Position numbers and translations under genes: made by a program. Below the pieces are notes generated by a model. It was not told the origin of the DNA. It was given only the letters and a program-made list of their open reading frames with translations, and did no database searches. A DNA stretch of 64,000 nucleotides from Elusimicrobiota bacterium. Its GTDB lineage: Bacteria; Elusimicrobiota; Elusimicrobia; UBA1565. Numbering within the stretch: position 1 is the stretch's first letter; each line of letters starts with the position of its first letter. Below are positions 1 through 64,000 of the stretch, piece after piece. The stretch covers positions 19,906 through 83,905 of the forward strand of contig JBAZVI010000002.1 in assembly GCA_041660925.1 (NCBI GenBank). The letters run 5' to 3'.

Positions 1-1602
1 GGGCGCGCCGTAGTCGAGCGCGTTGAGCAGGAGGCCGAAGCGCTCGCGCATCTCCTCCTTGCCGTAGCCCATGAGCGCGAAGATCCTCTCCTGGATGTCG
101 ACGCGGTGGTTGCGCACGGAGCCGGAGCCGAGCTCGACGCCGTTGACGACGAGGTCGTACTGGTAGGAGCGCACGCTCCCCGGGTCGCTCTCGAGCTTCT
201 GGATGTCCTCGTCGAGCGGCGCGGTGAAAGGGTTGTGGGTGAAGGTCCAGTTTCCGGTCTCGGCGTCCTTCTCGAGCAGCGGGAAGTGCCGCACCCAGAG
301 CAGCGCCCAGGGCCGCGCCGGCTTGAGGCCGAGCTTCGCGATGAGCTCCTTGCGCAGCGCTCCCAGGTGCGCGGAGACGTCGGCCGCGGGCCCGGCGCCG
401 AAAAGCAGGGCGTCCCCGGCCTTCGGAGCGAAGCGCTTCTTCAGGGCGTCGAGCTCCGAGGGCGTGAGGAACTTGGCGATGGGAGAGTCGGCCACGACCG
501 TCCCCCCCTCGTCCTTCCAGCGGATCCAGGCCAGGCCTTTGGCGCCCAGGGCTTTGACGAGGTCCGTGAGCTTGTCGAGGTCGGCGCGGTTGAGAGCCTT
601 CCCCTCGGGGCCGGCCGCCGCGGGCAGCGCGCGCACGACGCCGCCCGACTTCGCGGCTTCGGCGAAGACCTTGAAGGCGCTCGCGCGGAAGTCCTCGGTG
701 AGGTCGGCGATCTCGAGGTCGTAGCGCAGATCGGGCTTGTCGGAGCCGAAGCGGGCCATCGTCTCGGAGTAGTCGAGCGCCATGAACGGGGCGGCGATCT
801 CCACGCCGAGGGTCGCCTTGAAGATGTCGGCCATCATCCCCTCGACGAGGCGATGGACCTCGTCCTCGCCGATGAAGGACATCTCGACGTCGATCTGCGT
901 GTGCTCGGGCTGGCGGTCGGCGCGCAGGTCCTCGTCGCGGAAGGCGCGGGAGAACTGGAAGTAGCGCTCGACGCCGGAGACCATGAGGATCTGCTTGAAG
1001 ATCTGAGGGGACTGCGGAAGCGCGTAGAAGGTGCCGGGGTTGATGCGGCAGGGCACGAGGAAGTCGCGCGCCCCTTCCGGAGTGGACTTCGCGAGGATGG
1101 GAGTCTCCACCTCGATGAAGCCGCGTCCGTCGAGGAAGCGGCGCGCGGCGGCGGCGGCCTGGTGGCGCACGCGCAGGTTCCCGTACATGCGGGGGCGGCG
1201 CAGGTCGATGAAGCGGTACTTCAGGCGCGTGTCCTCGTTGGCGACGACGTCGTCCTGGACTTCGAACGGGAGGGTCTTGGAGACGTTGAGGACCGTGATC
1301 TCGTGGGCGTGGAGCTCGTAGAGCCCGGTCGGGATCTTCGGGTTCTCGCGGCCCGCGGGGCGCTTCTCGACGCGGCCGCGCACGCTGACGACGAACTCCG
1401 CGCCGAGCGCTCCGGCCGCCGCGAACGCCTCCTTCTGCGCGGGGTCGGCGACGACCTGGGCGACGCCGGTGCGGTCGCGCAGGTCGAAGAAATAGAGCCC
1501 GCCGTGGTCGCGCCGGGCGTTGACCCAGCCGGCCAGGTGGACCTCCTTGCCGACGCGGTCCGCGCCGATCTCTCCGCACCAAAGCGTCCTGTATTTTTGC
1601 AT
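1..1602 (-). CDS. aspS: aspartate--tRNA ligase (partial; C-terminal end lies beyond window start)
   Basis: Not in ORF track (no stop inside window). Reverse-complement from ATG at 1600-1602 reads MQKYRTLWCGEIGADRVGKEVHLAGWVNARRDHGGLYFFDLRDRTGVAQVV..., later FQFSRAFRDEDLRADRQPEHTQIDVEMSF, matching conserved AspS class II motifs; frame open to position 1. Confidence 0.8.
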   Translation of the reverse strand, partial: MQKYRTLWCGEIGADRVGKEVHLAGWVNARRDHGGLYFFDLRDRTGVAQVVADPAQKEAFAAAGALGAEFVVSVRGRVEKRPAGRENPKIPTGLYELHAHEITVLNVSKTLPFEVQDDVVANEDTRLKYRFIDLRRPRMYGNLRVRHQAAAAARRFLDGRGFIEVETPILAKSTPEGARDFLVPCRINPGTFYALPQSPQIFKQILMVSGVERYFQFSRAFRDEDLRADRQPEHTQIDVEMSFIGEDEVHRLVEGMMADIFKATLGVEIAAPFMALDYSETMARFGSDKPDLRYDLEIADLTEDFRASAFKVFAEAAKSGGVVRALPAAAGPEGKALNRADLDKLTDLVKALGAKGLAWIRWKDEGGTVVADSPIAKFLTPSELDALKKRFAPKAGDALLFGAGPAADVSAHLGALRKELIAKLGLKPARPWALLWVRHFPLLEKDAETGNWTFTHNPFTAPLDEDIQKLESDPGSVRSYQYDLVVNGVELGSGSVRNHRVDIQERIFALMGYGKEEMRERFGLLLNALDYGAP

Positions 1603-1610
1603 GGCGTCCC

Positions 1611-2903
1611 TCAGGCCGCGCGGGCGGCGGCGGCGACTTCGTCGAGCGCGACGCGGCGTTCCGCGCCGCCGGTCATGTCCTTGAGCGTGCACGCGCCGCT
1701 CTTGAGCTCCTCTTCGCCGAGGATGGCCACGAAGCGGGCGCCACAGCGGTTGGCCTCGCGCATCTGCGCCTTGAGGCTGGAGGCGAAGAGCCCCCCCGCC
1801 GCCCGCAGGCCGGCGCGGCGCACGGCCTCGAGCAGGCGCATCCCCGCGGCGTCGGCCTCGTCTCCGCGTCCCTGGAGCGCGACGAAGACGTCGGGCTTCT
1901 CGGCGGGCATGGCGCGGCGCAGCGCCGCCCCTTCGGGGTCGGCGGCCAGGGCCGCCATGAGCGTGCGCTCGACGCCGAGCGCCCAGCCGACGGCGGGCGT
2001 CGCCGGGCCGCCCATGGAGCCGACGAGCCCGTCGTAGCGGCCTCCGCCGGCGAGCGCGTCCTGAGCGCCGACGCCCGCGGCGGTGAACTCGAAGACGGTG
2101 CGGGTGTAGTAGTCGAGACCGCGCACGAGGTTCGCGTCCGGGTAGACGTGGGCGCAGCCCTCGGCGCTCAGCGCGCGAGAGACCGTCCCGACGTGGGCCG
2201 CGCAGGCGGCGCAGGGCTCCAGGCGGGGAGCGTCGGCGGCGAGGCGCGGACCGTCGGCCTTGCAGTCGAGAGCGCGCAGCGGGTTGCGTCCGACGCGGCG
2301 CCGGCAGCTCTCGCAGAGCTCCGCCTCGCGGGCCGAGAGGTACTCCTTCAGGCGGGCGCGGAAGCCCGGGCGGCAGGAGGGGTCCTCGTCGCAGCCGAGG
2401 TTGTTGAGACGGAGCTTCACGCGCCCCTCGAGCCCGGCCGCGTCGAAGACGGCCTTGAGCGCCAGGATGGACTCGACGTCGGCGGCGGGGTGGGGGTTGC
2501 CCAGGGTCTCGGCGCCGATCTGCTCGAACTCGCGGTAGCGTCCGGCCTGCGGGCGCTCGGCGCGGAACATCGAGCCGACATAGTAGAGCTTGCAGGCCGG
2601 TCCGCCCTGCGAGAGGGAGTGCTGCAGGAAGGCGCGCACCGCCCCCGGGGTCCCCTCGGGGCGCAGGGCCAGCCGGCGTCCGCCGGCGTCTTCGAAGGCG
2701 AACATCTCCTTCTCGACGATGTCGGTGGTCTCGCCGGTCGACTTCACGAAGAGCTCGTGGTTCTCGACGGTCGGCAGGCGGAGCTCGCGGAAACCGTAGC
2801 GCGCGAGCGCGGCGCGCGCGAGCGCCTCGAGGGCGGCCGTGCGCTCGGACTCGGGCGGCAGGAGGTCGCGGAAGCCGCGGACGCTCTGGATCTTCGAGGA
2901 CAT
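1611..2903 (-). CDS. hisS: histidine--tRNA ligase
   Basis: ORF track 430 aa; N-terminal GFRDLLPPES and overall class II HisS-like sequence; 4-nt gap to upstream crp-like stop. Confidence 0.9.
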   Translation of the reverse strand: MSSKIQSVRGFRDLLPPESERTAALEALARAALARYGFRELRLPTVENHELFVKSTGETTDIVEKEMFAFEDAGGRRLALRPEGTPGAVRAFLQHSLSQGGPACKLYYVGSMFRAERPQAGRYREFEQIGAETLGNPHPAADVESILALKAVFDAAGLEGRVKLRLNNLGCDEDPSCRPGFRARLKEYLSAREAELCESCRRRVGRNPLRALDCKADGPRLAADAPRLEPCAACAAHVGTVSRALSAEGCAHVYPDANLVRGLDYYTRTVFEFTAAGVGAQDALAGGGRYDGLVGSMGGPATPAVGWALGVERTLMAALAADPEGAALRRAMPAEKPDVFVALQGRGDEADAAGMRLLEAVRRAGLRAAGGLFASSLKAQMREANRCGARFVAILGEEELKSGACTLKDMTGGAERRVALDEVAAAARAA

Positions 2904-2907
2904 CGCG

Positions 2908-3603
2908 TCAGCCGGCGACGACGGAGTCGCGGATCATCCCCGCGAGCTTCTTAGGGTCGGGGATGAAGAAGCGGCCCTCGTGGGTGTCCACGATCTGGGC
3001 GCTGCGCAGCATCGCGAGCGCGCGGGAGAGCGGCTCGCGCGTCGTCCCGACGAGGTCGGCGAGCTCCTGGTGCGTATAGCGCTCCTGGAGCAGGACGCCG
3101 CGGCGCTGCGGGCGGCCGCAGTGGGCGGCGAGGTCGTGGAGCGTCTTTGAGACGCGGCCGAGGATGTTGCGGAAGAGCAGGCTCTCGATCTCGTCGTCGG
3201 CGTGGCGCAGCCGCTCCGCGACCGTGCGCAGGAGGGTGAGGGTCACGTTGGGGTCGGAGAGGAGGAAGCGCTCGAAGTCCCGGTTGCGGATGATGAGCAG
3301 GCGCGAGGGGATGACGGCCTGGGCGGAGGCGGAACGGGGCGCATGGAGCAGCAGGCCCATCTCGCCGAAGATGTCCCCCGCCGAGAGGTAGGCGAAGGTC
3401 TTGCGCTTGCGCGCCGGGGACTGGCAGTAGATCTTCACCCGTCCCGAGACGACGAAGAAGATGTGGTTGGCGGTCTCGGACTTCGAGAACACGAGCTGGC
3501 CGGCGGCGAAGTCGCGCGTCTTCGCGAGCTTGAGGATGCGCTGAAGCTGCGTCTTGGGCAGGGTGCGCAGGAGGGCGAAGCGATGGAGCTGGGAAAGGGT
3601 CAT
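2908..3603 (-). CDS. Crp/Fnr-family transcriptional regulator (cNMP-binding domain + C-terminal HTH)
   Basis: 231 aa; cNMP-binding-like FFVVSGRVKIY...GDIFGEMGLL followed by HTH-like QELADLVGTTREPLSRAL. Confidence 0.8.
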   Translation of the reverse strand: MTLSQLHRFALLRTLPKTQLQRILKLAKTRDFAAGQLVFSKSETANHIFFVVSGRVKIYCQSPARKRKTFAYLSAGDIFGEMGLLLHAPRSASAQAVIPSRLLIIRNRDFERFLLSDPNVTLTLLRTVAERLRHADDEIESLLFRNILGRVSKTLHDLAAHCGRPQRRGVLLQERYTHQELADLVGTTREPLSRALAMLRSAQIVDTHEGRFFIPDPKKLAGMIRDSVVAG

Positions 3604-3614
3604 GGGCGGAGTCT

Positions 3615-3659
3615 ACCGAAAAAGCCGACGTCCGGCAATCCCCGGACGGGGATTGCCGG
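3615..3659 (-). terminator. intrinsic terminator-like hairpin with U-run (read on minus strand), 12 nt upstream of crp-like start
   Basis: Perfect 12-bp stem ccggcaatcccc/ggggattgccgg (3632-3659) preceded on plus strand by gaaaaag, i.e. hairpin followed by UUUUUC on the minus-strand transcript. Confidence 0.55.
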
Positions 3660-3765
3660 AGGGCTTCGTTTTCGACGGGGTTAGGTGACGCTCGTCCGAA
3701 TCGATTCGCCTGGGAAATCCGGCGCAGCGGGATTCATCGGCTGGCGAGGGAATGCGCCGGATTTT

Positions 3766-5718
3766 TCAGGCGAGAGGAAGACGGAACCAGAAGCGGGTGC
3801 CGCGGCCGGGGCTGTCGAAGCCGATGCTCCCTCCGTGGGCTTCGACGATGCCCTTGACGATGTAGAGGCCGAGTCCGGCGCCCTGCAGGCGGCGGGTCGC
3901 CTCGTCGCCGGCGCGGAAGAAGCGCTGGAAGATGCGGCCGCGCGCGGCCTCCGGGATGCCGGGGCCCTCGTCGGCGACCGAGCACTCGAGCTCATCGTCC
4001 CTGCGGCGGCCGGCGATGAGCACGCGACCGCCTCTGGGCGAGTACTTGAGCGCGTTCCCGACGAGGTTGAGGAGGACGCGCTGGATCCCGTCGGCGTCGA
4101 CGGAGGCCTTCGGCAGGCCGCTCTCGAAGTCGAGCTCGACGCGGACCCCCGAGGGGTGCCCGGCGAAGGTCTCGGCGACGCGCGCGGCGAGCTCGGCGAG
4201 GTCGGCCGGCGCCCGCTCCAGCCGGGCGCCGCCGGACTCGAGGCGCGAGACGTCCAGGAAATCGGTGAGGAGGCGCGCGAGACGGGCCGACTCTCGGGCG
4301 ATGACCTCGAGCTGCTTCCCGCGCTCCTCCCGGGTCATCTTCTCTCCGTACTCGAGCAGGGTCTCGGAGAAGCCGCGGATGGAGGTCAGAGGACCGCGCA
4401 GCTCGTGGCTGACGACGTTGACGAGCTCGGTCTTGAGGCGCTCGAGCTCCTGGCGGCGGCGCAGGTCGCGCACGATCAGGAGCAGCGCGAACGGGCGGTC
4501 CTTCTCGTCGTCGATGCGCGTCATCGTGAGCTCGACGGGGACGAGCTCTCCGTCGGCCCGCAGGTAGAGGGTCTCGTGGTCGCGCAGGGTCCCGCGCTCG
4601 AGGGCCCTGGCCGCGGCCTTGCGGTGTTCCACGCGGCGGTCGGCGGGGACGAGCAGCTCCTCGAGCGGCTGTCGGAGCGTCCTCTCGGCCGCGTGCCCGA
4701 AGAACTCGGCGGCGGTACGGCTCCAGAGGGTGATCCGGCCTTCGAGGTCCATGAGGATGACGGGGTCGGCCGACTGGTCGAGCATCGCGGCGAGGGTGCG
4801 TTCGCGGCGCAGCTCGCCTTCGAGGACGAGGGCGTTGTAGAGGAGGCGTGCGACCTCCTCGAGGGCGTGGGAGGCCGCGTCGGTCCTGACGCCGGCGGAG
4901 CGCGGGAAGCCGACGACGACGATCCCGGCGAGATGGGAGTCAGCGCCGGCCGCCGCCGCGGGCATGGCGAAGAGGCCGATCTCCTCGCGCGTGAGGGCGG
5001 CGGGCTTGCGCTCGCGGCGGACCTGCTCGATGAGCGCGCGCTCCGCCCCAGCGGCCTCCTCGGTCCGGAAGCGCGCGTCGCCCATGCGGTGCAGGGCCTG
5101 GAGGGACGAACCCTCGATGCGGTGCACGCCGAAGTACTTGGCGCCCGTCAGGGCCAGGACGTTGTGCCCGACCGCGCCGAGGGAGGCCTCGAGCGACTCC
5201 TTCGCGAAGAGGCCGAGCGCGAAATGGTTGAGGAGGACGAGCTTCTGGTAGCGCTCGGCGAGAGCGTTCTCGGGCGCGCCGCCGCCGGCCGGGGCCGCGG
5301 CGGCCTCCAGGGCCCCTCCCGCGTGCAGGTGCAGCCGGTTCCCCCCCGCATCGACCGCTTCGCGCAGGGCCCGGGCGGCGCGCTCGCAGAGGTCGCGGGG
5401 GTCCCCGCCCGCGGCGAGGCCGAGGCTCACGGGGAAGCGGAACTCCTCTCGCAGGCGGCGCAGCAGCTCCGCGGCGCGCGCGCGCGCGTCCTCCGCGCGC
5501 AGGCTCAGCGCGAGGCCCCCCTCGAAAGGCCCGGCGAGCTCCCCCTCTGAGAGGAGCGCGTGGAGGGAGAGCTCGAGGCGGCCGAGGAGGCGGCGCGCGG
5601 TCGGCTCTCCGCGCGTTCGCCGGACCGTCTCGAGTTCGTCGACGGCGAGGGCGAGGACGGCGCCTCCGCGGCGCTCGGCCTCGGCGCGGAAGGCGGCTTC
5701 GTCGAGGGCGACGCTCAT
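3766..5718 (-). CDS. multidomain sensor histidine kinase (N-terminal sensor region, GAF-like, PAS-like, HisKA, HATPase_c)
   Basis: Longest ORF 3766..6150 has an Arg/Pro-rich junk N-terminus; trimmed to ATG at 5716-5718 (MSVALDE...), which overlaps capA stop as ATGA. C-terminus has H-box VSHELRGPLTSI and HATPase motifs LLNLVGNALKYS, DEGPGIP, GAGLGL. Confidence 0.8.
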   Translation of the reverse strand: MSVALDEAAFRAEAERRGGAVLALAVDELETVRRTRGEPTARRLLGRLELSLHALLSEGELAGPFEGGLALSLRAEDARARAAELLRRLREEFRFPVSLGLAAGGDPRDLCERAARALREAVDAGGNRLHLHAGGALEAAAAPAGGGAPENALAERYQKLVLLNHFALGLFAKESLEASLGAVGHNVLALTGAKYFGVHRIEGSSLQALHRMGDARFRTEEAAGAERALIEQVRRERKPAALTREEIGLFAMPAAAAGADSHLAGIVVVGFPRSAGVRTDAASHALEEVARLLYNALVLEGELRRERTLAAMLDQSADPVILMDLEGRITLWSRTAAEFFGHAAERTLRQPLEELLVPADRRVEHRKAAARALERGTLRDHETLYLRADGELVPVELTMTRIDDEKDRPFALLLIVRDLRRRQELERLKTELVNVVSHELRGPLTSIRGFSETLLEYGEKMTREERGKQLEVIARESARLARLLTDFLDVSRLESGGARLERAPADLAELAARVAETFAGHPSGVRVELDFESGLPKASVDADGIQRVLLNLVGNALKYSPRGGRVLIAGRRRDDELECSVADEGPGIPEAARGRIFQRFFRAGDEATRRLQGAGLGLYIVKGIVEAHGGSIGFDSPGRGTRFWFRLPLA

Positions 5719-6905
5719 CGCGGGTCCGCCAGGCGGAAGAGCTCGGGATGGGCGCTCAGGGTCCCGTCGCGGTCGAGCGCCGCGCGGACGATGTCCGCGG
5801 AGTCGGGGGCCGGGCGCAGGCGGCCGTCGGACCAGGTGTCGGTCGGCACGAACTCCACGCCGAGGACGCCGCGGCGTCCTATGCGGATGCGCGCGAGCGC
5901 GCTCCAGCGCGTGACCGGGGTCGGGGAGACGAAGAGACCGTTGCCGATGCTGTGGAGGATGGGGCGGCCTTTGTAGAGTTCGACCGCCTGAAGGACGTGC
6001 GGGTGGTGTCCGATCACGGCGTCCGCGCCGGCGTCGACCGCGAGGCGGCCGAAGGCGCGCTGGATCTCGTTGGGGTCTTCCGCCTTCTCCGTCCCTCCGT
6101 GGAAGGAGACGAGGAGGACGTCGCAGGAGGATTTCGCGAGCCGGATCCATTCGGGCACGCGCGCGTCGCCCGAATACGCGACGCCGGGGCGCTCGCGCCG
6201 GGCCCAGGCCTCTTCGGGGTGCGTGCTCGTGAAGGCGAGCAGGCCGACGCGCAGTCCGCCGCGCTCGAAGAAGACCGGGCGCACGGCCTCGCCGAGGTCG
6301 CGCCCGGCGCCCACCCGGCGGAAGCCGCCCTCGTCGAGGAGGCGCAGGGTGTCGAGGAAGGCCTCGGGCCCGTAGTCCATGACGTGATTGTTGGCCAGGT
6401 TGAGGACCGTGAATCCCGTCGCGCGCAGGATGGCGATGTTCTCGGGCGGGGCGCGGAAGGTGAAGGTCTTCCCCCGCGTCGGCGCTCCCCGCCGGGAGAC
6501 GGAGGTCTCGAGGTTCCCGAAGAGGACGTCGCCCTCGAGCCAGCGCCGGACGGCCGAGGCCGGGGCCGAGGGGCCGTTCTCCGCAAAGGCCCGGCCCTCC
6601 GGGCCATCGAGGCGGATGTCCCCCATCGCTACAAAAATCATCTCCGGCTCCGGCGTCGGAGCCGGAGATGGGGTGTTGGGAACGGTGACTGTCGGGGTGG
6701 AGATGACGGCGGGCGCCGAGGCGGAGGAGAGGTCGACGGAGGCTGTCGGCTCCGCGGCCTGCGCGGCGGGCGTCAGCCCAAGGAGGATAGAGGTCAGGAG
6801 GATGACACTACTGGAGGTACGCGGCGGTTCGAGCAACGACGCCGGAGGCCGAAAGCCGCGTTTGCAGGCGCAGCGGGGTTTCTGGATGGCTTCTAGAAGG
6901 ACCAT
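5715..6905 (-). CDS. CapA/PgsA-family metallophosphatase-like protein (poly-gamma-glutamate synthesis family), signal peptide
   Basis: Trimmed from ORF 5715..8063 to ATG at 6903-6905 (MVLLEAIQ...); hydrophobic N-terminus, Pro/Thr/Ser linker, then CapA-like core (VLNLANNHVMDYG, GHHPHVLQ). Confidence 0.75.
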   Translation of the reverse strand: MVLLEAIQKPRCACKRGFRPPASLLEPPRTSSSVILLTSILLGLTPAAQAAEPTASVDLSSASAPAVISTPTVTVPNTPSPAPTPEPEMIFVAMGDIRLDGPEGRAFAENGPSAPASAVRRWLEGDVLFGNLETSVSRRGAPTRGKTFTFRAPPENIAILRATGFTVLNLANNHVMDYGPEAFLDTLRLLDEGGFRRVGAGRDLGEAVRPVFFERGGLRVGLLAFTSTHPEEAWARRERPGVAYSGDARVPEWIRLAKSSCDVLLVSFHGGTEKAEDPNEIQRAFGRLAVDAGADAVIGHHPHVLQAVELYKGRPILHSIGNGLFVSPTPVTRWSALARIRIGRRGVLGVEFVPTDTWSDGRLRPAPDSADIVRAALDRDGTLSAHPELFRLADPR

Positions 6906-7657
6906 GTGCGCAGCTCGTCCATCATGGGAAGATAGGTGTGGTCGATGTTCAGCGGGGTCACGGAGACGAAGCCGTCGGCGACCGCGCGTACGTCGGTGCC
7001 CGGTTCCAGGACGCTGGAGACGTACGGGCCGGAGAGCCAGAAATAGCGCTTCCCGTTGGGGTCGCGCCGGACCTCGACCTTCTTCGAGTAGAGGCGGCGT
7101 CCGAGCCGCGCGGTCCGGAAACCCTTCAGCCGCGCCTTCGGCAGGGCGGGGACGTTCACGTTGAGGCAGACGCCCGGAGGCAGGCCGCGCGCGAGGATGC
7201 GGGCCGCGACCTTGCCTGCGGCTTCGGCCGCGGGGATGAAGTCGCGGGAGCGGCGCGAGCGGCCCCGGCTGACGGAGAGGGCGGGCGCGCCGAGGAGGAC
7301 CCCTTCGAGGGCGCCGGCGACCGTGCCCGAGTAGACGACGTCGGAGCCCAGGTTGTAGCCGTCGTTGATCCCGGAGACGACGAGGTCGGCCCGGCCCTTG
7401 AGGACCTCGAGGAGCCCCAGGCGCGCGCAGTCCGCCGGGGTCCCGTCGACGGCGTAGAGGCCGGCGCGCACCTCGCGCATGCGCAGCGGATGGCGCAGGG
7501 TGAGGCAGTGGCTCACCGCGGAGCGTTCCCCCTCCGGGACCACCGCGACGACCTCTCCCAATCCGGAGAGCACCGCGATGAGGGGAAGCAGGCCGGCGCC
7601 CGGGAGCCCGTCGTCGTTGACGACGAGGATCCGAGGCCGTCGGCAGGGACGCTTCAC
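6893..7657 (-). CDS. surE: 5'/3'-nucleotidase SurE
   Basis: 254 aa; RILVVNDDG motif near N-terminus; start is GTG at 7655-7657 overlapping murG stop (GTGA). Confidence 0.85.
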   Translation of the reverse strand: MKRPCRRPRILVVNDDGLPGAGLLPLIAVLSGLGEVVAVVPEGERSAVSHCLTLRHPLRMREVRAGLYAVDGTPADCARLGLLEVLKGRADLVVSGINDGYNLGSDVVYSGTVAGALEGVLLGAPALSVSRGRSRRSRDFIPAAEAAGKVAARILARGLPPGVCLNVNVPALPKARLKGFRTARLGRRLYSKKVEVRRDPNGKRYFWLSGPYVSSVLEPGTDVRAVADGFVSVTPLNIDHTYLPMMDELRTWSF

Positions 7658-8769
7658 GCGTTCCTCCGCGGGTGCGCGCGCACGACCTTTTCGACGAGGT
7701 CGGCGAGGGCCGAAGCGCTCTCCTTCGCGGAGGGCAGCCCGATGCGGGCGTAGGCGTCCGCCATCCGCGCGCGCAGGGCCGCGTCGGAGAAAAGCTCGCG
7801 CAGGCGGTCGGCGAGGGCCTCCGGCGGGAAGGGTTCCTTGAGCATCCGCGCGGCGCCTGCCGTCTCGAGCACGCGGGCGTTGCGCTCCTGGTGCCCGGCG
7901 GCGGCGCTGGGGTAGGGGACGAGGACCGCCGCGCGGCGCGCGGCCGCCAGTTCGGCCAGGGTGGCGGCGCCGGCTCGGCAGAGCACGACGTCGGCGGCCG
8001 CGTACGCGGCCGGCATATCCTCGAGATAGGGAAGGACGCGCGCTTCGGGGAGTCCGGCTTCACGATAGAGGCGCGACGTCTCTTCCGCCTCCGCGCGCCC
8101 GGCGAGGTGGAGGACTTGCGGACGGACGCCCTCGGCGCGCAGGCGCGCGAGCGCCGCGGGGGCGGCCCGGTTCACCGCGCGGGCTCCCTGGGAGCCGCCG
8201 AAGACCAGGAGGGTCGCCCGTTCGGGCTCGAGGGAGAGCCGGCGGCGGGCCTCGGTCGAGTCGGGGAGTTTCGAGAAGCCGGAGCGCACCGGCGTGCCGG
8301 TGAGCGTCGCTCCGGGCGCGGCGCCCGGGTCGCAGAGCGGGAGGCCGAGGGCGAGGGCGTCGGCGAAGGGGAGGATCGCGCGGACCGCCAGGCCGAGCAC
8401 GGCGTTGGATTCATGGAGCACGACCGGGATCCCGCACGAGCGCGCGGCGGCCCCGAGCGGGAAGGTCAGGTAGCCCCCCATCCCGACGGCCGCGGAGGGC
8501 CGCCAGGCGCGGATCAGCGCGCGCGCCGCCAGGACGCTGCGTCCCAGGCGCCAGGGGAACGCGAGGAGCTCGGTGGAGACCTTGCGGGGCAGGCCGCGCA
8601 GGTCGAGCTCCGCGTACGGGAGGTCGTCGGCCTCGAGGCGCGCGGCCGCGGGGTCGTCGCTGCGCAACACGAAGAGGACTTCGTGGCCGCGCTCGCGCAG
8701 ACGGCGTCCGAGCGCGTAGCCGGGGTAGAAATGGCCGCCGGTCCCCCCGCAGGCGATGACGATGCGCAT
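7654..8769 (-). CDS. murG: undecaprenyldiphospho-muramoylpentapeptide beta-N-acetylglucosaminyltransferase
   Basis: 371 aa; N-terminal MRIVIACGGTGGHFYPG signature of MurG. Confidence 0.9.
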   Translation of the reverse strand: MRIVIACGGTGGHFYPGYALGRRLRERGHEVLFVLRSDDPAAARLEADDLPYAELDLRGLPRKVSTELLAFPWRLGRSVLAARALIRAWRPSAAVGMGGYLTFPLGAAARSCGIPVVLHESNAVLGLAVRAILPFADALALGLPLCDPGAAPGATLTGTPVRSGFSKLPDSTEARRRLSLEPERATLLVFGGSQGARAVNRAAPAALARLRAEGVRPQVLHLAGRAEAEETSRLYREAGLPEARVLPYLEDMPAAYAAADVVLCRAGAATLAELAAARRAAVLVPYPSAAAGHQERNARVLETAGAARMLKEPFPPEALADRLRELFSDAALRARMADAYARIGLPSAKESASALADLVEKVVRAHPRRNA

Positions 8770-8819
8770 GGCCCAATCATGCCAGTTTTTGGCCGGGATT
8801 TCCCAGCGGGAAATCCCGC

Positions 8820-9932
8820 TCAGCGCGTCGGGCTCGCGCCCTGGCGGGAGATGTTGAGCAGGATCCCCACCGCACAGAGGCTCACGAGCAGGGAGGAGCC
8901 GCCGTAGGAGAAGAAGGGCAGGGGGATGCCCTTGGTGGGGATGAGGCCGATGGACATCGCGACGTTGAAGAAGGCCTGCAGGACCAGCAGGAGCGTGAGG
9001 CCGGAGGCGAGGAGGCTGCCGAAGAGGTCGGGGGCGTGCCGCGCGGCCCGGAGCCCGCGCATGAGCAGGGAGGCGAAGAGGGCGAGGACCGCGAGGGCGC
9101 CGACGAAGCCGAGCTCTTCACAGACGATGGGGAAGATGAAGTCGGTGTGCGGGGCGGGGAGGTACATGAGCTTGAGCTGGGAGGCGCCGAGGCCCTTCCC
9201 GAACCAGCCCCCCGAGCCGACCGCGATGAGCGACTGCGCGAGCTGGTAGCCCGCGCCCTGGGCCTGCTCGAAGGGGTCGAGGAAGGTGAGCAGGCGCTTG
9301 CGGCGGTAGGGCTTGCGCAGGAGCTCGACGATGACGATCGGGACGGCCGCCAGGATGGCGCCGAGCACGTAGGAGACGCGGGCGCCGCCGATGAACAGGG
9401 TGAGGATGACCGTCGCGAAGATGAGCGCCGGCGTGCCGAGGTCGGGCTCCAGGCCCATGAGGACCAGCGGGACGGCGACCACCCCGAGCGGGACGAGGAG
9501 GCCGATCAGCGGGGAGCCGATGCGGCTCTTCTTGCGGTCGACGAAATCCGCGATGAAGAGGATGACCGAGAGCTTCGCGAACTCGGCCGGCTGGAGCCCG
9601 AAGGGCCCGAGGCGGATCCAGCGGCGCACCCCCGCCACCGGGGGCATGAAGAGCACCGCCGCCAGCAGGAGGACGCTCACGAAGAAGGCCGGCCAGACCC
9701 AGCCGCGCAGGCGGTGGTAGTCGGTGCGGGCGAAGAAGGCCATGAGCATGAGGCCGACGGCGGCGAAGAGGCCCTGGCGCTTGAGGAAGAAGAGGGAGTC
9801 GTGCATCTGCTGGTCGGCGAGGATCGCGCTCGCGGACCACATCATCATGAGACCGAAGCCGAGCAGGAGGAGGGCGGCCAGGAGCAGGCCGTAGTCGGAC
9901 TGCGCGTCGCGGCGGCGCGCGCGGGGGATCAT
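8820..9932 (-). CDS. ftsW: SEDS-family peptidoglycan glycosyltransferase FtsW
   Basis: 370 aa polytopic membrane protein with FtsW/RodA-like motifs (IGSGGWFGKGLG, FIFPIVCEELG, PLPFFSYGGSS); placed between murD and murG. Confidence 0.9.
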   Translation of the reverse strand: MIPRARRRDAQSDYGLLLAALLLLGFGLMMMWSASAILADQQMHDSLFFLKRQGLFAAVGLMLMAFFARTDYHRLRGWVWPAFFVSVLLLAAVLFMPPVAGVRRWIRLGPFGLQPAEFAKLSVILFIADFVDRKKSRIGSPLIGLLVPLGVVAVPLVLMGLEPDLGTPALIFATVILTLFIGGARVSYVLGAILAAVPIVIVELLRKPYRRKRLLTFLDPFEQAQGAGYQLAQSLIAVGSGGWFGKGLGASQLKLMYLPAPHTDFIFPIVCEELGFVGALAVLALFASLLMRGLRAARHAPDLFGSLLASGLTLLLVLQAFFNVAMSIGLIPTKGIPLPFFSYGGSSLLVSLCAVGILLNISRQGASPTR

Positions 9933-11413
9933 CGCGGCTTCGTCGTCTCGACCAGCTCCTTGAAGGCGCGGCCGCGGTGCTCGAAGTCCCTGAACTGGTC
10001 CATCGAGGCGCAGGCGGGAGAGAGCAGGAGCGTCTCGCCCTTCTGCCCGATGCGGAAGGCCACCTCGACGGCCTGCGCGAGGGTCTCGCAGGGGAAGACG
10101 GGCGCGGCGCCGGCGAGGTCCTCTTCGATCTTGGCGGCCGCGCTGCCGATGGTGAGCACCGCCTTCGCGCAGCGGGAGACGAGCGGGCGCAGCGCGGCGA
10201 AGCCGCCGGGCTTGGCCAGCCCGCCGAGGATGAGGAGGATCTTCCCGGCGCGCTCGTCGAGGCTCTTGAGCGCGACGAGGGTGGAGTCGACGTTCGTGGC
10301 CTTGGAGTCGTTGATGCAGTCGAGTCCGTGGTGGCTCCCGCAGTCCTCGATGCGGTGCTCGACGCCGCGGAAGGCGCGGAAGGCCTTCGCGATGGCGGCG
10401 TCGGGGACCTTCTGCGAGAGGGCGAGGAGGGCGGCCGCCATCGCGTTCTCGAGGTTGTGGTCGCCGGGGAGCCGCGGGGGCGCGAGCTTCCGGGGCTTCT
10501 TCTCGCCCGGCAGGCGCGCGAAGATCTTCCCCCCCTCGACCCAGGCCGAGCCCGCCGTCGAGGGCGAGAGCGCGAAGAGGAGGCGGCGGGCCCGGCAGGT
10601 CCGGGCGAGCCCGAAGCAGAGAGGGTCGGCCGAATTGAAGACGCAGACGCCTCCGCGGTCCATGTCGCGGAAGACCCGGGCCTTCGCCGCGACGTACGCG
10701 GCCATGCTGCCGTGGTGGTCGACGTGGTCGGAGGTGATGTTGAGGATCGCCGCCGAGGACGGACGGAACCGGCGGCTGTCCTCGAGCTGGTAGCTCGAGA
10801 CCTCGAGGACGAGGACGTCTCCCTTCCGGACGCGGGCGGCTTCGGCGGAGAGCGGGGTCCCGACGTTCCCGACGAGATGGACGCGGCGGCGCGCGGCTCG
10901 GAAGACGGCCTCGGTCAGGTGCGCCGTCGTGGTCTTCCCGTTGGTCCCCGTCACCGCCACGACGCGGACGTCGGGCGGGCAGAAGGCGAGGGCGACCTCG
11001 AGCTCGCTGAAGACCGGGATGCCCGCCTCTTTCAGCTTCGCGAGCACGCTCGCTCCCGGCAGGAGGCCGGGGCTCTTCACCGCGAAGCCGCAGGTGAGGA
11101 CCTTCTCCATGCGGCCGCCCGCCTCGAGGACGACGCCCTCGGGCAGCTTGTCGGCGAACGGGAGGTCGCGGCGCTGCTTGTCGTCCTGGACGAGGACGCG
11201 GAAGCCCTTGCGGCGCAGCAGGACGGCGGCGTGGAAGCCCGAGCGTCCCAGGCCGAGCACGAGGGCGCGCTTGCCCTTCCAGGCGGCGGGGAGGAACCGG
11301 TCCTGGGGCGGCGCCGGCCTGGGCCGGCGGACGGGCGCCTTTCTCGCCGCCTTGCGCGGAGGCGCCTTCTTCCCGCGCGCCGCAGACTTTTTCGCCGCCT
11401 TCCGCTTCTTCAA
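9929..11413 (-). CDS. murD: UDP-N-acetylmuramoylalanine--D-glutamate ligase
   Basis: 494 aa; Mur ligase P-loop VTGTNGKTTT; about 45 aa Lys/Ala/Pro/Arg-rich N-terminal extension before the Rossmann segment ALVLGLGRSG, so true start uncertain. Confidence 0.85.
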   Translation of the reverse strand: MKKRKAAKKSAARGKKAPPRKAARKAPVRRPRPAPPQDRFLPAAWKGKRALVLGLGRSGFHAAVLLRRKGFRVLVQDDKQRRDLPFADKLPEGVVLEAGGRMEKVLTCGFAVKSPGLLPGASVLAKLKEAGIPVFSELEVALAFCPPDVRVVAVTGTNGKTTTAHLTEAVFRAARRRVHLVGNVGTPLSAEAARVRKGDVLVLEVSSYQLEDSRRFRPSSAAILNITSDHVDHHGSMAAYVAAKARVFRDMDRGGVCVFNSADPLCFGLARTCRARRLLFALSPSTAGSAWVEGGKIFARLPGEKKPRKLAPPRLPGDHNLENAMAAALLALSQKVPDAAIAKAFRAFRGVEHRIEDCGSHHGLDCINDSKATNVDSTLVALKSLDERAGKILLILGGLAKPGGFAALRPLVSRCAKAVLTIGSAAAKIEEDLAGAAPVFPCETLAQAVEVAFRIGQKGETLLLSPACASMDQFRDFEHRGRAFKELVETTKPR

Positions 11414-11414
11414 C

Positions 11415-12500
11415 TCAGCGCACCTTCAGCGAGGCCAGGGCGGCCAGCATGAGCACGATGCAGGTGATCCAGAAGCGGACGGTGACCTTGGACTCCGCGA
11501 CCCCGCCGAGCTCGAAGTGGTGGTGGATGGGGGCCATGCGGAAGACGCGCTTGCCGCCCCGGAGCTTGTAGGAGCCCATCTGGAGGATGACGGAGAGGGT
11601 CTCGACGACGAAGACCCCGCCGACGACCGGGAGGATGAGCTCCTGCTTGACGCAGAGCGCGATGGTGCCGATGACGCCTCCGAGGAAGAGCGAGGAGGTG
11701 TCGCCCATGAAGACCTCGGCCGGGTAGGCGTTGAACCAGAGGAAGCCGAGGCAGGCGCCGATGAGGGCGGCGCAGAAGACGGCGATCTCTCCGGCGTTCT
11801 CGACGTGGATGATCCGCAGGTAGTCGGCGAACTTGGCGTTGCCGGCCGTGTAGGCGAACACGCCGTAGGCGATGGCGCAGAAGATGATCGAGCCGGCCGC
11901 CAGCCCGTCGAGTCCGTCGGTGAGGTTCACCGCGTTGGAGGAGCCGACGATGATCAGTACGCCGAGCACGAAGTAGAGCGAGCCCAGCGCGACGTAGAGT
12001 CCCTTGGTGTAGGGGACGAGCAGGGAGTCGACGTAGTCTCCGTTGGGCGGGCGCACCGCGAGCCAGGCGACGACGACGACCGCCGCGGCGATCTGGACGG
12101 CGAACTTGAGCCGCGAGGGCGCCCCGCGCGGGTCCTTGCGCACGAGCTTGAGGTAGTCGTCCCAGAAGCCGACCGCCCCCAGCGCGGCGGTGACGAAGAG
12201 GAGTATCCAGGTGAAGCGGACGTCGGGCCGCATCCAGAGCAGGGTCGAGAGGGTCAGCGCGAGGAGGATGAGCAGGCCTCCCATCGTCGGCGTGCCGTGC
12301 TTGGCGAGGTGGCTCTTGGGACCGTCGGTGCGCTGCTGCTGGCCGATCTTCTTCTCGCGCAGCAGGGCGATGAGGGAGGGCCCGAAGAGCAGGGAGATCC
12401 CGAGGGCGGTCAGCATGGCGCCGCCGCTGCGGAAGGTGATGTAGCGGAAGACGTTGAGCGGGCCCCAGGACTCACGCAGCAGATGGAGATAATAGAGCAT
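11415..12500 (-). CDS. mraY: phospho-N-acetylmuramoyl-pentapeptide transferase
   Basis: 361 aa polytopic membrane protein with MraY motifs (GTPTMGG, NAVNLTDGLDGLA, HHHFE). Confidence 0.9.
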   Translation of the reverse strand: MLYYLHLLRESWGPLNVFRYITFRSGGAMLTALGISLLFGPSLIALLREKKIGQQQRTDGPKSHLAKHGTPTMGGLLILLALTLSTLLWMRPDVRFTWILLFVTAALGAVGFWDDYLKLVRKDPRGAPSRLKFAVQIAAAVVVVAWLAVRPPNGDYVDSLLVPYTKGLYVALGSLYFVLGVLIIVGSSNAVNLTDGLDGLAAGSIIFCAIAYGVFAYTAGNAKFADYLRIIHVENAGEIAVFCAALIGACLGFLWFNAYPAEVFMGDTSSLFLGGVIGTIALCVKQELILPVVGGVFVVETLSVILQMGSYKLRGGKRVFRMAPIHHHFELGGVAESKVTVRFWITCIVLMLAALASLKVR

Positions 12501-13885
12501 CAGAGCGCCTCCGCGAGGGCCTCCAGGCGCATGGCGCGCGAGGCCTTGAAGTAGACGCTGACGGCGGGTGCGAGCAGGCCGCGCAGGGCGTCTCGCAGCC
12601 CGTCGGCGTCGGGAGCGTGGAGGATCTCGAAGCGGGCGCCCTTCTCCCGCAGCCCCTCGGCGGTCTCGGCGCTCAGGGGCCCGGCGAGGAGGACGGCGGA
12701 GAGCGGGAGGCCGGCGAGCCAGCGGCCCAGTTCGCGGTGGAAGCGCGGCGACTCCGGGCCCAGCTCGCGCATGTCGCCGAGCACGAGGACCCGCCGGCCG
12801 GGCGGGGCGGTCTCCAGGAAGGTCTCCACCCCGGCCCGCATCGAGTCCGGGTTGGCGTTGTAGGCGTCGACGAGCAGCCAGGCTCCGCTCGCATGCGCGC
12901 GCTGCGCGAAGCGCAGCGGCGCCGGGCGGAAATCCGCGAGGCCGGCGGCGATCTCCGCGGCGGAGAAGCCGAGCGCGTGGGCGGCGGCGGCCGCCGCCGC
13001 CGCGTCGAGGCGGTGGGGACGCCCGATCGGCCCCCCCGGACGGGCGCGGGCCTCTCCGTCGGGCAGGCGCAGGGCGATCTCCCCGGCCTCGGCCGGGAGC
13101 GCGCGCACGCGCGCCTCCGCGCCGAAGCCGAAGGTGACCGCGCGCGCGCCGAGGCCCGGCAGCAGGCGGCAGAGATAGGGGTCGTCGGCGTTGAGCACCG
13201 CGGGGGCGTCGGCCGGCAGCGCTTCGAAGAGCTCCGCCTTGGTCTTGAACACGCGCTCGAGACTGCCGAAGTACTCGAGGTGGGCCGCGCCGATGTTCGT
13301 GAGGACGCCGAGCGTCGGTCGGGCCGCCCGGCAGAGGTACGCGATGTCCCCCGGGCGGGAGGCCCCCATCTCGAAGACGGCGAAGGCGTGCTCGGCGCGC
13401 AGGCCCAGCACGGTCATGGGCAGGCCGACCTCGTTGTTGAAGTTGAGCTCGGTCGCGCAGACCTTCCCGCGGCGGGCGAGGACGGCGCGGAGCATCTCCT
13501 TGGTCGTGGTCTTGCCGTTGGTGCCGGTGAGCCCCACGACGGGGAGGGTGAAGCGGGAGCGGTGCTCCGCCGCGGCGTCGGAGAGGGCCTTCAGCGTGTC
13601 GGGGACCTCGAGCACGCAGGGCGGCTGGAGGGCGGGCAGCGGCGCGCCGGCGCGCACGATCCAGCCGCCGGCGGCGCGAGCGGCGTGCTCGTTGAGGAAG
13701 GCGTGGGCGTCGAAGCGCTCCCCCTTGAGCGCGAGGAAGGCCTCTCCGGGGCGCAGGAGCCGGCTGTCGGTGCAGAGGGAGCGCACGGGGGCGTCGGGGC
13801 GGCCGCGCAGGAGCCGTCCGCCGGCGGCGCGCGCGAAGTCTCCCCAGGTCAGCGTCAGTTCCATCCTCTCCTCTGCCGTCAGCAT
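12500..13885 (-). CDS. murF: UDP-N-acetylmuramoyl-tripeptide--D-alanyl-D-alanine ligase
   Basis: 461 aa; Mur ligase P-loop GLTGTNGKTTTKEM; position between murE and mraY. Confidence 0.9.
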   Translation of the reverse strand: MLTAEERMELTLTWGDFARAAGGRLLRGRPDAPVRSLCTDSRLLRPGEAFLALKGERFDAHAFLNEHAARAAGGWIVRAGAPLPALQPPCVLEVPDTLKALSDAAAEHRSRFTLPVVGLTGTNGKTTTKEMLRAVLARRGKVCATELNFNNEVGLPMTVLGLRAEHAFAVFEMGASRPGDIAYLCRAARPTLGVLTNIGAAHLEYFGSLERVFKTKAELFEALPADAPAVLNADDPYLCRLLPGLGARAVTFGFGAEARVRALPAEAGEIALRLPDGEARARPGGPIGRPHRLDAAAAAAAAHALGFSAAEIAAGLADFRPAPLRFAQRAHASGAWLLVDAYNANPDSMRAGVETFLETAPPGRRVLVLGDMRELGPESPRFHRELGRWLAGLPLSAVLLAGPLSAETAEGLREKGARFEILHAPDADGLRDALRGLLAPAVSVYFKASRAMRLEALAEAL

Positions 13886-15396
13886 CGGCCCAGGTCCTTC
13901 AGGGCCTCGCGGGCGACCTCGCGGTCGTCGAAGCGCACGGTGCGCTCGCGCAGGATCTGATGGTCCTCGTGCCCCTTCCCGGCGATGAGGACGAGGTCCT
14001 CGGGCTGGGCCAGGCGCACGGCCTCGCGGATCGCTTCCCGTCGGTCGGGGACGATTCTATAATTTTGCCGGCCGGCGCGCTTGAGCCCCTCCTCGACCGC
14101 GGCGAGGATCGCGAGCGGGTCCTCCCCGCGAGGGTTGTCGCTCGTCGCGAGGACGACGTCGCTGCCCGCGGCCGCGGCCTCTCCCATCGGCGCGCGCTTC
14201 CCGGGGTCGCGGTCTCCGCCGCAGCCGAAGACGGTCACGATGCGGCGGTGCGGCAGCGCGCGCACGGTCTCGAGCGCCGAGGCGAGGGCCTCGGCGGTAT
14301 GGGCGAAATCGACGAGCACGGCGAACTCCTGGCCCGCCTCGACGGGCTCCAGCCGGCCCGGGACGCATTCCAGGGCCGCGAGCCCTTCCAGGACGCCCTG
14401 TTCCGGGAGGCCCAGCGCCCACGCCGCCGCCGCCGCCGCCAGGGCGTTGGAGACGTTGTGGCGCCCGAGCAGGCGCAGGGTGACCGCCGCCTCCGCGCCC
14501 GTGCGCCGGAGGCGGAAGGTCGTGCCGCGGCGGCCGAGCACCACGCCCTCGGCGCGGAGGTCGGCGGCCTCGTGGAAGCCGTAGCTGACGAGGCGGGCTC
14601 CCTCGGCCGCGCGGGCGAAGCGCGCGAAGGCCGGGTCGTCGCGGTTGACCACGGCCGCGCGCTCGCGCTTCGAGGAGGAGGCCCGGTCGAGGAGCTCGAA
14701 GAGCCGGAGCTTGGCCTCGAGGTAGGCCTCGTGCGTCTTGTGGAAGTCGAGGTGGTCGCGCTGGAGGTTGGTGAGGACCGCGGCGTCGAACTCGACGTCC
14801 TCGACGCGCTTCGTCGAGAGCGCGTGAGAGGAGACCTCCATCGCGACGTGCGTGGCTCCGCCCTCGCGCATGCGCGCGAGCAGGCGCAGGAGGTCGAGGC
14901 TGTAGGGCGTGGTGTTCGCCGCCTTCTCGAGGACCCGGTGGCGCAGGCGGTGGGCGATGGTCCCCACGAGGCCGGGGACCTTCCCGCAGCGGCTGAACAC
15001 GGATTCGAGGAACCACGCCGTCGTCGTCTTCCCGTTGGTCCCGGTGATCCCGACGACGGAGAGCCCCGCGCTCGGGTCGCCGAAGAAGTTGTTCGCCCCG
15101 CGGCTCATGGCCTCGAACGCGTCGGGGACCTGCACCCAGGCGGCGCCCCCTCCTCCCGGACGCGCGAGCGTCATCGGCGGCGGGGGCGGCGCGAGCTCGC
15201 TGACCACGGCCGCCGCGCCGCGCTCGACGGCCTCGCGGGCATGCCGGTTCCCGTCGGTGCGGGCGCCGGGCAGCGCGAAGAAGACGGTGCCGGGCAGGAC
15301 GCGCCGGGAGTCGTGGGCGACGTCGGAGGCCTCGCGGTCTCCCGCGGCGCCGAGCGGCGGGTGCTGGACGCCGCGCAGGACCTCCGCGAGCCTCAT
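13879..15396 (-). CDS. murE: UDP-N-acetylmuramoyl-L-alanyl-D-glutamate--2,6-diaminopimelate ligase
   Basis: 505 aa; GITGTNGKTTT P-loop and MurE-like C-terminus; ATGA overlap with ftsI. Confidence 0.9.
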   Translation of the reverse strand: MRLAEVLRGVQHPPLGAAGDREASDVAHDSRRVLPGTVFFALPGARTDGNRHAREAVERGAAAVVSELAPPPPPMTLARPGGGGAAWVQVPDAFEAMSRGANNFFGDPSAGLSVVGITGTNGKTTTAWFLESVFSRCGKVPGLVGTIAHRLRHRVLEKAANTTPYSLDLLRLLARMREGGATHVAMEVSSHALSTKRVEDVEFDAAVLTNLQRDHLDFHKTHEAYLEAKLRLFELLDRASSSKRERAAVVNRDDPAFARFARAAEGARLVSYGFHEAADLRAEGVVLGRRGTTFRLRRTGAEAAVTLRLLGRHNVSNALAAAAAAWALGLPEQGVLEGLAALECVPGRLEPVEAGQEFAVLVDFAHTAEALASALETVRALPHRRIVTVFGCGGDRDPGKRAPMGEAAAAGSDVVLATSDNPRGEDPLAILAAVEEGLKRAGRQNYRIVPDRREAIREAVRLAQPEDLVLIAGKGHEDHQILRERTVRFDDREVAREALKDLGRC

Positions 15397-17168
15397 GCGC
15401 CGCTCGGGCGGCCGAGGGCGGGCGAGGCGGCCTTCCCGCCGGGGGCCTGGACGCGGCCGGGCGCCAGGGGGCGCGCGGGGAGCGCGGGGCGCTGGGGCGC
15501 GGTGCGCCAGGCGTTGGGTCCGCTCGGGATGCGCAGCGGCAGCGACACGTCGGGCGGGATCCCGCGATGGGCGAGGACCTCGCGCGCGACGCGCGAGAAG
15601 ACGGGGCCCGCGACCTCGGAGCCGTAGTAGCCGACGCGCGGGCTGTCGATGACGACGAGGACGGTGAGCTTCGGGTCCCGGGCCGGCAGGTAGCCGATGA
15701 AGGACGAGACGTAGTCGTTGGGGGAGTAGCGGCCGGTCGCGGGGTCGATCTTCTGGGCGGTCCCGGTCTTGCCCGCGGTCCGGAAGCCGGGGACCTGCGC
15801 CGACTGTCCGGTCCCGCGCAGGACGACGCCCTCGAGCATGTCGCGCACGGCCGCGACCGCCTCCGGCGACGCCACCTGACGCAGGCGCACGGGCCCGGGA
15901 GCCTCGCGCTCTCCCAGCGCGAGCAGGAGGCGGGGCGCGAGGAGCTCCCCGTCGTTGGCGATGGCGGAATAGGCGCCGGCGAGCTGGAGCGGCGTCACCG
16001 CGACGCCCTGGCCGAAGCCGGCGTTGGCCAGACGCACCGGGGTGAACTCCTTGGGCTCGGGCAGAAGCCCCGCGCTCTCGCCGGGCAGCGGCAGGCCGGT
16101 CTTGTAGCCGAATCCGAAGAGGCGGCAGAAGCGGTGGAAGCTCCCGGCGCCGACGCGCAGGGTGACCTTGGCCGTCCCGATGTTCGACGAGCGCTCCAGG
16201 ACCTGGGAGAGGGTGATGCGGGTCTCGGGTTCGTGGTCCTTGATGGTGACGCCTTTGGCGACCTCCCAGCGGCCTCCCTCGCAGTCGACGATGTCGTCGG
16301 GGCGGAAGAGACCCTTGTCGAGCGCGGCGGCGAGCGCGACGAGCTTGAAGGTCGAGCCGGGCTCGTAGACGTCCTGCACCGCGTGGTTCTTGAGCGCGTC
16401 CGGGGGCCAGGAGGCGAGGGCGAGCAGGTCGCCTGTGCGCGGATCCTGCACCACGACGGTGCCGCGCTTGGCGCGGCGCGCGACGACCGCTTCGCGGACG
16501 GCCGACTCCGCGAAGTGCTGGACGCTGCGGTCGATGCTCAGGCGCAGGTCCGGCGCTCGCGCGGTGTCGGGCGGTCCCTCCTGGACGATCGCGTTGCCCG
16601 CGCGGTCCTTCGTCGTCCGGACGCGGTAGGAGCGCCCGCTGAGCTCGCGGTCGTAGGCGAGCTCGAGGCCGGAGAGTCCCTTCTCGTCGAGGTCCACGGA
16701 GCCGATGACCGCGCGGAGCATCTCCCCGTTGGGATAGACGCGCTGCTCGTCGGCGACGAAGCCGACCCAGGGCAGGCGGAAGGCGCGCAGCCGGGCGGCC
16801 TCCTCCGGCAGCATCTTGCGCTTGAGCCAGAGGAAGCGCCGGCCGGGACGCAGCTTCCCGAGCAGGGGGCCGGCGTCGACGCCGGCCGCCTTGGCCGCCG
16901 CGCGCAGGGCGCGCGCGGGCTCCTCGACGCCGGTGAAGTCGCAGAAGCTGGAGGAGACGGGGACGGACTCCGCGAGGACGCGGCCTTCCCGGTCGAGGAT
17001 GCGGCCGCGGGGGACGAGGATCAGCTCGCTGCCGAGCGTCTCGTCGGCGGCTTTCAGCTCGAGCTGCTGATGGCGGACGACCTGCAGCCAGGCCAGGCGC
17101 AGGGCGAGCGGAAGGAGTGCGAGGATGCAGAGGGTTCGGACGACGGCCAGGCGGCTGCGAGTTTCCAA
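15393..17168 (-). CDS. ftsI: peptidoglycan D,D-transpeptidase FtsI (class B PBP)
   Basis: 591 aa; N-terminal membrane anchor, transpeptidase motifs STFK and KTGTA. Confidence 0.9.
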   Translation of the reverse strand: METRSRLAVVRTLCILALLPLALRLAWLQVVRHQQLELKAADETLGSELILVPRGRILDREGRVLAESVPVSSSFCDFTGVEEPARALRAAAKAAGVDAGPLLGKLRPGRRFLWLKRKMLPEEAARLRAFRLPWVGFVADEQRVYPNGEMLRAVIGSVDLDEKGLSGLELAYDRELSGRSYRVRTTKDRAGNAIVQEGPPDTARAPDLRLSIDRSVQHFAESAVREAVVARRAKRGTVVVQDPRTGDLLALASWPPDALKNHAVQDVYEPGSTFKLVALAAALDKGLFRPDDIVDCEGGRWEVAKGVTIKDHEPETRITLSQVLERSSNIGTAKVTLRVGAGSFHRFCRLFGFGYKTGLPLPGESAGLLPEPKEFTPVRLANAGFGQGVAVTPLQLAGAYSAIANDGELLAPRLLLALGEREAPGPVRLRQVASPEAVAAVRDMLEGVVLRGTGQSAQVPGFRTAGKTGTAQKIDPATGRYSPNDYVSSFIGYLPARDPKLTVLVVIDSPRVGYYGSEVAGPVFSRVAREVLAHRGIPPDVSLPLRIPSGPNAWRTAPQRPALPARPLAPGRVQAPGGKAASPALGRPSGA

Positions 17169-17175
17169 CCGCGCC

Positions 17176-17487
17176 TCAATGGATCAGGAAGCTGAGAAGA
17201 CCCTGCCCTTCTCCCCCCCGGGCGAGCGCGCGTCCGAGGAAAATCTGACTCTCCGGCGTCGGCGGCGTCATGCGCAGGCGGGTCTCCGCCTCGCGGGCGA
17301 TCCGCTCCGGGGCCCGCAGGCGCGCGAGCTGCATGCGCAGATGGACGACCGTCTGCGACTGCAGGCGCAGCTCCTTGCGGGCCCGGCCCACCTCATAGCC
17401 CACCCGCACGGCCTGTACCTGCTCCCAGAGGAACAGGAAGGCCAGTGCGGTGAGGGCTGCGAGGACGACGACGCGGATGCGGTTCAT
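17176..17487 (-). CDS. ftsL: cell division protein FtsL-like (small bitopic protein)
   Basis: 103 aa; single N-terminal TM helix then coiled-coil-like region; canonical position immediately upstream of ftsI. Confidence 0.6.
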   Translation of the reverse strand: MNRIRVVVLAALTALAFLFLWEQVQAVRVGYEVGRARKELRLQSQTVVHLRMQLARLRAPERIAREAETRLRMTPPTPESQIFLGRALARGGEGQGLLSFLIH

Positions 17488-17535
17488 TCAAAATGCGGCG
17501 GGCACCCCGCCGAGTAGGTGCCCACCAGATCGGTT

Positions 17536-17706
17536 TCAGTGCCTCTGGGGCCGTCCCTTGAGGAAGACGCGCTGCCAGATATAGCCGGCGCCGGAGGCCG
17601 GGCCGACGGGCATCAGCCGGATGATCTGTTCGCGGGCCGGGAGCATGCGCGCCGCGCCCTCGCCCCCCTCGCTTCCGCCGGTCCCGCCGAAGAAGAACTC
17701 TTTCAT
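17536..17706 (-). CDS. hypothetical small Gly-rich protein (56 aa)
   Basis: Tail of ORF 17536..18177; ATG at 17704-17706 preceded by GGGGGGAG Shine-Dalgarno-like run at optimal spacing; lies between rsmH and ftsL. Confidence 0.3.
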   Translation of the reverse strand: MKEFFFGGTGGSEGGEGAARMLPAREQIIRLMPVGPASGAGYIWQRVFLKGRPQRH

Positions 17707-17720
17707 GATCTCCCCCCTGT

Positions 17721-18623
17721 TCAGAGTTTCTCGACGACGCGGAGCTTCGCGCTCCGCGCCCGCGGATTTCGAGCGATCTCTTCCGGCTGGGGTGAGACCG
17801 CGCCTTCCGTCACCCATCGGCAGCTGCCCGAGGCCACGTACGACTTGAAAACGTTCTTCGCGATGCGGTCTTCCAGGGAGTGGAAGGAGATCGCGGCGAC
17901 CCGTCCGCCGGAGCGCAGCATCCCCAGGACGTCCTCGAGGCCGCGGGTCAGGTTCTCGAGCTCGCCGTTGACCGCGATGCGCAGCGCCTGGAAGGTCCGG
18001 GTCGCCGGGTGGATGCGTCCGGTGCGGGGCAGGCGGGACTCGAGAAGGACGGCGAGGTCGCCGGTCGTCTCGAAGGGCTTCGCCGCGCGCGCGTCGACGA
18101 CCCAGCGCGCGATGCGCGCGGCTTCCCGCTCCTCCCCGTATTCCCTCAGAAGCAGCTCGATCTGCTCGGCCGGCCACTCGTTGACGATGCGGGCGGCGGT
18201 GAGCGGATTCGACGGATCGAGCCTCATGTCGAGCGGTCCTTCCCGCTGGATCGCGAAGCCGCGCTCCGCCTTGTCGAACTGGAGGGAGGAAACCCCGAGA
18301 TCGAACAAGGCACCGGCCAGCGGGAAGAACCCCTCGTTCTGGAGGATGCGGACGAGGTCGCGGAAATTGCCCTGGACGAGGCGGCAGCGCCCCGCGTAGG
18401 AGCGCAGGCGCTCCTCGGCGAGCGCGAGGGCCTCGGGGTCGAGGTCGATGCCGAGCAGGCGGCCCTGCGGAAGAAGGCCGCGCAGCACCGCCTCCGCGTG
18501 GCCCCCGAGCCCGAGGGTCGCGTCGAGGTAGAGGCCTTCGCGGTCGGTGACGAGCGCGGAGACCGTCTCTTCGAGGAGGACCGGTGCGTGAGTGTATTCT
18601 TCGTTCATGGTCGCGGTGCTCAT
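17721..18623 (-). CDS. rsmH: 16S rRNA (cytosine1402-N4)-methyltransferase RsmH/MraW
   Basis: Trimmed from ORF 17721..18944 to ATG at 18621-18623 (MSTATMNEEYTHAPVLLEE...); RsmH-like core with HxPVLL start and SAM-binding region; alternative ATG at 18606-18608. Confidence 0.85.
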   Translation of the reverse strand: MSTATMNEEYTHAPVLLEETVSALVTDREGLYLDATLGLGGHAEAVLRGLLPQGRLLGIDLDPEALALAEERLRSYAGRCRLVQGNFRDLVRILQNEGFFPLAGALFDLGVSSLQFDKAERGFAIQREGPLDMRLDPSNPLTAARIVNEWPAEQIELLLREYGEEREAARIARWVVDARAAKPFETTGDLAVLLESRLPRTGRIHPATRTFQALRIAVNGELENLTRGLEDVLGMLRSGGRVAAISFHSLEDRIAKNVFKSYVASGSCRWVTEGAVSPQPEEIARNPRARSAKLRVVEKL

Positions 18624-19075
18624 CAGAGATCGAGGTCCTTGGCGAGCTCCGTGAAGGACGGCGCGGCGTGCTTGCGGGAGTATTCCTGCCAGCGCGCGCG
18701 GTCCCAGATCTCGGCCTTGTTCCCCGCCCCGGCCACCACCACGTCCTTCTTGAGCCCTGCGAAATCCTTGAGGTTCTGCGGGACGAGCACGCGGCCCTGC
18801 TCGTCCACCGGCGCCTCGACCGCGCTGCTGAAGATGAAGCGCTTCGCGGCGCGGGCCTTCTTCTTGTCCTTGATGTCCTGCGTATGCGTCTTCGCGTCGT
18901 CCAGGAACGCCTCCCATTGGGACGGGAGGAACAGCCAGAGGCATTCGTCCTGACCGATCGCCAGCACGAAGTGCGAGCCCTTCTCCGCGATGAGCGCTTC
19001 GCGGTAGCGCGGCGGTACGACGACCCGGTTCTTCGGGTCGAGAGAGTAGTCGTACTGTCCGATGGTGACGGTCAT
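18623..19075 (-). CDS. mraZ: transcriptional regulator MraZ
   Basis: Trimmed from GTG-initiated ORF 18623..19117 to ATG at 19073-19075 (MTVTIGQYDYSLDPKNRVVVPPRYR...), giving a typical 150-aa two-repeat MraZ; the longer ORF would run through the operator repeats. Confidence 0.8.
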   Translation of the reverse strand: MTVTIGQYDYSLDPKNRVVVPPRYREALIAEKGSHFVLAIGQDECLWLFLPSQWEAFLDDAKTHTQDIKDKKKARAAKRFIFSSAVEAPVDEQGRVLVPQNLKDFAGLKKDVVVAGAGNKAEIWDRARWQEYSRKHAAPSFTELAKDLDL

Positions 19076-19100
19076 TTTCTTTTTTCTGCGGGGTCCCAGT

Positions 19101-19140
19101 TCCCTACTTTTCCCCACTCTTTGCCACTCTTCCCCACTGG
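19101..19140 (-). promoter_or_regulatory. candidate MraZ operator: four 10-bp-phased direct repeats with GTGGG-like cores
   Basis: Minus-strand reading CCAGTGGGGA AGAGTGGCAA AGAGTGGGGA AAAGTAGGGA, 26-65 nt upstream of the proposed mraZ ATG. Confidence 0.6.
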
Positions 19141-19315
19141 GAGCTTGAGTATAGGTAGTGAGTCGCGATTTGTCAAGACCTAGTTGAAAAAGAGCGCGCG
19201 GTGCCGACGTACTATCGCGCGCGTGAGGAACACGCGCGCGTAGTGGATGCGCGCGGTGCGCGCGCGAACCTTATAGGGGAGTGTCGGGTTCCGTTGGGAG
19301 TTGGGTTCCTTAACT

Positions 19316-19415
19316 CCCTCCCCTTCGGGGGAGGGAAGGGTGGGGGAGGACGGATGCCATCGCTAGGTACAACAGCAGGTTCCCCCTCCTCCTGCCTCCT
19401 CCCGCGGGAGGAGGA
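19316..19415. repeat. two GC-rich hairpins of the CCCTCCC-loop-GGGAGGG family
   Basis: 19316-19335 ccctcccc-ttcg-ggggaggg (8-bp stem, UUCG-type loop) and 19395-19415 cctcctccc-gcg-gggaggagg, between an upstream minus-strand gene and the mraZ leader. Confidence 0.6.
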
Positions 19416-19430
19416 GTTGAGGAAGGTCGT

Positions 19431-20558
19431 CTACATCCTGTGTTGCTGAAGATCGTAGCGCCAGGCGTACTCGAGCGCCTTGACGCGGTTGAAGGGCATG
19501 CCGTACGCGCGGTAGAGCGCGTCGTGCACGGCGACGCCGTCCTTGAGGAGGGCCGAGAAGCGGAAGAACGAGGACTTGTACTGCGCGCGGATGAGGAAGC
19601 GCACGACGCTGTAGGCCTGCGTGTACCAGAGGCGCACGCTCGCGTCGTCGGCGCCCGCCGTGTTCTCGACCGAAAGGAGCTCGGTGAGCGCGTAGCCGCC
19701 GCCGCGGCGGAGGACCTCCATGTTCTCCTTGAGCCAGTTCGGCGCCGCGAGTCCGCGCTCGGTCTGCACGAGCGTCGCCATGCCCTCGCTGAGCCAGAGC
19801 GGGTTGGAGCGTCCCCCCAGGAAGAAGCTGTCGAAGTAGATGTGGCAGAGCTCGTGGGCGAGGATGCCGATGCTCTCCTCGCTCTCGTAGAGGTAGATCT
19901 TGCGGCCCTTCACCGAACTCGCGCCGCCCGACCAGGACGGCCGGCCGGTGACGCGGCGGTAGGAGTCCTGGCTTCGGAAGAGGTAGATGGAGACGCGCTC
20001 GTCGCGCGCCCACGGGGAGAACGCCGCGAGGTCGAGCATGAGGTTGGCGTGGAGGTTCTCGATGGCGTCCACATAGGCGGCCGGCGCCTCGGTCCCTTCG
20101 GCGTAGATGTTGAAGTGGCGCGTCTGCGTCCGAAGGAAGCCCTTGGGCGTCGCGGGCTCCGCGGCCGTGGGCGCGGGCCGCACGGGCCGTTCGGGGACGG
20201 GGCGCGGAGCGCTCTCGTCCACCGGCGCCGGCCCGATCGGCTGGGGCGTCGTCGGCAGCGCGCGCAGGTGCGGGAGGGCGGCGAGCGCGGCCTCTTCGCG
20301 CGCGCGGTCCACCTGCTTCGGCAAAGTCGAGGAGGGCGGCGCGGGCTCCTGCAGCAGGTCCTCGGCGGGGCGCGGCGGGAAGAGCTGGGCATGGGAGACG
20401 GGCTCGGCCGGCGGCGGCGCCGTGGCGATGCGGCTGGTGACCCAGCGCATCTGCGGCAGCTCCCCGGTCTCGTCCTCCAGGAACTGATAGATCATGATCC
20501 CCCACAGGCAGAGGACCATGAGCCAGAGGTACAGCCGCAGCTTGATCAGGATGTCCAT
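19431..20558 (-). CDS. hypothetical membrane-anchored protein with HExxH motif (putative zinc metallopeptidase-like)
   Basis: 375 aa; N-terminal TM helix, Pro-rich linker, then domain containing ILAHELCHIYF; family assignment from memory only. Confidence 0.65.
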   Translation of the reverse strand: MDILIKLRLYLWLMVLCLWGIMIYQFLEDETGELPQMRWVTSRIATAPPPAEPVSHAQLFPPRPAEDLLQEPAPPSSTLPKQVDRAREEAALAALPHLRALPTTPQPIGPAPVDESAPRPVPERPVRPAPTAAEPATPKGFLRTQTRHFNIYAEGTEAPAAYVDAIENLHANLMLDLAAFSPWARDERVSIYLFRSQDSYRRVTGRPSWSGGASSVKGRKIYLYESEESIGILAHELCHIYFDSFFLGGRSNPLWLSEGMATLVQTERGLAAPNWLKENMEVLRRGGGYALTELLSVENTAGADDASVRLWYTQAYSVVRFLIRAQYKSSFFRFSALLKDGVAVHDALYRAYGMPFNRVKALEYAWRYDLQQHRM

Positions 20559-20646
20559 TCTTCAAACGATACGAACAGAAACCTCGTCGAGAACCGCCTC
20601 CTTTATAGGAACCGCCGGGGGGCCCGAAAGCCCCCCCCGCGGAGCC

Positions 20647-21165
20647 CTAGACCCTCGAGCCGACGTCCCGCATGCGCAGGGCGGTCTCGGCCAGAGCGTG
20701 CGCGAACATCCCGATGACGACGATGAAGACCGCGTGCACGCCGGCCATCGCCCAATGCTGTTCGCCGAGCTCGAGACCCTGGGTGTGCGCGCGCAGCGCG
20801 TAGAGCGCGAGCATCGTCAGGCCCGAGACGACCGCGGTGGCGAAGGTCTGCCAGCGGCCCTGATACATCGCCGCGGTCACCGGGGCCATCGTGAAGAGCA
20901 GCCACATCGGCCCCCAGTAGGTCCCGAGCAGGTAGAAGAGCGGGATGACCCAGAAGTAGGTGAGCCAGACCTGGAGGAGCTTCAGGCGGCTCGCCCAGCC
21001 GACGAAGCGGTAGGTGTTGCGCGCGAACCAGTGGTTGACGAGCAGCGAGGCCAGCAGCACGCCGAAGGACATGTTGCGGGTGAGCTTGTCGGGCTCCGAG
21101 AAGTAGATCGCGGCCAGGACCAGCATGGTCGCGAACGGGGTGAAGTAGATGTTCATCAGGTTCAT
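20647..21165 (-). CDS. hypothetical polytopic membrane protein
   Basis: 172 aa with several hydrophobic helices; ATG overlaps rsmG stop (ATGA), implying co-translation with rsmG. Confidence 0.6.
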   Translation of the reverse strand: MNLMNIYFTPFATMLVLAAIYFSEPDKLTRNMSFGVLLASLLVNHWFARNTYRFVGWASRLKLLQVWLTYFWVIPLFYLLGTYWGPMWLLFTMAPVTAAMYQGRWQTFATAVVSGLTMLALYALRAHTQGLELGEQHWAMAGVHAVFIVVIGMFAHALAETALRMRDVGSRV

Positions 21166-21848
21166 GCGTTCCCTCTCTCGGCGGGGCTTTTCGCCCCGAC
21201 CAGGACGATGTGGCGTTCCCGCTCCTCGCCGGGCAGGCGGTAGGTGCGGTCCTCCAGCACGGCGGCGGCGTGCGGCGAAAGCGCTTTCTCGAGCGCGGCG
21301 TCGCCCGGCGAGGGCGGCGCGCTGGTCCAGGCGGCCAGCAGCGGGGCCATCGGCAGGGCGATGCGCGCGAGCTCCGGGAGCGGCGCGACGGCGCGCGCCA
21401 TCACGGCGTCGTAGCGCCCCGCGCCCGGCGCGGGGACGCGGCGGGGCTCGATGCGCTCGTGCACGACGCGCAGGCCCGGCACGCCCAGGTGCAGCGCGGC
21501 GACGTTCAGGAAGCGGTACTTCCGGTACACGGATTCGATGAGCGTGACCTCGGCCTCGGGCCAGGCGATCTTCACGCAGAAGCCCAAAAAGCCCCCGCCC
21601 GCGCCCACGTCGGCGATGCGCGGAGCGGGGCCGAGGCGCCCGCGCAGCGCGTTCACGCCCGCGAAGGAGTCGAGGAGGTGGCGGCGGACGAGCTCCTCCT
21701 CTCCCTCCGCCGCGGTGATGTTGACGCGGCGGCTGTATTCCAACACATCGACGAGATAATTGTCCAGGAGTCCCCAGGCCCTGGCGTCCAGGGACATCCC
21801 CCAGGAGGAGAGGACCGCTTCCGCCTCGGCGCGCAGCTCGGGCTTCAT
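21162..21848 (-). CDS. rsmG: 16S rRNA (guanine527-N7)-methyltransferase RsmG (GidB)
   Basis: Trimmed from ORF 21162..23297 to ATG at 21846-21848 (MKPELRAE..., 228 aa); SAM-binding [10 protein letters not shown]; ATGA overlap with mnmG stop. Confidence 0.85.
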
Positions 21849-23584
21849 GCGGCGCACCTCTTGAGCCAGACCGAGAGGACCTGGAGGTCGGCGGCGGTGA
21901 CGCCGTGGACGCGGGAGGCCTGCGCGAGGTTCTCGGGACGGACGCGCGAGAGCCGGACGCGCGCCTCGGCGACCAGCGGCAGGCGCTCGTAGCGGAAGGC
22001 GGCGGGGATCGGCGTGCGCTCGAGGCGGCGCAGCTCCTCGAGAGCGCGCAGGTCGCGGCGCACGTAGGCGGCGTAGTGGCGGACCGTCTCGGCCTGCGCC
22101 CGCGCCTTCTCCAGCGACCAGGGGCTCATCGCCGCGTCGCCGTCCGCCGGCGCGCGGCCGGCGGCAAGAGCGTCGACCGCGTCGCGGTAGCGGAGGAAGC
22201 GCTCGCGAAGCTCGCGTCCGACGAGGCCCAGCGCGAAGCCCTTCTCGAGCAGGCGGAGGTCGGCGTTGTCGGCGCGCAGGGAGAGGCGGTGTTCGGCGCG
22301 GGCGGTGAAGAGCCGGTAGGGCTCGTCGGCGCCCCGGGTCACGAGGTCGTCGACCATGACCCCGAGGTAGGCCTCCTCCCGGGAGAGGGTGAAGCTTTCG
22401 CGCCCGAGCGCGGCCTGCGCGGCGTTGATCCCGGCGAGCAGGCCCTGGCCGGCGGCTTCCTCGTAGCCGGTGGTCCCGTTGAGCTGTCCGGCGAGGAAGA
22501 GCCCGGGCACGGCCTTCGTCTCGAGGCTCGCGCGCAGGCCCGTCGGCGGGCAGTAGTCGTACTCGATCGCGTAGCCGGGCCGCGCGACTTCGACGCGCTC
22601 GAGACCGGGGATCGTCCGCAGGAACTCGAGCTGGACCTCCTCGGGGAGGCTCGTGGAGAGGCCGCTGGGATAAAGCTCGTCGGAGTCCCGCCCCTCGGGC
22701 TCCAGGAAGACCTGGTGGCGGGTCTTCTCCGGGAACTTCACGACCTTGTCCTCGATGGAGGGGCAGTAGCGCGGGCCGAGCGCGCTCACGACGCCGCCGT
22801 AGAGGGCCGAGCGGGACAGGTTCGCGCGGATGAGCGCGTGCGCGGCTTCCCCGGTCCACGCGATCCAGCACGGCTGGAAGGGCCCGCGCGGCTTCGGTGA
22901 GCGCAGGGAGAACGGCTCGGGCTCGGGGTCGGGCTCCTCGCGCTCGAGGCGCCCGAGGTCGACGGAGCCCGCGCGCAGGCGCGGCGGCGTCCCGGTCTTG
23001 AAGCGCGCGACCTCGAGACCGAGCGCGCGCAGCGAGGCCGAGAGCCGCTGCGCGGGGGGCTCTCCGGCGCGGCCGCCGGGCTCGGTGCGCGAGCCGACGT
23101 GGATGCGGCCGCCGAGGAAGGTCCCGGCGCAGAGCACGACGGCGTCCGCCTCCACGCGGCCGGCTCGGCGCGCGAGGACGCCCCGCGCGCGGCCGTTCTC
23201 GACGAGCACCTCCTCGACCTCGTCTTCGAGGACCTCGAGCCCCGGCTGGGCCTCGAGCGCGGCGCGCATCGCCGCCGAGTAGGCCTCGCGGCCGCACTGC
23301 ACGCGCGGCGCGCGGACCGCGGCCCCGCGCGAGCGGTTGAGCGTCATGTAGTGGAGCGCGGAGCGGTCGGCGGCCAGCGCCGTCTCTCCTCCGAGGGCGT
23401 CGAGCTCGCGCACGAGCTGCCCCTTCGCGGTGCCGCCGATCGACGGGTTGCAGGACATCCGTCCCGCCGAGGCGAGGGCGTGCGTGGCGAGGACCGCGCG
23501 GCAGCCCAGGCGCGCGGCGGCGAGGGCCGCTTCGCAGCCCGCGTGGCCGGCGCCGACCACGACGACGACGGGCGCCGCGCTCAT
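21845..23584 (-). CDS. mnmG: tRNA uridine 5-carboxymethylaminomethyl modification enzyme MnmG (GidA)
   Basis: Trimmed from ORF 21845..23881 to ATG at 23582-23584 ([20 protein letters not shown]..., FAD-binding fold); MnmG-like throughout. Confidence 0.9.
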
Positions 23585-24384
23585 ACGGACATGAGCGCCT
23601 TGAGCACGGTGCGCGGGAGCGCCCCGAGGTAGTGGAAGGCGAAGACGAGGACGATCTGCGAGAGCATCGCCAGGAAGAGGGCGCAGAAGGCCCGGGCGTT
23701 GGGCAGCCGGGCGATGCGGGCGACGCCGTAGGTCCCCCACCCCAGCGTCGCGAAGAGCAGGGCGATCTCGAGCCCGTTGTAGAGCAGGGCGGCGCGCAGC
23801 AGGACGGCGGCGGCGAAGAGCGGCATCAGCGCGAGGTTGAGTGCGTTGACGAGCAGGAGCCAGCCTGCGAGCGGCCGCCACAGCGAGGGGTCGGTCGCGC
23901 GCAGGCGGCGGCCGATGAGGGCGGCGAGCGCGAGGAGTCCGGCGCCGAGCGCCCAGCGCGGCATCCCCGTGTTCCGGTAGATGAGCAGGAGCGCGAGGGG
24001 CGCGGCCGCGCTCGCGCAGGCCGCCAGCAGGCGCGGCGCGAGGCGCCGGCCGGCGAGGAGCGTCAGGAAGAAGGCCGTGAGCGCGCAGAGGAGCGCGGTC
24101 AGGGGCGGGCTCCAGGCCTGGACCTGCGCCCAGAAGAGGAGACCCCCCTCGGGAGGCGTGAAGGGCTGCTCCGGCCCGAGCGGCGGGAAGCCGGCGGGCT
24201 TGAGCGCGTAGAAGACGGTGCTGAAGGCGAGGTAGGCGGCGTAGACGCGCGCGGCCGACCAGAGCGCCTCGGGGTCCTCGTGCAGCGCGCGCAGGGCGCG
24301 GGCCGGCGCGAACACCAGGTCCCGCGCGAGCGCCCAGGCCGACGCGGCCTCCGCGAGGGTCTTCGCTTCCCCCTTACGCGGCAC
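23581..24384 (-). CDS. hypothetical polytopic membrane protein
   Basis: 267 aa, multiple TM helices; stop overlaps mnmG start (ATGA). Confidence 0.55.
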
Positions 24385-25645
24385 GGGCGGCCTCCCGGGA
24401 GTCGGTCTCCACGCTGCGCGCGCCCCAGAGGCAGAAGGCGCCGGCCAGGCCCATGAACGCCATGGAGCCGAGCAGGGCGGCGCGCAGGCCCCAGAGGTCG
24501 GAGGCGCGGCCGATGAGCGTCGGGCTGACCGCGTCGCCGAGGGCGTGGATGACGAAGATGTTGGCCGCGAAGGCCATGGAGCGGACGGCCGGGGCCGTGA
24601 CGGAGACGATGACCCCGTTGAGCGGCCCCATGTTCAGGAAGGCGCAGGTCTCCGCGAGGAAGAGGGCGCCGAGCGTCAGCGGCAGCGAGCCCGCGCAGAG
24701 GGACCAGATCCCGAAGGGCATCGCGAGCAGGAGTCCCGTGCCGGAGACGAGGAAGTAGGCCTTGCCGGTGACTTTGAGGAGGCGGTCTCCGAGCCAGCCG
24801 CCGAGGAGGCTCCCGACGAGTCCCCCCGCCACCGTGACGGCGCCGAAGAGCGTCCCGGCGCGGGCGACGTCCATGCCCCAGTAGCGGTTGAAGAAGCTCG
24901 GCATCCAGACCGCGAGGCCGCCGAGGCAGAAGGTCATCGCGGCCATGGCGAGCGTGCTCGCGAGGTAGGAGGGGTTGCGGTAGAGCGCCGCGTACTCTCG
25001 AAGGGTCGGCGGGATGCGGGAGGCGCCGGCTTCCCCGCGCGGGTCGCGCAGGCGCAGGGCGAGCGCGGCGAGCAGGAGCCCCGGGAGGCCGAGGAGGAAG
25101 AAGGCGGCGCGCCAGCCGAAGCGGCCGCCGAACCAGCCGCCGAGGACGTAGCCGAGCGCGCTGCCGACGGGGATGGCCATCGAGAAGAGGGCGAGGACGC
25201 GGCCGCGGCGCTCGGCCGGGAAGGGTTCCGCGACGAACGAGGGAGAGACGCTGCCGTAGCAGGACTCTCCGATGCCCACCGCGGCGCGCGCGGCGAAGAG
25301 CTGCGCGTAGCCGCGGGCGAGCCCCGAGAAGCAGGTCGCGACGCTCCAGAAGGCGATGCCTCCGGCGATCCAGCGGGTCCGGCGGGTGCGGTCGGCGAGC
25401 CAGCCGATGGGCGGGGCCGCGCACATGTAGACGAGCATGAACGCCGAGGCGAGGGCTCCGAGCCGCGCGTCGCTGACGAGGAACTCCGCCTTGATGAGCG
25501 GAAGCAGCGCGTAGAGGACCTGCCGGTCGATGTAGTTGAAGAGGTTGATGAAGAAGAGGAGCAGCAGCGCGCCGTTGGGAGAGGCGATCCCCGCCCAGGC
25601 CGCCGCGCGCTCGGAGGGAAGGTCGGCCGTGATGGGAGAGCTCAC
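24374..25645 (-). CDS. MFS transporter
   Basis: 423 aa, about 12 predicted TM helices, MFS-like loop motifs (GWLADRTRRTRW, GRFGWR). Confidence 0.8.
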   Translation of the reverse strand: MSSPITADLPSERAAAWAGIASPNGALLLLFFINLFNYIDRQVLYALLPLIKAEFLVSDARLGALASAFMLVYMCAAPPIGWLADRTRRTRWIAGGIAFWSVATCFSGLARGYAQLFAARAAVGIGESCYGSVSPSFVAEPFPAERRGRVLALFSMAIPVGSALGYVLGGWFGGRFGWRAAFFLLGLPGLLLAALALRLRDPRGEAGASRIPPTLREYAALYRNPSYLASTLAMAAMTFCLGGLAVWMPSFFNRYWGMDVARAGTLFGAVTVAGGLVGSLLGGWLGDRLLKVTGKAYFLVSGTGLLLAMPFGIWSLCAGSLPLTLGALFLAETCAFLNMGPLNGVIVSVTAPAVRSMAFAANIFVIHALGDAVSPTLIGRASDLWGLRAALLGSMAFMGLAGAFCLWGARSVETDSREAARAA

Positions 25646-25673
25646 GCGCGCGGTCCGCCCATAAGTTGTTCCC

Positions 25674-25760
25674 CCCTCCCTCTCGAGGGAGGGGTAGGGG
25701 GGAGGGTAGAGCTCTGAACGGCAGTTCTACCCACTCCGTCCCTCCCTCGAAGAGGGAGGG
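25674..25760. repeat. two GC-rich hairpins of the CCCTCCC-loop-GGGAGGG family
   Basis: 25674-25693 ccctccc-tctcga-gggaggg and 25740-25760 ccctccct-cgaag-agggaggg, in the intergenic region between mnmE stop and MFS start. Confidence 0.6.
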
Positions 25761-25793
25761 TGATGGAAAGTCGGGCGATCGGGTCGGGCGGAC

Positions 25794-27146
25794 TCATTTG
25801 CCTACACAAAAGTGCGCAAACACCGCGGAGAGGACGTCTTCGCGCGTCGTCCGTCCGCAGAGCTCGTCGAGGGCGTCGAGCGCCGCGCGCAGGTGCGCGG
25901 CCGCGAGCTCGGGTTCGGCGGCCCGAGCGCAGGCGGCGTCCGTCTCCTTCAGCGCCTCCTCCAGGGCCGCGAGGTGGCGCTCCCCGAGCCCGAAGGCCCA
26001 GGGCTCGCCGGCGTCGTCGGCGGGAACGGCGGCGGCGCGCAGGCCGGAGGCGAGCGCCTCGAGACCCTCCCCGCGCAGGGCGGAGACCTCGACGACCGGC
26101 AGGCCGGGCGTCCAGGAGAGGACCGCGGGCGTCGTAAGGCCGGCGGGCAGGTCGCACTTGTTGAGGGCGGCGACGGCCGGCCTCCCCTCCCGCGCGACGC
26201 GCTCGAGCAGCGCGCGCTGCGGTCCCGGGGAGGCCGCGCGGTCGAGCACGACGAGGGCGGCGTCGCAGCCGGCGAGCTCCGCCTCGGCGCGGCGGCGTCC
26301 CTCGGCTTCCACGGCGCCGACTCCGTCCTCGCGCAGCCCCGCCGTGTCCACCAGGACGGCGGGGAGGCCGTCGAGGTCGCAGGCGGCTTCGAGCGTGTCG
26401 CGCGTCGTCCCCGGCAGCGGGGAGACGATGGCCCGTTCGCGCCCGAGCAGGGCGTTGAGGAGCGAGGACTTCCCGGCGTTGGGGCGCCCGAGGATGGCGA
26501 TGCGCGGCTCCGCCGAAAGGATGCGCCCGCGGCGCGCGGCCGCGGCCGTCCGGAAGAGGCGTTCGCGGGCGCGCGCGAGCGCGCGGCGGAGGCTCTCTGC
26601 GGAGAGCGCGGCGACCTCCCCTTCGGGGTGGTCGACGGCGGCCTCGACGGGGGCCAGGGCGTCGAGCAGGACGGCGCGCAGCGCCGCGGTCTCGCGGGAG
26701 AGGCCGCCCTCGAGGCGCAGCATCGCGCCCCGGTGGGCCCGGCGGCTGCGGGCGGCGATGAGGTCGGCGACGGCCTCGGCCTGGGAGAGGTCGAGACGTC
26801 CGTTGAGGTAGGCGCGCTGGGTGAACTCCCCCGGCCGCGCCGGCCGCGCTCCGGCTTCGCGGCAGAGCGCGAGCAGGCGCTCGAGGATCCAGGGGGAGCC
26901 GTGCGCGGAGAACTCCACCGCGTCCTCACCCGTGGAGCTCGAAGCGGCGGGGAAGTAGGTCACGAGCGCGCGGTCGAGCGGCTTCCCCCCGTCGAAGACC
27001 GTGCGCAGGACGGGATGGCGAGCGGGGAGCTCCGCCCCGGCGAGGAGGGCGCGCGCGAGCGCGCGCGCCCCCCCGCCGGAGAGCCGGACGATCCCGAGCG
27101 CCCCTCGTCCGGGGGGCGTCGCGAGCGCGGCGATGACGTCGCTCAC
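25794..27146 (-). CDS. mnmE: tRNA modification GTPase MnmE (TrmE)
   Basis: 450 aa; G1 motif GRPNAGKSSLLNAL, G3 DTAGLR, characteristic C-terminal FCVGK. Confidence 0.9.
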   Translation of the reverse strand: MSDVIAALATPPGRGALGIVRLSGGGARALARALLAGAELPARHPVLRTVFDGGKPLDRALVTYFPAASSSTGEDAVEFSAHGSPWILERLLALCREAGARPARPGEFTQRAYLNGRLDLSQAEAVADLIAARSRRAHRGAMLRLEGGLSRETAALRAVLLDALAPVEAAVDHPEGEVAALSAESLRRALARARERLFRTAAAARRGRILSAEPRIAILGRPNAGKSSLLNALLGRERAIVSPLPGTTRDTLEAACDLDGLPAVLVDTAGLREDGVGAVEAEGRRRAEAELAGCDAALVVLDRAASPGPQRALLERVAREGRPAVAALNKCDLPAGLTTPAVLSWTPGLPVVEVSALRGEGLEALASGLRAAAVPADDAGEPWAFGLGERHLAALEEALKETDAACARAAEPELAAAHLRAALDALDELCGRTTREDVLSAVFAHFCVGK

Positions 27147-27157
27147 CGCGCGGGGTC

Positions 27158-28006
27158 TCAGCCCTTGCGGGGCTTGACGACGACCTTCCGCCAGGGACCT
27201 TCCCCTTCGGAGGCCGTCTCGACGTCCGGGTCGTTCATGAGCTTTCGGTGGATGAGGCGGCGCATCGCGGGGTCCATGGGCTCGAAGCGCCAGGGACGGC
27301 CCGTGCTCTTGACCTGAGCGACGGCGGCGCCGATGTCGGCGACGATCCGCTCCTCGATGCGCTTCCAGTAGCCCTGGCTGTCGACCTGCACGGCGACCGG
27401 CGAGCCCATGCGGCGCCCGGCGATCACGGTGACGAGGAACTGCAGGGACTCCAGGGTCTTCCCACCCTTGCCGATGAGCAGCGCGGCGTCGACGGTCTCG
27501 ACCTCCGCGCGCACGCGCGCCTGCTCGACGTCCCAGGCGGCGCTCACCCCGACCTCGGCGACGCCGAGCAGCGGGAGGAACTCCTTGAGGACCTCCTGCG
27601 CGACGGCGCAGGCCTTGGCGGTGTCGACGGGGACTTCCGGCTCCTGGGGACGCGGTTCGCGCCGTTCCGGCGCGGGACCCGGCCGGTGCTCGGGCGCGGC
27701 GTGCGGGCGCGGGGTCCTCTCCGCGCGCGGGGCGTGGCGTTCCGGGCGCGGCGTCGAGTGCGCTCGCGCGACCGGCTTGGGCGCGGCGGGACGGACGGAC
27801 GGGGGCTCGGAGGGCTCCGGCGCCTCGGGTCCCCAGCGCTTCTCGCGGATGAGCACGCGGGCGGGCTTGGCGCCGATGCCGAGGAAGCCCGCGTTGCCTT
27901 CTTCGAGGACCTGCACCTCGACCTGGTCGCGGCGCAGGCCGATCTCCTTGAGGCCGTGCTCGACGGCGATGGTGACGGTCTTTCCTTCCATCTCTAGTTC
28001 TTTCAT
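27158..28006 (-). CDS. jag: Jag/KhpB-family RNA-binding protein (KH + R3H domains)
   Basis: Trimmed from ORF 27158..28981 to ATG at 28004-28006 (MKELEMEGK...), 2 nt after yidC stop; KH-like LIGKGGKTLESLQ and R3H-like C-terminus; canonical position after yidC. Confidence 0.8.
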   Translation of the reverse strand: MKELEMEGKTVTIAVEHGLKEIGLRRDQVEVQVLEEGNAGFLGIGAKPARVLIREKRWGPEAPEPSEPPSVRPAAPKPVARAHSTPRPERHAPRAERTPRPHAAPEHRPGPAPERREPRPQEPEVPVDTAKACAVAQEVLKEFLPLLGVAEVGVSAAWDVEQARVRAEVETVDAALLIGKGGKTLESLQFLVTVIAGRRMGSPVAVQVDSQGYWKRIEERIVADIGAAVAQVKSTGRPWRFEPMDPAMRRLIHRKLMNDPDVETASEGEGPWRKVVVKPRKG

Positions 28007-28008
28007 GG

Positions 28009-29598
28009 TCAGCTCCAGTGCTTGCGGAGGGAATATTGCTGGATGAGGCCGAGCGTGCTGTTGGTGAGCCAGTAGAGCACGAGCCCGGCCGGGAACTTCA
28101 GGAACATGAACGTGAAGATCACGGGCATGTACTGGAACATCTTCGACTGCACGGGGTCGCCCGTCTGCACGGGGTTCAGTCGGCTCTGCAGGAACATGAC
28201 TCCGCCCATCACCAGCGGGAGCGCGTAGTACGGGTCGTGCGCGGACAGGTCGTGGATCCAGAAGATCCACGGCGCGCCGTGCAGCTCCCAGGCGTTGCGC
28301 AGGGCGTTGAAGAGCGCGACGAAGACCGGCATCTGCAGGAGGATGGGCAGGCAGCCTCCGAGCGGATTGGCGCCGTGCTTCCGGTAGAGCTCCATCATCT
28401 CCTGGTTCATGCGTGCGGGGTCCTTCGAGTACTTCTGCTGGATGCGGGACATCTCGGGCTGCACCTTCTTCATGATGGCCGCGGACTTCATCTGCTTGTA
28501 CGTGAGAGGGAACATCAGGATCTGCAGCAGGACGGTCATGAGCAGGATCGCCCAGCCGTAGTTCCCGGTCAGCCGGTAGAGACGGTAGATGACCTTGAGC
28601 GCCGCGCGCCCGAAGGTGTCGAACCAGCCGAACTGCACCGACTTCTCGAGGCCGAGCTGCAGGTCCCGCAGGGCCACGTAGCCCTTGGGGCCGAGGTAGA
28701 ACGGCAGCTCGAGGGTCATCTCGGCGCGGGGCTCGAGGGCGAGCGGCTTCATCCCCACGCGCGTGCGCGGGGCGAGGTCCCCCGCCATCGGCTCGGCCGA
28801 GGTCTCGACGCGGCCGGAGGCCGCGTCGCCGGGAAGGACGACGGCGAGGAAGTAGCGGTTGTGCACGCCGGCCCAGCGGAACTCCCCGTCGCGGGAGACG
28901 GGCTCTCCTTTGGGCTTGAAGTCCTGGAAGCGCGGCTGCTTCTTGCCGAGCTCCGGGGGCAGCAGGAGCGCGCTCCTCCACTGAGACGAGTTCTCCTTGA
29001 GCTCGCTGGGGACCGTGCCGAGACCGGGACCGACCGACAGGTCCCAGGCGGGGAGCTCGACGCGCTTCGCTCCGGGGTTGTTCACCGTGAGCTTCATCTT
29101 GTGCAGCCCGCGCGCTTCGTCGAAGAGGTACTCCTTGCGGATGAGCGCGCCGGAGGGGTGCTTCGCCTCGAAGGCCAGGGCGCCCGCTCCCGCGGGGACC
29201 GCGCGGAAGGCGAGCTCGGGCCAGGTCGCGAAGAAGCCCGGCCGGGCCGCGGGCACGAGCTCGACGGGGCCGAGAGGCCCGGGGTAGCGGTAGCTTGCGA
29301 TCGACGCGCCGAGCGGCTGGACCTTGAGCTCGACGCGTCCGAGCGTGTAGGGCAGGGCCCCCTCGGTCCCGTCGTCGGGGAGCGCGGAGACCGGGGCCGC
29401 GGGCAGCGCGGCGGCGGTCTTCCCCTCCGCGGCCGCGGTCCGCGCGGCTGCGGCGGGAGCGGCCTTCCCTCCCGCGGACGCCGATGCGGCCGGCGGCGCG
29501 GGCTTGTTCGTGTCCGGGTAGACGCGCTTCATGATGCCGAACCAGCCGGCGTAGACGAGGATCGAGAGGGCTACGGCTAGGAAGAGGTTGCGGTCCAT
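28009..29598 (-). CDS. yidC: membrane protein insertase YidC
   Basis: 529 aa; N-terminal TM, large periplasmic domain, conserved C-terminal core (PLGGCLPILLQMPVF...). Confidence 0.9.
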   Translation of the reverse strand: MDRNLFLAVALSILVYAGWFGIMKRVYPDTNKPAPPAASASAGGKAAPAAAARTAAAEGKTAAALPAAPVSALPDDGTEGALPYTLGRVELKVQPLGASIASYRYPGPLGPVELVPAARPGFFATWPELAFRAVPAGAGALAFEAKHPSGALIRKEYLFDEARGLHKMKLTVNNPGAKRVELPAWDLSVGPGLGTVPSELKENSSQWRSALLLPPELGKKQPRFQDFKPKGEPVSRDGEFRWAGVHNRYFLAVVLPGDAASGRVETSAEPMAGDLAPRTRVGMKPLALEPRAEMTLELPFYLGPKGYVALRDLQLGLEKSVQFGWFDTFGRAALKVIYRLYRLTGNYGWAILLMTVLLQILMFPLTYKQMKSAAIMKKVQPEMSRIQQKYSKDPARMNQEMMELYRKHGANPLGGCLPILLQMPVFVALFNALRNAWELHGAPWIFWIHDLSAHDPYYALPLVMGGVMFLQSRLNPVQTGDPVQSKMFQYMPVIFTFMFLKFPAGLVLYWLTNSTLGLIQQYSLRKHWS

Positions 29599-29653
29599 TC
29601 CATCTCCAGGCGATGACGGTCGCCGTCCGGCTGGAGGCCGCGAGCGCGCGGGG

Positions 29654-29911
29654 TCATCCGGCCGGTACGGGGTCGTGGCCGCCGGGATGGAACGGATGGC
29701 AGCGCAGGAGCCGCCCGACGATCCTCATGAAGGCGAGGTGCAGGGGCAGGCGGGTGAGCGCTTCGCGGGCGTAGAGAGAGCAGGTCGGAGAGAACCGGCA
29801 GCTCGCCGGCCACAGGGCCGCACGGGCCGCGCGGAACAGGTCGAGCACCGTCAGGAGTACGGTCCGCACCTTCTCATTCATGGCGGAGGATGCCCGCTCT
29901 GCGGCAGACAT
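29654..29911 (-). CDS. yidD: membrane protein insertion efficiency factor YidD
   Basis: 85 aa with CRFSPTCSLY...RCHPFHPGGHDPVP signature; true start may be the internal Met (MNEKV...), which shortens the overlap with rnpA. Confidence 0.8.
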   Translation of the reverse strand: MSAAERASSAMNEKVRTVLLTVLDLFRAARAALWPASCRFSPTCSLYAREALTRLPLHLAFMRIVGRLLRCHPFHPGGHDPVPAG

Positions 29912-30233
29912 CCAGGAGCGCTGCCTCTGCGTCGTCCAGTCCCATCCAACGGCAGCCGGGGCGCGGATAGAAGATACAGTCCGCCCCGGGGTCGATGCGG
30001 CTTCGGTTGAGGCGGAAAGCTTCGCGGAGCAGACGCTTCAACCGGCTGCGGCGCACGGCGCCGCCGAGCTTGCGGCTGACGGAGAGTCCGATGCGCGGAC
30101 CGACCGTCGTCCCCGAGTCCCGTCGGTACCAGAGGATCAGGTCCGGGCGCACGCACTTGCGGCCTGAGGAGAAGACGCCCCTCATCGCGAGGGCCGTCAT
30201 CCGCGCGCATCGCCCGAGTCCTCCGGTGCGCAC
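29874..30233 (-). CDS. rnpA: ribonuclease P protein component
   Basis: 119 aa basic protein with RnpA-like core (GLSVSRKLGGAVRRSRLKRLLREAFR); position between rpmH and yidD; start uncertain. Confidence 0.75.
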   Translation of the reverse strand: MRTGGLGRCARMTALAMRGVFSSGRKCVRPDLILWYRRDSGTTVGPRIGLSVSRKLGGAVRRSRLKRLLREAFRLNRSRIDPGADCIFYPRPGCRWMGLDDAEAALLDVCRRAGILRHE

Positions 30234-30244
30234 CGGGCGGAGAC

Positions 30245-30391
30245 TCAGTGCTTCTCGATCTTGATCAGCTGGTGCCGGCCTTTTCTTCGGCGAGCCGAAA
30301 GGACCTTGCGGCCCCCGGCCGTCTTCATGCGGGCCCGGAAACCGATGTGCTTAGCGCGCTTGCGTCGATTGGGTCGATATGTGGGAAGCAT
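30245..30391 (-). CDS. rpmH: 50S ribosomal protein L34
   Basis: Last 48 codons of ORF 30245..31471 read [48 protein letters not shown] from ATG at 30389-30391, a near-canonical L34 sequence. Confidence 0.85.
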
Positions 30392-30517
30392 GGTGCGGAT
30401 TATAGTAAAAATCGGCGCGAAGGCGGCATCGGAGAATCGTCCCGGCGTATATATAGGAATCCGACGCGCCGGCGCCGCTCCCTCGCGGGGAAGTCGGGGG
30501 CGTCGAAAAAATGATAT

Positions 30518-31726
30518 ATGAGGCGTACGATGACGAGCTTCTTCTCCGCCGCGCTCCTCCTCCTGGCCCTGCCGGCCGCGTCCGCCCCCGCGCCGACGGA
30601 AGCCGGCCCCATCGAGGAGGAGGCCCCCGCCGAGGTCCCCGACACCGCGGGCGCGGGCCTCAAGGAGGTCCTGCGGCGCGCGCGCCTCTCCCGCGCGGAC
30701 GCGCGCCTGGTCTCCATCTCGGCGCGCACCACGGCCTCCGGGACCGTCCTCTGCGACCCGACGGCCCCTTTCCAGGAGGGCTGGCGCTTCAGCCTCTACT
30801 CCAAATCGGCCCGGAAGTTCCTCCTGCTCGCCGAGTGCGCGGGGGCCGTCGCCGGGCCGCTCGAGGAGATGCGCGACAGCGAGATCCTCCAGCGTCCCAT
30901 CGAGGGCAGCTTCATCGACAGCGACGAGGCCATGCGCGTGCTCTCCGCCCAGAAGGTCTCGCTCGACCCGAAGGAGTACCGGGTCGTCGGCAAGCGCCCC
31001 TTCTCCCTGAAGCTCTCGAGCATCGAGGACCAGCGCTTCCCCGACCCCAAGCCCGCGGTCTGGGAGGTGACGGTCGGCTCTTCCCGGTTCACCGTCGACG
31101 CCGGGAAGGCCGGACTCTTCGACCCCGCCGCCTACGGTCTGAACCCGGAGATCTTCCTGCCCGACGAGGAGATCGCCAAGCGCGAAGCGAACCTGAAGCA
31201 GCGCCCGAAGAAGGGCAAGCGCAACGCGACGGCGCGCACCGACTACGACAAGGTCATGGCCTTCGCCGGCAAGAAGTATCCCGGATCGCGGCTCATGGCC
31301 GTCGAGAGCATCGTCGACTCCTGGGGCGGCTCCCCCTGCGTGGGGCCCGGCGACGGCTGGGCGTACTACTTCGCGTATCCCGACCGGAAGGACTTCGCGG
31401 CGATCTTCTCCTGCCTCGGGGACGTCGGCGTGGGCGCCTCGCCGAACATCCCGGTGAGCAAGGAGACCCATCAGCCCCTCGAGGGACGCTTCGTCGACAG
31501 CGACGTCATCCTCGACGGACTGCTCAAGCTCCAGCCCGGCTCCATGAACGAGGGGCTCGGCCGCAACTACACGCGCCTGGGCACGCTGCGCCTCGTCAAC
31601 TTCAAGAAGGCGCCCTTCCGCGACCCCGCGCTCTCCCAGGTCACCCTCTTCTGGGTCTTCAACCTGGGGAACTCGCGCTACACCTTCAACGCGCGCGACG
31701 GGCGTCTGGTGGATACGCGCGAGTGA
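30518..31726 (+). CDS. hypothetical secreted protein (N-terminal signal peptide)
   Basis: 402 aa; hydrophobic signal-like N-terminus [19 protein letters not shown]; no family recognised. Confidence 0.65.
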
Positions 31727-31810
31727 ACGTCTTGTATACGGGGCCCGCTTTCAATGCTAGAATCCAGAGGTTCGGATGACGGACGAGAAGCCCATTTCAC
31801 CGGAGGCCTG

Positions 31811-32494
31811 ATGGCGAGCAAACCGACCCAGAAGAAGATCAACGTCCTTATCGCGGACGATCAGACTCTTTTCCGCGAGGGCATCAAGGACGTTCTCGAG
31901 GGTGAGCGGGACATCGTCATCGTCGGCGAGGCCGTCGACGGCGCGGACGCCGTGGCGAAGGCCAAGCGCCTGAAGCCCGACGTCGTGCTCATGGACATCA
32001 AGCTTCCGAAGCTCGACGGCATCGGCGCCACGCGGCAGATCCGCAAGGAATGCCCCAGCATCAACATCCTCATCCTCTCCTCTTTCGAAGACGAGTCTCA
32101 CGTGCTCGAGGCCATCTCGGCCGGAGCCAACGGCTACCTCTCCAAGATGCTCCCGGCCGTCGAGCTCATCCGCGCGCTGAAGACCTTCGCCAACGAGGGC
32201 GTCATGATCCCGCAGGGCGTCATGGGAAAGCTCCTCGAGGGCCTGCGCTCGAAGGCGCTCAGCCCCGACTCCGGCGGCACCGCCCTCACGAAGACCGAGG
32301 TCAAGGTCCTCACCTGCCTCGGCCGGGGGCTCTCCAACAAGGAGATCGCCGCGGCGCTCGAGTGCAGCGTGAAGACGGTCAAGAACCACCTCAACAGCAT
32401 CTTCCAGAAGCTCGACGTCAGCAACCGCACCGAGGCCGTCGTGCGCGGCATCGAGATGGGCCTCATCTCCGGAGAGGACTCCTCCGCGAGCTGA
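31811..32494 (+). CDS. two-component response regulator, NarL/FixJ (LuxR-type HTH) family
   Basis: Trimmed from ORF 31754..32494 to ATG at 31811 (MASKPTQKKINVLIADDQ...) with GGAGG 5 nt upstream; receiver domain (DVVLMDIKLP) plus LuxR-type HTH (LSNKEIAAALECSVKTVKNH). Confidence 0.85.
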   Translation: MASKPTQKKINVLIADDQTLFREGIKDVLEGERDIVIVGEAVDGADAVAKAKRLKPDVVLMDIKLPKLDGIGATRQIRKECPSINILILSSFEDESHVLEAISAGANGYLSKMLPAVELIRALKTFANEGVMIPQGVMGKLLEGLRSKALSPDSGGTALTKTEVKVLTCLGRGLSNKEIAAALECSVKTVKNHLNSIFQKLDVSNRTEAVVRGIEMGLISGEDSSAS

Positions 32495-32505
32495 ACCGAG
32501 GGACG

Positions 32506-32877
32506 ATGACCGACCTCGACGGCCTGCGCCGCCTCGCGACTTCGCGGCGCTACGAGCATCTCAGCGAGCGCCTCAACGACGAGCCGGTCCCGCCGCTCGC
32601 CGAGGCCTGGCCGCGTCTCAAGCAGCTCGAGAAGCTCGTGTTCTTCAAGCTGCTCGACTCCGACCGCGCGATGCGCCTCTATGCGGCGCTCCCCTTCGAG
32701 GAGAAGTACTTCCTCCTGCTCGGCTACGCGCCCGCGTCCGTCGCGCCCGCGCTCGAGGGTCTCCCCCCCGCCGCCCGCCGCCTCTTCACCCGCCTCCCCG
32801 AGGGCTGCTACGACAGCATGCTGAAGCTCCTCGTCGGGGAAGAGATCGACATCCCCCTGACGTTCGACCGGAACTGA
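32506..32877 (+). CDS. hypothetical protein (123 aa)
   Basis: In-frame tail of ORF 32050..32877 starting at ATG 32506 (MTDLDGLRRL...), 12 nt after the response regulator stop. Confidence 0.45.
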   Translation: MTDLDGLRRLATSRRYEHLSERLNDEPVPPLAEAWPRLKQLEKLVFFKLLDSDRAMRLYAALPFEEKYFLLLGYAPASVAPALEGLPPAARRLFTRLPEGCYDSMLKLLVGEEIDIPLTFDRN

Positions 32878-32879
32878 CC

Positions 32880-33674
32880 ATGGCGGGCCGTCGCCACTCG
32901 CGCGGTCGCATGGCGATCGCCCAGGGGCTCGTCCTTCGCCGGGGAGTGCTCGGAGAGTCCGACCGCTTCTGCGTCCTCTACACGGCCGAGTACGGCAAGC
33001 TGCCGGTCCGCTTCATCGGCGTCAACCGCCCGCACGGGAAGCTCAAGGCCCTCTCCGAGCCGCTGGCCCTGGGCGAGTACCGCCTCCACCTGCGCGAGGG
33101 CTCCGAGTCGGCGCTCTGCACGGGAGGGTCCCTGACCACCACCCACCCGCGCCTGCGCGCCGACCTCGACCGGCTGCTGCGCGCGCTGCAGGTCTGCGAG
33201 CTGCTCGACCGCCTGACGCCCGTCTCTCAGCCGAGTCCCGCCAAGTTCTCGCTCGCGCTCGAGACCCTCGCGCGCATCGAGGACGCCGAGGCCCTCTTCT
33301 CCTGCGACTGGCTGCTCATCTCCTTCTCGCTGCGCCTGCTCGGCGAGGCCGGCTTCGGCGTGGCCGACCTGCCCGTCACGGAGCGCAACCGCGCGCTCTG
33401 GGACCTGCTCCACGACGCGCCGCTCTCCGAGGTCGCGGCCCTGCCCGAGGACCCCGAGCGCCGCGCGCGCCTCGAGGGCTATCTCCAGCGCAGCGTCGAG
33501 GGCCTGACCGAGAAGCCGCTGCGCACGCTCCGGATGCGCGCGCAGCTCGCCGCGCCCATCATCTCCCCTCCCTTCTCAAGGGAGGGGCTGGGGGTGGGTA
33601 GGACTCCTAAGACGGCGGTTCTCCCCCACCCTGCCCTCCCCGTAGGGGAGGGAATATTGAAAGGACGACCCTGA
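32880..33674 (+). CDS. recO: DNA repair protein RecO
   Basis: 264 aa; N-terminal OB-fold-like segment [30 protein letters not shown]; start may be the internal ATG near 32910; 3' end runs through two GC-rich hairpin repeats. Confidence 0.7.
33565..33652. repeat. two GC-rich hairpins of the CCCTCCC-loop-GGGAGGG family
   Basis: 33565-33587 cccctccc-ttctcaa-gggagggg and 33634-33652 ccctcccc-gta-ggggaggg, inside the last about 35 codons of the recO ORF and just upstream of glyQ. Confidence 0.6.
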
Positions 33675-33681
33675 GGAACCA

Positions 33682-34551
33682 ATGAACTTCCAGGATCTCG
33701 TGATGAACCTCCAGCGCTTCTGGGCGCGCCAGGGCTGCCTCATCGTCCAGCCCTACGACCTCGAGAAGGGCGCCGGCACCTTCAACCCGGCGACCTTCTT
33801 CGGCGTCCTGGGTCCCAAGCCGACGCGGGCCGCCTACGTCGAGCCCTCGCGCCGCCCCGGCGACGGGCGCTACGGGGAGAACCCGAACCGCCTCGGCAAG
33901 TACTTCCAGTTCCAGGTCATCCTGAAGCCCGCGCCGGCCGACGTCCAGGCCGTCTACCTGCGCTCGCTGAAGGCCATCGGCCTCGACGCGCGCCGCCACG
34001 ACATCCGCTGGATCGAGGACGACTGGGAGTCCCCCACCCTCGGCGCCGCCGGCGTGGGCTGGGAGGTCTGGCTCGACGGCATGGAAGTCACCCAGTTCAC
34101 CTATTTCCAGCAGATGGGCGGCCAGACGCTGAACCCGGTCTCCGTGGAGATCACCTACGGGCTCGAGCGCCTCGCGATGTACTCCCAGAAGAAGGACCGG
34201 GTCTACGACCTCGATTACAACGACGACACGACCTACGGAGACCTCTTCCTCCGCCAGGAGCGGGAGTTCTCCCCCTACCACTTCGAGCACTCCGACCCGG
34301 AGATGCTGCGCCGGCACTTCGACGACTACGAGAAGGAAGGCGCCCGGCTCTGCGAGAAGGAGCTTCCGCTGGCCGCCTACGACTGCGTGCTCAAATGCTC
34401 GCACCTCTTCAACCTGCTCGACGCGCGCGGGGCCATCTCGGTCTCCGAGCGCCAGGGCTACATCTCCCGCGTGCGCGGCGCGGCCAAGCGCGTCATCGGG
34501 GCGTATCTCGGCGAGCCGAAGAAGGACGCCGTCGCCGGAGGCGCGCGATGA
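33682..34551 (+). CDS. glyQ: glycine--tRNA ligase alpha subunit
   Basis: 289 aa; highly conserved GlyQ sequence ([19 protein letters not shown]..., FQFQVILKP). Confidence 0.9.
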
Positions 34552-36647
34552 AGACCGCCCTGCTCGAGATCGGCGTCGAGACCCTGCCGGCGCGCTTCAT
34601 CCGTCCGACCCTGCGCCAGATGGAGGCGCTGGCCGTCGAGATGCTCAAGGCCGAGCGCCTCGAGCACGGCGCCGTCCGCGCCGTCGGCTCTCCGATGCGC
34701 CTGGCGCTCCTCATCTCGGGCGTCGCCGAGAAGTCCTCCGCCGACGAGCGCGAGGCCTCCGGGCCGCCCGCGCGCCTGCTCAAGGACGAGAAGGGCGCGT
34801 ACACGCCGCAGGCGCTGGGCTTCGCCCGGGCGCAGGGCGTCCGGGTCGAGGACCTCTCGACGAAGGAGACGCCCAAGGGACTCGTCCTGCTCGCCCGCAA
34901 GACCCTTCCCGGCGAGGGCGCGCTGCAGGTCCTGCGCCGCGTCTTCCCGGCGCTCATCGGGCGTCTCGAGTTCCCGAAGACCCTCGAGTGGGAGGAGTCG
35001 CGCTTCCGCTTCGGCCGACCGATCCGCAACCTCGTCGCCCTCTACGGGAAGAAGGTCGTGCCCTTCACGCTGGCCGGCGTGCGCGCGGGCAGCCGCACGC
35101 GCGGACTCGCCGCGCTCGGGCAGAAGCCCGTGCCCGTCGCCGACCCCGACAAGTACGTGAAGACCCTGCGCGACCGCTGCGTGCTCGTCGACCAGGACGA
35201 GCGCATGAAGGCCCTGCGCGAGGGGCTCGAAGCCGCCGCGAAGCGCTCCGGCGGCCGCCTCGACGAGGACGACGAGCTCCTCGAGCAGCTGAACTTCCTC
35301 TGCGAGCATCCCGTCGCCGTGCTCGCCGGCTTCGACAAGGCCTATCTCGAGCTGCCGCAGGCCCTGCTCACGACCGTGCTCAAGACCCAGCTCAAGTTCT
35401 TCCCGCTCGTCGGCAAGGACGGCCGGCTCCTCCCCGAGTTCATCGGGGTCCGCGACGGCGTCAGCGAGGGCCAGAAGGAGGTGCAGTACGGCTTCGAGCG
35501 CGTGCTCACCGCGCGCTACAGCGACGCGCGCTTCTTCTTCGGGCGCGACCGCGAGACGACGCTGTCCGCCAAGCGCGCGAAGCTGAAGCTCGTCGGCTTC
35601 CAGAAGGGCCTGGGCACGATGCTCGACAAGAGCGACCGCACCCTCGCCCTGACGCGCTGGCTCTGCGAGCGCCTGCGCCAGGAGAAGCATCTCGACGAGC
35701 GTTCGGCCGAGGCCATCGCCGACCTCTGCCACTGCGACCTCGTCAGCGACGTGGTCAAGGAGTTCCCCGAGCTGCAGGGGACGATGGGCGGCGTCTACGC
35801 CCGCCACGAGGACCTCGGCGAGCGCGTCGCGCTCGGTCTCGAGGAGTTCTACTTCCCCGTGGGAGCGAAGGGCCGGCTCCCCTCGCACCTGGAGGCCGTG
35901 CTCGCCTCGCTCGCCGGGAAAGTCGACGCCGTCGCCGCGATGTTCTCCGCCGGGATGAAGCCGACGGGCAGCGAGGACCCCTTCGCGCTGCGCCGGCTCG
36001 GCAACGGCGCCGTGCGCATCCTCCTCGAGAAGCAGGTCCGCGTCCCGCTGCGCGAGATCCTCGAGGCGGCTCTTGCCGTCGTCGAGAAGCAGGAGCTTCC
36101 CGCCTCCCGGCTCAAGGACGGGAAGGCCGAGACCCTGCGCGAGCTCGAGGAGTTCTTCTGGCAGCGGGCCGAGTCGCTCTTCCTCGACCAGGGCTTCCGG
36201 CAGGACGAGCTCAAGGCGGTCAAAGACGGCGGCCTCGACGACTTCCCCCGCACCTACAAACGCCTCGCCGCCCTGCACGCCCTGCGCGCGGAAGCCGAGT
36301 TCTCCGCGCTCGCCCAGGCCTTCAAGCGCGCCTCGCACATCGTGAAGGGCGACGACGGGGCTTCGCTCCAGGACGTCGACAAGGCCCTGTTCTCCGAGGA
36401 GGCCGAGCGCGGGCTCTACGACGCGCTCGCCCGCGTCGAGGGCGAGGTCCGCAGCAAGACCGCCGAGGAGGAGTACGAGGCGGCCCTGCGGGCGCTGGTG
36501 CGCATCAAGCCGGACCTCGACCTCTTCTTCGAGAAGGTCCTCGTCATGGCCCAGGACCCGAAGGTGAAGGCGAACCGCCTCTCGCTCGTCGGCCGGCTCG
36601 TGCGGCTCTTCCGCTCGGTCGCCGACGTCTCCCAGATCCAGAACTAA
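34548..36647 (+). CDS. glyS: glycine--tRNA ligase beta subunit
   Basis: Trimmed from ORF 34395..36647 to ATG at 34548 ([17 protein letters not shown]...), overlapping glyQ stop as ATGA; GlyS-like throughout. Confidence 0.9.
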
Positions 36648-36652
36648 GCGAA

Positions 36653-36702
36653 GCGTGAAACAGCGTGGAGGGGCCTTTCGGCCCCGCCCCGCTGTTTCAC
36701 GC
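36653..36702. terminator. nested inverted repeat between convergent glyS and toxin-antitoxin genes (candidate bidirectional terminator)
   Basis: 13-bp outer inverted repeat gcgtgaaacagcg/cgctgtttcacgc enclosing inner hairpin ggggcc-tttc-ggcccc; no clean U-tract on either strand. Confidence 0.45.
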
Positions 36703-36707
36703 TCTGT

Positions 36708-36869
36708 TCAGTGAAGACGGCGACGATAGGTCCGTTCGTTGCGGCGTAGGACTCGCAGGACCGTCACGATGCGCTTGCCGTCGTCGATGGAGTAGAGGAT
36801 CCGCCAGATGCATCCTTCGCCCGTCGGGTGAAATACCCCCGGGCCGAGACCGCCTTCTCCGGACGCTTC
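36708..36869 (-). pseudogene. RelE/ParE-family toxin C-terminal remnant (N-terminal half absent; probable degraded toxin)
   Basis: Frame ending at stop 36708-36710 reads ...GVFHPTGEGCIWRILYSIDDGKRIVTVLRVLRRNERTYRRRLH, resembling RelE/ParE C-termini; upstream in this frame is only the off-frame translation of the antitoxin gene. Confidence 0.4.
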
Positions 36870-37039
36870 AGGTGACTCTTCCACGCTTTCTGTGCGGCGC
36901 GGAGGTCCGCCAGCTCCTGGTGGTAGGTCTCCTCCACGGCTTTCCGCAGGAGATCCGCCATCGGGCAGCGCATCTCGACGGCGAGATGCTTGAGCCCGCT
37001 GTGCAGTTCTTCCGGCAGATAGATGGTCGTGCGTACCAT
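36764..37039 (-). CDS. ribbon-helix-helix (CopG/ParD-like) antitoxin
   Basis: ATG at 37037-37039 preceded by GGAGGG; MVRTTIYLPEELHSGLKHLAVEMRCPMADLLRKAVEETY is a typical RHH N-terminal domain; 91 aa, translated manually codon by codon. Confidence 0.65.
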   Translation of the reverse strand: MVRTTIYLPEELHSGLKHLAVEMRCPMADLLRKAVEETYHQELADLRAAQKAWKSHLKRPEKAVSARGYFTRRAKDASGGSSTPSTTASAS

Positions 37040-37348
37040 GGGGATACCCTCCATGGATAGTATGGGGTATAGACATACATATGTCAATATGTCCCAAAGC
37101 CATCTCCCCACCCCGATCATCCCCCCTCCTGCGGTCTTCAAATAGGATACGTACGGGAACGCAATAAGTTCCATTTGAGATATGAATATTTGGCGGACGC
37201 CTTCGGCCCTGCCCCGCGAATCTGGAACTTTCCCACGCCTCGGCGCGTACTCCCTATATGGATGCAGCGGCGTCAGATACAGCGGCGTCAGGCACCGCAA
37301 CTTTCGGAACTTATTGGGGGTGCGCGGGGATAAGCGCGGGCCTGTGCT

Positions 37349-37648
37349 CGCTAGGAGTCCGTCCGAGTAATAGCGTATTCCCCGGAGGCCCTCAGCCTGA
37401 GCCGTGCGCAAGGCGTGACGAGCGAGCATAGCTTCGCTATGTGAGCGAGGAGCAACGCGGCGCACGGCCGGGATGGGGCCTCCCGCTCCTCCTCGTATCC
37501 TCGTCGGAGGAGCGGGTCGCGCGCTATTGGGCTCCTCCTTCGTTGCTCGTCGCTTACAGGCCTTCAGGCCTGCGCGCTCCTCGCGCCTCGGCTCGCTCCA
37601 ACAGCGCGCGACCGGAGAACACGCTATTACTCGGACGGACTCCTAGCG
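37349..37648. repeat. 300-bp element bounded by 28-bp perfect terminal inverted repeats (candidate MITE or structured RNA)
   Basis: cgctaggagtccgtccgagtaatagcgt at 37349-37376 is the exact reverse complement of acgctattactcggacggactcctagcg at 37621-37648; interior holds further hairpins; no credible ORF. Confidence 0.45.
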
Positions 37649-37906
37649 GCTGCGTGAGCGCAAGTCTCGAAAGTTGCAAAAGTTGACGTCTGACCCCATC
37701 AGGATCACCTCAGTGAAAGTTCCATATCTCCCCTTCCTGCGAGTTCGCACTATCGGACTCCTCATTGCGTGCGATCGCGGCACTATCAGGGATGGGGTGC
37801 CGCCGAAGGGGCAGGGGAAGGGGGCTCTTTCCTCCCCGCGTACGGTCCTGACGCTATGGGTCGGGGTGTCGGTGAAGAGGGCGATGCGGGGGCGGGAGGT
37901 GGAGGG

Positions 37907-39535
37907 TCAGCGGTACTTGCCGCGGGCGACGGGCATGCGCCGGCCGATGCCGAAGGCCTTTCCGGTGATCTTCACTCCGGGAGCGGCCTGGCGGCGCTTG
38001 TACTCGGTGCGGTCGATGCGGTCGAGCACGTCGAGGACGAGGGCCTTGCGGTGTCCCCGGCGGACGATGGCGTCGAGCGTGCGGCCCTCCTCGACGTAGG
38101 CGCGCATGATGTCGTCGAGGACCTCGTAGTCGGGGAGGTCGTCCTGGTCCTTCTGTCCCGGCTTGAGCTCGGCCGAGGGGGCCTTGCGGATGGAGCTCTC
38201 GGGGATGCGCTCCCCTCCGCGGTTGATGAAGCGCGCGAGCTCGTAGACCGTGGTCTTGGGCACGTCCGAGATGAGGGAGAGCCCCCCCGCCATGTCGCCG
38301 TAGAGCGTGCAGTAGCCCACCGAGCACTCCGACTTGTTCCCCGTCGAGAGCAGCAGCGCCCCGCGCTGGTTGCTCAGCGCCATGAGGAGCATCCCGCGCA
38401 GGCGCGCCTGGACGTTCTGCTCGACGAGCGAGCCCGGCGCGGCGGTCTCTCCGAGCGCCCCGAGCGCGGCCTGGTGGATGGGGTTGATGGGGAGCATCAC
38501 CGTCTCGACGCCGAGGTTGCGCGCGAGGGCGAGCGCGTCGTCGACGCTCCCTTTGCTGGAGTACTTCGAGGGCATGAGGACGCCGAGCACGTTGCCCGGG
38601 CCGAGGGCGTCGGCCGCGAGCGTGCAGACGAGAGCCGAGTCGATGCCGCCGCTCAAACCCACGACGGCGCGGGTGAAGCCGCACTTGCGCGCGTAGTCGC
38701 GCAGGCCGAGCAGCAGGGCTTTGTAGATCTCCTCGGTCTCTCCCTCCGCGCGCAGGGCGATGGCCGGCGCGGCGGCGTCCGGGTCGACGAGGACGAGGTC
38801 CTCCCCGAAGCCGCGGGCGAGCGCGACGAGGCGTCCCTTCGCGTCGAGCGCCATGCTCGCGCCGTCGAAGACGAGCTCGTCGTTGCCGCCGACGAGGTTG
38901 CAGTAGAGGAACGGGAGGCGGTGGCGCCGGGCCTGGCTGCGCAGCATCTTCAGGCGGAAGCCGCGCTTGCCGCGGTAGTAGGGCGAGGCGGAGAGGTTGA
39001 GGAGGAGGTCCGCCTTGGCCCGGGCGAGCGCCGCGACCGGGTCGCGGTCATAGAGCGGCTTCTCCCAGAAGGAGCGGTCGTTCCAGGCGTCCTCGCAGAC
39101 GGTGACGCCGAGGCGGCGGCCTTCGAAGGGGATGGGTTCGTTGCGCGGGGAGGGCTCGAAGTAGCGGCCCTCGTCGAAGACGTCGTAGGTCGGGATGAGG
39201 GTCTTGAAGCGCCGGGCGGCGACCTTCCCGCGGTGCAGGAGGGCGGCGGCGTTGAAGAGGGCCTTGCCGCGGCCGCGGTTGGGCTCGGCGTAGCCTACGA
39301 GCATCGCGGTCCGGCGGGAGGCGCGGGCGAGCTCCCCGAGGGCCTTGAGGTTCGCGCGCACGAAGTCGGGCTGGTAGAGCAGGTCCCCCGAGGGGTAGCC
39401 GGGGATGCACAGCTCGGGGAAGAGCACGAGTCCGGCCCCGCGGCGCTCGGCCTCGGCGTAGGCGTGCAGGATGCGGTCGCGGTTCCCTCGGATGTCTCCG
39501 ACGGTGGTGTCGAGCTGGGCGAGCGCGACCTTCAT
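37907..39535 (-). CDS. nadE: glutamine-dependent NAD+ synthetase (N-terminal CN-hydrolase domain + C-terminal synthetase domain)
   Basis: 542 aa; nitrilase-like N-terminus (MKVALAQLDTTVGDI..., LFPELCIPGYP) and NAD synthetase PP-loop GLSGGIDS. Confidence 0.9.
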   Translation of the reverse strand: MKVALAQLDTTVGDIRGNRDRILHAYAEAERRGAGLVLFPELCIPGYPSGDLLYQPDFVRANLKALGELARASRRTAMLVGYAEPNRGRGKALFNAAALLHRGKVAARRFKTLIPTYDVFDEGRYFEPSPRNEPIPFEGRRLGVTVCEDAWNDRSFWEKPLYDRDPVAALARAKADLLLNLSASPYYRGKRGFRLKMLRSQARRHRLPFLYCNLVGGNDELVFDGASMALDAKGRLVALARGFGEDLVLVDPDAAAPAIALRAEGETEEIYKALLLGLRDYARKCGFTRAVVGLSGGIDSALVCTLAADALGPGNVLGVLMPSKYSSKGSVDDALALARNLGVETVMLPINPIHQAALGALGETAAPGSLVEQNVQARLRGMLLMALSNQRGALLLSTGNKSECSVGYCTLYGDMAGGLSLISDVPKTTVYELARFINRGGERIPESSIRKAPSAELKPGQKDQDDLPDYEVLDDIMRAYVEEGRTLDAIVRRGHRKALVLDVLDRIDRTEYKRRQAAPGVKITGKAFGIGRRMPVARGKYR

Positions 39536-39975
39536 CCGCGCAGTTCGCGGCAGAGGTCGGCGAAGATCCCGCCCGCGCCCATGAAGGCCGACTCGATCTC
39601 GTTCTGGACGGCGACGATGACGGGCGGCTGGACCATCTTCATGACCCGCGCGACGCCCTGCAGGCCCCAGGTGAGCATCTCCTGGGGGTCGATGCCGACG
39701 TCCTGGGCGGCGTCGGCGGTGCGGCGGAGGATGAAGACCGCGGACATCGGCAGCTCGCGCTCGATGAGGAGGATCCCGGCCAGAGAGCCGGCGACGACCT
39801 GGCGCACGATCTCGTCGGGGGCCTGCTTCGCGTCGCGGGTACCCTTGATGGCCGCCACGATGGTGCGTTTGACGAGGTCCGCCGTCTTGTCGGGGGCGTC
39901 CGGGACGCCCTTGAACTGGGAGACGACGATCTCCCGGGAGAGCTTCTCGAAATCGTAGGCGTTTTCAGCGTCCAT
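39532..39975 (-). CDS. hypothetical protein (147 aa)
   Basis: Trimmed from ORF 39532..40533 to ATG at 39973-39975 (MDAENAYDFEKL...); stop overlaps nadE start (ATGA); upstream part of the ORF is antisense to the divergent lipoprotein gene. Confidence 0.55.
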   Translation of the reverse strand: MDAENAYDFEKLSREIVVSQFKGVPDAPDKTADLVKRTIVAAIKGTRDAKQAPDEIVRQVVAGSLAGILLIERELPMSAVFILRRTADAAQDVGIDPQEMLTWGLQGVARVMKMVQPPVIVAVQNEIESAFMGAGGIFADLCRELRG

Positions 39976-40011
39976 CGCCTGTAATATACAAAAAAGTATC
40001 ATGTAGCCATC

Positions 40012-40605
40012 ATGACCGGGTCCCTGCGGCGGCTCCTCCTGCTGGCGGCGGCGCTCCCCGTGCTCGCCTGCGCGAACCCGCCGAACTTCGTGAAGAAGAC
40101 CCCCGTGCTGAGGACGCTCTACCGTCCCCCCTTCAAGCCGTACCTCGACAGCCCGGTCTTCTCCTTCGAGATCCGCCGCTCCTGGACGGGCCCCGAGCCC
40201 GTCGCCGGCGGGACGCGCTATCGCTCGAAGGACGGCGCGTCGACCATCGAGGTGGCCTTCCACGCCGAGAACGCGAAGGGCTGGCGGCCCGTCGCGGAGC
40301 TCCGCCGGGACATGGCCGCCTGGGGCTCGGTCGAGGACACGCACACCGTCGTCCCCGTTCGGGTCTCCACCGCGAGCGCCTACCGCGTCGCCTTCACGAG
40401 CTACGAATACGACCCCGAGTACCTGCTCGGCGCGAGTTCCCGCGTCACCTTCACGGACTTCGTGCTCGTGCCGGACCCCGAAGGGATCATCGTCGCCCGC
40501 CTGCGCGTACCCAAGGGCGACTATGAGCGCCACTTGCGGACCTTCAACGAACTCCTGCGCTCGATGGTCATCCGCACCGTGACGTCGGCCGCCGCCGAGG
40601 AGTGA
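40012..40605 (+). CDS. hypothetical lipoprotein
   Basis: 197 aa; signal peptide ending in a lipobox-like LAC (LLLAAALPVLACANPP); no family recognised. Confidence 0.6.
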   Translation: MTGSLRRLLLLAAALPVLACANPPNFVKKTPVLRTLYRPPFKPYLDSPVFSFEIRRSWTGPEPVAGGTRYRSKDGASTIEVAFHAENAKGWRPVAELRRDMAAWGSVEDTHTVVPVRVSTASAYRVAFTSYEYDPEYLLGASSRVTFTDFVLVPDPEGIIVARLRVPKGDYERHLRTFNELLRSMVIRTVTSAAAEE

Positions 40606-40633
40606 GCGGGGCGTTCCGACGGGCCCCGCTCAC
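40602..40633 (+). terminator. stem-loop overlapping the lipoprotein stop codon (terminator-like, no U-tract)
   Basis: gtgagcggggc-loop-gccccgctcac, 11-bp perfect stem. Confidence 0.4.
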
Positions 40634-40847
40634 TCCCCTCACCCCCGCCCCCTCGCCGGCACCCCGACGCTGATAGTGCCGCAGACCGGACGCTTGCGGA
40701 ACCTGTAGTCCGGTCGCCCGCGTGGCGGTAGAGGGGAGGTAGTTTAACGGCGGGGCGTTCCGACGGGTCCCCGGGGGCCCTTGGGCCCACCTTGCGCAAG
40801 GCCTCCCGACCCTTCATCCCGGGCGCATCGCCGGCTATCCTGAGGAC

Positions 40848-41384
40848 ATGGGCCTCACGCTGTGGCCGCGCACACGGGCGGGCGGGAAGGCGGAGAACCG
40901 CCGCGACCATCGCCACTTCTGCGACTTCAAGCTCTCGCTGCTGGACGGTTCCCGCCGCTCCGTCCCCCGCCCGGCGTTCCTCACCGACATGAGCCGCTCC
41001 GGCCTCGGCCTGCGCACGGACCTCCCCTTCTCCGTGGGCGACAAGCTGGGCGTCCAACTCGCGCTCGCGGGCGGCCGGCGCATCGACGCCTCGTGCACGG
41101 TGCGCTGGACGCGTTCGGAGGGCTTCCTCAACTCCTACGGTCTCGAGTTCGAGGGGCTCGCCCGACGCGACCGGGCAGGCATCGCCTCTCTGCTCGAGCC
41201 GGCGCCCGAAGTCGACCGCGTGGGGCTGTTCCTGCAGGCCGGCGCGAGCATCGTCCTCGTCCTGGTCTTCGCCGACCTCATGGCCGGCAGCGACGCCGTG
41301 CGCTCCTCCGTCGTCGGAGCCCTCCCCTACGTCCTCATCTTCGGCGGCTGCCTCGCCGGGCTCTGGGCCTCTTTCCGGTCGTAA
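40848..41384 (+). CDS. PilZ-domain protein with C-terminal membrane segment
   Basis: 178 aa; PilZ motifs RRDHR (RxxxR) and DMSRSGLGL (DxSxxG); hydrophobic C-terminus. Confidence 0.65.
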   Translation: MGLTLWPRTRAGGKAENRRDHRHFCDFKLSLLDGSRRSVPRPAFLTDMSRSGLGLRTDLPFSVGDKLGVQLALAGGRRIDASCTVRWTRSEGFLNSYGLEFEGLARRDRAGIASLLEPAPEVDRVGLFLQAGASIVLVLVFADLMAGSDAVRSSVVGALPYVLIFGGCLAGLWASFRS

Positions 41385-41488
41385 GAGCGCCCGAAACGTG
41401 ATTGTCGCGTTTGGGACCCATATAGGCCTTTAGTCCCATGTCGTCATGGGCCGTTCGGGGCACGCTATCCCTGACGGGAGGGCGCGCC

Positions 41489-41896
41489 ATGGCGGAAACG
41501 GATCGGCGCCGGCATCACCGATACGACCAGGAAGTCAGCGTACAGCTGCGGGGCCAGAACCCCTGCAGCGTCCTCCATGTCATCGATATCAGCATGGGCG
41601 GCCTGGGGTTCCAGCTCTCCGAGCCCCTGAAGGTCGGACAGAAGATCGCCTTCCGCATGGACCTCCCCGCAGGACCCGTGGACGGAGTCGCGGTCGTCCG
41701 CTGGCTCGCCCCCCACCATCTGGGCTGGCGCTGCGGCGTGGAGCTCCGGGACCCGGGCTACCTCGCCCGGCGGCGCATGCGCCTCTTCCTGGAGCCCTGG
41801 TCCTTCAACGCCCTGCGCGTCTTCGACCGCCTTCTCATCGTGCTCGCGCCGACCATCCTCGCGCTGGCCATCCTCGACTCGGTCTTCAGTCGTTGA
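41489..41896 (+). CDS. PilZ-domain protein with C-terminal membrane segment
   Basis: Trimmed from ORF 41438..41896 to ATG at 41489 (MAETDRRRHHRY...) with GGGAGGG 6 nt upstream; PilZ motifs RRRHHR and DISMGGLGF. Confidence 0.65.
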   Translation: MAETDRRRHHRYDQEVSVQLRGQNPCSVLHVIDISMGGLGFQLSEPLKVGQKIAFRMDLPAGPVDGVAVVRWLAPHHLGWRCGVELRDPGYLARRRMRLFLEPWSFNALRVFDRLLIVLAPTILALAILDSVFSR

Positions 41897-41911
41897 ACCG
41901 CTGACGCAACA

Positions 41912-41948
41912 GGGAAGCCCTTGGCACGAAGGGCTTCCCTCTTTGTCC
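41912..41948 (+). terminator. intrinsic terminator after the second PilZ gene
   Basis: 11-bp perfect stem gggaagccctt/aagggcttccc with 6-nt loop, followed by tctttgtcc. Confidence 0.6.
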
Positions 41949-41965
41949 GGGAGGAGACGACGGGT

Positions 41966-42955
41966 CTAGAAGTTTTCCCTGCAGCGGGGGTCGAGCGCGT
42001 CCATGAGGAACGGCAAAGGGCCCTGCGGGGTGACTCGGAAGCCCCAGCGCTCGTGGCCCCAGAGCGGCTCCTTCGTCGTGTAGGCGAGGACGAAGGGGCT
42101 GCCTCCCCGGGTGGGGTCGTAGGCCACGAACTCGAGCGCGCGGGTCTCCGCCATGAGGACGTTGGGCATCGCGACGCAGCCCCCGAGCATGTCTTTCCCT
42201 TCGAAGAGCCGCATGCAGCGGCGGTAGGTCTGGGAGACCTGCGTGCCCTCGACGAGGAGGAAAGCGTCCTTGAGCCCCTTCACGCGCAGGCGCGAGCCGA
42301 AGTCGATCTTCATCTGCAGGCGCAGAGGGTCGGGGTCGGCCGCGAAGTTCCGGCCCTCGTCGTCGCCCGGCTTCACGGCGAAGGAGCCGGTCTTGAGGTC
42401 CTCCACGTTCGCCTTGCGGATGGCGAAGTCGAGGCGCTGGTAGATGCTCTCGCGGACCTCGTTCTTGAGGGCGTAGAAGTGCGCCTTGGAGAGGTCGAAC
42501 GCCGCGTTCTCCTTGAGGAGGATGGCGACGACGGGGGTCCCGACCGTCGCGAAGGCCTCCCGGCTCTCCCCCTTGAGCCACCAGGCGCGCACGCGGGAGG
42601 GCTTGCGGTCCGTGCACGCGGCTCCCCAGTTGGCGCTCGACTTCGCGGCCGTGAACTCCTCGATGCCCGCGCTGCCGATGACGAGGAGGCGGCTGCCCTT
42701 GGCGATGCGGCCCTTTCCCGCGCTCCGGTCGAGGAGCAGCCAGCGCCCGTCGAACGCGTAGACCGGGAAGATGTTCGAAGAGGAGCGCCGCGGTTCGGCG
42801 GTCTTCGGGTTTCCGGCGACGACGTCCCCCACCGTGTAGAGCGTCCCGTCGACGCCGCGGGCTTGGGGCCGCCCGTCGTCCATCCCGACGTAGCCGGTCT
42901 CGGCGGCGCAGGGCGCGGCGAGGACGGCGAGGAGCGCGAGGAGGCGGAGGATCAT
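41966..42955 (-). CDS. hypothetical secreted protein
   Basis: 329 aa; signal peptide MILRLLALLAVLAAPCAAE; no family recognised. Confidence 0.6.
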   Translation of the reverse strand: MILRLLALLAVLAAPCAAETGYVGMDDGRPQARGVDGTLYTVGDVVAGNPKTAEPRRSSSNIFPVYAFDGRWLLLDRSAGKGRIAKGSRLLVIGSAGIEEFTAAKSSANWGAACTDRKPSRVRAWWLKGESREAFATVGTPVVAILLKENAAFDLSKAHFYALKNEVRESIYQRLDFAIRKANVEDLKTGSFAVKPGDDEGRNFAADPDPLRLQMKIDFGSRLRVKGLKDAFLLVEGTQVSQTYRRCMRLFEGKDMLGGCVAMPNVLMAETRALEFVAYDPTRGGSPFVLAYTTKEPLWGHERWGFRVTPQGPLPFLMDALDPRCRENF

Positions 42956-42987
42956 GACCGGATTCTAACAAACTCCGCGGGAGGACA

Positions 42988-43818
42988 TCACGGCGCCGCG
43001 TCGGGCGGGGCGAAGGCCGTGAGGAAGGCGTCGAAGGCGTCCTTCTCTCCGGAGAAGGCCTCGCGGGGGGCGCGCAGGCGCAGCGCGTAGAAGCCTCCGC
43101 CGCGGATGGGGCGCAGGTGGACGCTCTCGCGCTCCACCTTGCGGGTCGAGCCGTACTGCCACTCGTCGCGGGCCATGATGCGCAGGCGGTACATGCTCGG
43201 CTTCGGGATGTCCGGGACCTGCTCGCCCTCGGCCATCGCCATCAGGATGCCGGTCCCGAAGCAGGTGGAGACTACCTGCCGCTGCACGGGACTCAGGCGG
43301 GAGCGGAACTCCGCGAGGTCCCCCTCGCCGGCCTTGAGGCTCCGGTAGCGGCGCAGGGTGCGCCAGGCGTCGAGCTCGATGCAGCGGTAGAGCCGGTAGG
43401 CGTCGCCGCCTTTGGGGAAGCGGCGGGATTCGAAGAAGCTCAGGCGGGGAGGCGAGGGCGAGGTGCCCAGCGTCTCCGCGTACGGATCGCCCTGCTGGAC
43501 CTGGCGGGTGAAGGTCTCGACGTCGATGCCCTCGTAGAGCTCGAAGGCGCGGCCCCCGATCTTCCGGACGGCGCGGCGCGCGCCGGCGCCGAGGTTGCGC
43601 GCGAAGACGGCGGGGTCGCCGTCGGGGTCCTCCGCCGCGTAGCGCTCGACGATGAGCGCGGCCTCCCCGTCGTGCAGCCGCTTGGAGAAGACGGCGACGA
43701 TCGGCGCGCCGAGCCGGGCGTCGCTGGCCTTGTAGCCTTCGGGCGGCGTCAGGGTGATCGGGGCGGCGGTCGAAAGGAGCGTGGAGGTTGCGAGGACGAC
43801 GGCGGCGAGGGCTTCCAT
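42988..43818 (-). CDS. hypothetical secreted protein
   Basis: Trimmed from ORF 42988..45036 to ATG at 43816-43818 (MEALAAVVLATSTLLSTAAP..., signal-like); no family recognised. Confidence 0.55.
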   Translation of the reverse strand: MEALAAVVLATSTLLSTAAPITLTPPEGYKASDARLGAPIVAVFSKRLHDGEAALIVERYAAEDPDGDPAVFARNLGAGARRAVRKIGGRAFELYEGIDVETFTRQVQQGDPYAETLGTSPSPPRLSFFESRRFPKGGDAYRLYRCIELDAWRTLRRYRSLKAGEGDLAEFRSRLSPVQRQVVSTCFGTGILMAMAEGEQVPDIPKPSMYRLRIMARDEWQYGSTRKVERESVHLRPIRGGGFYALRLRAPREAFSGEKDAFDAFLTAFAPPDAAP

Positions 43819-43844
43819 TGGTGGGGATTCTAGCATACGGCTCG

Positions 43845-45158
43845 TTACTGGCCAGCAGCCAGTAACTCGCCCGTGCGTGCATCGAACACCGCCCAGCCCT
43901 CGCCGGGGGTGACGACGGCCACGCGCAGGCCGTCGGCGCTGTAGACGATGCGCGTGCCGGTGGCCGGGTGGATGAGCCCCTCGCGGGCCCACTCGGCGAA
44001 GCGCCGGCGCAGCCAGGGCTCCCCGTCGTGGAGCACGAACCAGCCGTCGCGCGTGCGCCACCACCAGCGGTCCTGATGGCGCACCATCCGAGGACTTCCG
44101 CTCGTCGGCGTCCACCAGCGCGCGCCCTTGCGGATGAGCCAGGCCCAGCGGCCCTCCCGGCCAGCGCCCCAGGCCGCGCCCGCGTGCAGCCACGCGGCGT
44201 TCTTCCCCGCGTGCCAGTGCGGCTTGCGCGCGCCGCCGTCGGCGGCGCGCCAGGCCGCATAGGCCGGTTCGGCGTCCGGCGGCTCGAGGCGCTCGATGAA
44301 GGCCGGCGGCGGGACGCTCGCGCGTACCGGCGTCCCGTCGGGCAGGGCCGCCGGGGTGAGCGCCCTGAGGTGGGCGAAGCTCGGCGCGGCGAGCTTCCCC
44401 GTCGGCGGGTCGAAGGGGTCCTTCCCCAGCCAGTGCTTGAGGGTCGGCGGCCGGAACTCGAAGGGACGACTCTTCTTCGCAGGCTTCGACGCGGCCTTCT
44501 TCGGGGCGCGCAGGGCCGCGAGCAGGGGCTCCGGCAGCGGCGCCATCCGGCCCTCGAAGTCCGCGCGGGCCTCGACCGCTTCGACTTCGCGCCAATCGTC
44601 GATGTCGGTCCCGTGCGTGGAGCCGCCGTTGCGGCGGTGTCCAGCTCTCTGTCCGCGCACGCGCTCGGAGGAGGCTCCTCCTGAAGCGTGGGAGTCCCCC
44701 CCCGCTTGCGCGGGGGCATCCGCATCGTTGGCGCGCGTCCATTCCCCCGCCCGGGATGCGCGGGCCGACAGGTCCGAGAAGGCCCCCGCGCCCACGGCGT
44801 CGCGCAGAGCTTCTCCTTCGCGCGGACGGGCGGAGTCCGTCGCGCGGGCCCGGGCCGAGCTGTGCTCTGAGAGCCGGGCGAGCGCCCGCTCGAGCCGAGT
44901 CAGGTCCTCGCGGTAGAAGGCTTCCACCCGCTCGGGAGTAGGCGACGACGCCTCCGGACGGGGCGGGTTTGGCACCGCGCCCTTCCTCGGCGGAGCGCCC
45001 GGCAGCAGCGAACGCAGCGCGCTCAATGTCCGGCAATCGCTCAGGAAGGGCGGCAGGTCGTTTTCGGGGAGCAGGAGCAGGGCGAACGAGAGCCCCGCCA
45101 GCAGGCCGCCCAGTCCGGCCGCCGCTTTGCGCCTCCAGGAGACCTCTCCGAAGGGCAT
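43845..45158 (-). CDS. hypothetical membrane-anchored protein with Trp-rich C-terminal domain
   Basis: 437 aa; N-terminal TM helix, long Ala/Arg/Ser-rich low-complexity region, W-rich C-terminal domain; coding status partly uncertain in high-GC DNA. Confidence 0.45.
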   Translation of the reverse strand: MPFGEVSWRRKAAAGLGGLLAGLSFALLLLPENDLPPFLSDCRTLSALRSLLPGAPPRKGAVPNPPRPEASSPTPERVEAFYREDLTRLERALARLSEHSSARARATDSARPREGEALRDAVGAGAFSDLSARASRAGEWTRANDADAPAQAGGDSHASGGASSERVRGQRAGHRRNGGSTHGTDIDDWREVEAVEARADFEGRMAPLPEPLLAALRAPKKAASKPAKKSRPFEFRPPTLKHWLGKDPFDPPTGKLAAPSFAHLRALTPAALPDGTPVRASVPPPAFIERLEPPDAEPAYAAWRAADGGARKPHWHAGKNAAWLHAGAAWGAGREGRWAWLIRKGARWWTPTSGSPRMVRHQDRWWWRTRDGWFVLHDGEPWLRRRFAEWAREGLIHPATGTRIVYSADGLRVAVVTPGEGWAVFDARTGELLAAGQ

Positions 45159-45236
45159 GGCATACTCTTGCTCCGGAGAGGTCCAGGGGGCAGGGCCGCG
45201 CGGGCCTCCCGATACAGGGCCTCCGGGCCTATATTG

Positions 45237-45902
45237 TCAGTGAAGGGGCGGTTTGGGAGGTCCTTCGAGCTTCGTCAGGCGCGCATCGTGGCTTCGGATC
45301 GTCTTCCCGTGCTCGGAGAGGATGTGGTCGTTCATGATGGTCTTCTCGTCGTTGCTCGCCATCCGCTGGAGGGCGACGCGGATGTAGTCCTTGAGCTCCG
45401 CGAAGTCCTTCTTCGTGGTGAACTCCGTGCGCATCGCCTTCAATTCTTTTTGAAGGGAGACGACCATCCCAGCGATGCGGTTGGTGATGGCCTTGTGGCT
45501 TTCCCCATCGGCCCTCAGCCAGCTGACATCGGTCTTCAGCGTGCTGACATCGGCTTTCAGGGTGCTGATGTCGGCTTTCATGGGCGCAAGTTCAGTCTTC
45601 GTCGCCATGTCTGCGATGTCCCGCTTCATGGCGATGCCAAGCTGCTGGATGTCATTCTTGGTCGCGATGGCCAGCGCTTGCAGATCGCGCTTGGACGCGG
45701 TGGAGAGTGCTTGCAGATCGCGCTTGGTCGCGGTGGAGAGTGCTTGCAGATCGCGCTTGGTCGCGGTGGAGAGTGCTTGCAGATCGCGCTTGGTCGCGGT
45801 GGAGAGCGCTTGCAGATCGCGCTTGGACGCGGTGGAGAGTGCTTGCAGATCGCGTTTGGTGGCGGGAGCGTTGAGTTCGGCGCTCTTCATGTCGTCTTCC
45901 AT
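45237..45902 (-). CDS. coiled-coil protein with six 11-residue tandem repeats (TKRDLQALSTA)
   Basis: Trimmed from ORF 45237..45995 to ATG at 45900-45902 (MEDDMKSAELN...) with AAGAGGGGAA upstream; repeats encoded by 33-bp tandem DNA repeats. Confidence 0.6.
   Translation of the reverse strand: MEDDMKSAELNAPATKRDLQALSTASKRDLQALSTATKRDLQALSTATKRDLQALSTATKRDLQALSTASKRDLQALAIATKNDIQQLGIAMKRDIADMATKTELAPMKADISTLKADVSTLKTDVSWLRADGESHKAITNRIAGMVVSLQKELKAMRTEFTTKKDFAELKDYIRVALQRMASNDEKTIMNDHILSEHGKTIRSHDARLTKLEGPPKPPLH
45676..45873. repeat. 33-bp tandem repeat, about six copies, in-frame within a CDS
   Basis: Unit gcttgcagatcgcgcttgg(a/t)cgcggtggagag(t/c) repeated head-to-tail, last copy degenerate. 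Confidence 0.85.
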
Positions 45903-46042
45903 GGTAGCAGTTCCCCTCTTTTCGGATAAGGGCCCAAGGTCCCATACTTGCCCGGGTCTGCCCAAGTTACGATTGAGAGGTGCGAATAGTTCCATTGAGG
46001 GAAGCGCGGCCGGACGGGAGAAGGGATGAAAGCTGATGCTCC

Positions 46043-46183
46043 CTAGCGGGAGCGCGAGCTCTTCAGGTCCAGCTCGAAGGCGATCTTCGAACGATTCTCC
46101 CAGAAATGCGCCATCTTCTGCCTTGCCGACTTGCGGGGACGCGCAGAAGAGGCCGCGGCTTTTCTTGGTCGAGAGGCGGTCAT
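46043..46183 (-). CDS. hypothetical small basic protein (46 aa)
   Basis: ATG overlaps gmd stop (ATGA); Arg/Lys-rich; could equally be non-coding. Confidence 0.2.
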
Positions 46184-47190
46184 TTCTTTATGAGCTTGTC
46201 GGGGTCGAGGCCGGCGAGTTTGAGGTCCTCGCGCACCATGAGGCGCACGAGCTCCTTGAAGCCCACCTTCGGCTTCCAGCCCAGGGCCTTGCGCGCCTTG
46301 GAGGCGTCGCCGATGAGGAGGTCCACCTCGGTCGGGCGCAGGTAGCGCGGGTCGTAGCGGACGAAGTCCTTCGGGTCGAGCTCGACGAGCCCGAAGGCCT
46401 CGTCGAGGAACTCGCGCACGGTGTGGGTCTCGCCGGTGGCGATGACGAAGTCGTCGGCCTTGGGCTGCTGGAGCATGAGCCACATCGCCTCGACGAAGTC
46501 CTTGGCGTAGCCCCAGTCGCGCTTGGAGTCGAGGTTCCCCAGGTGCAGGTGTTCCTGCTTCTTGGCCAGGATGTTGGCCAGCGCCATCGTGATCTTGCGG
46601 GTCACGAAGGTCCCGCCGCGGCGCGGGGACTCGTGGTTGAAGAGGATGCCGTTGGCGGCGTAGATGCCGTACGCCTCGCGGTAGTTCACCGTGGTCCAGT
46701 AGGCGTAGACCTTGGCGCAGGCGTAGGGGCTGCGCGGGTAGAAGGGCGTGGCCTCCGTCTGCGGCACCTGCTGCGCCTTGCCGAACATCTCGGAGCTCGA
46801 GGCCTGGTAGAAGCGCGTCGGGATGCCCGTGTCGCGGATGGCGTCGAGGAGGCGGGTCGTGCTCAGGCCCGTCACGTCGCCGGTGTACTCGGGAGTGTCG
46901 AAGCTCACGCGCACGTGGCTCTGGGCGCCCAGGTGGTAGATCTCGTCGGGCACGAGCTTGCGCAGGATGTGGTTCAGGCCCGAGGAGTCGCTCAAGTCCC
47001 CGTAGTGCAGGAAGAGCTTCACGCCCTCGGTGTGCGGGTCGCGGAAGATGTGGTCGATGCGCTCGGTGTTGAACGAGCTCGAGCGCCGGATGACCCCGTG
47101 CACCTCGTAGCCCTTCTCCAGCAGGAGCTCCGCCAGATAGGACCCGTCCTGCCCCGTGATGCCCGTGATCAGCGCCTTTTTCGTTGCCAT
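46180..47190 (-). CDS. gmd: GDP-mannose 4,6-dehydratase
   Basis: 336 aa; [20 protein letters not shown]-terminus and SDR catalytic YACAK motif typical of Gmd. Confidence 0.9.
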
Positions 47191-47225
47191 GTCGTCCGCG
47201 ATTCTAGCAGTTTTCGTCCGAGGAG

Positions 47226-47462
47226 CTACTCGAGTGGAAGCGAATCGATAGTGGCAGGCGGGGAGTCTAAACCGGCGAGGAAACGCGCTACGAATTTTGC
47301 AGCGATGAGCCCGGCGAGCAGGATGAGGATAAGTCGGAGTTGCGTGGCGTGGAAGCGCCGCACCTTCATGTACTTCTTGTAGACGACACCGTCGCGCGTG
47401 ACCTTCCCGATGAATTTGCGACGGTATAATACGCGTTCCCAGCGGGAAGAGGGCATAGGCAC
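47226..47462 (-). CDS. hypothetical small membrane protein (78 aa)
   Basis: ORF track only; one hydrophobic helix; lower-GC region. Confidence 0.35.
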
Positions 47463-47532
47463 ATTTCTCTGTTGTCTCTCTCCGTTTGGAGCGAGAGTCG
47501 GATGTGCGCGGAAGGACGGTGCATCCTACAAA

Positions 47533-48687
47533 TTACAGGAGCATCTCTTCATCCCGATGGCATGGGAGCGTCGAGGGCTTTGATTTCTGCTCATGCAATA
47601 GTGCTAGCTCATGTCCGCGTCGAAGCATCGGCCGCTCAAGCAGATAGAAACTGATTGTGGCGCAGATGAACGCCGCAAGGACGTTCAAAGGGAATGCCTG
47701 TGCGAGACCCAGCGGCCGTCCTGCGAGCTCCGACCCGCTTACGAGGAATATCTGTTGCCAGAGGTAGAGGCCGTAAGAGATTCTCCCTACCCAGCGCAGC
47801 CACGGCAATTCCAGCATGCGACCTGCCAAGGTGTGGGGATTCAGCATCGTGCATGCGACCAGCGCGGCAGCGGATATCCCAAGGAGCATCGTCATGAGCG
47901 GAGGACGAAAGATGACGATCGCAAAGAAGCCGAAGAAAAGGAGTGGGAACTTCGATGGGGAAAGGACGCGTCGGGAGCGTGCTAGCCACGTGGGATACTC
48001 GAATAGAATCGCGGTGAGGCATCCCCAAAGCAGGCCGTCGAACCTCAGATCCGTCCGTGCGGAGCGGTTGAGGCCGGGTATAAACGCATCGACGATCCCG
48101 AATTGCCCATCGAGATTCCTCCAGATCGGGAGAATGAGTACGGCAAGAACGAGAGCGGTCCTTCCATTCCGTATGCCCAGCATCGCGAGACATACAGGCC
48201 AAAGCAAGTAGAACTGTTCTTCGATGGATAGCGACCATATGTGCGCGGTGTACCATCCGTGTCCCGGCGCATATGTGAGCAGGTTGCGAATGTGGAGAAG
48301 ACAAGTCATCCATTCTCCGCGAGAGACATTCACTCCAAAGAGTATCGAGATAACCGCCAAAATGAATAGGAATAACGCGTATGCGGGGATGATTCGGAAT
48401 GCTCGACGGAGATAAAAAGGCAGAAGGGCGAAATCTCCGATTTTCCGTTTATCGCGTATCAGTCTGTTCGTGATGAGAAAACCACTGAGCGTAAAAAAAA
48501 GGTCCACCCCGCAACTGCCGTTGCGCAGGATATTATCGAAAATCCAGGAGAGGACTCTGCCGGGTGGGGTCGGCATGGCTGCGCTGGCATGGGCGACCAA
48601 GACGAGGAGTATAGCGACGCCTCTCCATCCATCCAAAGTCGGGAGATGCCCTTGTAAGAATGAACGCGCATCCTTTTCGCGTTGCAT
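47533..48687 (-). CDS. acyltransferase family 3 membrane protein (OafA/OatA-like O-acyltransferase)
   Basis: Trimmed from ORF 47533..49065 to ATG at 48685-48687 (MQREKDARSFLQGHLPTLDGWRGVAILLVLVAH...); polytopic, acyltransferase-3-like N-terminal motif. Confidence 0.7.
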   Translation of the reverse strand: MQREKDARSFLQGHLPTLDGWRGVAILLVLVAHASAAMPTPPGRVLSWIFDNILRNGSCGVDLFFTLSGFLITNRLIRDKRKIGDFALLPFYLRRAFRIIPAYALFLFILAVISILFGVNVSRGEWMTCLLHIRNLLTYAPGHGWYTAHIWSLSIEEQFYLLWPVCLAMLGIRNGRTALVLAVLILPIWRNLDGQFGIVDAFIPGLNRSARTDLRFDGLLWGCLTAILFEYPTWLARSRRVLSPSKFPLLFFGFFAIVIFRPPLMTMLLGISAAALVACTMLNPHTLAGRMLELPWLRWVGRISYGLYLWQQIFLVSGSELAGRPLGLAQAFPLNVLAAFICATISFYLLERPMLRRGHELALLHEQKSKPSTLPCHRDEEMLL

Positions 48688-48689
48688 CG

Positions 48690-49739
48690 CTAGAAGATGC
48701 GGCTTCGGAATACGAGGATCTGATAGGGGCGCATAAGATGGCGCCCGCCCATCTCGATCAGGAGTTCCGGCAGGTAGCGGCGCGGCTCGAAGAGCGGGAT
48801 CCAGTGCCGATCGAAGAGTGCCTGCGGGCATTCGATGTAGCGGCTGGTGGTATTCGCGATGACGATGTAGTCGCGCAGGCGGTAGCGCCAGGCTTTCGCC
48901 TTGAGGCCAGCGGCGAGGTTTGCAAACGGAGGCGGCTTCGGAGTTCCTTTCTCGAGGATCGGCCGCATAACGGCGAGTTCCCGGACCACCCAGGTCAGGG
49001 CGAACCATAGCGCGGGAGCGTCGGAGAGTACCGCTCCATTCGGCCGGCGGTAGGTGTAGAACCAAAGGCCCTTTGCCCCTTCGAGAATGGCGTGATAACT
49101 CATGAACCGGAGCTCAAGAATGTCAGGGAAGCGGCCGATGGCCGGTTTCCCCGACGGGGGTTTTAGATAATCGCGCCAATCCATCGCTTGCAGAACCGCC
49201 CATACCGGCTTCCCATTTGCTGCGGCGACGGTCATCCTCACCTGTTCACCTAGTGATTCGAGGGGCCGATGGGGCACTGGGTACCAATCCACCATCAGGG
49301 CGTCGCCGCTGGCCGAGTAGCGCTCGGCGGAAGCTCCCCGACCGACGACGAAGGCCGTGGGCGCTCCGTGGGACCAGCCCTTCACTTTACGCTCGAAGGC
49401 GGCGAGCTCTTCCGGAGGGGTCCTGGCGACGTCGGGTTCGTCCTGGAGATACCAGGCGGCGAGTGGGAACCCTTTCGTCGAGACGGTGGAGGTCAGAAGT
49501 TCGTGTGGATGGACGAGAATCCGCATCCGCTCCTTCCGAGCCGCCGATGCAATCGCGTGGAGGGTCGAGGGCTCCCGCGAATAACTCTGGAGCGCGTTGA
49601 AACCTTCCCTGCTCAGTAGCGCGACGGCAGCCGGGTCGTCGACCCCAAATAGGCCGAGCGGGAACCATTGCCCCGGGGCGGACGGTTTTCGAGAGCAGCC
49701 GCAGGTTATGATGAGAAGTCCGATGAAGAGTCTCTTCAC
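48690..49739 (-). CDS. hypothetical lipoprotein/secreted protein
   Basis: From ORF 48690..49826; likely GTG start at 49737-49739 overlapping capD stop (GTGA), giving a signal-like N-terminus KRLFIGLLIITCGC. Confidence 0.55.
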   Translation of the reverse strand: MKRLFIGLLIITCGCSRKPSAPGQWFPLGLFGVDDPAAVALLSREGFNALQSYSREPSTLHAIASAARKERMRILVHPHELLTSTVSTKGFPLAAWYLQDEPDVARTPPEELAAFERKVKGWSHGAPTAFVVGRGASAERYSASGDALMVDWYPVPHRPLESLGEQVRMTVAAANGKPVWAVLQAMDWRDYLKPPSGKPAIGRFPDILELRFMSYHAILEGAKGLWFYTYRRPNGAVLSDAPALWFALTWVVRELAVMRPILEKGTPKPPPFANLAAGLKAKAWRYRLRDYIVIANTTSRYIECPQALFDRHWIPLFEPRRYLPELLIEMGGRHLMRPYQILVFRSRIF

Positions 49740-51598
49740 GGCGACCGGGTGGGTGCTGCGGGCTGGTATGCAGGGACCAAGTCTTTCATCATGTTCCGGA
49801 TGGGCGCAGAGTCCGCAAGCGAGCACAAGCGCTTAAGTTCGCTGATCTGGTCGCGCAAGATCGAGAGGTCGGCCTCTTCGGGGACGGCGGCGAAGATGTC
49901 GGGGTGCCCGGTGTCCATGCGCACATCGTGTGGACGAAACAGCTCCTCGTACATCTTCTCTCCGGGACGCATCCCTGTGAAGACGATCTTGATGTCGCGA
50001 TCGGGTTCGAATCCCGAGAGAAGGATGAGGTTGCGTGCGACGTCCAACACTTTGACGGGTTCGCCCATGTTCAGCACGAAGATCTCCCCGCCTCTGCCCA
50101 GGAAGGCTGCATGAAGGATGAGCTGGACGGCCTCTTCCGTGGTCATGAAGTAGCGGGTCACATCAGGATGCGTGACCGTGACCGGACCTCCCTGGGCGAT
50201 CTGCTCCTTGAAGATGTTGATCGCGCTGCCGGAACTCCCCAAGACGTTGCCGAATCGGACCGATATGAACTTCGTCGAAGACGTCCCGGAGAACGCCCGG
50301 ATGATCATTTCCGCCATGCGCTTCGAGACGCCCATGACACTGGTGGGGCGGACGGCCTTGTCCGTCGATATGAAGAGGAAGCGCTCGACGCCGTGCCGGG
50401 CGCACTTCTCGGCGAGGAGATGGGTGCAGAGGGTGTTGTTCTTGACCGCTTCCTGGGGATTCGATTCCATGAGCGGGACGTGCTTATGCGCGGCGGCATG
50501 GAAGACCAGTTGTGGCCTGTGTGTGACGAAGAGGTTTTCCAGCAGGTCGGCGTCTCCGACGTCGCCCGCGATGGCGAGGCGCGTGACGACGGAGTTCATG
50601 GCGGAAAGCTCCCGGTCGATGTAGAACAAGTCGGTGTTGTGCTTCTCCAGAAGCAGGAGCTTCGAGGGACCGAATCGCATAATCTGCCTAGCGAGCTCCG
50701 AGCCGATGGTCCCCCCCGCGCCGGTCACCAGTACGGTCTTGCCCTGAAGGATGCCTCGGACCGAGGCGAGGTCGGTCTTCACAGACTTGCGAGGGAGGAG
50801 GTCGGCGAGCTCGATCTTGCGCATGCCGCGGGGCTGAGAGTTGTCCTTGCGCAGGGTTTCCTCGAGGGTGGGGACTGTCTTGAACTGGACTTTGAAGCCG
50901 TCTGAGTGGGGGCAGATTTCCATAAGACTCTTGATCAGCGGGCCGCGAGAGTGGTTCACGGCCACGACGATCTCATCGATCTGCTTCTGGGCGATGATCC
51001 TCGGCAGATCTTGACGGCAGCCGAGGATGGCGATTCCATGGATGCTCCGGTGGAGCTTGGCAGGATCGTCATCGATGAAGCCGATGACCCTGTGCGTCTT
51101 GTAGTCTCGGCGTTGCATGTCGCGCACGATGCTTTCCCCCAGGTCTCCGGCGCCGAAGATGAGCACTCTGGGTAGGCTCGAAGTGTCCTGCTGATAGCGC
51201 CATTCGCGCGTGAGCCGGATGGCGAACCGGATCGAGCCGACCAGGATGAGGGTAAGGAGCGGGTCGATGAAGAGCACCGATCTCGGGAATCGCGGGTGCT
51301 GGATGAGCATGAGCGAGGCGATGATGAAGATCTGGCTGGAGCTGACGGCCTTGAACAGGGCGTTCAAGTCCGACATGCTCGCATAGCGCCAGACGCCGGC
51401 GTAGGCTCCGAAGTACGCGAAGGCTCCGGTGCGGAGAAGGACGACGATCCCGATCGTCGACGCGCAGATGCTCAACTCATGCCCGGGCACCTGGAAGTCG
51501 AATCGGAGAAGGAATGCAAGAGCGTAGGAGACGAGGAAAGCCGAGATGTCCGCGAAGAGGACTAAGGGGCGGCTGAATGCAATGAGTCTCTTATACAT
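49736..51598 (-). CDS. membrane-anchored nucleotide-sugar 4,6-dehydratase (CapD/PglF/WbpM family)
   Basis: From ORF 49736..51652, probable ATG at 51596-51598 (MYKRLIAF...); N-terminal TM helices then SDR domain with LVTGAGGTIGSEL. Confidence 0.8.
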   Translation of the reverse strand: MYKRLIAFSRPLVLFADISAFLVSYALAFLLRFDFQVPGHELSICASTIGIVVLLRTGAFAYFGAYAGVWRYASMSDLNALFKAVSSSQIFIIASLMLIQHPRFPRSVLFIDPLLTLILVGSIRFAIRLTREWRYQQDTSSLPRVLIFGAGDLGESIVRDMQRRDYKTHRVIGFIDDDPAKLHRSIHGIAILGCRQDLPRIIAQKQIDEIVVAVNHSRGPLIKSLMEICPHSDGFKVQFKTVPTLEETLRKDNSQPRGMRKIELADLLPRKSVKTDLASVRGILQGKTVLVTGAGGTIGSELARQIMRFGPSKLLLLEKHNTDLFYIDRELSAMNSVVTRLAIAGDVGDADLLENLFVTHRPQLVFHAAAHKHVPLMESNPQEAVKNNTLCTHLLAEKCARHGVERFLFISTDKAVRPTSVMGVSKRMAEMIIRAFSGTSSTKFISVRFGNVLGSSGSAINIFKEQIAQGGPVTVTHPDVTRYFMTTEEAVQLILHAAFLGRGGEIFVLNMGEPVKVLDVARNLILLSGFEPDRDIKIVFTGMRPGEKMYEELFRPHDVRMDTGHPDIFAAVPEEADLSILRDQISELKRLCSLADSAPIRNMMKDLVPAYQPAAPTRSP

Positions 51599-51673
51599 GG
51601 TCGCAGAACTCGAGGTATCTCGGGTGCCGAGCCGTTCGGCTCGGGTGAGCATATCCGGCGGATAGAGGAGTAT

Positions 51674-53575
51674 TCACCGGGCGGTGCTGTCGACGCGGAG
51701 CAGGGTCTTCACTCCAGCCCCGGACTCCGACAGTTCCCATGCGCGCGAGAACTCCGCTAGCGGGAGGGGTTCGGAAAGCATAGATTCCGGGGAGAGTCGT
51801 GCTAGGATCTTCAGGGCCTCCTCGAAGTCTTCCCCGCTGCTTCCAACGGAGCCGATGACGGACTTGTCACTGCCGACGATGGACTCGAAATTGAAGGGGA
51901 CCTCTGCGTAGGGAAAGCCCAGGAGGAGCAGGGTGGCGCCCGCGCGGCTCTTCGATAGCGCCGAGTGCAATGCGCCGACATCTCCTGTCGCCTCGATGAG
52001 GATGTCGAAATCCGCAAGGGCTGCGAGGTCTGTCGATACGGCGATTCCCGCCTCCTTGAGGACGCTTAGGCGTCCTTCGTTGCGGTCGAAGGTCGTCACG
52101 GATTCGCCGCGCAGTGACAGGACTTTCGCGGCGAGATGCCCGATGGGGCCGGCGCCGATGACTGCATGGCGAAGTACTCCACGAGCGCCGTGTGTCGAAG
52201 CATCGAGGCGACGCAGGGCCTTCAAGACAACCGCCGTGGGCTCGCATAGACAGGCCGCTCGAAGCGAAACCTCTGGAGGGATGCGATGGACGAATCGCCC
52301 CGGCACGACGACGTATTCGGAATACCCGCCGTCGCGTCCCATCACACCCACTTCAGCCCTTTGAGAACAGCCAATGGCGTTCCCGCGCTGGCAGGGTCCG
52401 CAATCGCCGCAGCCCTGGATGCACTCAGCGACGACGAGGTCTCCTTCCGCGACGTTCTCGACGCGCGGCCCCGCTGCGACCACGGTGCCGGAGAACTCAT
52501 GCCCAGGGACGATGGGATAACGGGCAAGGCCGGTCCTATAGTATCCGAGGGAGCCGTGGTAGATGTCGAGGTCAGTTCCGCAGACGCCCTCGAAGGCGAC
52601 GCGGATGAGCACGTCTCCGGGGCGGATCTCTGGCAGTTCGATGTCGACGTACGCCGCGTCACGCGGCCCGCGGACGACGACGGCCCGCGAACGACGGTCG
52701 AAGAAAAGGCGCTCGCGCTTGAGGGGGTTGTCCATCGCGGCGCCGTCGAGGACTCCTGCGCAGGTCCCGCGGAGCTTCTCCCAGCGAAAACGAAGGATCT
52801 CCGGGGTCTTGGTGAGGAGTTTCCCTTCTCTCGCTGCCCTGCGAAGGTCGCCCGCAGTACGGCGGGCTTCCTGGACCAACGCGACCGGCAGATCCCGGCG
52901 GTTCAAGACGCCTATCCACTTGGCGGCCTGCCCTTCGCGATAGAATCTGCGACGTACCTGGCTCCAGTTCTCGTCATGGATATGACGAATGTCGGCCTTG
53001 GCGGCGTAGACGACGACGAAGCCTTGCTCCATCCAGTGCTTCGCCCATTCGATGTCCTCGAGCCCCGGCAGGGTCTCGTCGAAGGGGTGTTTCTCCCAGA
53101 GGTCCCGGCGGATCGCCGAGTTCGCGTTGTTGGCGAAGAAGTCCGGAGGTGTCAGGATTCGGTCTGCGACGCCGAACGTGCGCTGGAAGTCGAGCTGCTC
53201 GGAAAACTTCGAGCGATCGTCGCCGGATTGCCGCCCGTAGACCATCGCGGTGCGCCCGTCGCGGAGGGGCTTTATCAGTTCTTCAAGCCAATGCATGCCC
53301 GCGGGAACGGTGTGTGCGGAGACGATGGCGAGGAAGCGCCCCTCGGACGCTTGGATCCCCACGTTGAGGGAGTGCCCGAAGGTGAAGTCGTGACGGGTCA
53401 GGCGAACGAGGCGATGCGTCCGTTCCGAGGCGATTTGCCGGGTGTGGTCGAAGGAGCCGGAATCCACGACGATGATCTCAAAGTCTCTGTAGCTTTGCGC
53501 GGCAAGGCCGTCGAGCAGGACCGGCAGATGCCGCTCTTCGTTGAATGCGCGGATGATGATCGATGTCTCAGGCAT
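51674..53575 (-). CDS. fusion protein: N-terminal family-2 glycosyltransferase domain + C-terminal zinc-dependent alcohol dehydrogenase (MDR) domain
   Basis: 633-aa continuous ORF; GT2-like start (IIIRAFNEE, IIVVDSGS) then MDR-like region (RVAFEGVCGTDL, GHEFSGTV, Rossmann GAGPIGHLA). Confidence 0.7.
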   Translation of the reverse strand: MPETSIIIRAFNEERHLPVLLDGLAAQSYRDFEIIVVDSGSFDHTRQIASERTHRLVRLTRHDFTFGHSLNVGIQASEGRFLAIVSAHTVPAGMHWLEELIKPLRDGRTAMVYGRQSGDDRSKFSEQLDFQRTFGVADRILTPPDFFANNANSAIRRDLWEKHPFDETLPGLEDIEWAKHWMEQGFVVVYAAKADIRHIHDENWSQVRRRFYREGQAAKWIGVLNRRDLPVALVQEARRTAGDLRRAAREGKLLTKTPEILRFRWEKLRGTCAGVLDGAAMDNPLKRERLFFDRRSRAVVVRGPRDAAYVDIELPEIRPGDVLIRVAFEGVCGTDLDIYHGSLGYYRTGLARYPIVPGHEFSGTVVAAGPRVENVAEGDLVVAECIQGCGDCGPCQRGNAIGCSQRAEVGVMGRDGGYSEYVVVPGRFVHRIPPEVSLRAACLCEPTAVVLKALRRLDASTHGARGVLRHAVIGAGPIGHLAAKVLSLRGESVTTFDRNEGRLSVLKEAGIAVSTDLAALADFDILIEATGDVGALHSALSKSRAGATLLLLGFPYAEVPFNFESIVGSDKSVIGSVGSSGEDFEEALKILARLSPESMLSEPLPLAEFSRAWELSESGAGVKTLLRVDSTAR

Positions 53576-54527
53576 CGGTGGGCCCGACGGCGGCCGGAGC
53601 GAGTACGCGGAGGAGGTTCAGGATCGTATTCTCGTGGACCCTTGCCGCGGAGGATGGACTGCTGTTCGCGTTGTGCGGGGAAAGCAGGCAGTTGCTGTGG
53701 CGGCGCAACGGGCTGTCCGCCGGAAGCGGTTCTCGCTCGTAGACATCGAGTGCGGCTCCGGCAAGTCGTCTCTCGTCGAGCGCTTGCGCCAGCGCGGACT
53801 CCACGACGACCGGGCCTCTCGAAGTGTTGATGAGGTACCCCGAAGAGCGCATCCTCTTCAAGGCCGCGGCGTCGATGAGACTGCGGCTGGTCTCGTTGAG
53901 GTCGGGGTGGAGGGAGACGAAGTCCGACTCTTCGAGGAGTCGTTCCCGGTTCACAATCGACATCCCGACGGCGTCCAGATAACCTCTTTCCGGGATGACA
54001 GGGTCGCAGCCGAGGATGCGCATGCCGAATGCCGCCGCGCGGCGGCCTACTGCCCGGCCGATGTTTCCCACCCCGATGATTCCCAAGGTCTTTTCCTTGA
54101 GTGCGAAGAGTTGGGGCTTCTCCCAAAGGCCATTGCGCATATCCTGATCCATGCGGGCGAGACCGCGCGCAAAGAGGAGCATGTATCCAAGGACAGTGTC
54201 TGCGACGGGCTCAGTGAAAGCATCGGGTGTGTTTCTAACGGGGATTCCGCGAGCCGCCGCCGCGACCTTGTCGATCGAATCGATGCCTGTTCCCCATTTC
54301 GAGATGACCTTGAGTCGCGGAGCGGCGTCCAGGACCTTTGCGGTGATCTGGTCGTCTCCGCAGATGATTCCGTCGACGTCCTTGATCAGCTCGAGAAGCT
54401 CTCCTTCCGTCAGGCGCTCGCGGACTCTGGCGATGACAAGCTCGCAACCGGCCTCCTCGAGGCGCCTACGGTAGATGTCGAGGACGGGCATGACGTACGG
54501 CGCGGAGATTAAGACGCGAGACTTCAT
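53568..54527 (-). CDS. D-isomer-specific 2-hydroxyacid dehydrogenase (phosphoglycerate dehydrogenase-like)
   Basis: 319 aa; NAD-binding GIIGVGNIGRAVG and 2-hydroxyacid dehydrogenase-like catalytic region. Confidence 0.8.
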   Translation of the reverse strand: MKSRVLISAPYVMPVLDIYRRRLEEAGCELVIARVRERLTEGELLELIKDVDGIICGDDQITAKVLDAAPRLKVISKWGTGIDSIDKVAAAARGIPVRNTPDAFTEPVADTVLGYMLLFARGLARMDQDMRNGLWEKPQLFALKEKTLGIIGVGNIGRAVGRRAAAFGMRILGCDPVIPERGYLDAVGMSIVNRERLLEESDFVSLHPDLNETSRSLIDAAALKRMRSSGYLINTSRGPVVVESALAQALDERRLAGAALDVYEREPLPADSPLRRHSNCLLSPHNANSSPSSAARVHENTILNLLRVLAPAAVGPTDA

Positions 54528-55330
54528 CGGAATGCCTCTCGACGGTACTGCGCGAAGGCGGGGTCGCTGCGCATCAGTCGTTCCGCTCGACGCAGGTCGG
54601 ACGGCGTGTCAACCGACTGTGTCCGTTCCTTTGTGCGAATCATGCGGACGGGGATCCCGTGTCCCACGAAGCGGAGCATGTCGATGGATTCTGCCTTTTC
54701 GAGGGCGGTCGGCTCGAGTCTTTCGAAAGCAAGGAGCGCATCCCGGCGGAATGGGATGACGCATACCTGCTTGAAGACCCGCAGATCGCGGAAGTTCACG
54801 CGCGCCGTCGTCGGGATGGGCTCCCTGGAGAAGTAGAGGGCGTCCCCCCTCTCGTCGGTCACGACCTTGATCGTGTTGGGGTCTGAGAAGTCGCGCTCGT
54901 CATCGATGGGGGCCATCAGGTTTACGCATTGGACCTTCGGGTCCTCCCGCATGGGGAGGAGCGCTTGCTCCAGCATCCGCGTGGTGATGAGCGGCTCGTC
55001 GCCCTGGACCATAAGGATGATCGTCTCCTTGCGCGACCGCGCTATCTCCGCGACGCGGTCGGTGGCTCGCTGGTGGGAGGGAGAGGTCATCACGGCCTGG
55101 GCACCGAAGGCGGCGGCGGCGCGGGCGATCTCCTTGTCGCAGGTCGCGATGAGGACTCTGGAGATCATCGGACAGCGCCGGACTCTCCTCCATACATGCT
55201 CGATCATCGGCAGGCCGGCGATGCGGGCGAGCGGCTTCCCCGGGAAGCGGGTCGATGCCATCCTCGCGGGGATGACGCAGAGGACCTCCGCATCCGTGCG
55301 GTTCAACTCAGCTCGACGGAGACCTGGCAT
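54524..55330 (-). CDS. sugar-acid cytidylyltransferase (CMP-Kdo / CMP-nonulosonate synthetase family)
   Basis: From ORF 54524..55540, probable ATG at 55328-55330; motif VIPARMASTRFPGKPLA typical of the KdsB/NeuA family. Confidence 0.75.
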   Translation of the reverse strand: MPGLRRAELNRTDAEVLCVIPARMASTRFPGKPLARIAGLPMIEHVWRRVRRCPMISRVLIATCDKEIARAAAAFGAQAVMTSPSHQRATDRVAEIARSRKETIILMVQGDEPLITTRMLEQALLPMREDPKVQCVNLMAPIDDERDFSDPNTIKVVTDERGDALYFSREPIPTTARVNFRDLRVFKQVCVIPFRRDALLAFERLEPTALEKAESIDMLRFVGHGIPVRMIRTKERTQSVDTPSDLRRAERLMRSDPAFAQYRREAFR

Positions 55331-56247
55331 TCGAGTGTGCCTCCCGGGAGAAGTTCCGCGCAAGTGCCGTTCTTGAGCGCCGCGCCCAGATCCTTCGGCA
55401 TGTTCGTGCAAGGTTCGAGGACCACGGTGTAAAGGTCCCGCCAGCCTCCGAAGGTCATGAATAGCCAAGTGAAGGGAAATACGTGAAGAGGAAAGTGCAG
55501 GCGGATGCGGCGTCCCGTACGCGAATCCCTGACTCCGCACCAGCCCGCTGGGAGGTCTCGGACGCAGAGGAAATCGCGGTGCTTATGCTCGGGAGAGGGC
55601 AGCTCTTCGAGGTTTACTCGGCGCCCTTCTGGGCCTGGGGCGAGCGGCCAAGTGAAACCCCCGCCAGAGACGATTCGAGTCCCGAAGCCTTCTTCGATGG
55701 GGAGGACAGTCCCTCCAGGGAGCTCTAGACGATGATGAGGTGTCACCGCGATGGGGAGGTGCTGTTTGAAGAGAAAGCGCAAGGGTTTGTCATCGAGATT
55801 GCGGATCCGGTAGCGGATGTCCATCCGTGCCGCTTCCGGGTCCATGGAGACGGTCTTCTCGCAGTAGGCGGGGACGGAGGCTGTCCTCAGGGTCATCTGA
55901 GCGCAACGCTCTGTCTCCTCGCAATCCCATGCCCGCGACCACCATTCCCCATGATCCGGTAATCTTCGGCCCTGAAACGAGCATTCCGCGTCATTCGGGA
56001 AAAGCTCTTCCCAGCCGCCGGACCAATGGTCGTCGTATCCGGCGCTTTCGTGCGGGCGCTGCAGGCCGACGTGCGGGTTCCGCCAGATCCATTCGGTTCC
56101 CGTGGCCTTGTCGACCAAACTCCAAATCTTCGCGCCGAAATCCGGAAGGATGTCGGCGTGCATTCGGGGGTTTTCAAGGCGAATGACACGGTGAGCGGCG
56201 CTGCCGCAGTGGCCTTTCGTGCGCACCGTCATCTTCCCGTTTGGCAT
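55303..56247 (-). CDS. hypothetical protein
   Basis: From ORF 55303..56355, start uncertain (ATG 56245-56247 or 56230-56232); no family recognised. Confidence 0.5.
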   Translation of the reverse strand: MPNGKMTVRTKGHCGSAAHRVIRLENPRMHADILPDFGAKIWSLVDKATGTEWIWRNPHVGLQRPHESAGYDDHWSGGWEELFPNDAECSFQGRRLPDHGEWWSRAWDCEETERCAQMTLRTASVPAYCEKTVSMDPEAARMDIRYRIRNLDDKPLRFLFKQHLPIAVTPHHRLELPGGTVLPIEEGFGTRIVSGGGFTWPLAPGPEGRRVNLEELPSPEHKHRDFLCVRDLPAGWCGVRDSRTGRRIRLHFPLHVFPFTWLFMTFGGWRDLYTVVLEPCTNMPKDLGAALKNGTCAELLPGGTLECQVSVELS

Positions 56248-56269
56248 GGAGGGATTCGCTCTAGCGTAG

Positions 56270-57298
56270 TCAGCCCTTCGCCGGGCTCTCCGCAGTGCAG
56301 ATCTCGTGATGGAGTGCGACATATGTCGGGGGGCACCAATGAGGGAGCGTGCCATCCCCCCCGCGGACGTCCGTCTCGAACACCGGCGTGGTCTTCCCGA
56401 ATCGCGTTAGAAGCGTGTTCTTGGCGGCGACGTCCTCGAACTTGTCAAGGATGACGAACTTGTAGCCATTGTAATCGTCTGCCTTCTTGAAATCGAGATA
56501 CGCGACCCCATGCGCTTCACAAAGCCTCCTGTACGCGGAGGCGATCTCGACCCGTTTGTCCCGGTAGTATTCACGGAGTTCAGGGCCCGTCATCAGCATG
56601 TGAATCAGGCAGGCAGTCAGTTCATTCGCACGGAGATTCAGTCCGTATGAGAGCGTCATGTCATGCTTGTCGTAGATTAGGAAGCGTCGGACCCAGGAAT
56701 AGACGTCCGCTCGCCGTGTGGAAACGAGGCCTCCCTCTCCCGATGGGAGGATCTTCGTAGCATAGAATGAGAACGCGAGGTCGGCATACGCCGATCCGAG
56801 AACTCCCTCGAGGTAGTGTGCGTGGGCGGCATCCACGATGAGAGGTATTCGGTTCTTCTCGCAGTAGGATTCGATCTCGCGGTATGAGGGTGATAGGAAT
56901 CCTCCGATCACCGAGTAGACGACTACGGCGGCGCGTGGGTCCGGGAGGGCAGCGACCGTCGAGGCAAGAGATTCGGGAGTCATCGCCAGGAAGTCTTTTG
57001 TGGCGGAATCGGCGACGAGGACCTCCATCCCCAACAGCTTCGGGACCGTGTAGAGCGCTCGCATCGTGTTCGATTGGATGATGACGTGAGTCTTCGAGCA
57101 GGCATATTTGTAGTATGCCAACAGGCAGAAAATCGCGGCCCCTCCAGAACAAACGGGGACCGAGTCCTTCCCCGGAAGGAACTCTCGGGAGGATTCCTGA
57201 TAGAAGTGTCCTTCCGCGACCTTGCCTGTCTTAAAAAGCTCCTCGGCCTTGCGCAGGTATGAGGCCACAAGACAATCGGGGAATGAGACGATATTCAT
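56270..57298 (-). CDS. DegT/DnrJ/EryC1/StrS-family PLP-dependent sugar aminotransferase
   Basis: From ORF 56270..57370, ATG at 57296-57298 preceded by GGGAGGA; PLP-lysine region SFYATKILPSGEGG. Confidence 0.8.
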   Translation of the reverse strand: MNIVSFPDCLVASYLRKAEELFKTGKVAEGHFYQESSREFLPGKDSVPVCSGGAAIFCLLAYYKYACSKTHVIIQSNTMRALYTVPKLLGMEVLVADSATKDFLAMTPESLASTVAALPDPRAAVVVYSVIGGFLSPSYREIESYCEKNRIPLIVDAAHAHYLEGVLGSAYADLAFSFYATKILPSGEGGLVSTRRADVYSWVRRFLIYDKHDMTLSYGLNLRANELTACLIHMLMTGPELREYYRDKRVEIASAYRRLCEAHGVAYLDFKKADDYNGYKFVILDKFEDVAAKNTLLTRFGKTTPVFETDVRGGDGTLPHWCPPTYVALHHEICTAESPAKG

Positions 57299-57432
57299 CG
57301 GTCCTCCCGCCTCGCCGGATGCTCCATGCTGTTCGTGAAATCGTACAAAATTGCCTCTTCGATGAGGCAATCCCGTCCGACTCAGTTTGATGCAGCTATA
57401 AGGTAAGAGAGAACGGGCGGCATGCCGTCAAC

Positions 57433-58659
57433 TCACGCGCCGGGTGCGTGGGAGTTCGACGGCATCGAGAGGATACTCGGATGTCCCGATTCAAGACATC
57501 GTCCTGCCAAGGTCTCGCAATACAATGCACCCATCTTCTCGACATATCGGGCCATGCTGAACTTCTCGCTCCAGGTCCGGTACCCGGCTTCCCGCAAGGC
57601 GGCGAGAGAGGCTGACGGCGCGGCGAAGATTCGAAGAAGGCGATCCGCCAGGACAGAGGGATCGTTCGGCGGGATGAGGAACCCGTTGGTCTCGTCCTGG
57701 ATTATTTCCGGGACTCCCCCTACGGCAGTGGCTACGACAAGTTTCTTCAGACACAGCGCCTCGAGGATGCTGTTCGGGATGCCTTCGCTTTCCGATGGGA
57801 GTGCGACGACGTCCGCGGTCTTGAGCGCGGCGGCGACATCCTCGATGTGACCCTTGAAGTGTATCCAATCGCGGACTCCCTCAGCGACGGCCATGCGGCA
57901 GAGAGCGTCGAAGTAGAGGCCTCCCCCGCCGTCCGTGGCGGATTCGTGGGAACCATAAACGACGACCGACAGCGGGGGTCCGCGTCGTCGGATCAATGCC
58001 AGCGCGCGCAGGAGAGTCTCGAAGCCCTTCCGTACGGTGATGCGGCTGACGACCGCTAATATCGGAGGGAGAGGTTCTCCGTCGGCGCGGACGATGTCTG
58101 GCTCCGCCAGAGGAGGACGCCCGTCGTAGATGCACGCGATCTTCGTCGGGGAAATCCTGGAACGCTGGATGAGCTCATCTCGGAGGTATTCGCCGTTCAC
58201 CGCGTAGGCGTCCACATGCGTCTGGGTGAGACGGTCGAGCTGGTGGTATGCCCACAACACGGACGCTGGCCGGTCGGACCAGTCGAGGCTTGTGTGCATG
58301 CGGAAGATATGACGCACCCCCGGGGAACTCCGCCTGACCAAGCGGCAGACGATGCTCTCGCGAAAGGCGTTCGATTGGAGGAGACGGATGCCTTCGCGGC
58401 GGGTGAGTTCGAGGATGCGTGCCGCCGCTGGCCACGGGCGCCGGAACATCAGTTCGGGTATCACATGCACGCCGAGGCCCGTCTCGGTGAACTTCCGGGC
58501 TAGAGGCCCATCCCTTCCCGTCAGGAGGAGTGGGCGACAGTGCAGACGGTCGCGCAGATGGATGGCCCAGCGGTGGACCTGCCCTTCGATTCCTCCCAGC
58601 GAGGAGGCCCGGCGCACCAGCCCAATGGGGCATCCCTCGGGCAGTTCAGATAGAGTCAT
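57433..58659 (-). CDS. glycosyltransferase family 4 (GT-B fold)
   Basis: Trimmed from ORF 57433..59169 to ATG at 58657-58659 (MTLSELPEG...); C-terminal motif LPSESEGIPNSILEAL typical of GT4. Confidence 0.8.
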   Translation of the reverse strand: MTLSELPEGCPIGLVRRASSLGGIEGQVHRWAIHLRDRLHCRPLLLTGRDGPLARKFTETGLGVHVIPELMFRRPWPAAARILELTRREGIRLLQSNAFRESIVCRLVRRSSPGVRHIFRMHTSLDWSDRPASVLWAYHQLDRLTQTHVDAYAVNGEYLRDELIQRSRISPTKIACIYDGRPPLAEPDIVRADGEPLPPILAVVSRITVRKGFETLLRALALIRRRGPPLSVVVYGSHESATDGGGGLYFDALCRMAVAEGVRDWIHFKGHIEDVAAALKTADVVALPSESEGIPNSILEALCLKKLVVATAVGGVPEIIQDETNGFLIPPNDPSVLADRLLRIFAAPSASLAALREAGYRTWSEKFSMARYVEKMGALYCETLAGRCLESGHPSILSMPSNSHAPGA

Positions 58660-59384
58660 GACGATGGCGGACGGATGAATGCAAGATAATGGGTGCACAG
58701 GAACGGCACGCGACTCAAGAGCGCACAGACGGCCGGCGAGTACGGGGCAAGGGCTCGCGTGATGGGCGGGGCCAGGGTGATCGGAATCAGTTCTATAGTG
58801 GAATCGGGGAAGAGGCTGAAGATCTCGGCGCGAGAAATCCCGTGGACATCGCGGTTGAAAGGGTTGTCGATGCGGAAGTCGTACCATACGATCGTCCCAT
58901 TTGGAGCAAGGACGCGGACCATCTCCCGAGCAATTTCGGCCTTTAATGCGGAGTCCGCGATCGAGGTGAACATCGTGCTTTGGAGTACGATGTCGAATGC
59001 TGCGTCGGGGAGTCCAGTCCGGGCGGCGTTCCTGCAGAGGATGCGGACGCTCCCGCCGGTGCGGTAGAGGGCCTCGCGGGCGCGCGCTTCGATGAGTTCG
59101 ATGCCGATGAGATTCTCCGGCCGCACGCCCCATCGAATGAACTCGAGCAGCCAGGTTCCTTCGCCGCACCCGAGCTCGAGAACGTGCATCCCGGGGAATT
59201 CGGGCAGGCCGATGCGCTGCAACGCATGCAGGACGGCTTCGTTTCGTTCACGGGTCATGAGGATGTGCGCCGGATTGTCGTCGGAATAGCGGGCGTGTAC
59301 ATCGGCTTTCTCTCGGCGCTTATACGACGCGCGTATCCGCGCTTCTTCGTCCTCGAAGTCGCGGGAAGGCTCTCGGATCATCAT
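58656..59384 (-). CDS. class I SAM-dependent methyltransferase
   Basis: 242 aa; SAM-binding motif VLELGCGEG; stop overlaps GT4 start (ATGA). Confidence 0.75.
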   Translation of the reverse strand: MMIREPSRDFEDEEARIRASYKRREKADVHARYSDDNPAHILMTRERNEAVLHALQRIGLPEFPGMHVLELGCGEGTWLLEFIRWGVRPENLIGIELIEARAREALYRTGGSVRILCRNAARTGLPDAAFDIVLQSTMFTSIADSALKAEIAREMVRVLAPNGTIVWYDFRIDNPFNRDVHGISRAEIFSLFPDSTIELIPITLAPPITRALAPYSPAVCALLSRVPFLCTHYLAFIRPPSS

Positions 59385-60745
59385 GTCTTCGCTGGCGGGA
59401 ACTCTCCCGTCTTCAAAAGGGTACGGTAACGCTTCTGGGATTCCCCCCCCAGCCCGAAGAAGAAGAATTGCGCGAGTTCCGACAGGGCCGCCGCCTCCTT
59501 CTGCGGAGCCGCGCGCGCTTTGTTCCAGAGTCCCAGGAGCCCCCTTGCATCCTCGAATTCGTCCGGATGGTCCGCCATGCTGTAATAGCCCGCATCCTTG
59601 TATCGGAAGACGGGTACGGCGCGGACGAGCATCTCATTGTAAACGGTCGATGTCCGTGCGACGCAGAAATCGATTCGAGAGGCGAAGTCGTCCATCGCCA
59701 GATCGAGCGACCCCATCCCGACGCAACGATGCAGCACCTCAGCCTCCGGATAATCTGCGCGCACGTTCAAGGGGTGCATCTTGACGACATATCGGAGATC
59801 GAGAACCTCCGCGACCTTCTCCGCGATGGAGAGCATCCGGCGGTTGCTGCCTTTGTAGATCTCCTGCTCGAAAGCGATGCCGAAGACCCCGGAGGGCGGT
59901 CGTGCGGCTCGCGCGGCCTTCACCGCCGCATGGTCGAAATCCAGGTAGCGGGGATGTCCCATGATGAACAACCGCTCGGCGGGGATGCGCTTGCACAGCT
60001 CACGGCGAGTGAACTCTCCCCAGATCAGAAACGCATCCGAGACGAAAGACTCGTAATTAATCATGTTGATGTGTGGGTCGCTCTCATCGTAGACGATGAT
60101 CTGACCATGCTGTAGCGCGGCGGTGCGGCATCCCTGGGCTTTCGCCACTTGCATCAGGACATTCGGCCATGGGAGGGCGTCGCTGAAGGCGAGGGCAAGG
60201 CGGTAGCGCTTGAAAGATATCGCGCGGGGAAGAGTGGCGGCGAACTTCACATGCTGTCCAAGGAGGCATGACAGGTAGAGGCGTTGGTCGAGACGAAGTT
60301 CGGCCGGAAGCGTGAGGGCGGTCGGGAGCAGCTGTGTGAGGAGATAGTGCAGTCCCGCTGGGCTTGCGGATGCCTCCCAGCCCCGAAGGTCGAGGACGTC
60401 GGCATCGTCGGAGAGGGCCTGTATCTTGCGGAAGGTCTCCTCGAGATCGGAGCGAAGGAATTCCCCGTGAACGAGGATGACGCGGGGGCTCTTCGACGGC
60501 GTCCGTCTCAGCCAACGGAGCTTGGGAGAAAACGCCAGGAGACGGAGCAGGCCCGAGCAGAGGAAGAGAATCGTCCTGAGTGCTCCCCATTCCGCATGTA
60601 TCGTCGTCCAGATGTGATATGAGAGGGCAGCGCCATACGCGACGCCGGCGTCGACCTGTCGATCCAGTATGGTGCGGACCTTGCGGTAGAGGAGATATTC
60701 TCGACGGGAATCCCTGCAGGGTGCCGCGTGCTCGTAGCGTCTCAT
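59381..60745 (-). CDS. hypothetical glycan-biosynthesis protein
   Basis: Trimmed from ORF 59381..61168 to ATG at 60743-60745 (MRRYEHAAP...); resembles capsule polysaccharide biosynthesis proteins only loosely. Confidence 0.55.
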   Translation of the reverse strand: MRRYEHAAPCRDSRREYLLYRKVRTILDRQVDAGVAYGAALSYHIWTTIHAEWGALRTILFLCSGLLRLLAFSPKLRWLRRTPSKSPRVILVHGEFLRSDLEETFRKIQALSDDADVLDLRGWEASASPAGLHYLLTQLLPTALTLPAELRLDQRLYLSCLLGQHVKFAATLPRAISFKRYRLALAFSDALPWPNVLMQVAKAQGCRTAALQHGQIIVYDESDPHINMINYESFVSDAFLIWGEFTRRELCKRIPAERLFIMGHPRYLDFDHAAVKAARAARPPSGVFGIAFEQEIYKGSNRRMLSIAEKVAEVLDLRYVVKMHPLNVRADYPEAEVLHRCVGMGSLDLAMDDFASRIDFCVARTSTVYNEMLVRAVPVFRYKDAGYYSMADHPDEFEDARGLLGLWNKARAAPQKEAAALSELAQFFFFGLGGESQKRYRTLLKTGEFPPAKT

Positions 60746-61830
60746 CGGGCGGATGCCCGCGCGTATGGTTTCTCTGGGGGGACGGAGGGCAGCGCCTTGG
60801 CGAGGACGACGAAAACCTGGTCCCCTCTCCCCTCCTCGTTGAGCTGGCGCGCATTCGACCGGAATCTTCGCAGTTCCTCCTTCGTGAAGATGCTGTTGCG
60901 CGGAGACTTTATGTGGGATCGATCGGACATCAGGGGTATGTCTCGGCGATATTGCTCGCTGCCTATGAATTGGAACTGCGTCGAGTCCCATCCCCACCTC
61001 TCGATGCGGAGCCCTGCGTGGGACGCCAACAGCTCGAGAGCCTTCCGCGTGAAGATGAAGCAGTGGCGCGGTGCGTCGAGCTGCACCCAGGACGGGCCAT
61101 AGATCTCCCAACAGTAGTTGGGGAGGATGGGTGTTCGAATTAGGATCTTCCCTTCGTCGGCAAGACACCTCGAGAGCGCAATCAGGGTCGTCTCTGGCTC
61201 CGGCACATGCTCGAGGGAATGGTTCATCAGGATGAGATCGAACCGCTCTGCGGATTCCGGGAGAGCGCTCCTGCGGAGCACGAGTCTGCCGTCATCGCTG
61301 GAGGCCCCAGTCGGCGGCAGGAATGGGTCGATGCCGCGCAGATGCGAGAACCCATCTCGGTAGAGGGACTGGAGTAGTCCACCTCCCCCGCATCCGACGT
61401 CGAGGATGCGGGAGCTGCGGCCTGCACCGGCCCACTCGAGCCACCGATAATGCTCGGGGTAGCCTTGCCAGGCGATGATCAACGCCCCCAGCATCCGCTT
61501 GGGTAGGGATCCGTCACCAAGACAGAAGCATGAACGGCATCGGCGGGCGAATGTCTCGAAGAAGCCCGGAGGATGCAGTGGGCCCATCGGAGTGGAGTCG
61601 AAGGAGTAGTATTCCGCGGGGTATGCGATTCCTGGACGGAGTTGAATCTCCGCGCGCTGCATCGTCCCGCAGCCTCCGCAGAGGGCATACGTGTAAGGTT
61701 CTCTTCCTCCGAAGAACATTTCATGGATTGAGAACGATTCGTTCCCGGTGGCATTCCCGCAAATCCGGCATGGAAAGGCATCCTGCGCGACGTCTGCTCC
61801 CGGAGTAGCGTTCGTTCCGGAAGGCTTCAT
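60742..61830 (-). CDS. class I SAM-dependent methyltransferase with N-terminal Cys4 zinc-ribbon
   Basis: From ORF 60742..61902, ATG at 61828-61830; CRICGN...CGGCG zinc-ribbon-like pair then LDVGCGGGGLL SAM-binding motif. Confidence 0.7.
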   Translation of the reverse strand: MKPSGTNATPGADVAQDAFPCRICGNATGNESFSIHEMFFGGREPYTYALCGGCGTMQRAEIQLRPGIAYPAEYYSFDSTPMGPLHPPGFFETFARRCRSCFCLGDGSLPKRMLGALIIAWQGYPEHYRWLEWAGAGRSSRILDVGCGGGGLLQSLYRDGFSHLRGIDPFLPPTGASSDDGRLVLRRSALPESAERFDLILMNHSLEHVPEPETTLIALSRCLADEGKILIRTPILPNYCWEIYGPSWVQLDAPRHCFIFTRKALELLASHAGLRIERWGWDSTQFQFIGSEQYRRDIPLMSDRSHIKSPRNSIFTKEELRRFRSNARQLNEEGRGDQVFVVLAKALPSVPPEKPYARASAR

Positions 61831-62792
61831 AGGTTGTCGAGTGCATCCCAATCCGGGTCGTGATGGTATCCCGGATCGAGCGGTGAGATGAAGGCGGCGC
61901 ATCTGCGGAACAACCGGCTCAGTCGTTCGCTTCTGGGGAGGCCGGCGGGTGGGAGACTGCCCGATGCGCGCAGGATCCGTCTCATATGCTCGGTTTTAGT
62001 CGCCGGGAGCCGCTGCTCACTCTCGGCCTGACGGGTCAACAGGAAGGCGAAATCCCAGTAGCGGTATGCGAGGTAGCACGCGAAGGCGCGTAGGATCTTT
62101 AATGGGTTCGACGCGAACCGCTTCAGCACGACTTCCGGCGGGAGGAAATAGAGGGCGTCGACCTCCGTCAGTTGCCCGGCGCTGCGGAGATTCGCCGGGA
62201 GGTCCGCGCGGGTCCAGTAATGCCGACGAAGATCGATGAGTTGAAGTCCGTGTGAGGTCAGGCGCTCGTGGATCTCTCCGAACGAGCATCCGCCTCCATA
62301 GATGGGCGCCAACCGAGCTTCGCTCTCGACGCCGATGATGTTGGTGAGGGTGCGTGAGGCGCCCTCCAGGACAGCGGACTCATGTCCTTGGACGTCTAAC
62401 TTCATGAAATCCAGGTCTTCACGTCCAATGAGATTCAGCTGTCTGTCGAGGTTGTCTCCAGTGAGATCGATGGTGTTGACGATTTCATAACGCTCCGGGG
62501 CATGGAAGAGGCGGAGGAAGGGGGAATGCGGCTCGTGAAGCGAGGAGACTTGCTGCTTGCGGCATTGGAAGAGTCGAACATTTCCTGAAGCGCGGGTCAG
62601 CGCCACCCTCAGGATATGCGAATCGTCTCCATCCGCGTGCGGAAGCGATGCGCGGGAGTCCGGTTCAACGAGAATCGCATGCAGACAGCTGGTGAGGTCC
62701 CCCCATCGCGGGTGCAGACCTCCAGATGCGCCGATGTCGGCGATGTTGAGTACGGTCCCGCGGAGGAGGTCGTTCATTTCCATGGAGCACAT
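61827..62792 (-). CDS. FkbM-family methyltransferase
   Basis: 321 aa; NIADIGASGG motif near N-terminus typical of FkbM-type methyltransferases. Confidence 0.7.
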   Translation of the reverse strand: MCSMEMNDLLRGTVLNIADIGASGGLHPRWGDLTSCLHAILVEPDSRASLPHADGDDSHILRVALTRASGNVRLFQCRKQQVSSLHEPHSPFLRLFHAPERYEIVNTIDLTGDNLDRQLNLIGREDLDFMKLDVQGHESAVLEGASRTLTNIIGVESEARLAPIYGGGCSFGEIHERLTSHGLQLIDLRRHYWTRADLPANLRSAGQLTEVDALYFLPPEVVLKRFASNPLKILRAFACYLAYRYWDFAFLLTRQAESEQRLPATKTEHMRRILRASGSLPPAGLPRSERLSRLFRRCAAFISPLDPGYHHDPDWDALDNL

Positions 62793-62840
62793 TCAGTAAT
62801 GTCCCGAAATCATTTTGAAGGGAAGTCTTGTCGCCGGATG

Positions 62841-63905
62841 CTAAATGAAATGACGCGTATGGACGGAGTTGACGTCGCAGAAAACTCTGTTGAACGAGGT
62901 TATCCGGCATACGCTGCAGCCGGATTGGTTCTCCGCATGGAGAAGCTTGCGGGTCGCGCTCCTCCGAATGTCTGAGTGCCAGATGTCTTCGAATGAGGAC
63001 GTCCGGAGGTTGCCGAGTGTGATCGGGTCATGACGACGCTTTTCACACAGGACGACGTCCCCGTCGGCATGAATGATGCATGCGAGTGAATGTGCGACGC
63101 AGGGCAGATGATCGTTACTTGCGATCAGACGCTCATTGATCGTCAGGAGCGGCCGGATTCGCGAGATGTCTGAAAATGCGATGAGTGCCTTCTTGAGGTC
63201 GAGGAGGTTCGCGGTCGACGGGAGGAGTTCTGGGGTCTCCTCAATGGGTCGGAAGTAGATGTAATCGACGCCGATGCGGTCGAGCACGACGAGGAGCTCC
63301 GAGATCGCCGCGATGTTCCTGTTGGTCAGGACGTACCCGACGCCGACGTGGGTCTTCTGAGGGTCCCGGGCGGAGGCGAGCCGGCCGAGATTCGTGAGGA
63401 CCTGGTCGAACATGTCGGCGCCCTTTTCGACTAGGAACTCCTTTCTGCTGCCGGCATCGAGCGAGAAGCGGATCCAGTCGAACTGGCCGGCGAATTGAGA
63501 GACGTCCTTGACACCGTTGGTCAACATCCCGAGATGGAGACCTTGGGTCGCCGCATGCGCGAGAAGCTCCAGGAAATCAGGGTGCAGTGTGGGCTCTCCG
63601 CCGCCTTCAATCGTGACCCCGACGTTGTTCTTGGCGCAATATGTGAACAGCCTGAGCAAGTCCTCCTTGCGTTGAGAGGTCTGGTTGTCTCGGATCCGTC
63701 GGTCTGTGCACCAGGAGCAGTTGAGGTTGCAAACGTTGGTGAGATGCAGCTCGATGCTGATGGGAGGGAGCGAATCGTAGTCTGCGGTGCGGTTGTAGAC
63801 ATCCAGGATGGTCTGAACCTTTTTGGGGTTTAAGAGAAGCTTGAGTTTGTTGTATTCAAAATCGCTCCAGAAGTTCATGCCACCACCTTGTCGCTTGAAG
63901 GGCAT
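62841..63905 (-). CDS. radical SAM protein with C-terminal Cys-rich (SPASM-like) region
   Basis: 354 aa; CxxxCxxC motif CNLNCSWC, glycine-rich TIEGGGEPTL, C-terminal cysteines (CVAHSLAC, CSVC); start may be the internal Met (MNFWSDF...). Confidence 0.75.
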   Translation of the reverse strand: MPFKRQGGGMNFWSDFEYNKLKLLLNPKKVQTILDVYNRTADYDSLPPISIELHLTNVCNLNCSWCTDRRIRDNQTSQRKEDLLRLFTYCAKNNVGVTIEGGGEPTLHPDFLELLAHAATQGLHLGMLTNGVKDVSQFAGQFDWIRFSLDAGSRKEFLVEKGADMFDQVLTNLGRLASARDPQKTHVGVGYVLTNRNIAAISELLVVLDRIGVDYIYFRPIEETPELLPSTANLLDLKKALIAFSDISRIRPLLTINERLIASNDHLPCVAHSLACIIHADGDVVLCEKRRHDPITLGNLRTSSFEDIWHSDIRRSATRKLLHAENQSGCSVCRITSFNRVFCDVNSVHTRHFI

Positions 63906-64000
63906 CGAGAGTAGAAGACGCTAGGCGTTCTCATGGGAGTCCTTGGGCGCGTGGTCATGTCGTTGTCCTGCTGGAAAGATTCCAAAGGAGGAGCTCCTTC

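What the first reader, a model, noticed from the sequence alone, without database searches (positions are those of the whole stretch)
46043..63905. About 18-kb single-strand glycan biosynthesis locus with visibly lower GC than the housekeeping region
Sixteen consecutive minus-strand genes encode nucleotide-sugar and glycan modification enzymes. The base composition is noticeably less GC-rich, especially 46-50 kb, pointing to horizontal acquisition of a strain-variable surface-polysaccharide island. The combination of cytidylyltransferase, aminotransferase and 4,6-dehydratase suggests an activated amino- or acid-sugar such as a nonulosonic or Kdo-like sugar.
Basis: partly seen in the sequence, partly recalled or inferred. 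Interest (0 to 1): 0.5.

Follow-up and report, generated by a model that had tools for sequence, protein, structure and literature searches.

The report
Low-GC capsule/exopolysaccharide gene island
The flagged stretch is the first half of a roughly 34-kb, compositionally foreign block of genes inside an ordinary exopolysaccharide/capsule locus of an uncultured Elusimicrobiota bacterium, and it carries a widespread but uncharacterised gene cassette that probably makes a Kdo-type acidic sugar.

Summary
From 47.2 kb to the window end, 14 real minus-strand glycan genes plus one doubtful 76-aa ORF have GC about 0.61 and GC3 0.74. Housekeeping genes upstream have GC 0.71 and GC3 0.95, with no overlap (p about 1e-8).

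Corrections:
- gmd (46180-47190) has native codon usage and is an ancestral neighbour in relatives, so it is a flank, not cargo.
- "18 kb" is a window-edge artefact. On the source contig the same-strand atypical block runs to about 81.4 kb (about 34 kb, about 30 genes) and ends at native-looking Wza-type and beta-barrel export genes.

It is therefore the variable centre of a Wzy-dependent, Wza/Wzc-exported polysaccharide locus, a known kind.

The nonulosonic-acid idea is not supported, because no NeuB-type synthase occurs anywhere in 46-83 kb. The "Kdo-like" idea is partly supported. The cytidylyltransferase is KdsB/KpsU-type and sits in a conserved, undescribed cassette (mutarotase-fold, KdsB-like, 2-hydroxyacid dehydrogenase, GT2::Zn-ADH fusion). 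An unannotated GT-B protein with an invariant HP motif is the likely transferase.

Strain-level variability could not be tested. No mobility genes or tRNA lie at the left edge of the block; the far junction was not examined for them.

The parts
46180..47190 (-). gmd, GDP-mannose 4,6-dehydratase. A native-composition flank gene, not part of the atypical block.
   Evidence: TIGR01472 527 bits against a 415-bit cutoff. GC3 0.973 and CAI 0.79, like housekeeping genes. A gmd homologue of about 61% identity lies 5-7 kb past the same anchor gene, on the same strand, in 7 related metagenome contigs.
47226..47456 (-). 76-aa ORF with one hydrophobic helix. Doubtful gene. First atypical-composition ORF after gmd.
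   Evidence: Called as a gene on the Logan contig. GC3 0.71, CAI 0.29. No family tested.
47533..48684 (-). Acyltransferase-3 family membrane O-acyltransferase. GC minimum of the window.
   Evidence: PF01757 100 bits, covering residues 17-349 of the 383-aa ORF. GC 0.55, GC3 0.63, CAI 0.17.
48690..49739 (-). 349-aa protein of unknown family with a hydrophobic N-terminal signal-like segment.
   Evidence: No Pfam, NCBIfam or PDB sequence hit. A 51%-identical homologue lies at the edge of related contig L089, beside carbamoyltransferase and GNAT genes.
49736..51598 (-). PglF/WbpM/CapD-type membrane-anchored UDP-HexNAc 4,6-dehydratase.
   Evidence: PF02719 356 bits. Closest solved structure is C. 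jejuni PglF, 5BJU, E = 2.3e-84. Four N-terminal hydrophobic segments.
51674..53575 (-). GT2 glycosyltransferase (residues 1-~230) fused to a Zn-dependent medium-chain alcohol dehydrogenase (residues ~295-633). Core of the conserved cassette.
   Evidence: PF00535 plus PF08240/PF00107/PF16912. CGTD, GHE and CxxCxxCx7C zinc motifs intact. 1361 relatives at E<1e-20, the top ones full-length at 54-64% identity. The two halves are separate adjacent genes in L127.
53568..54527 (-). D-isomer-specific 2-hydroxyacid dehydrogenase (short PGDH / glyoxylate-reductase type). Cassette member.
   Evidence: PF02826 187 bits. Best PDB hit 1WWK, E = 1.5e-59. 62-65% identical orthologues sit immediately upstream of the fusion (or of the GT2 gene in L127) in L083, L085, L086 and L127.
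54524..55330 (-). KdsB/KpsU-type cytidylyltransferase (CMP-Kdo-synthetase family). Cassette member.
   Evidence: NF009905 299 bits (cutoff 255) and TIGR00466 158.5 bits (cutoff 155.2). Best PDB hit is E. coli KpsU, 1GQ9, E = 4e-49. PARxxSxR motif present. 54-58% identical orthologues in 5 of 5 other loci.
55303..56247 (-). Galactose-mutarotase-fold protein (DUF5107/DUF4432-like). Cassette member.
   Evidence: AF2 pLDDT 94.3, pTM 0.92. Foldseek E = 4e-15 and TM 0.67-0.74 to mutarotase-like proteins. Invariant H99, H163, E278. Orthologues beside the cytidylyltransferase in L085, L086 and L127.
56270..57298 (-). Divergent DegT/DnrJ/EryC1-family PLP aminotransferase.
   Evidence: PF01041 70.7 bits. 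Best PDB E-value only 6e-9. PLP lysine motif SFYATK present. Not conserved with the cassette elsewhere.
57433..58659 (-). GT4 (GT-B) glycosyltransferase.
   Evidence: PF00534 108 bits, PF13439.
58656..59384 (-). Class I SAM methyltransferase.
   Evidence: PF13649 and PF08241.
59381..60745 (-). Unannotated GT-B-fold protein with invariant QHG and HP motifs. Candidate transferase for a cytidine-nucleotide-activated (CMP-ulosonate) donor.
60742..61662 (-). Class I SAM methyltransferase.
   Evidence: PF13489 83 bits.
61827..62792 (-). FkbM-family methyltransferase.
   Evidence: PF05050 38 bits. TIGR01444 31.7 bits, below its 37.7-bit cutoff.
62841..63878 (-). Radical SAM / SPASM-domain enzyme.
   Evidence: PF04055 and PF13186. 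CxxxCxxC motif at residue 50.
63955..64000 (-). 3' end of a B12-binding radical SAM gene cut by the window edge. The locus continues beyond the window.
   Evidence: Gene spans 63955-65394 in window-equivalent coordinates, on contigs identical to the window over all overlap.

Best explanation
The interval is the gmd-proximal half of the compositionally foreign centre of a Wzy-dependent, Wza/Wzc-exported exopolysaccharide or capsule locus in an uncultured, high-GC (about 72%) Elusimicrobiota bacterium.

Layout: native-composition genes bracket the block, with gmd at one end and the Wza-type exporter and BBP2_2 beta-barrel at the other. The roughly 34 kb between them (window-equivalent 47.2-81.4 kb, about 30 genes, one strand) has GC3 of about 0.74 against 0.95 for the genome. 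It was most likely acquired or replaced by horizontal exchange from a lower-GC donor, as happens in O-antigen and K loci.

Inferred mechanism:
(1) A PglF-like 4,6-dehydratase, an ArnB/Per-like 4-aminotransferase and a small PglC-type phosphoglycosyltransferase build an undecaprenyl-PP-linked 4-amino-4,6-dideoxy-HexNAc-type primer.
(2) GT2, GT4 and other GT-B transferases extend the repeat unit. Gmd may supply a GDP-6-deoxyhexose.
(3) A conserved cassette (mutarotase-fold protein, KdsB/KpsU-type cytidylyltransferase, 2-hydroxyacid dehydrogenase, GT2::Zn-ADH) supplies a CMP-activated Kdo-type 2-ulosonic acid, possibly redox-modified. The HP-motif GT-B protein g13 adds it.
(4) Methyltransferases, two radical SAM enzymes and an O-acyltransferase decorate the glycan.
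(5) Two Wzy_C proteins polymerise or ligate it, and Wzc, Wza and the beta-barrel export it.

Shown here: the gene families, the composition and the synteny. Inferred: substrates, order of steps and product.
For: Composition.

Locus extent and identity to the window: (0 mismatches over all overlaps; by arithmetic from the L123 overlap, window 1-64000 corresponds to record 19906-83905 of JGI contig Ga0376277_0000092).

Assembly and export genes: Poly_export, Wzz/GNVR plus a tyrosine-autokinase domain (TIGR01007 139.9 bits, cutoff 108), two Wzy_C, BBP2_2, Bac_transf.

gmd as ancestral flank. GC3 returns to 0.86 and then 0.96 at Poly_export and BBP2_2.

Relatives share the glyS-nadE-PilZ-anchor flank, but within the 10 kb of sequence examined past the anchor they lack the island genes and show no GC drop.

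Primer pathway.

Cassette conservation at 50-65% identity in five otherwise different loci, including a split GT2/ADH version preceded by a KpsF-type SIS+CBS gene. Co-occurrence on at least 15 further contigs, from shared contig lengths.

KdsB membership. g13 fold, motifs and context. HP-motif precedent: PMC10148158, PMC12887879.
Against: No integrase, IS element, tRNA or direct repeats were found in the window part of the block. The far junction was assessed only by composition and gene calls. Transfer is therefore inferred from composition and distant synteny only.

Relatives used for synteny are distant (41-54% identity for the anchor protein), so gene-content differences are expected anyway.

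No Wzx-type flippase was recognised. The 423-aa multi-TM protein is only a candidate.

No KdsA, KdsC or KdsD lies in this locus, so Kdo would have to come from the LPS pathway, which was not seen.

The roles of the 2-hydroxyacid dehydrogenase, the GT2 domain and the Zn-ADH are unexplained by a plain Kdo supply function.

The fold search places g13 nearest to UDP-dependent GT-B enzymes and the CDP-ribitol polymerase TarL, not to Kdo transferases.
Confidence: 0.75

Rival explanations
1. The low GC is not due to transfer. The locus is ancient and vertically inherited, and keeps low GC3 because of weak expression, weak selection on codon usage or local mutational bias, as is sometimes argued for polysaccharide loci.
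For: No mobility genes, tRNA or repeats in the window part. All island genes share similar GC3 of 0.63-0.82, as expected for a long-resident block as well.
Against: GC3 steps from 0.97 to about 0.7 within 40 bp of the gmd start, and climbs back through 0.77 and 0.86 to 0.96 at the export genes. Other unnamed or presumably weakly expressed genes upstream keep GC3 above 0.92. Relatives with the same flank show no GC drop and lack these genes within the 10 kb examined. Cassette genes are 50-65% identical to genes in unrelated phyla.
Confidence: 0.12
2. The cytidylyltransferase, aminotransferase and dehydratase make a nonulosonic acid (pseudaminic, legionaminic or sialic-type), which is one of the two sugars the first reader proposed.
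For: A CTP_transf_3 enzyme, a DegT aminotransferase and a UDP-HexNAc 4,6-dehydratase are all present. g13 relatives occur in a nonulosonic-acid-type locus.
Against: No NeuB-family synthase and no NeuC/PseG/LegG-type enzyme occurs anywhere in 46-83 kb. PseF scores 42 bits against a 205.7-bit cutoff, PseB 158 against 408 and PseC 51 against 424, whereas the KdsB models are passed. The dehydratase is the membrane-anchored PglF type.
Confidence: 0.05
3. The cassette does not handle Kdo. It makes another cytidine-activated unit, either a 2-keto-aldonic acid formed by aldose 1-dehydrogenase (Zn-ADH) plus 2-hydroxyacid dehydrogenase, or a CDP-alditol in TarI/TarJ/TarL style. g13 would then be a TagF/TarL-like phosphotransferase.
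Against: The cytidylyltransferase passes the KdsB equivalog and subfamily cutoffs and is not IspD/TarI- or TagD-type. A KpsF/KdsD-type SIS+CBS gene directly precedes the cassette in L127. The closest g13 relative lies near KdsA-like and KdsB-KdsC-like genes.
Confidence: 0.2

Closest known systems
Wzy-dependent group 1 capsule, colanic acid and Klebsiella K loci (wza-wzb-wzc plus a serotype-specific centre); PEP-CTERM/Eps-type EPS loci
   Same: Single-strand operon-like block. Wza-type exporter, Wzc-type tyrosine autokinase and Wzy_C proteins. Conserved native flanks bracket a lower-GC variable centre of sugar-synthesis, transferase and decoration genes.
   Different: No Wzb phosphatase or recognisable Wzx was seen. 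A BBP2_2 beta-barrel is present, as in Eps-type systems. The host is an uncultured Elusimicrobiota bacterium. Serotype-level variability is not demonstrated.
Campylobacter jejuni Pgl pathway, early steps (PglF, PglE, PglC)
   Same: A membrane-anchored PglF-like dehydratase (5BJU, E = 2e-84), a sugar 4-aminotransferase and a roughly 200-aa single-domain phosphoglycosyltransferase.
   Different: No PglD-type acetyltransferase. The aminotransferase is closer to ArnB and perosamine synthase than to PglE. No oligosaccharyltransferase. The genes are 20 kb apart within the locus.
E. coli group 2 capsule Kdo-supply genes kpsF/kpsU, and the LPS gene kdsB
   Same: A second, locus-embedded KdsB-family cytidylyltransferase whose closest solved relative is KpsU. 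A KpsF-type SIS+CBS gene accompanies the cassette in another Elusimicrobia genome.
   Different: No KpsC/KpsS, no ABC transporter and no KdsA in the locus. It is always accompanied by a GT2 plus a Zn-ADH, and usually a 2-hydroxyacid dehydrogenase, none of which has a counterpart in kps loci.
Shewanella Kdo8N pathway (KdnB oxidase plus KdnA aminotransferase acting on free Kdo before KdsB); own knowledge, plus PDB 5K8B
   Same: The logic of a dehydrogenase and a DegT-type aminotransferase next to a KdsB-type activating enzyme.
   Different: KdnB is an iron-type (group III) ADH, whereas here the dehydrogenase is Zn-type and fused to a GT2. The DegT gene is not conserved with the cassette. Similarity to KdnA is marginal (E = 5.5e-4).
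Beta-Kdo glycosyltransferases GT99 (WbbB), GT107 (KpsC/KpsS) and GT140 (KrkA), and CMP-sialic-acid GT-B enzymes (PMC10148158, PMC12887879); TagF/TarL CDP-polyol transferases
   Same: g13 is a GT-B-fold protein that sequence searches do not recognise, has an invariant His-Pro motif in the C-terminal Rossmann domain, and has a cytidylyltransferase gene in the same locus in every case sampled.
Arn/Gtr-type periplasmic glycan modification (ArnC/GtrB, ArnE-F/GtrA, ArnT/GtrC)
   Same: Outside the window (66.1-68.9 kb), a 255-aa GT2 with weak ArnC/PgfS/PpgS matches, a 128-aa four-helix ArnE/ArnF-like protein and a 555-aa multi-TM DUF6798 protein are adjacent.
   Different: All matches are far below the curated cutoffs. 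DUF6798 is not a recognised GT-C family. The function is inferred from the arrangement only.

Membership tests
Wzy-dependent, Wza/Wzc-exported polysaccharide locus | Initiating polyprenyl-phosphate phosphoglycosyltransferase | tested here: met
   205-aa Bac_transf protein at window-equivalent 70291-70908. It matches the catalytic domain of TIGR03025 at 229 bits. It lies outside the window.
Wzy-dependent, Wza/Wzc-exported polysaccharide locus | Wzy-type polymerase | tested here: met
   Two PF04932 Wzy_C proteins at window-equivalent 75488-76825 and 77954-79666. Polymerase cannot be told from ligase by sequence.
Wzy-dependent, Wza/Wzc-exported polysaccharide locus | Wzx/MOP-family flippase | tested here: not met
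   No Polysacc_synt or MurJ hit in 46-83 kb. A 423-aa multi-TM protein without family hits (69000-70271) is a candidate only.
Wzy-dependent, Wza/Wzc-exported polysaccharide locus | Wza-type outer-membrane exporter and Wzc-type co-polymerase/tyrosine autokinase | tested here: met
   Poly_export/SLBB protein (TIGR03027 123 bits, below its equivalog cutoff). A Wzz+GNVR protein whose kinase domain passes TIGR01007 (139.9 bits against 108).
Horizontally acquired genomic island | Composition and codon usage atypical for the host genome, with sharp boundaries | tested here: met
   GC3 0.739 against 0.952 with no overlap. CAI 0.32 against 0.77. Boundaries at gmd (47.2 kb) and Wzc/Wza (about 81.4 kb).
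Horizontally acquired genomic island | Mobility signatures (integrase, IS, tRNA target, flanking direct repeats) | tested here: not met
   None in 42.5-64 kb. The ARAGORN tRNA-Asp call is not supported by Rfam. The far junction was not searched for repeats or tRNAs; its gene calls show no mobility-gene Pfam family.
Horizontally acquired genomic island | Absent or different at the syntenic site in relatives | tested here: inconclusive
   Relatives share the glyS-nadE-PilZ-anchor(-gmd) flank and lack the island genes within 10 kb, but they are only 41-54% identical in the anchor protein. No strain- or species-level relatives were available.
Nonulosonic acid (Pse/Leg/Neu) biosynthesis | NeuB/PseI/LegI-type PEP-condensing synthase | tested here: not met
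   No PF03102 hit in any gene from 46 to 83 kb.
Nonulosonic acid (Pse/Leg/Neu) biosynthesis | NeuA/PseF/LegF-type cytidylyltransferase | tested here: not met
   TIGR03584 PseF scores 42 bits against a 205.7-bit cutoff. NeuA structures match only at E >= 7e-8, against 4e-49 for KpsU.
Kdo activation and incorporation | KdsB/KpsU CMP-Kdo synthetase | tested here: met
   NF009905 299.4 bits (cutoff 255), NF003952 274.6 (193), TIGR00466 158.5 (155.2). 1GQ9 E = 4e-49. Substrate specificity itself is not testable here.
Kdo activation and incorporation | KdsD/KpsF, KdsA and KdsC in or near the locus | tested here: not met
   None in 46-83 kb. A KpsF-type SIS+CBS gene precedes the cassette in L127, and KdsA-like plus KdsB-KdsC genes lie near a g13 relative in L120.
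Kdo activation and incorporation | A Kdo transferase (GT30, GT73, GT99, GT107 or GT140) | tested here: inconclusive
   No sequence match to known families. g13 has a GT-B fold, an invariant HP motif and cytidylyltransferase co-occurrence, but structurally it is closest to UDP-dependent GT-B enzymes and TarL.
PglF/PglE/PglC-type diNAcBac/AAT primer pathway | UDP-HexNAc 4,6-dehydratase, 4-aminotransferase and small PGT, with or without a PglD N-acetyltransferase | tested here: inconclusive
   Dehydratase and small PGT are met. The aminotransferase is present but closest to ArnB/Per. No PglD/hexapeptide acetyltransferase was found.

The most novel reading that the evidence does not exclude
The cassette embedded in the island, together with the HP-motif GT-B protein g13, encodes an undescribed and widely distributed pathway. 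The cassette comprises a mutarotase-fold protein, a KpsU-like cytidylyltransferase, a 2-hydroxyacid dehydrogenase and a GT2 plus Zn-ADH (fused here, split in another Elusimicrobia genome where a KpsF-type isomerase precedes it). The pathway would make and install a redox-modified Kdo-type (or other 2-ulosonic acid) residue. The g13 family (771 representatives) would then be a new family of cytidine-nucleotide-dependent glycosyltransferases.
Probability: 0.3. Interest if true: 0.6.

Novelty: new member of a known kind. Interest (0 to 1): 0.33.

Why it matters
As a low-GC polysaccharide island this is textbook biology, found here in a little-studied phylum, so it has limited impact.

Two things go beyond routine annotation.
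(1) It shows how a window edge and a native flank gene can mislead. The real unit is a roughly 34-kb cassette between conserved gmd and export genes, the same architecture that drives serotype switching in enterobacteria.
(2) The island exposes a conserved but unstudied gene module. It has more than 1,300 fusion homologues across bacteria, and one member family (the mutarotase-fold protein) also occurs in an archaeal MAG. With it comes an unannotated GT-B family tied to cytidylyltransferases. Characterising them could add a new acidic-sugar pathway and a new glycosyltransferase family to the known repertoire.

Tried and rejected
(1) tRNA as integration site. ARAGORN called a tRNA-Asp at 44208-44290, but it is 83 nt, lies inside a GC-rich ORF and is not found by Rfam at gathering score. 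Rejected.

(2) Flanking direct or inverted repeats and IS elements. Only chance-level short matches, plus the tandem repeats inside the coiled-coil gene.

(3) Genome-collection scan anchored on Gmd, to find the species and close relatives. Best hit 74%, taxonomically scattered, no shared island genes. The source species is not among the GTDB representatives.

(4) Metagenome scan anchored on the native 329-aa flank gene. Only the same population (100% fragments) and distant relatives (54% or less). Useful for flank synteny, not for strain variation.

(5) Literature searches for the cassette (cytidylyltransferase, 2-hydroxyacid dehydrogenase, GT2, Zn-ADH) and for Kdo8N genes. Nothing relevant found.

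(6) Sequence searches of g04, g09 and g13 against the PDB. No hits.

(7) Fold search to pin down the g13 donor. It gave only a generic GT-B fold.

(8) Nonulosonic-acid reading. Rejected for lack of a synthase.

Rejected as non-coding (GC3 0.46).

Full report
OBSERVATION

The window is high-GC. One-kb windows average 0.713 +/- 0.034 over 1-45 kb and fall to 0.609 +/- 0.023 over 47-64 kb (Mann-Whitney p = 3.6e-9).

A frame-aware gene call shows 18 housekeeping genes upstream with GC3 0.952 +/- 0.013. These include GlyS, NadE, YidC and an MFS transporter. Every gene from 47.2 kb onward has GC3 of 0.63-0.82. The two sets do not overlap at all (U = 414 = 18 x 23, p = 5.8e-8). CAI measured against the native set is 0.32 for island genes and 0.77 for native genes.

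Between 46180 and 63905 there are 15 consecutive minus-strand genes, or 16 if a 76-aa membrane ORF at 47226-47456 is counted. Thirteen of them have glycan-related family hits.

Three corrections are needed:
- gmd (46180-47190) has native composition (GC3 0.973, CAI 0.79), so "especially 46-50 kb" holds only for 47-49 kb.
- The 18-kb length is an artefact of the window edge.

TRUE EXTENT

Exact-match look-ups found a Logan contig and the source JGI contig (Ga0376277_0000092, 556,426 bp). NCBI annotates the source as a MAG of an Elusimicrobiota bacterium. Both contigs are identical to the window over all overlapping sequence. By arithmetic from the L123 overlap, the window corresponds to record positions 19906-83905.

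Past the window the same strand carries, in order:
- a B12-radical SAM enzyme and a methyltransferase;
- a multi-TM DUF6798 protein, an ArnC-like GT2 and an ArnE/F-like small membrane protein;
- a 423-aa multi-TM unknown;
- a 205-aa PglC-type phosphoglycosyltransferase and an ArnB/Per-like DegT aminotransferase;
- two GT2s and a methyltransferase;
- a Wzy_C protein, a GT-B transferase and a second Wzy_C protein;
- a Wzc-type co-polymerase/tyrosine autokinase, a Wza-type Poly_export protein and a BBP2_2 beta-barrel.

GC3 stays at 0.67-0.77 through the Wzc-type gene, rises to 0.86 in Poly_export and is 0.96 in BBP2_2. The atypical block is therefore about 47.2-81.4 kb in window-equivalent coordinates (about 34 kb, about 30 genes). 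Native-looking gmd bounds it on one side and native-looking export genes on the other.

SYNTENY

The species is not among the GTDB representative genomes. The best Gmd hit is 74% identical and the hits are taxonomically scattered.

A metagenome scan anchored on the native 329-aa gene at 41966-42955 found only fragments of the same population (100% identity) and distant relatives (41-54%). These relatives keep the glyS-nadE-PilZ-anchor order. Seven of them have a gmd homologue (about 61% identity) 5-7 kb past the anchor, on the same strand as here. None carries the island genes within the 10 kb examined, apart from two isolated single-gene hits (a g04 homologue at the edge of L089 and a DegT in L104). 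They show no GC drop there. What they do carry near gmd differs from contig to contig: RmlD-like, WecB and SLT genes in one; carbamoyltransferase, GNAT, an IS200-like gene and a homologue of the 349-aa unknown in another.

This makes gmd an ancestral neighbour and the site a glycan-gene hotspot. The relatives are too distant to test strain variability. No tRNA, integrase, IS element or flanking repeat is present in the window part.

WHAT THE GENES DO

The locus has the parts list of a Wzy-dependent, Wza/Wzc-exported polysaccharide. A recognisable Wzx flippase is missing.

The PglF-like dehydratase (5BJU, E = 2e-84), the ArnB/Per-like aminotransferase and the small PGT account for a 4-amino-4,6-dideoxy-HexNAc-type primer.

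The third, the cytidylyltransferase, passes the curated KdsB cutoffs (NF009905 299 against 255; TIGR00466 158.5 against 155.2). It is closest to the capsule CMP-Kdo synthetase KpsU (1GQ9, E = 4e-49). It fails the PseF model (42 bits against a 206-bit cutoff). No NeuB-type synthase exists anywhere in 46-83 kb. A nonulosonic acid is therefore not supported, while a Kdo-type sugar is plausible.

A CONSERVED CASSETTE

The GT2::Zn-ADH fusion (51674-53575) has 1361 relatives at E<1e-20, and the top hits are full-length at 54-64% identity.

In four distant loci the fusion is preceded by the KdsB-like gene, either directly or with only the 2-hydroxyacid dehydrogenase between them (4/4). The dehydrogenase is present in 3/4 and the DUF4432/5107-like gene in 2/4. 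Identities are 52-65%, and almost nothing else is shared.

In a second Elusimicrobia MAG (L127) the cassette appears with GT2 and ADH as separate adjacent genes. There it is directly preceded by a SIS+CBS protein, which is the KdsD/KpsF architecture.

The DUF5107-like protein models confidently (pLDDT 94) as a galactose-mutarotase fold (Foldseek E = 4e-15). Its family has invariant His, His and Glu residues. I did not map these onto a mutarotase active site, so their catalytic role is my inference. A mutarotase fold implies a free-sugar substrate, as expected for a KdsB-type activation step.

The catalytic motifs of the Zn-ADH, the KdsB-like enzyme, both DegT proteins and both radical SAM enzymes are intact. 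I found no description of this cassette in the searchable literature.

THE UNANNOTATED 454-aa PROTEIN (g13, 59381-60745)

It has no Pfam, NCBIfam or PDB sequence hit. An exhaustive search found 771 family representatives. The alignment shows invariant H213 (in a TxTxQHG motif), G263 and H324-P325.

Three of three relatives sampled lie in loci with a CTP_transf_3 gene:
- one near KdsA-like and KdsB-KdsC-like genes;
- one in a nonulosonic-acid-type locus;
- one directly beside a cytidylyltransferase, followed by an HMGL-like aldolase, a HAD phosphatase and an aminotransferase.

A profile of the family weakly detects (11-26 bits) unknown ORFs next to the cassette in L083, L084 and L086. The alignments cover the motif positions: the QHG histidine in L083 and the H-P pair in L084 and L086.

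Beta-Kdo transferases share an HP motif with CMP-sialic-acid transferases and were not recognisable as GTs by sequence (PMC10148158). A new such family, GT140, was defined in 2026 (PMC12887879). I therefore infer that g13 is the transferase for the cytidine-activated product of the cassette. The fold search does not discriminate the donor, so a TagF/TarL-like phosphotransferase role remains a rival.

VERDICT

The finding is a real but ordinary object: the horizontally exchanged, low-GC centre of a capsule/EPS locus, truncated by the window. Of its sugar guesses, the nonulosonic-acid half is wrong and the Kdo-like half is plausible.

The most interesting residue is the conserved, uncharacterised cassette and the HP-motif GT-B family. 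Their chemistry is inferred, not shown.

Noticed in passing
window 45237-45995 (-): A 252-aa coiled-coil-like protein containing a 33-bp x 6.3 tandem repeat (45657-45865, 93% match; 11-aa unit ATKRDLQALST) and a 21-bp x 3.6 repeat (45506-45580). It has low GC (0.59, GC3 0.76, CAI 0.36) and sits between the native 437-aa gene and native gmd, so it is a separate small atypical insert of unknown function. No family hit reaches its cutoff.
   Followed up: partly
window 36764-37465 (-): A 233-aa gene with a ribbon-helix-helix (RHH_3) domain and GC3 of only 0.68, wedged between glyS and nadE. It coincides with the 37-38 kb GC dip (0.62). A second small compositionally foreign insert.
   Followed up: no
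window 44208-44290 (+): ARAGORN calls an 83-nt tRNA-Asp inside the GC-rich ORF 43845-45158. Rfam finds no tRNA at gathering score in 36-64 kb. Probably a false positive, so there is no tRNA at the island edge.
   Followed up: yes
window 47056 (inside gmd): The independent Logan assembly (SRR18595301_31649, 41.9 kb, identical to the window over all sequence fetched) ends inside gmd, within about 150 bp of the native/atypical composition junction. This could be a coverage or variant break at the island edge.
   Followed up: no
L127:9021-14474 (Elusimicrobia MAG GCA_016218575.1): The same cassette, with GT2 (284 aa) and Zn-ADH (341 aa) as separate adjacent genes and a SIS+CBS (KdsD/KpsF-type) gene directly upstream. 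This shows the window's 633-aa protein is a gene fusion of two coupled functions.
   Followed up: yes
window-equivalent 66121-68935 (L123:14084-16898): Adjacent genes for a 555-aa multi-TM DUF6798 protein, a 255-aa ArnC/PgfS-like GT2 and a 128-aa ArnE/ArnF-like four-helix protein. The arrangement resembles Arn/Gtr-type periplasmic glycan modification through a polyprenyl-phosphate sugar. All matches are far below curated cutoffs.
   Followed up: partly
L084:6344-8182, L085:11917-13857, L086:13935-15851: Large (612-646 aa) soluble proteins without Pfam hits lie next to the cassette in other loci. They are related to each other: L084's matches L085's and L086's by phmmer. Those in L084 and L086 weakly match the g13 family profile across the HP motif.
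   Followed up: partly
window 48690-49739 (-): A 349-aa protein with a signal-like N-terminus and no detectable family or solved relative. A 51%-identical homologue lies in related contig L089 beside carbamoyltransferase and GNAT genes. Possibly a periplasmic polysaccharide-processing enzyme.
   Followed up: partly
window 8820-17168 (-): A run of six tightly packed minus-strand genes with very high GC3 (0.95-0.98) that looks like a housekeeping operon. It was used only as a native codon-usage reference and was not annotated.
   Followed up: no

What the first reader, a model, noticed from the sequence alone, without database searches (positions are those of the whole stretch)
51674..53575. Single ORF fusing a GT2 glycosyltransferase domain to a zinc-dependent alcohol dehydrogenase domain
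A continuous 633-codon frame joins an N-terminal GT-A fold (IIVVDSGS) to an MDR dehydrogenase (GHEFSGTV, Rossmann GAGPIGHLA). This is an uncommon architecture that would couple sugar transfer with oxidation or reduction of a sugar or polyol substrate. It could also be a gene fusion created by loss of a stop codon.
Basis: partly seen in the sequence, partly recalled or inferred. Interest (0 to 1): 0.55.

Follow-up and report, generated by a model that had tools for sequence, protein, structure and literature searches.

The report
Conserved glycosyltransferase–dehydrogenase fusion in sugar-acid module
The ORF is a real, widely conserved two-domain enzyme (an unusual family-2 glycosyltransferase joined to a zinc alcohol dehydrogenase) that ends a small mobile gene module which probably makes, CMP-activates and attaches a modified Kdo-like sugar acid to a cell-surface polysaccharide; nobody appears to have characterised it.

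Summary
Window 51674-53575 (minus strand) is one 633-codon ORF with a GT2 domain (aa 5-160) and a complete zinc-MDR dehydrogenase (aa 295-633). It is not a stop-loss or frameshift artefact: more than 120 full-length relatives (53-64% identity) share the architecture, and it is intact in 12 species genomes from many phyla.

The GT half belongs to a distinct GT2 subfamily. The DXD motif is replaced by invariant S-[A/G]-H, with an E-D and an H-x-H motif. The same domain is fused elsewhere to KdsB-type cytidylyltransferases, lactamase-fold, cyclase, methyltransferase and SAF domains. The MDR half has all zinc and NAD residues.

The gene ends a translationally coupled cassette: mutarotase-like protein, KpsU/KdsB-like cytidylyltransferase with an altered sugar-domain signature, D-2-hydroxyacid dehydrogenase, fusion. 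The cytidylyltransferase and the 2-hydroxyacid dehydrogenase each occur in 16 of 20 loci.

By analogy with ElaABC and EpaAB, I propose a module that tailors, CMP-activates and transfers a Kdo-like ulosonic acid. That mechanism is inferred, not shown. No characterised member was found. Verdict: an uncharacterised new variant of known kinds, of moderate interest.

The parts
51674..53575 (-). GT2::MDR fusion gene, 633 codons plus stop
   Evidence: ORF; Pfam domains; identical to NCBI MFA6028787.1; more than 120 full-length homologs
52967..53575 (-). GT-A (GT2-type) glycosyltransferase domain, aa 1-203
53312..53320 (-). S86-A87-H88, occupying the position of the DXD metal motif
   Evidence: Aligns with DCD of chondroitin synthase and DSD of GalT1. 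Invariant in 27 fusions. Among 150 family representatives, S in 145 and H in 148.
53054..53059 (-). E173-D174, candidate catalytic-base motif (LPGLEDIEW)
   Evidence: Invariant; E and D each present in 143 of 150 representatives. The catalytic-base assignment rests on general GT2 knowledge.
52976..52984 (-). H198-I-H200 motif, candidate extra metal or phosphate ligands
   Evidence: Invariant; 134 and 132 of 150 representatives. The role is inferred.
52694..52966 (-). Conserved three-helix linker, aa 204-294
   Evidence: Helices 204-221, 226-249 and 253-277 in both AF2 models. Conserved residues R210, E214, F263, R264, G270, G274, F292. Also present in stand-alone GT homologs of about 320 aa.
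51677..52693 (-). Zinc-dependent MDR dehydrogenase domain, aa 295-633
   Evidence: ADH_N and ADH_zinc_N. PDB sequence hits: threonine 3-dehydrogenase 2dq4 at 111 bits, RspB, galactitol-1-P DH, sorbitol DH. Foldseek TM 0.80-0.85 normalised to target. Invariant C332, H359, E360, E445 and D497.
52367..52411 (-). Structural-zinc lobe C389-x2-C392-x2-C395-x7-C403
   Evidence: All four Cys invariant; the pattern is the MDR structural zinc site (family knowledge)
52139..52156 (-). Rossmann G474-A-G476-P-I-G479 dinucleotide-binding motif
   Evidence: Invariant glycines. D497 at the end of the next strand suggests NAD rather than NADP (family knowledge).
53568..54527 (-). D-isomer-specific 2-hydroxyacid dehydrogenase; stop overlaps the fusion's start
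   Evidence: Pfam 2-Hacid_dh_C 186.6 bits. NCBIfam best hits PGDH and glyoxylate reductase, below equivalog cutoffs. Adjacent to the fusion in 16 of 20 loci. Overlap shown.
54524..55306 (-). KpsU/KdsB-like cytidylyltransferase (CTP_transf_3); probable TTG start at 55306 in a TTGA overlap with the upstream stop; ATGA overlap with the downstream start
   Evidence: Pfam 158 bits. NCBIfam PRK13368 299 bits (cutoff 255) and TIGR00466 kdsB 158.5 (cutoff 155.2). Best PDB hit 1GQ9, a 3-deoxy-manno-octulosonate cytidylyltransferase, 170 bits. Cassette-specific sugar-domain signature. Junctions.
55303..56247 (-). DUF5107/DUF4432-like protein, probably galactose-mutarotase-like; start at ATG 56247 or 56232
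   Evidence: Pfam DUF5107 30.7 bits (cutoff 24.4) and sub-threshold DUF4432. A profile of 6 orthologs hits only a DUF5107 structure (5cd6, E 0.0014) and aldose 1-epimerases (E 0.16, weak). Next to the fusion or cassette in 10 of 20 loci.
56270..57370 (-). DegT-family aminotransferase flanking the cassette upstream (context, not core)
   Evidence: Pfam 70.7 bits; not consistently linked in other loci
49736..51652 (-). PglF/CapD-like membrane-anchored NDP-sugar 4,6-dehydratase flanking the cassette downstream (context)
   Evidence: Pfam Polysacc_synt_2 355.6 bits; a homolog about 8 kb downstream of the fusion in L003 only

Best explanation
Shown: this is a genuine, anciently fused bifunctional enzyme. 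The N-terminal half is a GT2-type GT-A glycosyltransferase domain of a distinct subfamily: DXD is replaced by S-[A/G]-H, and it carries an E-D motif and an H-x-H motif. A conserved three-helix linker joins it to a fully equipped zinc/NAD-type MDR dehydrogenase of the threonine/polyol-dehydrogenase type. It is the last gene of a translationally coupled cassette found in many phyla: mutarotase-like protein, then a KpsU/KdsB-like cytidylyltransferase with an altered sugar-domain signature, then a D-2-hydroxyacid dehydrogenase, then GT::MDR. The cassette lies in a lower-GC surface-polysaccharide island.

Inferred mechanism: the module supplies one special residue to the glycan, a modified Kdo-like 2-ulosonic acid. 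The two NAD-dependent dehydrogenases remodel the sugar acid by oxidising and re-reducing, or simply oxidising, a hydroxyl, most plausibly on the polyol-like side chain. The mutarotase-like protein equilibrates anomers of the free sugar. The specialised cytidylyltransferase makes the CMP-sugar. The fused GT domain installs it on the growing polysaccharide or glycosylates it. Fusion of the GT to the dehydrogenase would couple tailoring to transfer.
For: Real and conserved: more than 120 full-length homologs; 12 intact species-genome loci in diverse phyla plus one probably degraded copy; conserved linker; confident models, pLDDT 84 and 88.

Cassette: tblastn and Pfam neighbourhoods give the cytidylyltransferase in 16 of 20 loci, 2-Hacid_dh in 16 of 20, and the DUF5107/4432-like gene in 10 of 20, in the same order and strand. 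Start/stop overlaps are ATGCCTGA, ATGA and TTGA.

Rosetta-stone links: the same GT subfamily is fused to CTP_transf_3 on either side (P0168, P0146, P0177), and to Lactamase_B_2, Cyclase, methyltransferase and SAF domains.

Independent recurrence: three Rhodobacterales plasmids have a stand-alone GT (38-42% identity), then a NeuA-family cytidylyltransferase, then 2-Hacid_dh (34% identity), next to Maf-like genes. In Thalassovita this lies beside KpsF-KdsB-KdsA.

Kdo-type link: the cytidylyltransferase passes the KdsB subfamily and equivalog cutoffs, and its best solved relative is 1GQ9. All 11 cassette copies nevertheless share altered motifs, KQVCVIPF and AESIDMLR, where three bona fide KdsB/KpsU sequences have HxGxYAY and ExLEQLR.

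No other known Kdo-transferase family appears in the Pfam-annotated loci. L026 and L027 carry a second cytidylyltransferase, in L026 beside a NeuB pathway, so the KdsB-like enzyme serves a different sugar.

Precedents for 'one cytidylyltransferase plus two dehydrogenases remodel a ulosonic acid': ElaABC (PMC13656337) and EpaA/EpaB (PMC12053666).
Against: No biochemical data exist for any member. No GT2-fold enzyme is known to use a CMP-sugar donor (my knowledge), and the His-rich motif may simply be an alternative metal site for an ordinary NDP-sugar. Three loci (L007, L010, L011) have the fusion with the mutarotase-like gene, an ATP-grasp, a deacetylase and a FemAB-like gene but no cytidylyltransferase or 2-Hacid_dh within 10 kb, so the fusion can work without them. 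The window itself encodes no Kdo or NulO synthase. The dehydrogenase families here (MDR, 2-Hacid_dh) are not homologous to ElaA/ElaC (Gfo/Idh/MocA, SDR), so that analogy is functional only. The MDR substrate cannot be read from sequence: the best equivalog scores are far below cutoffs (IolM 157.6 vs 450; Tdh 138.8 vs 380). The mutarotase assignment rests on weak hits.
Confidence: 0.45

Rival explanations
1. Ordinary NDP-sugar transferase with a built-in tailoring dehydrogenase. The GT domain adds a common sugar from a UDP, GDP or dTDP donor. The MDR domain oxidises or reduces that sugar or a polyol substituent, for example to create a keto group for the neighbouring DegT aminotransferase. The KdsB-like and 2-Hacid_dh genes are merely frequent neighbours serving another residue of the same glycan.
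For: The GT fold and residues are typical of NDP-sugar-using GT2 enzymes. The fusion occurs without the cytidylyltransferase in L007, L010 and L011. A DegT gene lies directly upstream of the cassette in the window and in L026. GalE follows the trio in two Rhodobacterales plasmids, Thalassovita and Sulfitobacter. H88, H198 and H200 could form a His-type Mn site like the DxH+H of GT27 (my knowledge; weak ppGalNAcT hit, E 0.3).
Against: It does not explain why this GT subfamily is repeatedly fused to CTP_transf_3 in both orientations. It does not explain why the trio recurs with a non-orthologous cytidylyltransferase in Rhodobacterales, nor the tight translational coupling.
Confidence: 0.25
2. 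De novo ulosonic-acid pathway in which the GT-A domain is not the final transferase but an NDP-sugar hydrolase (a PseG-like role) releasing a free aldose. The fused MDR then oxidises the aldose at C1, helped by the mutarotase-like protein. A lactonase opens the lactone. The 2-Hacid_dh oxidises C2 of the aldonate to a 2-keto acid. The cytidylyltransferase activates it, and another enzyme transfers it.
For: Most fusion partners of the GT subfamily are enzymes that would act on free sugars or lactones (MDR, Lactamase_B_2, Cyclase). L018 has a separate Cyclase gene at the head of the cassette. SDR plus SMP-30/gluconolactonase genes lie beside the trio in Thalassovita and Sulfitobacter. Maf-like candidate transferases are present there. 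The Pfam Glu_dehyd_C hit on the MDR half scores 52 bits. 2-ketogluconate reductases belong to the 2-Hacid_dh family (my knowledge).
Against: No GT2-fold NDP-sugar hydrolase is known. The MDR half is closer to threonine/polyol dehydrogenases (111 bits) than to archaeal glucose dehydrogenase (63 bits) and keeps the Glu445 zinc ligand typical of that group. There is no lactonase in the window cassette. Metagenomic loci lack an obvious alternative ulosonic-acid transferase.
Confidence: 0.15
3. Artefact or recent accident: a sequencing or assembly frameshift, or a lineage-specific lost stop codon, joining two separate genes.
For: One related locus (L013) matches only piecewise and may be degraded.
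Against: Same architecture in more than 120 independent clusters and 12 species genomes. The alignment across the junction is colinear and gap-free with a conserved linker. Stand-alone GT homologs carry the same helical tail. The alternative frames are full of stops.
Confidence: 0.01
4. Bacteriochlorophyll enzyme BchC, as the JGI name '2-desacetyl-2-hydroxyethyl bacteriochlorophyllide A dehydrogenase' says, or a glycosyl-glycerate compatible-solute synthase (GT plus phosphoglycerate-dehydrogenase-like partner).
Confidence: 0.02

Closest known systems
GT2-family inverting GT-A glycosyltransferases (SpsA, K4CP chondroitin polymerase, GalT1, TarP, PcManGT)
   Different: The DXD motif is replaced by invariant S-[A/G]-H. 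There is an extra invariant H-x-H and a conserved three-helix C-terminal extension. The domain is fused to a dehydrogenase. Donor and acceptor are unknown.
Zinc-dependent MDR dehydrogenases of the threonine/polyol group (Tdh, sorbitol DH, galactitol-1-P DH, RspB, HpsP, IolM)
   Same: Catalytic Cys/His/Glu(+Glu) zinc site, structural Cys4 zinc, Rossmann GxGxxG and an acidic NAD determinant, all present. 24-29% identity and TM 0.8-0.85.
   Different: Scores lie far below every equivalog cutoff. It is never free-standing in this family but sits C-terminal to a GT. The context is polysaccharide biosynthesis, not catabolism.
ElaABC (CMP-legionaminic acid 8-epimerase module) and EpaA/EpaB (pseudaminic acid to 8-epi-pseudaminic acid) of Acinetobacter
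   Same: A compact, horizontally mobile module of one CTP_transf_3 cytidylyltransferase plus two NAD(P) oxidoreductases of different families. The module remodels a ulosonic acid destined for a surface polysaccharide. EpaA is itself a cytidylyltransferase-reductase fusion.
   Different: The oxidoreductases there are Gfo/Idh/MocA plus SDR, or aldo-keto reductase plus SDR. Here they are 2-Hacid_dh plus MDR. The cytidylyltransferase here is KdsB/KpsU-like rather than NeuA/LegF-like. A GT domain and a mutarotase-like protein are part of this module. The resemblance is functional, not homologous, and is untested.
KpsU (K-CKS), the capsule-specific CMP-Kdo synthetase of E. coli group 2 capsule loci (identification of 1GQ9 as KpsU is from my knowledge; the PDB table names it only as 3-deoxy-manno-octulosonate cytidylyltransferase)
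   Same: Closest solved relative of the cassette's cytidylyltransferase (1GQ9, 170 bits). Both are extra KdsB paralogs placed in a surface-polysaccharide locus.
   Different: Cassette enzymes share altered motifs in the sugar-binding domain. They are coupled to two dehydrogenases and a GT2 domain rather than to KpsC/KpsS Kdo transferases.

Membership tests
GT2 / Pfam Glycos_transf_2 (GT-A inverting glycosyltransferases) | GT-A Rossmann-like fold and profile match | tested here: met
GT2 / Pfam Glycos_transf_2 (GT-A inverting glycosyltransferases) | DXD divalent-metal / diphosphate-binding motif | tested here: not met
   S86-A87-H88 aligns with DCD (K4CP) and DSD (GalT1). The replacement is family-wide. 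It is therefore filed as a divergent GT2-like subfamily rather than a canonical member.
GT2 / Pfam Glycos_transf_2 (GT-A inverting glycosyltransferases) | Acidic catalytic base C-terminal to the nucleotide-binding half | tested here: inconclusive
   Invariant E173-D174 in LPGLEDIEW is in the expected region, but no residue-level structural superposition was available
GT2 / Pfam Glycos_transf_2 (GT-A inverting glycosyltransferases) | Glycosyl transfer from a nucleotide sugar | not testable with these tools
   Requires enzyme assays
Zinc-dependent medium-chain dehydrogenase/reductase (MDR) superfamily | ADH_N (GroES-like) plus ADH_zinc_N (Rossmann) domains | tested here: met
   98 and 49.6 bits, both above cutoffs; Foldseek E 1e-24, TM 0.8-0.85 to target
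Zinc-dependent medium-chain dehydrogenase/reductase (MDR) superfamily | Catalytic zinc ligands (Cys, His, Glu) and structural zinc Cys4 | tested here: met
   C332, H359, E360, E445 and C389, C392, C395, C403 invariant in 27 sequences; aligned with Tdh 2dq4
Zinc-dependent medium-chain dehydrogenase/reductase (MDR) superfamily | Assignment to a specific characterised enzyme (Tdh, IolM, GatD, BchC and others) | tested here: not met
   All NCBIfam equivalog scores are far below cutoffs: IolM 157.6/450, Tdh 138.8/380, GatD 99.7/550, BchC 70.7/291
ElaABC/EpaAB-like ulosonic-acid tailoring modules | Dedicated CTP_transf_3 cytidylyltransferase adjacent to two NAD(P) oxidoreductases | tested here: met
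   Window genes 54524-55306, 53568-54527 and the MDR half of 51674-53575; conserved in 16 of 20 loci
ElaABC/EpaAB-like ulosonic-acid tailoring modules | Homology of the oxidoreductases to ElaA (Gfo/Idh/MocA) and ElaC/EpaB (SDR) | tested here: not met
   The partners here are 2-Hacid_dh and MDR. It works like that kind of module at most; it is not a member.
ElaABC/EpaAB-like ulosonic-acid tailoring modules | Ulosonic-acid synthase (NeuB/KdsA) in the same locus | tested here: not met
   No NeuB, KdsA or KpsF homolog anywhere in the 64-kb window; present near the module in L026 (NeuB) and near the trio in Thalassovita (KdsA)
ElaABC/EpaAB-like ulosonic-acid tailoring modules | Epimerisation or oxidation of a CMP-linked or free ulosonic acid | not testable with these tools
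   Needs LC-MS/NMR of enzyme products
KdsB/KpsU CMP-Kdo synthetases (for the adjacent partner gene) | Profile score above curated cutoffs and CTP/Mg residues | tested here: met
   PRK13368 299.4/255; TIGR00466 158.5/155.2; R10, K19, D98 and D225 equivalents conserved
KdsB/KpsU CMP-Kdo synthetases (for the adjacent partner gene) | Conserved sugar-domain motifs HxGxYAY and ExLEQLR | tested here: not met
   All 11 cassette-linked enzymes have KQVC(V/I)(I/M)P(F/Y) and AES(I/V)DM(L/M)R instead. That these motifs contact Kdo is from my memory of KdsB structures and was not verified here.

The most novel reading that the evidence does not exclude
The S-x-H/H-x-H GT-A domain is the first GT2-fold transferase to use a CMP-activated 2-ulosonic acid donor. 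The cassette makes a so far undescribed Kdo derivative, such as a side-chain epimer or oxidised form. The last tailoring dehydrogenase is physically fused to the transferase so that the labile CMP-sugar is handed on directly. This would be a new, phylogenetically widespread class of Kdo-like transferase distinct from GT30, GT99 and GT107.
Probability: 0.2. Interest if true: 0.7.

Novelty: new variant of a known kind. Interest (0 to 1): 0.45.

Why it matters
Rare acidic sugars (Kdo and nonulosonic acids and their epimers) shape phage receptors, immune recognition and surface charge. The enzymes that tailor and install them are known from only a few pathogens. This module is widespread in uncultured phyla: Elusimicrobiota, Nitrospira, Acidobacteriota, Desulfobacterales, Gemmatimonadota and Dehalococcoidales. 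It is annotated only as 'alcohol dehydrogenase catalytic domain-containing protein', or wrongly as BchC. Defining its chemistry would correct many annotations. It would define a DXD-less GT2 subfamily with about 380 clusters at 50% identity. It might also reveal a new donor class for GT-A enzymes and a new sugar. Cultured carriers of the unfused version (Thalassovita, Sulfitobacter, Gemmobacter) make it experimentally tractable.

Tried and rejected
1. Frameshift or stop-loss artefact: rejected on conservation.
2. BchC annotation: rejected.
3. Five literature searches for a characterised GT2-MDR fusion or cassette found no description. They yielded only the ElaABC and EpaAB precedents. A cyanophage paper mentioning kdsB and GT2 was irrelevant.
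4. Phage collection search with the GT half: no match.
5. Plasmid search with the full protein: no full-length fusion on any plasmid, only separate halves. The Sinorhizobium MDR homolog sits in a sugar-catabolic ABC-transporter context and is uninformative.
6. Foldseek of the full model against PDB returned only MDR hits, so the GT half had to be modelled separately.
8. I tried to identify the mutarotase-like partner by single-sequence PDB search (no hit) and by profile search (only weak hits).
9. I tested whether the recurrent 610-650-aa unknown proteins next to the fusion in other loci match the window's 595-aa ORF: no detectable similarity.
10. I looked for Kdo-contact residues in PMC3149649 and they are not listed there. 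The meaning of the altered cytidylyltransferase motifs therefore remains inferred.
11. Compatible-solute (glycosyl-glycerate) synthesis was considered and rejected on context.
Full report
**1. Observation**

Window 51674-53575 holds one ORF of 633 codons on the minus strand. Pfam places Glycos_transf_2 at aa 5-160 (74.3 bits), ADH_N at aa 319-433 (98 bits) and ADH_zinc_N at aa 477-592 (49.6 bits). All three are well above their gathering cutoffs. The other two frames of the coding strand contain 14 and 11 stops. The protein is identical to NCBI MFA6028787.1, 'alcohol dehydrogenase catalytic domain-containing protein' from an Elusimicrobiota MAG, on a 556-kb contig.

**2. Artefact or real fusion**

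A search of 5.8 billion protein clusters returned over 120 full-length relatives. They share 53-64% identity, 99-100% coverage and lengths of 617-676 aa, all with the same domain pair.

A scan of one genome per GTDB species found the fusion intact in 12 species. These include Nitrospira, Elusimicrobia, Desulfobacterales, Acidobacteria, Gemmatimonadales, Longimicrobiales, Rhodospirillaceae, Dehalococcoidales and a deltaproteobacterium. A thirteenth locus (L013) matches only piecewise and may be degraded.

A 27-sequence alignment is colinear across the junction. The 90-residue linker is itself conserved, with R210, E214, F263, R264, G270, G274 and F292 invariant. The stop-loss or frameshift alternative is therefore refuted at the family level.

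**3. Anatomy of the GT half**

AlphaFold models are confident: full length pLDDT 84 and pTM 0.73, aa 1-295 pLDDT 88 and pTM 0.85. They show a GT-A domain (aa 1-203), three long helices (204-277) and a short low-confidence connector (280-293).

The DXD motif is absent. In pairwise alignments, S86-A87-H88 sits opposite DCD of K4CP and DSD of GalT1.

An exhaustive phmmer search with aa 1-295 against 1.84 billion representatives gave 379 clusters at E<=1e-30. In the top 150:
- S86 is kept in 145 and H88 in 148.
- D38 is kept in 147, and E173-D174 in 143.
- H198 is kept in 134, H200 in 132 and R210 in 128.

These counts hold whatever the protein length. This is a distinct GT2-like subfamily with a His-rich site in place of DXD. 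Whether that site binds a metal was not tested.

**4. Anatomy of the MDR half**

The following are invariant:
- the catalytic zinc ligands C332, H359, E360 and E445;
- the structural zinc cysteines C389, C392, C395 and C403;
- the Rossmann motif G474xG476xxG479;
- the acidic residue D497, which suggests NAD over NADP from family knowledge.

The nearest solved relatives are threonine 3-dehydrogenase (111 bits), RspB, HpsP, galactitol-1-phosphate dehydrogenase and sorbitol dehydrogenase. Every NCBIfam equivalog score is far below its cutoff, including BchC at 70.7 against 291. The JGI name carried by many homologs is therefore a misannotation, and the substrate is unknown.

**5. Other architectures of the GT subfamily**

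Pfam scans of representatives show the same domain in several forms:
- stand-alone, about 270-330 aa including the helical tail;
- fused to CTP_transf_3, either N-terminally (P0168) or C-terminally (P0146, P0177);
- fused to Lactamase_B_2 (P0188, P0190, P0215);
- fused to the 'putative cyclase' hydrolase domain (P0148, P0153, P0195);
- fused to SAM methyltransferases (P0225, P0266);
- fused to a SAF domain (P0256).

The repeated fusion to a cytidylyltransferase is a Rosetta-stone link to a CMP-sugar step.

**6. Gene context**

In the window the fusion is the last gene of a tightly packed minus-strand run:
- DegT aminotransferase (56270-57370);
- DUF5107/DUF4432-like protein (55303-56247);
- CTP_transf_3 cytidylyltransferase (54524-55306);
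- 2-hydroxyacid dehydrogenase (53568-54527);
- the fusion, followed 21 nt later by a PglF-like dehydratase (49736-51652), then an unknown protein and an Acyl_transf_3 acyltransferase.

The junctions are TTGA, ATGA and ATGCCTGA overlaps, consistent with translational coupling. Upstream lie a GT4 gene, three methyltransferases and a radical SAM/SPASM gene. GC falls from about 0.72 to about 0.61 at roughly 45 kb, consistent with an acquired glycan island.

Across 20 loci with usable flanks:
- The cytidylyltransferase is present in 16 and the 2-hydroxyacid dehydrogenase in 16.
- The DUF5107/4432-like gene is present in 10.
- Where present they are on the same strand and in the same order.
- L018 has a separate Cyclase gene at the head of the cassette.
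- L020, L021 and L028 have an FkbM methyltransferase.
- L026 has a complete NeuB-type nonulosonic acid pathway with its own second cytidylyltransferase directly upstream.
- L027 also has two cytidylyltransferases.

Three loci (L007, L010, L011) show a different context without a cytidylyltransferase: FemAB-like GNAT (seen in L010 and L011), polysaccharide deacetylase (L010 and L011), ATP-grasp, DUF5107-like, fusion, GT4-like. In L007 a TylF-type methyltransferase occupies the deacetylase position.

**7. Independent recurrence in cultured bacteria**

On plasmids of Thalassovita gelatinovora, Gemmobacter fulvus and Sulfitobacter sp. D7, a stand-alone homolog of the GT half is followed by two partner genes. 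The homolog is about 320 aa, has an SGH motif, shares 38-42% identity and includes the helical tail. It is followed by an 'acylneuraminate cytidylyltransferase family protein' and a 2-Hacid_dh that is 33-34% identical to the window's in the two plasmids compared. GalE follows in Thalassovita and Sulfitobacter. Maf-type ('MptE-like') genes are nearby in all three.

SDR and SMP-30 lactonase genes are also nearby in Thalassovita and Sulfitobacter, and Thalassovita carries KpsF-KdsB-KdsA in the same cluster. The cytidylyltransferase there is not detectably similar to the window's, so the same functional slot is filled by a different branch of the superfamily.

More distant GT relatives that lack the tail (Gloeothece, Lactiplantibacillus) lie in ordinary EPS loci without a cytidylyltransferase.

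**8. The partner cytidylyltransferase**

It exceeds the curated cutoffs of a KdsB subfamily model (299 against 255) and, narrowly, of the kdsB equivalog (158.5 against 155.2). Its best solved relative is 1GQ9, deposited as a 3-deoxy-manno-octulosonate cytidylyltransferase (170 bits). From my knowledge this entry is the capsule-specific E. coli KpsU. The CTP and Mg residues are conserved.

All 11 cassette-linked copies share motifs that differ from three bona fide KdsB/KpsU sequences:

| Cassette-linked copies | KdsB/KpsU |
|---|---|
| ATCD | ATDD |
| H(Q/E)RA(T/S)DR | HxSGTDR |
| KQVC(V/I)(I/M)P(F/Y) | (K/R/H)H(V/I)G(I/V)YAY |
| AES(I/V)DM(L/M)R | E(S/G)LEQLR |

The last two lie in the C-terminal domain, which PMC3149649 assigns to Kdo binding. 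This suggests a Kdo-like but not identical sugar. The residue-level contacts are from my memory and were not verified here.

The window has no NeuB, KdsA or KpsF, so the precursor must come from elsewhere in the genome.

**9. The mutarotase-like partner**

Pfam gives DUF5107 at 30.7 bits and a sub-threshold DUF4432 hit. A profile of six orthologs hits only a DUF5107 structure (E 0.0014) and aldose 1-epimerases (E 0.16). Invariant H94, H158 and E273 (in the motif VLEPC) resemble the His/His/Glu of galactose mutarotase. That comparison is from memory and untested, so the assignment is tentative.

**10. Mechanism**

The following are shown:
- a conserved bifunctional protein with two apparently competent active sites;
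- a conserved, translationally coupled cassette with a KdsB/KpsU-like cytidylyltransferase and a second dehydrogenase;
- a recurrent evolutionary link between this GT subfamily and cytidylyltransferases.

The following is inferred. The cassette is a self-contained unit that tailors, activates and transfers a Kdo-like 2-ulosonic acid. The closest documented analogues are two Acinetobacter systems. In ElaABC, a CTP-transferase works with a Gfo/Idh/MocA oxidase and an SDR reductase to epimerise C8 of CMP-legionaminic acid, and the module moves horizontally as a discrete unit (PMC13656337). In EpaA/EpaB, a cytidylyltransferase-aldo-keto-reductase fusion and an SDR convert Pse to 8ePse (PMC12053666).

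A polyol-type MDR is a reasonable catalyst for the glycerol-like side chain of Kdo. No known Kdo-transferase family (GT30, GT99, GT107) appears in the annotated loci, which leaves the fused GT domain as the only constant transferase candidate.

My confidence that this is a real glycan-biosynthetic bifunctional enzyme is about 0.9. My confidence in the ulosonic-acid mechanism as stated is about 0.45.

**11. Rivals**

- (a) An ordinary NDP-sugar transferase with a built-in tailoring dehydrogenase, with the cytidylyltransferase merely a neighbour (0.25). The cytidylyltransferase-less loci and the canonical GT2 fold favour this. The Rosetta-stone fusions and the Rhodobacterales trio count against it.
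- (b) A de novo aldose to aldonate to 2-keto-aldonate pathway, with the GT-A domain acting as an NDP-sugar hydrolase (0.15). The lactonase-like fusion partners, the SDR/SMP-30 neighbours and the mutarotase-like gene favour this. The lack of precedent and the Tdh/polyol-like character of the MDR count against it.
- (c) An artefact (0.01).
- (d) BchC or a compatible-solute synthase (0.02).

**12. Novelty and verdict**

Both domain superfamilies are well known, and GT-tailoring fusions are not rare in principle. This family has nevertheless no characterised member in the literature I could search. It lacks the defining DXD motif of its GT family and sits in a previously undescribed conserved cassette. 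I rate it a new variant of a known kind, with interest 0.45.

The most novel reading still open is a GT2-fold transferase that uses a CMP-ulosonic acid donor to install a new Kdo derivative. I give that a probability of about 0.2, and it would deserve an interest of about 0.7.

Noticed in passing
window 1-64000, break near 45000: GC content drops from about 0.69-0.78 over 1-45 kb to about 0.56-0.65 over 45-64 kb, where all the polysaccharide genes lie. This suggests the glycan island was acquired horizontally or is under different compositional constraints.
   Followed up: no
window 54524-55306 (-) and L001, L004, L005, L012, L018, L020, L021, L026, L027, L029: The cassette-linked KdsB/KpsU-like cytidylyltransferases form a group with their own invariant motifs (ATCD, KQVCVIPF, AESIDMLR) that replace motifs conserved in three genuine KdsB/KpsU sequences. 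This may be an unrecognised substrate-specificity class annotated everywhere as CMP-Kdo synthetase.
   Followed up: partly
window 55303-56247 (-): A DUF5107/DUF4432-like protein with invariant His/His/Glu reminiscent of galactose mutarotase travels with the fusion in half of the loci, even where the cytidylyltransferase is absent. A dedicated mutarotase in a polysaccharide operon would be unusual.
   Followed up: partly
L020:6344-8182, L021:18293-20206, L027:1880-3781 and 11935-13851, L028:9914-11848, L029:9917-11857: Proteins of 610-650 aa with no Pfam match recur next to or near the fusion in other genomes. Several are distantly related to one another (L028 and L029 are 43% identical); L027:1880-3781 showed no detectable similarity to the others. 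The window's own 595-aa Pfam-less ORF (59381-61168, minus strand) showed no detectable similarity to them.
   Followed up: partly
window 57433-63905 (-): Upstream of the cassette lie a GT4 glycosyltransferase, three SAM methyltransferases (58656-59384, 60742-61902, FkbM-type 61827-62792) and a radical SAM/SPASM enzyme (62841-63905). FkbM methyltransferases and radical SAM genes (SPASM or B12-binding) recur in the related loci, pointing to a heavily methylated sugar.
   Followed up: no
L007, L010, L011 (about 5000-13500 in each): Alternative conserved neighbourhood of the fusion: FemAB-like GNAT and polysaccharide deacetylase (both in L010 and L011; L007 has a TylF methyltransferase instead), ATP-grasp ligase, DUF5107-like, fusion, GT4-like. 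This suggests amide-linked decoration of an amino sugar and shows the fusion can act without the cytidylyltransferase.
   Followed up: partly
L023 (Thalassovita pAge77), L024 (Gemmobacter p5), L030 (Sulfitobacter p4SUD7): Rhodobacterales plasmids carry very large 'MptE-like' (Maf-type) proteins, up to 1579 aa, next to the GT-cytidylyltransferase-2-Hacid_dh trio. In Thalassovita a full KpsF-KdsB-KdsA set is present too. This may be a plasmid-borne ulosonic-acid glycan system in cultured, tractable strains.
   Followed up: no
homologs P0009, P0015, P0019 and many others: JGI names many members '2-desacetyl-2-hydroxyethyl bacteriochlorophyllide A dehydrogenase' (BchC). The BchC model scores 70.7 bits against a cutoff of 291, so this is a propagated misannotation.
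   Followed up: yes
L013 (Acidobacteriota MAG, 8225-11777): The cassette genes and the fusion match only in pieces (cytidylyltransferase aa 76-183, 2-Hacid_dh aa 54-126, fusion in split segments). The copy may be degraded, or the long-read assembly may be frameshifted.
   Followed up: no
window 47533-49826 (-): The Acyl_transf_3 ORF (47533-49065) has a long, probably spurious N-terminal extension that overlaps a 378-aa ORF (48690-49826) with no Pfam match. The true gene boundaries downstream of the PglF-like gene are unclear.
   Followed up: no

What the first reader, a model, noticed from the sequence alone, without database searches (positions are those of the whole stretch)
58656..63905. 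Radical SAM/SPASM-like enzyme and three different methyltransferases at the distal end of the glycan locus
A radical SAM protein with extra C-terminal cysteines (more typical of peptide-modifying SPASM enzymes) sits beside FkbM-type, zinc-ribbon-containing and plain class I methyltransferases and an unassigned 454-residue protein. This predicts unusual, heavily methylated or radical-modified sugar chemistry, or a non-glycan product.
Basis: inference. Interest (0 to 1): 0.5.

Follow-up and report, generated by a model that had tools for sequence, protein, structure and literature searches.

The report
Sugar-modifying radical SAM enzyme in glycan locus
The flagged genes are real and lie in the middle of a large cell-surface sugar-polymer gene cluster; the radical SAM enzyme is not a peptide modifier but belongs to an uncharacterised, widely conserved family that elsewhere always pairs with a sugar aminotransferase, which suggests an oxygen-free route to amino sugars.

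Summary
Observation confirmed. On the minus strand lie a radical SAM protein (62841-63878), an FkbM methyltransferase, a Cys4-ribbon class I methyltransferase, an unassigned 454-aa protein and a plain class I methyltransferase. The last four, plus a GT4 glycosyltransferase, are joined by ATGA stop/start overlaps.

Corrections:
- The locus does not end here. An identical metagenome contig shows 10 more glycan genes upstream, including a B12-binding radical SAM and another methyltransferase.
- No precursor peptide gene fits beside the radical SAM gene.
- The C-terminal domain hits Pfam SPASM but has only four conserved Cys, enough for one auxiliary cluster. It is therefore twitch-type, and its only significant solved match is BtrN.

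The protein belongs to a tight family (48-58% identity across phyla, named only "radical SAM protein"). In 29 of 30 genome loci this family sits next to a DegT-type PLP aminotransferase, often followed by one particular methyltransferase family. None of the window's methyltransferases, nor the 454-aa protein, co-occur with it elsewhere.

The window lacks that usual partner. It does carry a divergent DegT (56270-57298) whose own family normally follows an FAD oxidase, which is absent here.

Best reading (inferred): the radical SAM enzyme makes a sugar carbonyl anaerobically, a DegT aminates it, and the methyltransferases decorate the glycan independently. The 454-aa protein has a GT-B transferase fold.

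The parts
62841..63878 (-). Radical SAM enzyme with a twitch-type (abridged SPASM) C-terminal domain, 345 aa. CNLNCSWC cluster motif at C50/C54/C57. Auxiliary-cluster Cys at C260, C278, C321 and C324.
   Evidence: Pfam Radical_SAM plus SPASM. No NCBIfam family reaches its cut-off. Tight family at 48-58% identity with 4 invariant C-terminal Cys. AF2 model pLDDT 84; fold neighbours are SuiB, DesII, BlsE, anSME and BtrN. The C-terminal 101 aa match only BtrN (E 6e-4).
61827..62792 (-). FkbM-family SAM methyltransferase, 321 aa.
   Evidence: Pfam PF05050 at 38.4 bits against a cut-off of 22.7. NCBIfam TIGR01444 at 31.7 bits is below its 37.7 cut-off. Not found near radical SAM homologs elsewhere.
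60742..61830 (-). Class I methyltransferase (Methyltransf_23) with an N-terminal CxxC...CxxC ribbon, 362 aa from the ATG that overlaps the FkbM stop.
   Evidence: Pfam E 2.3e-23. The sequence FPCRICGN...ALCGGCGT and the ATGA overlap were read directly.
59381..60745 (-). Unassigned 454-aa protein with a GT-B fold; probably a nucleotide-sugar-dependent transferase. Invariant TxQHG and HP motifs.
58656..59384 (-). Plain class I SAM methyltransferase, 242 aa.
   Evidence: Pfam Methyltransf_25/11/23. ATGA overlaps on both sides.
57433..58659 (-). GT4 glycosyltransferase, 408 aa, last gene of the ATGA-coupled block.
   Evidence: Pfam Glycos_transf_1 E 3.8e-31; start at the ATGA overlap.
56270..57298 (-). 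Divergent DegT/DnrJ/EryC1 PLP enzyme, 342 aa, with the PLP lysine kept (SFYATK). Candidate aminotransferase partner of the radical SAM enzyme in this locus.
   Evidence: Pfam DegT at 70.7 bits. The lysine aligns with that of solved aminotransferases. It has its own family at 50-57% identity, which elsewhere directly follows a DAO-type FAD oxidoreductase. No DAO is present in the window or L001. It scores only 105 bits against the usual radical-SAM-partner DegT subfamily, whose true members score above 570.
53568..56247 (-). Downstream genes of the same operon: a DUF5107/mutarotase-like protein (55303-56247), a KdsB-like cytidylyltransferase (54524-55330) and a D-2-hydroxyacid dehydrogenase (53568-54527).
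   Evidence: Pfam and NCBIfam (KdsB subfamily NF009905 at 299 bits against a cut-off of 255); gene calls on L001.

Best explanation
The region is the middle of a long, single-strand cell-surface glycan operon. The operon sits in a lower-GC island (about 60% against about 72%) of an Elusimicrobiota genome.

The radical SAM protein is a twitch-type enzyme with one SAM cluster and one four-Cys auxiliary cluster, and it acts on a sugar, not a peptide.

Proposed mechanism (inferred):
1. Reductive cleavage of SAM gives a 5'-deoxyadenosyl radical, which abstracts a ring hydrogen from a probably nucleotide-activated sugar.
2. The substrate radical is turned into a ketone. This happens either by loss of an electron to the auxiliary cluster (BtrN-like dehydrogenation, favoured) or by loss of a neighbouring hydroxyl (AprD4-like diol dehydration).
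3. A DegT-family PLP aminotransferase converts the carbonyl to an amine. Together the two steps give an oxygen- and NAD-independent route to an amino sugar, probably a 4-amino sugar, with no 4,6-dehydratase needed.

In other genomes the aminotransferase is a dedicated subfamily encoded next door. In this window that partner is missing. The likely stand-in is the divergent DegT at 56270-57298, whose own usual oxidant, an FAD oxidase, is also missing.

The FkbM, Cys-ribbon and plain class I methyltransferases, the GT-B 454-aa protein and the GT4 enzyme form a translationally coupled block. This block adds and methylates sugars independently of the radical SAM step.

Shown: gene content, family membership, Cys pattern, conserved neighbourhoods and folds. 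Inferred: substrate, reaction type and the pairing with DegT342.
For: Glycan context:
- Neighbouring genes are GT2, GT4, Bac_transf, a PglF-like dehydratase, DegT and KdsB-like.

Twitch type:
- Four invariant C-terminal Cys in the pattern C-x12-G-x4-C ... CxxC, with no second cluster motif.
- The C-terminal domain matches only BtrN in the PDB, and the first two auxiliary-cluster Cys align.
- BtrN is a sugar-type dehydrogenase whose product is transaminated by a DegT-family enzyme (PMC9012708).

Conserved pairing:
- 29 of 30 distinct genome loci carry a tight DegT subfamily (56-98% pairwise identity) next to the radical SAM gene.
- The same pairing was seen in 5 loci found by exact-protein look-up, two of them not in the genome set.
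- That DegT is closest to 4-aminotransferases: PseC, LegC and DesI.
- A WecF-like (Fuc4NAc-transferase-like) GT directly adjoins the cassette in 22 of 30 loci, usually just upstream of the radical SAM gene.
- Only 7 of 30 loci have any extended-SDR dehydratase or epimerase within 10 kb, so the radical SAM enzyme is the likely source of the carbonyl.

Partner-swap logic:
- The DegT342 family normally follows a DAO oxidase, and none is present here.

Not a RiPP system:
- No room for a peptide gene.
Against: - No biochemical datum exists for any family member, and literature searches found none.
- The radical SAM gene and DegT342 are separated by five genes and a 134-nt gap.
- DegT342 is no closer to the usual partner subfamily (105 bits) than the generic DegT399 beyond the window end (124 bits). 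The pairing is therefore only circumstantial, and two dehydrogenases nearby (2-hydroxyacid DH, Zn-ADH fusion) could serve DegT342 instead.
- Whole-protein fold neighbours do not discriminate. SuiB, DesII and BlsE score better than BtrN.
- A 4,6-dehydratase could be encoded elsewhere in those genomes.
- The window itself has a PglF-like dehydratase, so the DesI/DesII order is not excluded here.
Confidence: 0.45

Rival explanations
1. DesI/DesII-type deoxygenation. A DegT enzyme first aminates a 4-keto-6-deoxy sugar made by a 4,6-dehydratase. The radical SAM enzyme then removes the amine by radical deamination, giving a keto-deoxy sugar. The net result is a deoxy sugar rather than an amino sugar.
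For: - DesII is among the best fold matches (8hzv, E 3e-14).
- The partner DegT subfamily and DegT342 both have weak DesI-model hits.
- The window has a PglF-like 4,6-dehydratase.
Against: - 23 of 30 loci with the pair have no extended-SDR dehydratase within 10 kb.
- From my own knowledge, not tested here: DesII has no cysteine-ligated auxiliary cluster, whereas this family keeps four invariant C-terminal Cys.
- The cassette has no obvious follow-up reductase or second transaminase. It carries a methyltransferase instead.
Confidence: 0.15
2. Radical epimerase or other redox-neutral rearrangement of a sugar (NeoN/HygY-like), with the DegT acting on a different step.
For: From my own knowledge, not tested here: twitch-type radical SAM enzymes include sugar epimerases. 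Fold and sequence data do not assign a reaction type.
Against: - All four conserved C-terminal Cys are needed for the predicted auxiliary cluster. That leaves no invariant free Cys to return a hydrogen atom.
- The near-universal adjacency to one dedicated DegT subfamily argues for a coupled carbonyl-to-amine step.
Confidence: 0.15
3. The radical SAM enzyme works with the neighbouring methyltransferases or with the B12-binding radical SAM enzyme on unusual methylation chemistry.
For: In the window it lies between a B12-binding radical SAM gene and an FkbM gene, with four methyltransferase genes nearby. A class I methyltransferase is also a frequent third member of the cassette elsewhere.
Against: - None of the window's methyltransferases is related to the cassette methyltransferase family, with no hit at E<=1.
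- None co-occurs with the family in 30 loci.
- A related B12 radical SAM gene appears in only the two distinct Riflebacteria loci, several kb away and on the other strand.
- The enzyme has no B12 domain.
Confidence: 0.1
4. RiPP or protein maturase: a SPASM-type enzyme that modifies a peptide or a protein, and is unrelated to the glycan.
For: Pfam SPASM hit. The best fold matches include the RiPP maturases SuiB and SkfB and the protein maturase anSME.
Against: - No precursor-sized free ORF in the 76-nt and 48-nt flanking gaps.
- Only four of the seven or more SPASM Cys are conserved.
- No peptidase, transporter or RRE domain was found.
- Every one of more than 30 homolog loci is a glycan locus.
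Confidence: 0.02

Closest known systems
BtrN (radical SAM 2-deoxy-scyllo-inosamine dehydrogenase, butirosin pathway) together with its DegT-family aminotransferase BtrS/BtrR
   Same: - CX3CX2C SAM cluster plus a C-terminal twitch domain with one four-Cys auxiliary cluster.
- The C-terminal domain's only significant PDB sequence match is BtrN.
- Same genetic logic: a radical SAM oxidant working with a DegT/DnrJ/EryC1 transaminase.
- Oxygen-independent carbonyl formation on a carbohydrate-like ring (PMC9012708).
   Different: - About 95 residues longer, with a conserved N-terminal extension (NYWDEFEYSKLKLL).
- Whole-protein similarity is marginal (E about 7e-4 to 1e-3; TM 0.4-0.6).
- Found in cell-surface glycan loci of mostly anaerobic lineages, not in aminoglycoside clusters.
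- The substrate is presumably a nucleotide sugar, and the reaction is untested.
DesII with DesI (desosamine C4 deoxygenation)
   Same: A radical SAM enzyme coupled to a DegT-family PLP enzyme acting on a nucleotide sugar. DesII is a strong structural neighbour.
   Different: - This family has four invariant auxiliary-cluster Cys.
- Most loci lack the 4,6-dehydratase the DesI/DesII route needs.
- The order of the steps is probably reversed.
BlsE (blasticidin S) and AprD4 (apramycin): radical SAM enzymes acting on sugar rings
   Same: - BlsE is the best match when normalised on both proteins (TM 0.67/0.70) and the second-best PDB sequence hit.
- Both convert a sugar hydroxyl position to a carbonyl by radical chemistry. 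AprD4 is described as a diol dehydratase in PMC13598754. BlsE is described as a decarboxylase in PMC3715490; I recall a later reassignment as a diol dehydratase feeding a PLP transaminase, which I could not verify here.
   Different: About 19% identity. NCBIfam BlsE model scores 34 bits against a cut-off of 400. AprD4 is a B12-domain-type enzyme. Both belong to antibiotic pathways, not envelope glycan loci.
SPASM-domain peptide maturases (SuiB, SkfB, PqqE) and the protein maturase anSME
   Same: Pfam SPASM domain hit and top Foldseek hits.
   Different: Only one auxiliary cluster's worth of Cys. No precursor peptide, no RRE domain, and a glycan context.

Membership tests
Radical SAM superfamily | CX3CX2C motif binding the SAM-cleaving [4Fe-4S] cluster within a partial TIM barrel | tested here: met
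   C50-x3-C54-x2-C57 is invariant in 14 homologs. Pfam PF04055 E 2.8e-15. The AF2 model has alternating beta/alpha elements.
SPASM-domain radical SAM enzymes (two auxiliary clusters) | C-terminal seven-Cys pattern binding two auxiliary Fe-S clusters | tested here: not met
   Only C260, C278, C321 and C324 are invariant. C267 and C334 vary, and there is no CX2CX5CX3C. The Pfam SPASM HMM still matches, because twitch is a truncated SPASM domain (PMC9012708).
SPASM-domain radical SAM enzymes (RiPP maturases) | Adjacent precursor peptide gene | tested here: not met
   The flanking gaps are 76 and 48 nt. All small ORFs overlap the large genes.
Twitch-domain radical SAM enzymes (BtrN-like) | Truncated SPASM domain with a single auxiliary [4Fe-4S] cluster ligated by Cys | tested here: met
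   At sequence level: four invariant Cys with BtrN-like spacing (18/43/3 residues, against 19/44/3 for BtrN as I recall its Cys positions). BtrN is the only significant PDB match to the C-terminal 101 aa, and the first two Cys align. Actual cluster binding cannot be tested here.
Twitch-domain radical SAM enzymes (BtrN-like) | Two-electron oxidation of a secondary alcohol to a ketone | not testable with these tools
   Inferred only, from the conserved DegT neighbour and the scarcity of 4,6-dehydratases nearby.
Uncharacterised 345-350-aa radical SAM family of glycan loci (this work) | Full-length similarity of about 48-58% with the invariant N-terminal NxW..FEY motif and PCxAHS / CEKRR motifs | tested here: met
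   407 hits. The best 120 all cover 100% of the query at 48-58% identity. Invariant columns are listed.
Uncharacterised 345-350-aa radical SAM family of glycan loci (this work) | Adjacent dedicated DegT subfamily gene (about 343-350 aa, more than 570 bits to the subfamily HMM) | tested here: not met
   Present in 29 of 30 other loci and in L047 and L048. In the window the next gene is FkbM. DegT342 scores 105 bits and DegT399 scores 124 bits.
DesII-type radical SAM deaminase | Works after DesI on a 4-amino-4,6-dideoxy sugar made through a 4,6-dehydratase | tested here: inconclusive
   23 of 30 loci lack an extended SDR within 10 kb, but the window has a PglF-like dehydratase and such genes may lie elsewhere. 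NCBIfam has no qualifying hit.
FkbM-family methyltransferases | Match to the FkbM methyltransferase domain | tested here: met
   Pfam PF05050 at 38.4 bits against a cut-off of 22.7. NCBIfam TIGR01444 at 31.7 bits is below its 37.7 cut-off.
GT-B fold nucleotide-sugar transferases/epimerases (454-aa protein) | Two Rossmann-like domains, with conserved His/HP residues in the cleft | tested here: met

The most novel reading that the evidence does not exclude
The twitch radical SAM family and its DegT neighbour, often followed by a dedicated methyltransferase and adjoined by a WecF-like glycosyltransferase, form an unrecognised module. The module installs a (methyl)amino group on a sugar without oxygen, NAD or a 4,6-dehydratase, for the surface glycans of anaerobes. 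Carriers include many Lachnospiraceae, among them several from gut-type metagenome collections, plus Spirochaetes and Riflebacteria. In this Elusimicrobiota locus the module has been taken apart. The radical SAM enzyme has been re-paired with a DegT that in other lineages, such as Myxococcota, is served by an FAD oxidase. That would be a natural experiment showing the two oxidants are interchangeable.
Probability: 0.3. Interest if true: 0.65.

Novelty: new variant of a known kind. Interest (0 to 1): 0.45.

Why it matters
Radical SAM enzymes known to act on sugars come almost entirely from antibiotic pathways, such as BtrN, DesII, AprD4 and BlsE.

This family has more than 400 members and is conserved at about 50% identity across at least five bacterial lineages. 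It is embedded in cell-envelope glycan loci and always sits beside an aminotransferase. It would extend radical sugar chemistry to primary surface structures, including those of abundant Lachnospiraceae, and could explain how strict anaerobes make certain amino sugars.

For this window, the result also corrects the annotation logic. The methyltransferases and the radical SAM enzyme are neighbours, but they are not a conserved functional unit.

Tried and rejected
- Exact-protein look-up with the 354-aa start failed. The 345-aa start worked.
- The word-indexed homolog search for the 454-aa protein found only itself. The full HMMER scan was needed.
- Profile search of the 454-aa family against PDB sequences gave only a marginal UDP-GlcNAc 2-epimerase hit.
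- Pfam and NCBIfam on 50 relatives gave only faint hits.
- Fetching genomic contexts for the 454-aa family failed because no stretch is conserved enough. The idea that it is a CMP-ulosonic-acid transferase working with the KdsB-like gene therefore stays untested and is not claimed.
- I first took DegT342 to be the displaced ortholog of the usual radical SAM partner, since it has the same length and the AHAH and SFYATK motifs. I rejected this: it scores at the generic-DegT level against the partner HMM and has its own family with a different usual neighbour.
- Rfam found no riboswitch, cobalamin or SAM, in the window or L001.
- Three literature searches found no paper on this family.
- The reported reassignment of BlsE as a dehydratase could not be verified in the held library.
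Full report
**What is there**

ORF listing and Pfam scans confirm the five genes on the minus strand:
- A radical SAM protein with a SPASM-model hit: Radical_SAM E 2.8e-15, SPASM E 2.9e-11.
- An FkbM-type methyltransferase (E 1.8e-9).
- A Methyltransf_23 protein whose N-terminus carries CxxC...CxxC (FPCRICGN...ALCGGCGT).
- A protein with no Pfam or NCBIfam match.
- A plain class I methyltransferase.

Direct reading of the junctions shows ATGA stop/start overlaps linking FkbM to MT23, MT23 to the 454-aa protein, the 454-aa protein to MT242, and MT242 to GT4. These five genes therefore form one translationally coupled block. The overlaps also fix the starts at 362, 454, 242 and 408 aa.

The radical SAM gene most likely starts at 63878, giving 345 aa. 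That product is the one on record, and it matches the N-termini of its homologs.

**Setting**

The first 45 kb of the window are about 72% GC and hold housekeeping genes: yidC, rpmH, recO, glyQ and glyS. From about 45 kb to the end the GC content drops to about 60%. In that stretch almost every assigned gene on the minus strand is a glycan gene:
- acyltransferase_3
- PglF-like dehydratase
- a GT2/Zn-ADH fusion
- 2-hydroxyacid dehydrogenase
- KdsB-like cytidylyltransferase
- DUF5107-like protein
- a divergent DegT
- GT4

NCBI names the identical radical SAM protein as coming from an Elusimicrobiota MAG.

A public contig with identical sequence (L001) extends 10 kb past the window end. Still on the same strand, it adds:
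- two GT2 genes
- a standard DegT (399 aa)
- a Bac_transf initiating transferase
- a 423-aa unknown
- an ArnE-like small membrane protein, a GT2 and a DUF6798 protein
- a class I methyltransferase
- a B12-binding radical SAM protein directly upstream of the flagged radical SAM gene

The finding is therefore mid-locus, not at a distal end. The locus holds two radical SAM genes and four methyltransferase genes.

**Not a RiPP system**

The gaps around the radical SAM gene are 76 and 48 nt, and no small ORF lies free of the large genes. No Rfam element is present.

**What kind of radical SAM enzyme**

All 59 NCBIfam hits are far below their cut-offs. The homolog search found 407 proteins. The best 120 all cover the full length at 48-58% identity and are 345-369 aa long. 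They come from Spirochaetes, Riflebacteria, Butyrivibrio, Lachnospiraceae, Ruminococcus and Anaeroplasmataceae, and all are named only "radical SAM protein".

In a 14-sequence alignment the invariant Cys fall into two groups: C50/C54/C57 and four C-terminal Cys, C260, C278, C321 and C324. The C-terminal pattern is C-x12-G-x4-C ... CxxC. The window protein's other Cys (C81, C267, C334) are not conserved. This amounts to one auxiliary cluster, the twitch variant of SPASM (definition in PMC9012708).

The C-terminal 101 residues searched alone match only BtrN in the PDB (E 6e-4), with C260 and C278 aligned to BtrN cluster ligands.

The AF2 model (pLDDT 84) resembles SuiB, DesII, BlsE, SkfB, anSME, PqqE and BtrN. 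That places it in the SPASM/twitch structural class but does not fix the reaction.

**Comparative genomics**

Thirty distinct genome loci with a full-length family member were fetched, and others came from exact-protein look-ups.

1. In 29 of the 30, a 343-350-aa DegT/DnrJ/EryC1 protein lies next to the radical SAM gene, nearly always directly downstream. The exception is a gammaproteobacterial locus, L032. These DegT proteins form a tight subfamily at 56-98% pairwise identity and score above 570 bits against their own HMM.
2. In 17 of the 30, and in L048, a class I methyltransferase of one particular family is part of the same cassette, usually directly after the DegT. In 19 of 30 a 160-aa protein follows. 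In 22 of 30 a roughly 490-aa protein with weak WecF (Fuc4NAc transferase) similarity directly adjoins the cassette, usually just upstream of the radical SAM gene.
3. The partner DegT is most similar to 4-aminotransferases: PseC, LegC and DesI.
4. Only 7 of 30 loci have any extended-SDR dehydratase or epimerase within 10 kb.
5. None of the window's FkbM, MT23, 454-aa, MT242, GT4, DUF5107 or 2-hydroxyacid dehydrogenase proteins has a counterpart in any of these loci. A KdsB-like ORF occurs in one locus, L022. The window's methyltransferases do not match the cassette methyltransferase HMM even at E<=1.

**The window is an exception**

Its radical SAM gene is followed by FkbM rather than by the dedicated DegT. 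Neither DegT342 (105 bits) nor DegT399 (124 bits) belongs to the partner subfamily.

DegT342 keeps the PLP lysine and has its own family at 50-57% identity, found for example in Labilithrix and Polyangiaceae. In five of six loci examined, members of that family directly follow a DAO-type FAD oxidoreductase (the exception is). No DAO homolog exists in the window or in L001.

This locus therefore holds an oxidant-type enzyme without its usual transaminase, and a transaminase without its usual oxidant. The simplest reading is that they work together, but that is circumstantial.

**Mechanism proposed**

By analogy with BtrN and its DegT-family transaminase (PMC9012708; PMC13598754), the steps are:
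1. Hydrogen abstraction from a sugar carbon by the 5'-deoxyadenosyl radical.
2. Conversion of the substrate radical to a ketone, by electron transfer to the auxiliary cluster or alternatively by radical diol dehydration as in AprD4.
3. PLP-dependent transamination.

The rivals are DesII-type deamination, epimerisation, a role in methylation chemistry, and peptide maturation. Each is weighed in the rivals section.

**The 454-aa protein**

It has no close relatives but 771 distant ones. Invariant residues include H213 (in TxQHG) and H324-P325.

I call it a probable nucleotide-sugar-dependent transferase of an undescribed family. Its donor is unknown.

**Verdict**

The "peptide-type SPASM", "non-glycan product" and "distal end" parts of the interpretation do not hold, while "unusual glycan chemistry" does.

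The most interesting content is at family level. The conserved arrangement of a radical SAM enzyme, a DegT and often a methyltransferase in surface-glycan loci is uncharacterised, and this window holds a rearranged copy of it.

Noticed in passing
L001:8485-9924 (just beyond window position 64000, same strand as the finding): A 479-aa B12-binding radical SAM protein lies directly upstream of the flagged gene (76-nt gap), preceded by a 233-aa class I methyltransferase. It reaches no NCBIfam cut-off; the best weak hits are ApyD, BchE, PhpK, HpnJ and AprD4. It could be a C-methyltransferase or another sugar-radical enzyme.
   Followed up: partly
L001:4944-7758: Three adjacent genes encode an ArnE/ArnF-like 128-aa membrane protein, an ArnC/GtrB-like 255-aa GT2 and a 555-aa DUF6798 membrane protein. 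Together they look like a three-part system that adds a sugar from a polyprenyl-phosphate carrier on the outer face of the membrane.
   Followed up: no
window 45000-64000 versus 1-45000: GC content falls from about 72% to about 60% over the glycan locus. This fits a horizontally exchanged, variable surface-polysaccharide island.
   Followed up: partly
window about 28000-32000: Cumulative GC skew peaks and the skew changes sign near 30 kb, beside rpmH and yidC. This gene pair often flanks the replication origin, so it may be the oriC region or a strand switch.
   Followed up: no
window 51674-53575 (-): A single 633-aa ORF fuses an N-terminal GT2 glycosyltransferase domain to a C-terminal zinc alcohol-dehydrogenase domain, which is an unusual architecture.
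   Followed up: no
window 53568-56247 (-): A KdsB-subfamily cytidylyltransferase paralog (299 bits, above its cut-off) sits between a D-2-hydroxyacid dehydrogenase and a DUF5107/mutarotase-like protein. This hints at a CMP-activated acidic sugar or acid substituent. No KdsA, KdsC or KdsD gene lies nearby.
   Followed up: no
L041, L043, L044, L045, L046 (around position 10001 in each): The 330-342-aa DegT family to which window DegT342 belongs is directly preceded by a DAO-type FAD oxidoreductase. A GT2/GT21-type glycosyltransferase is usually adjacent, and VTT/DedA and YdjC genes are sometimes present. This looks like an uncharacterised oxidase-transaminase module, possibly for aminating a glycolipid or glycan.
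   Followed up: partly
L010:8466-13273 and equivalent positions in about 17 other Lachnospiraceae loci: A conserved five-gene cassette runs in the order: WecF-like 490-aa GT, radical SAM, DegT, 221-aa methyltransferase, 160-aa Rossmann-like protein with a weak DUF6305 hit. Cultured carriers include Lachnospiraceae bacterium M18-1 and MD308.
   Followed up: partly
L046:1094-7589: A metagenome locus with a DegT342-family gene also carries two B12-binding radical SAM genes (one is 30% identical to the window-adjacent one), three methyltransferases and a 45%-identical Bac_transf. It is a second heavily methylated glycan locus of similar design, but it uses DAO instead of the twitch radical SAM enzyme.
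   Followed up: partly
window 60742-61902 (-): A public gene call starts this methyltransferase at an internal Met (306 aa), which removes the Cys4 ribbon. The ATGA overlap with the FkbM stop supports the 362-aa form.
   Followed up: yes
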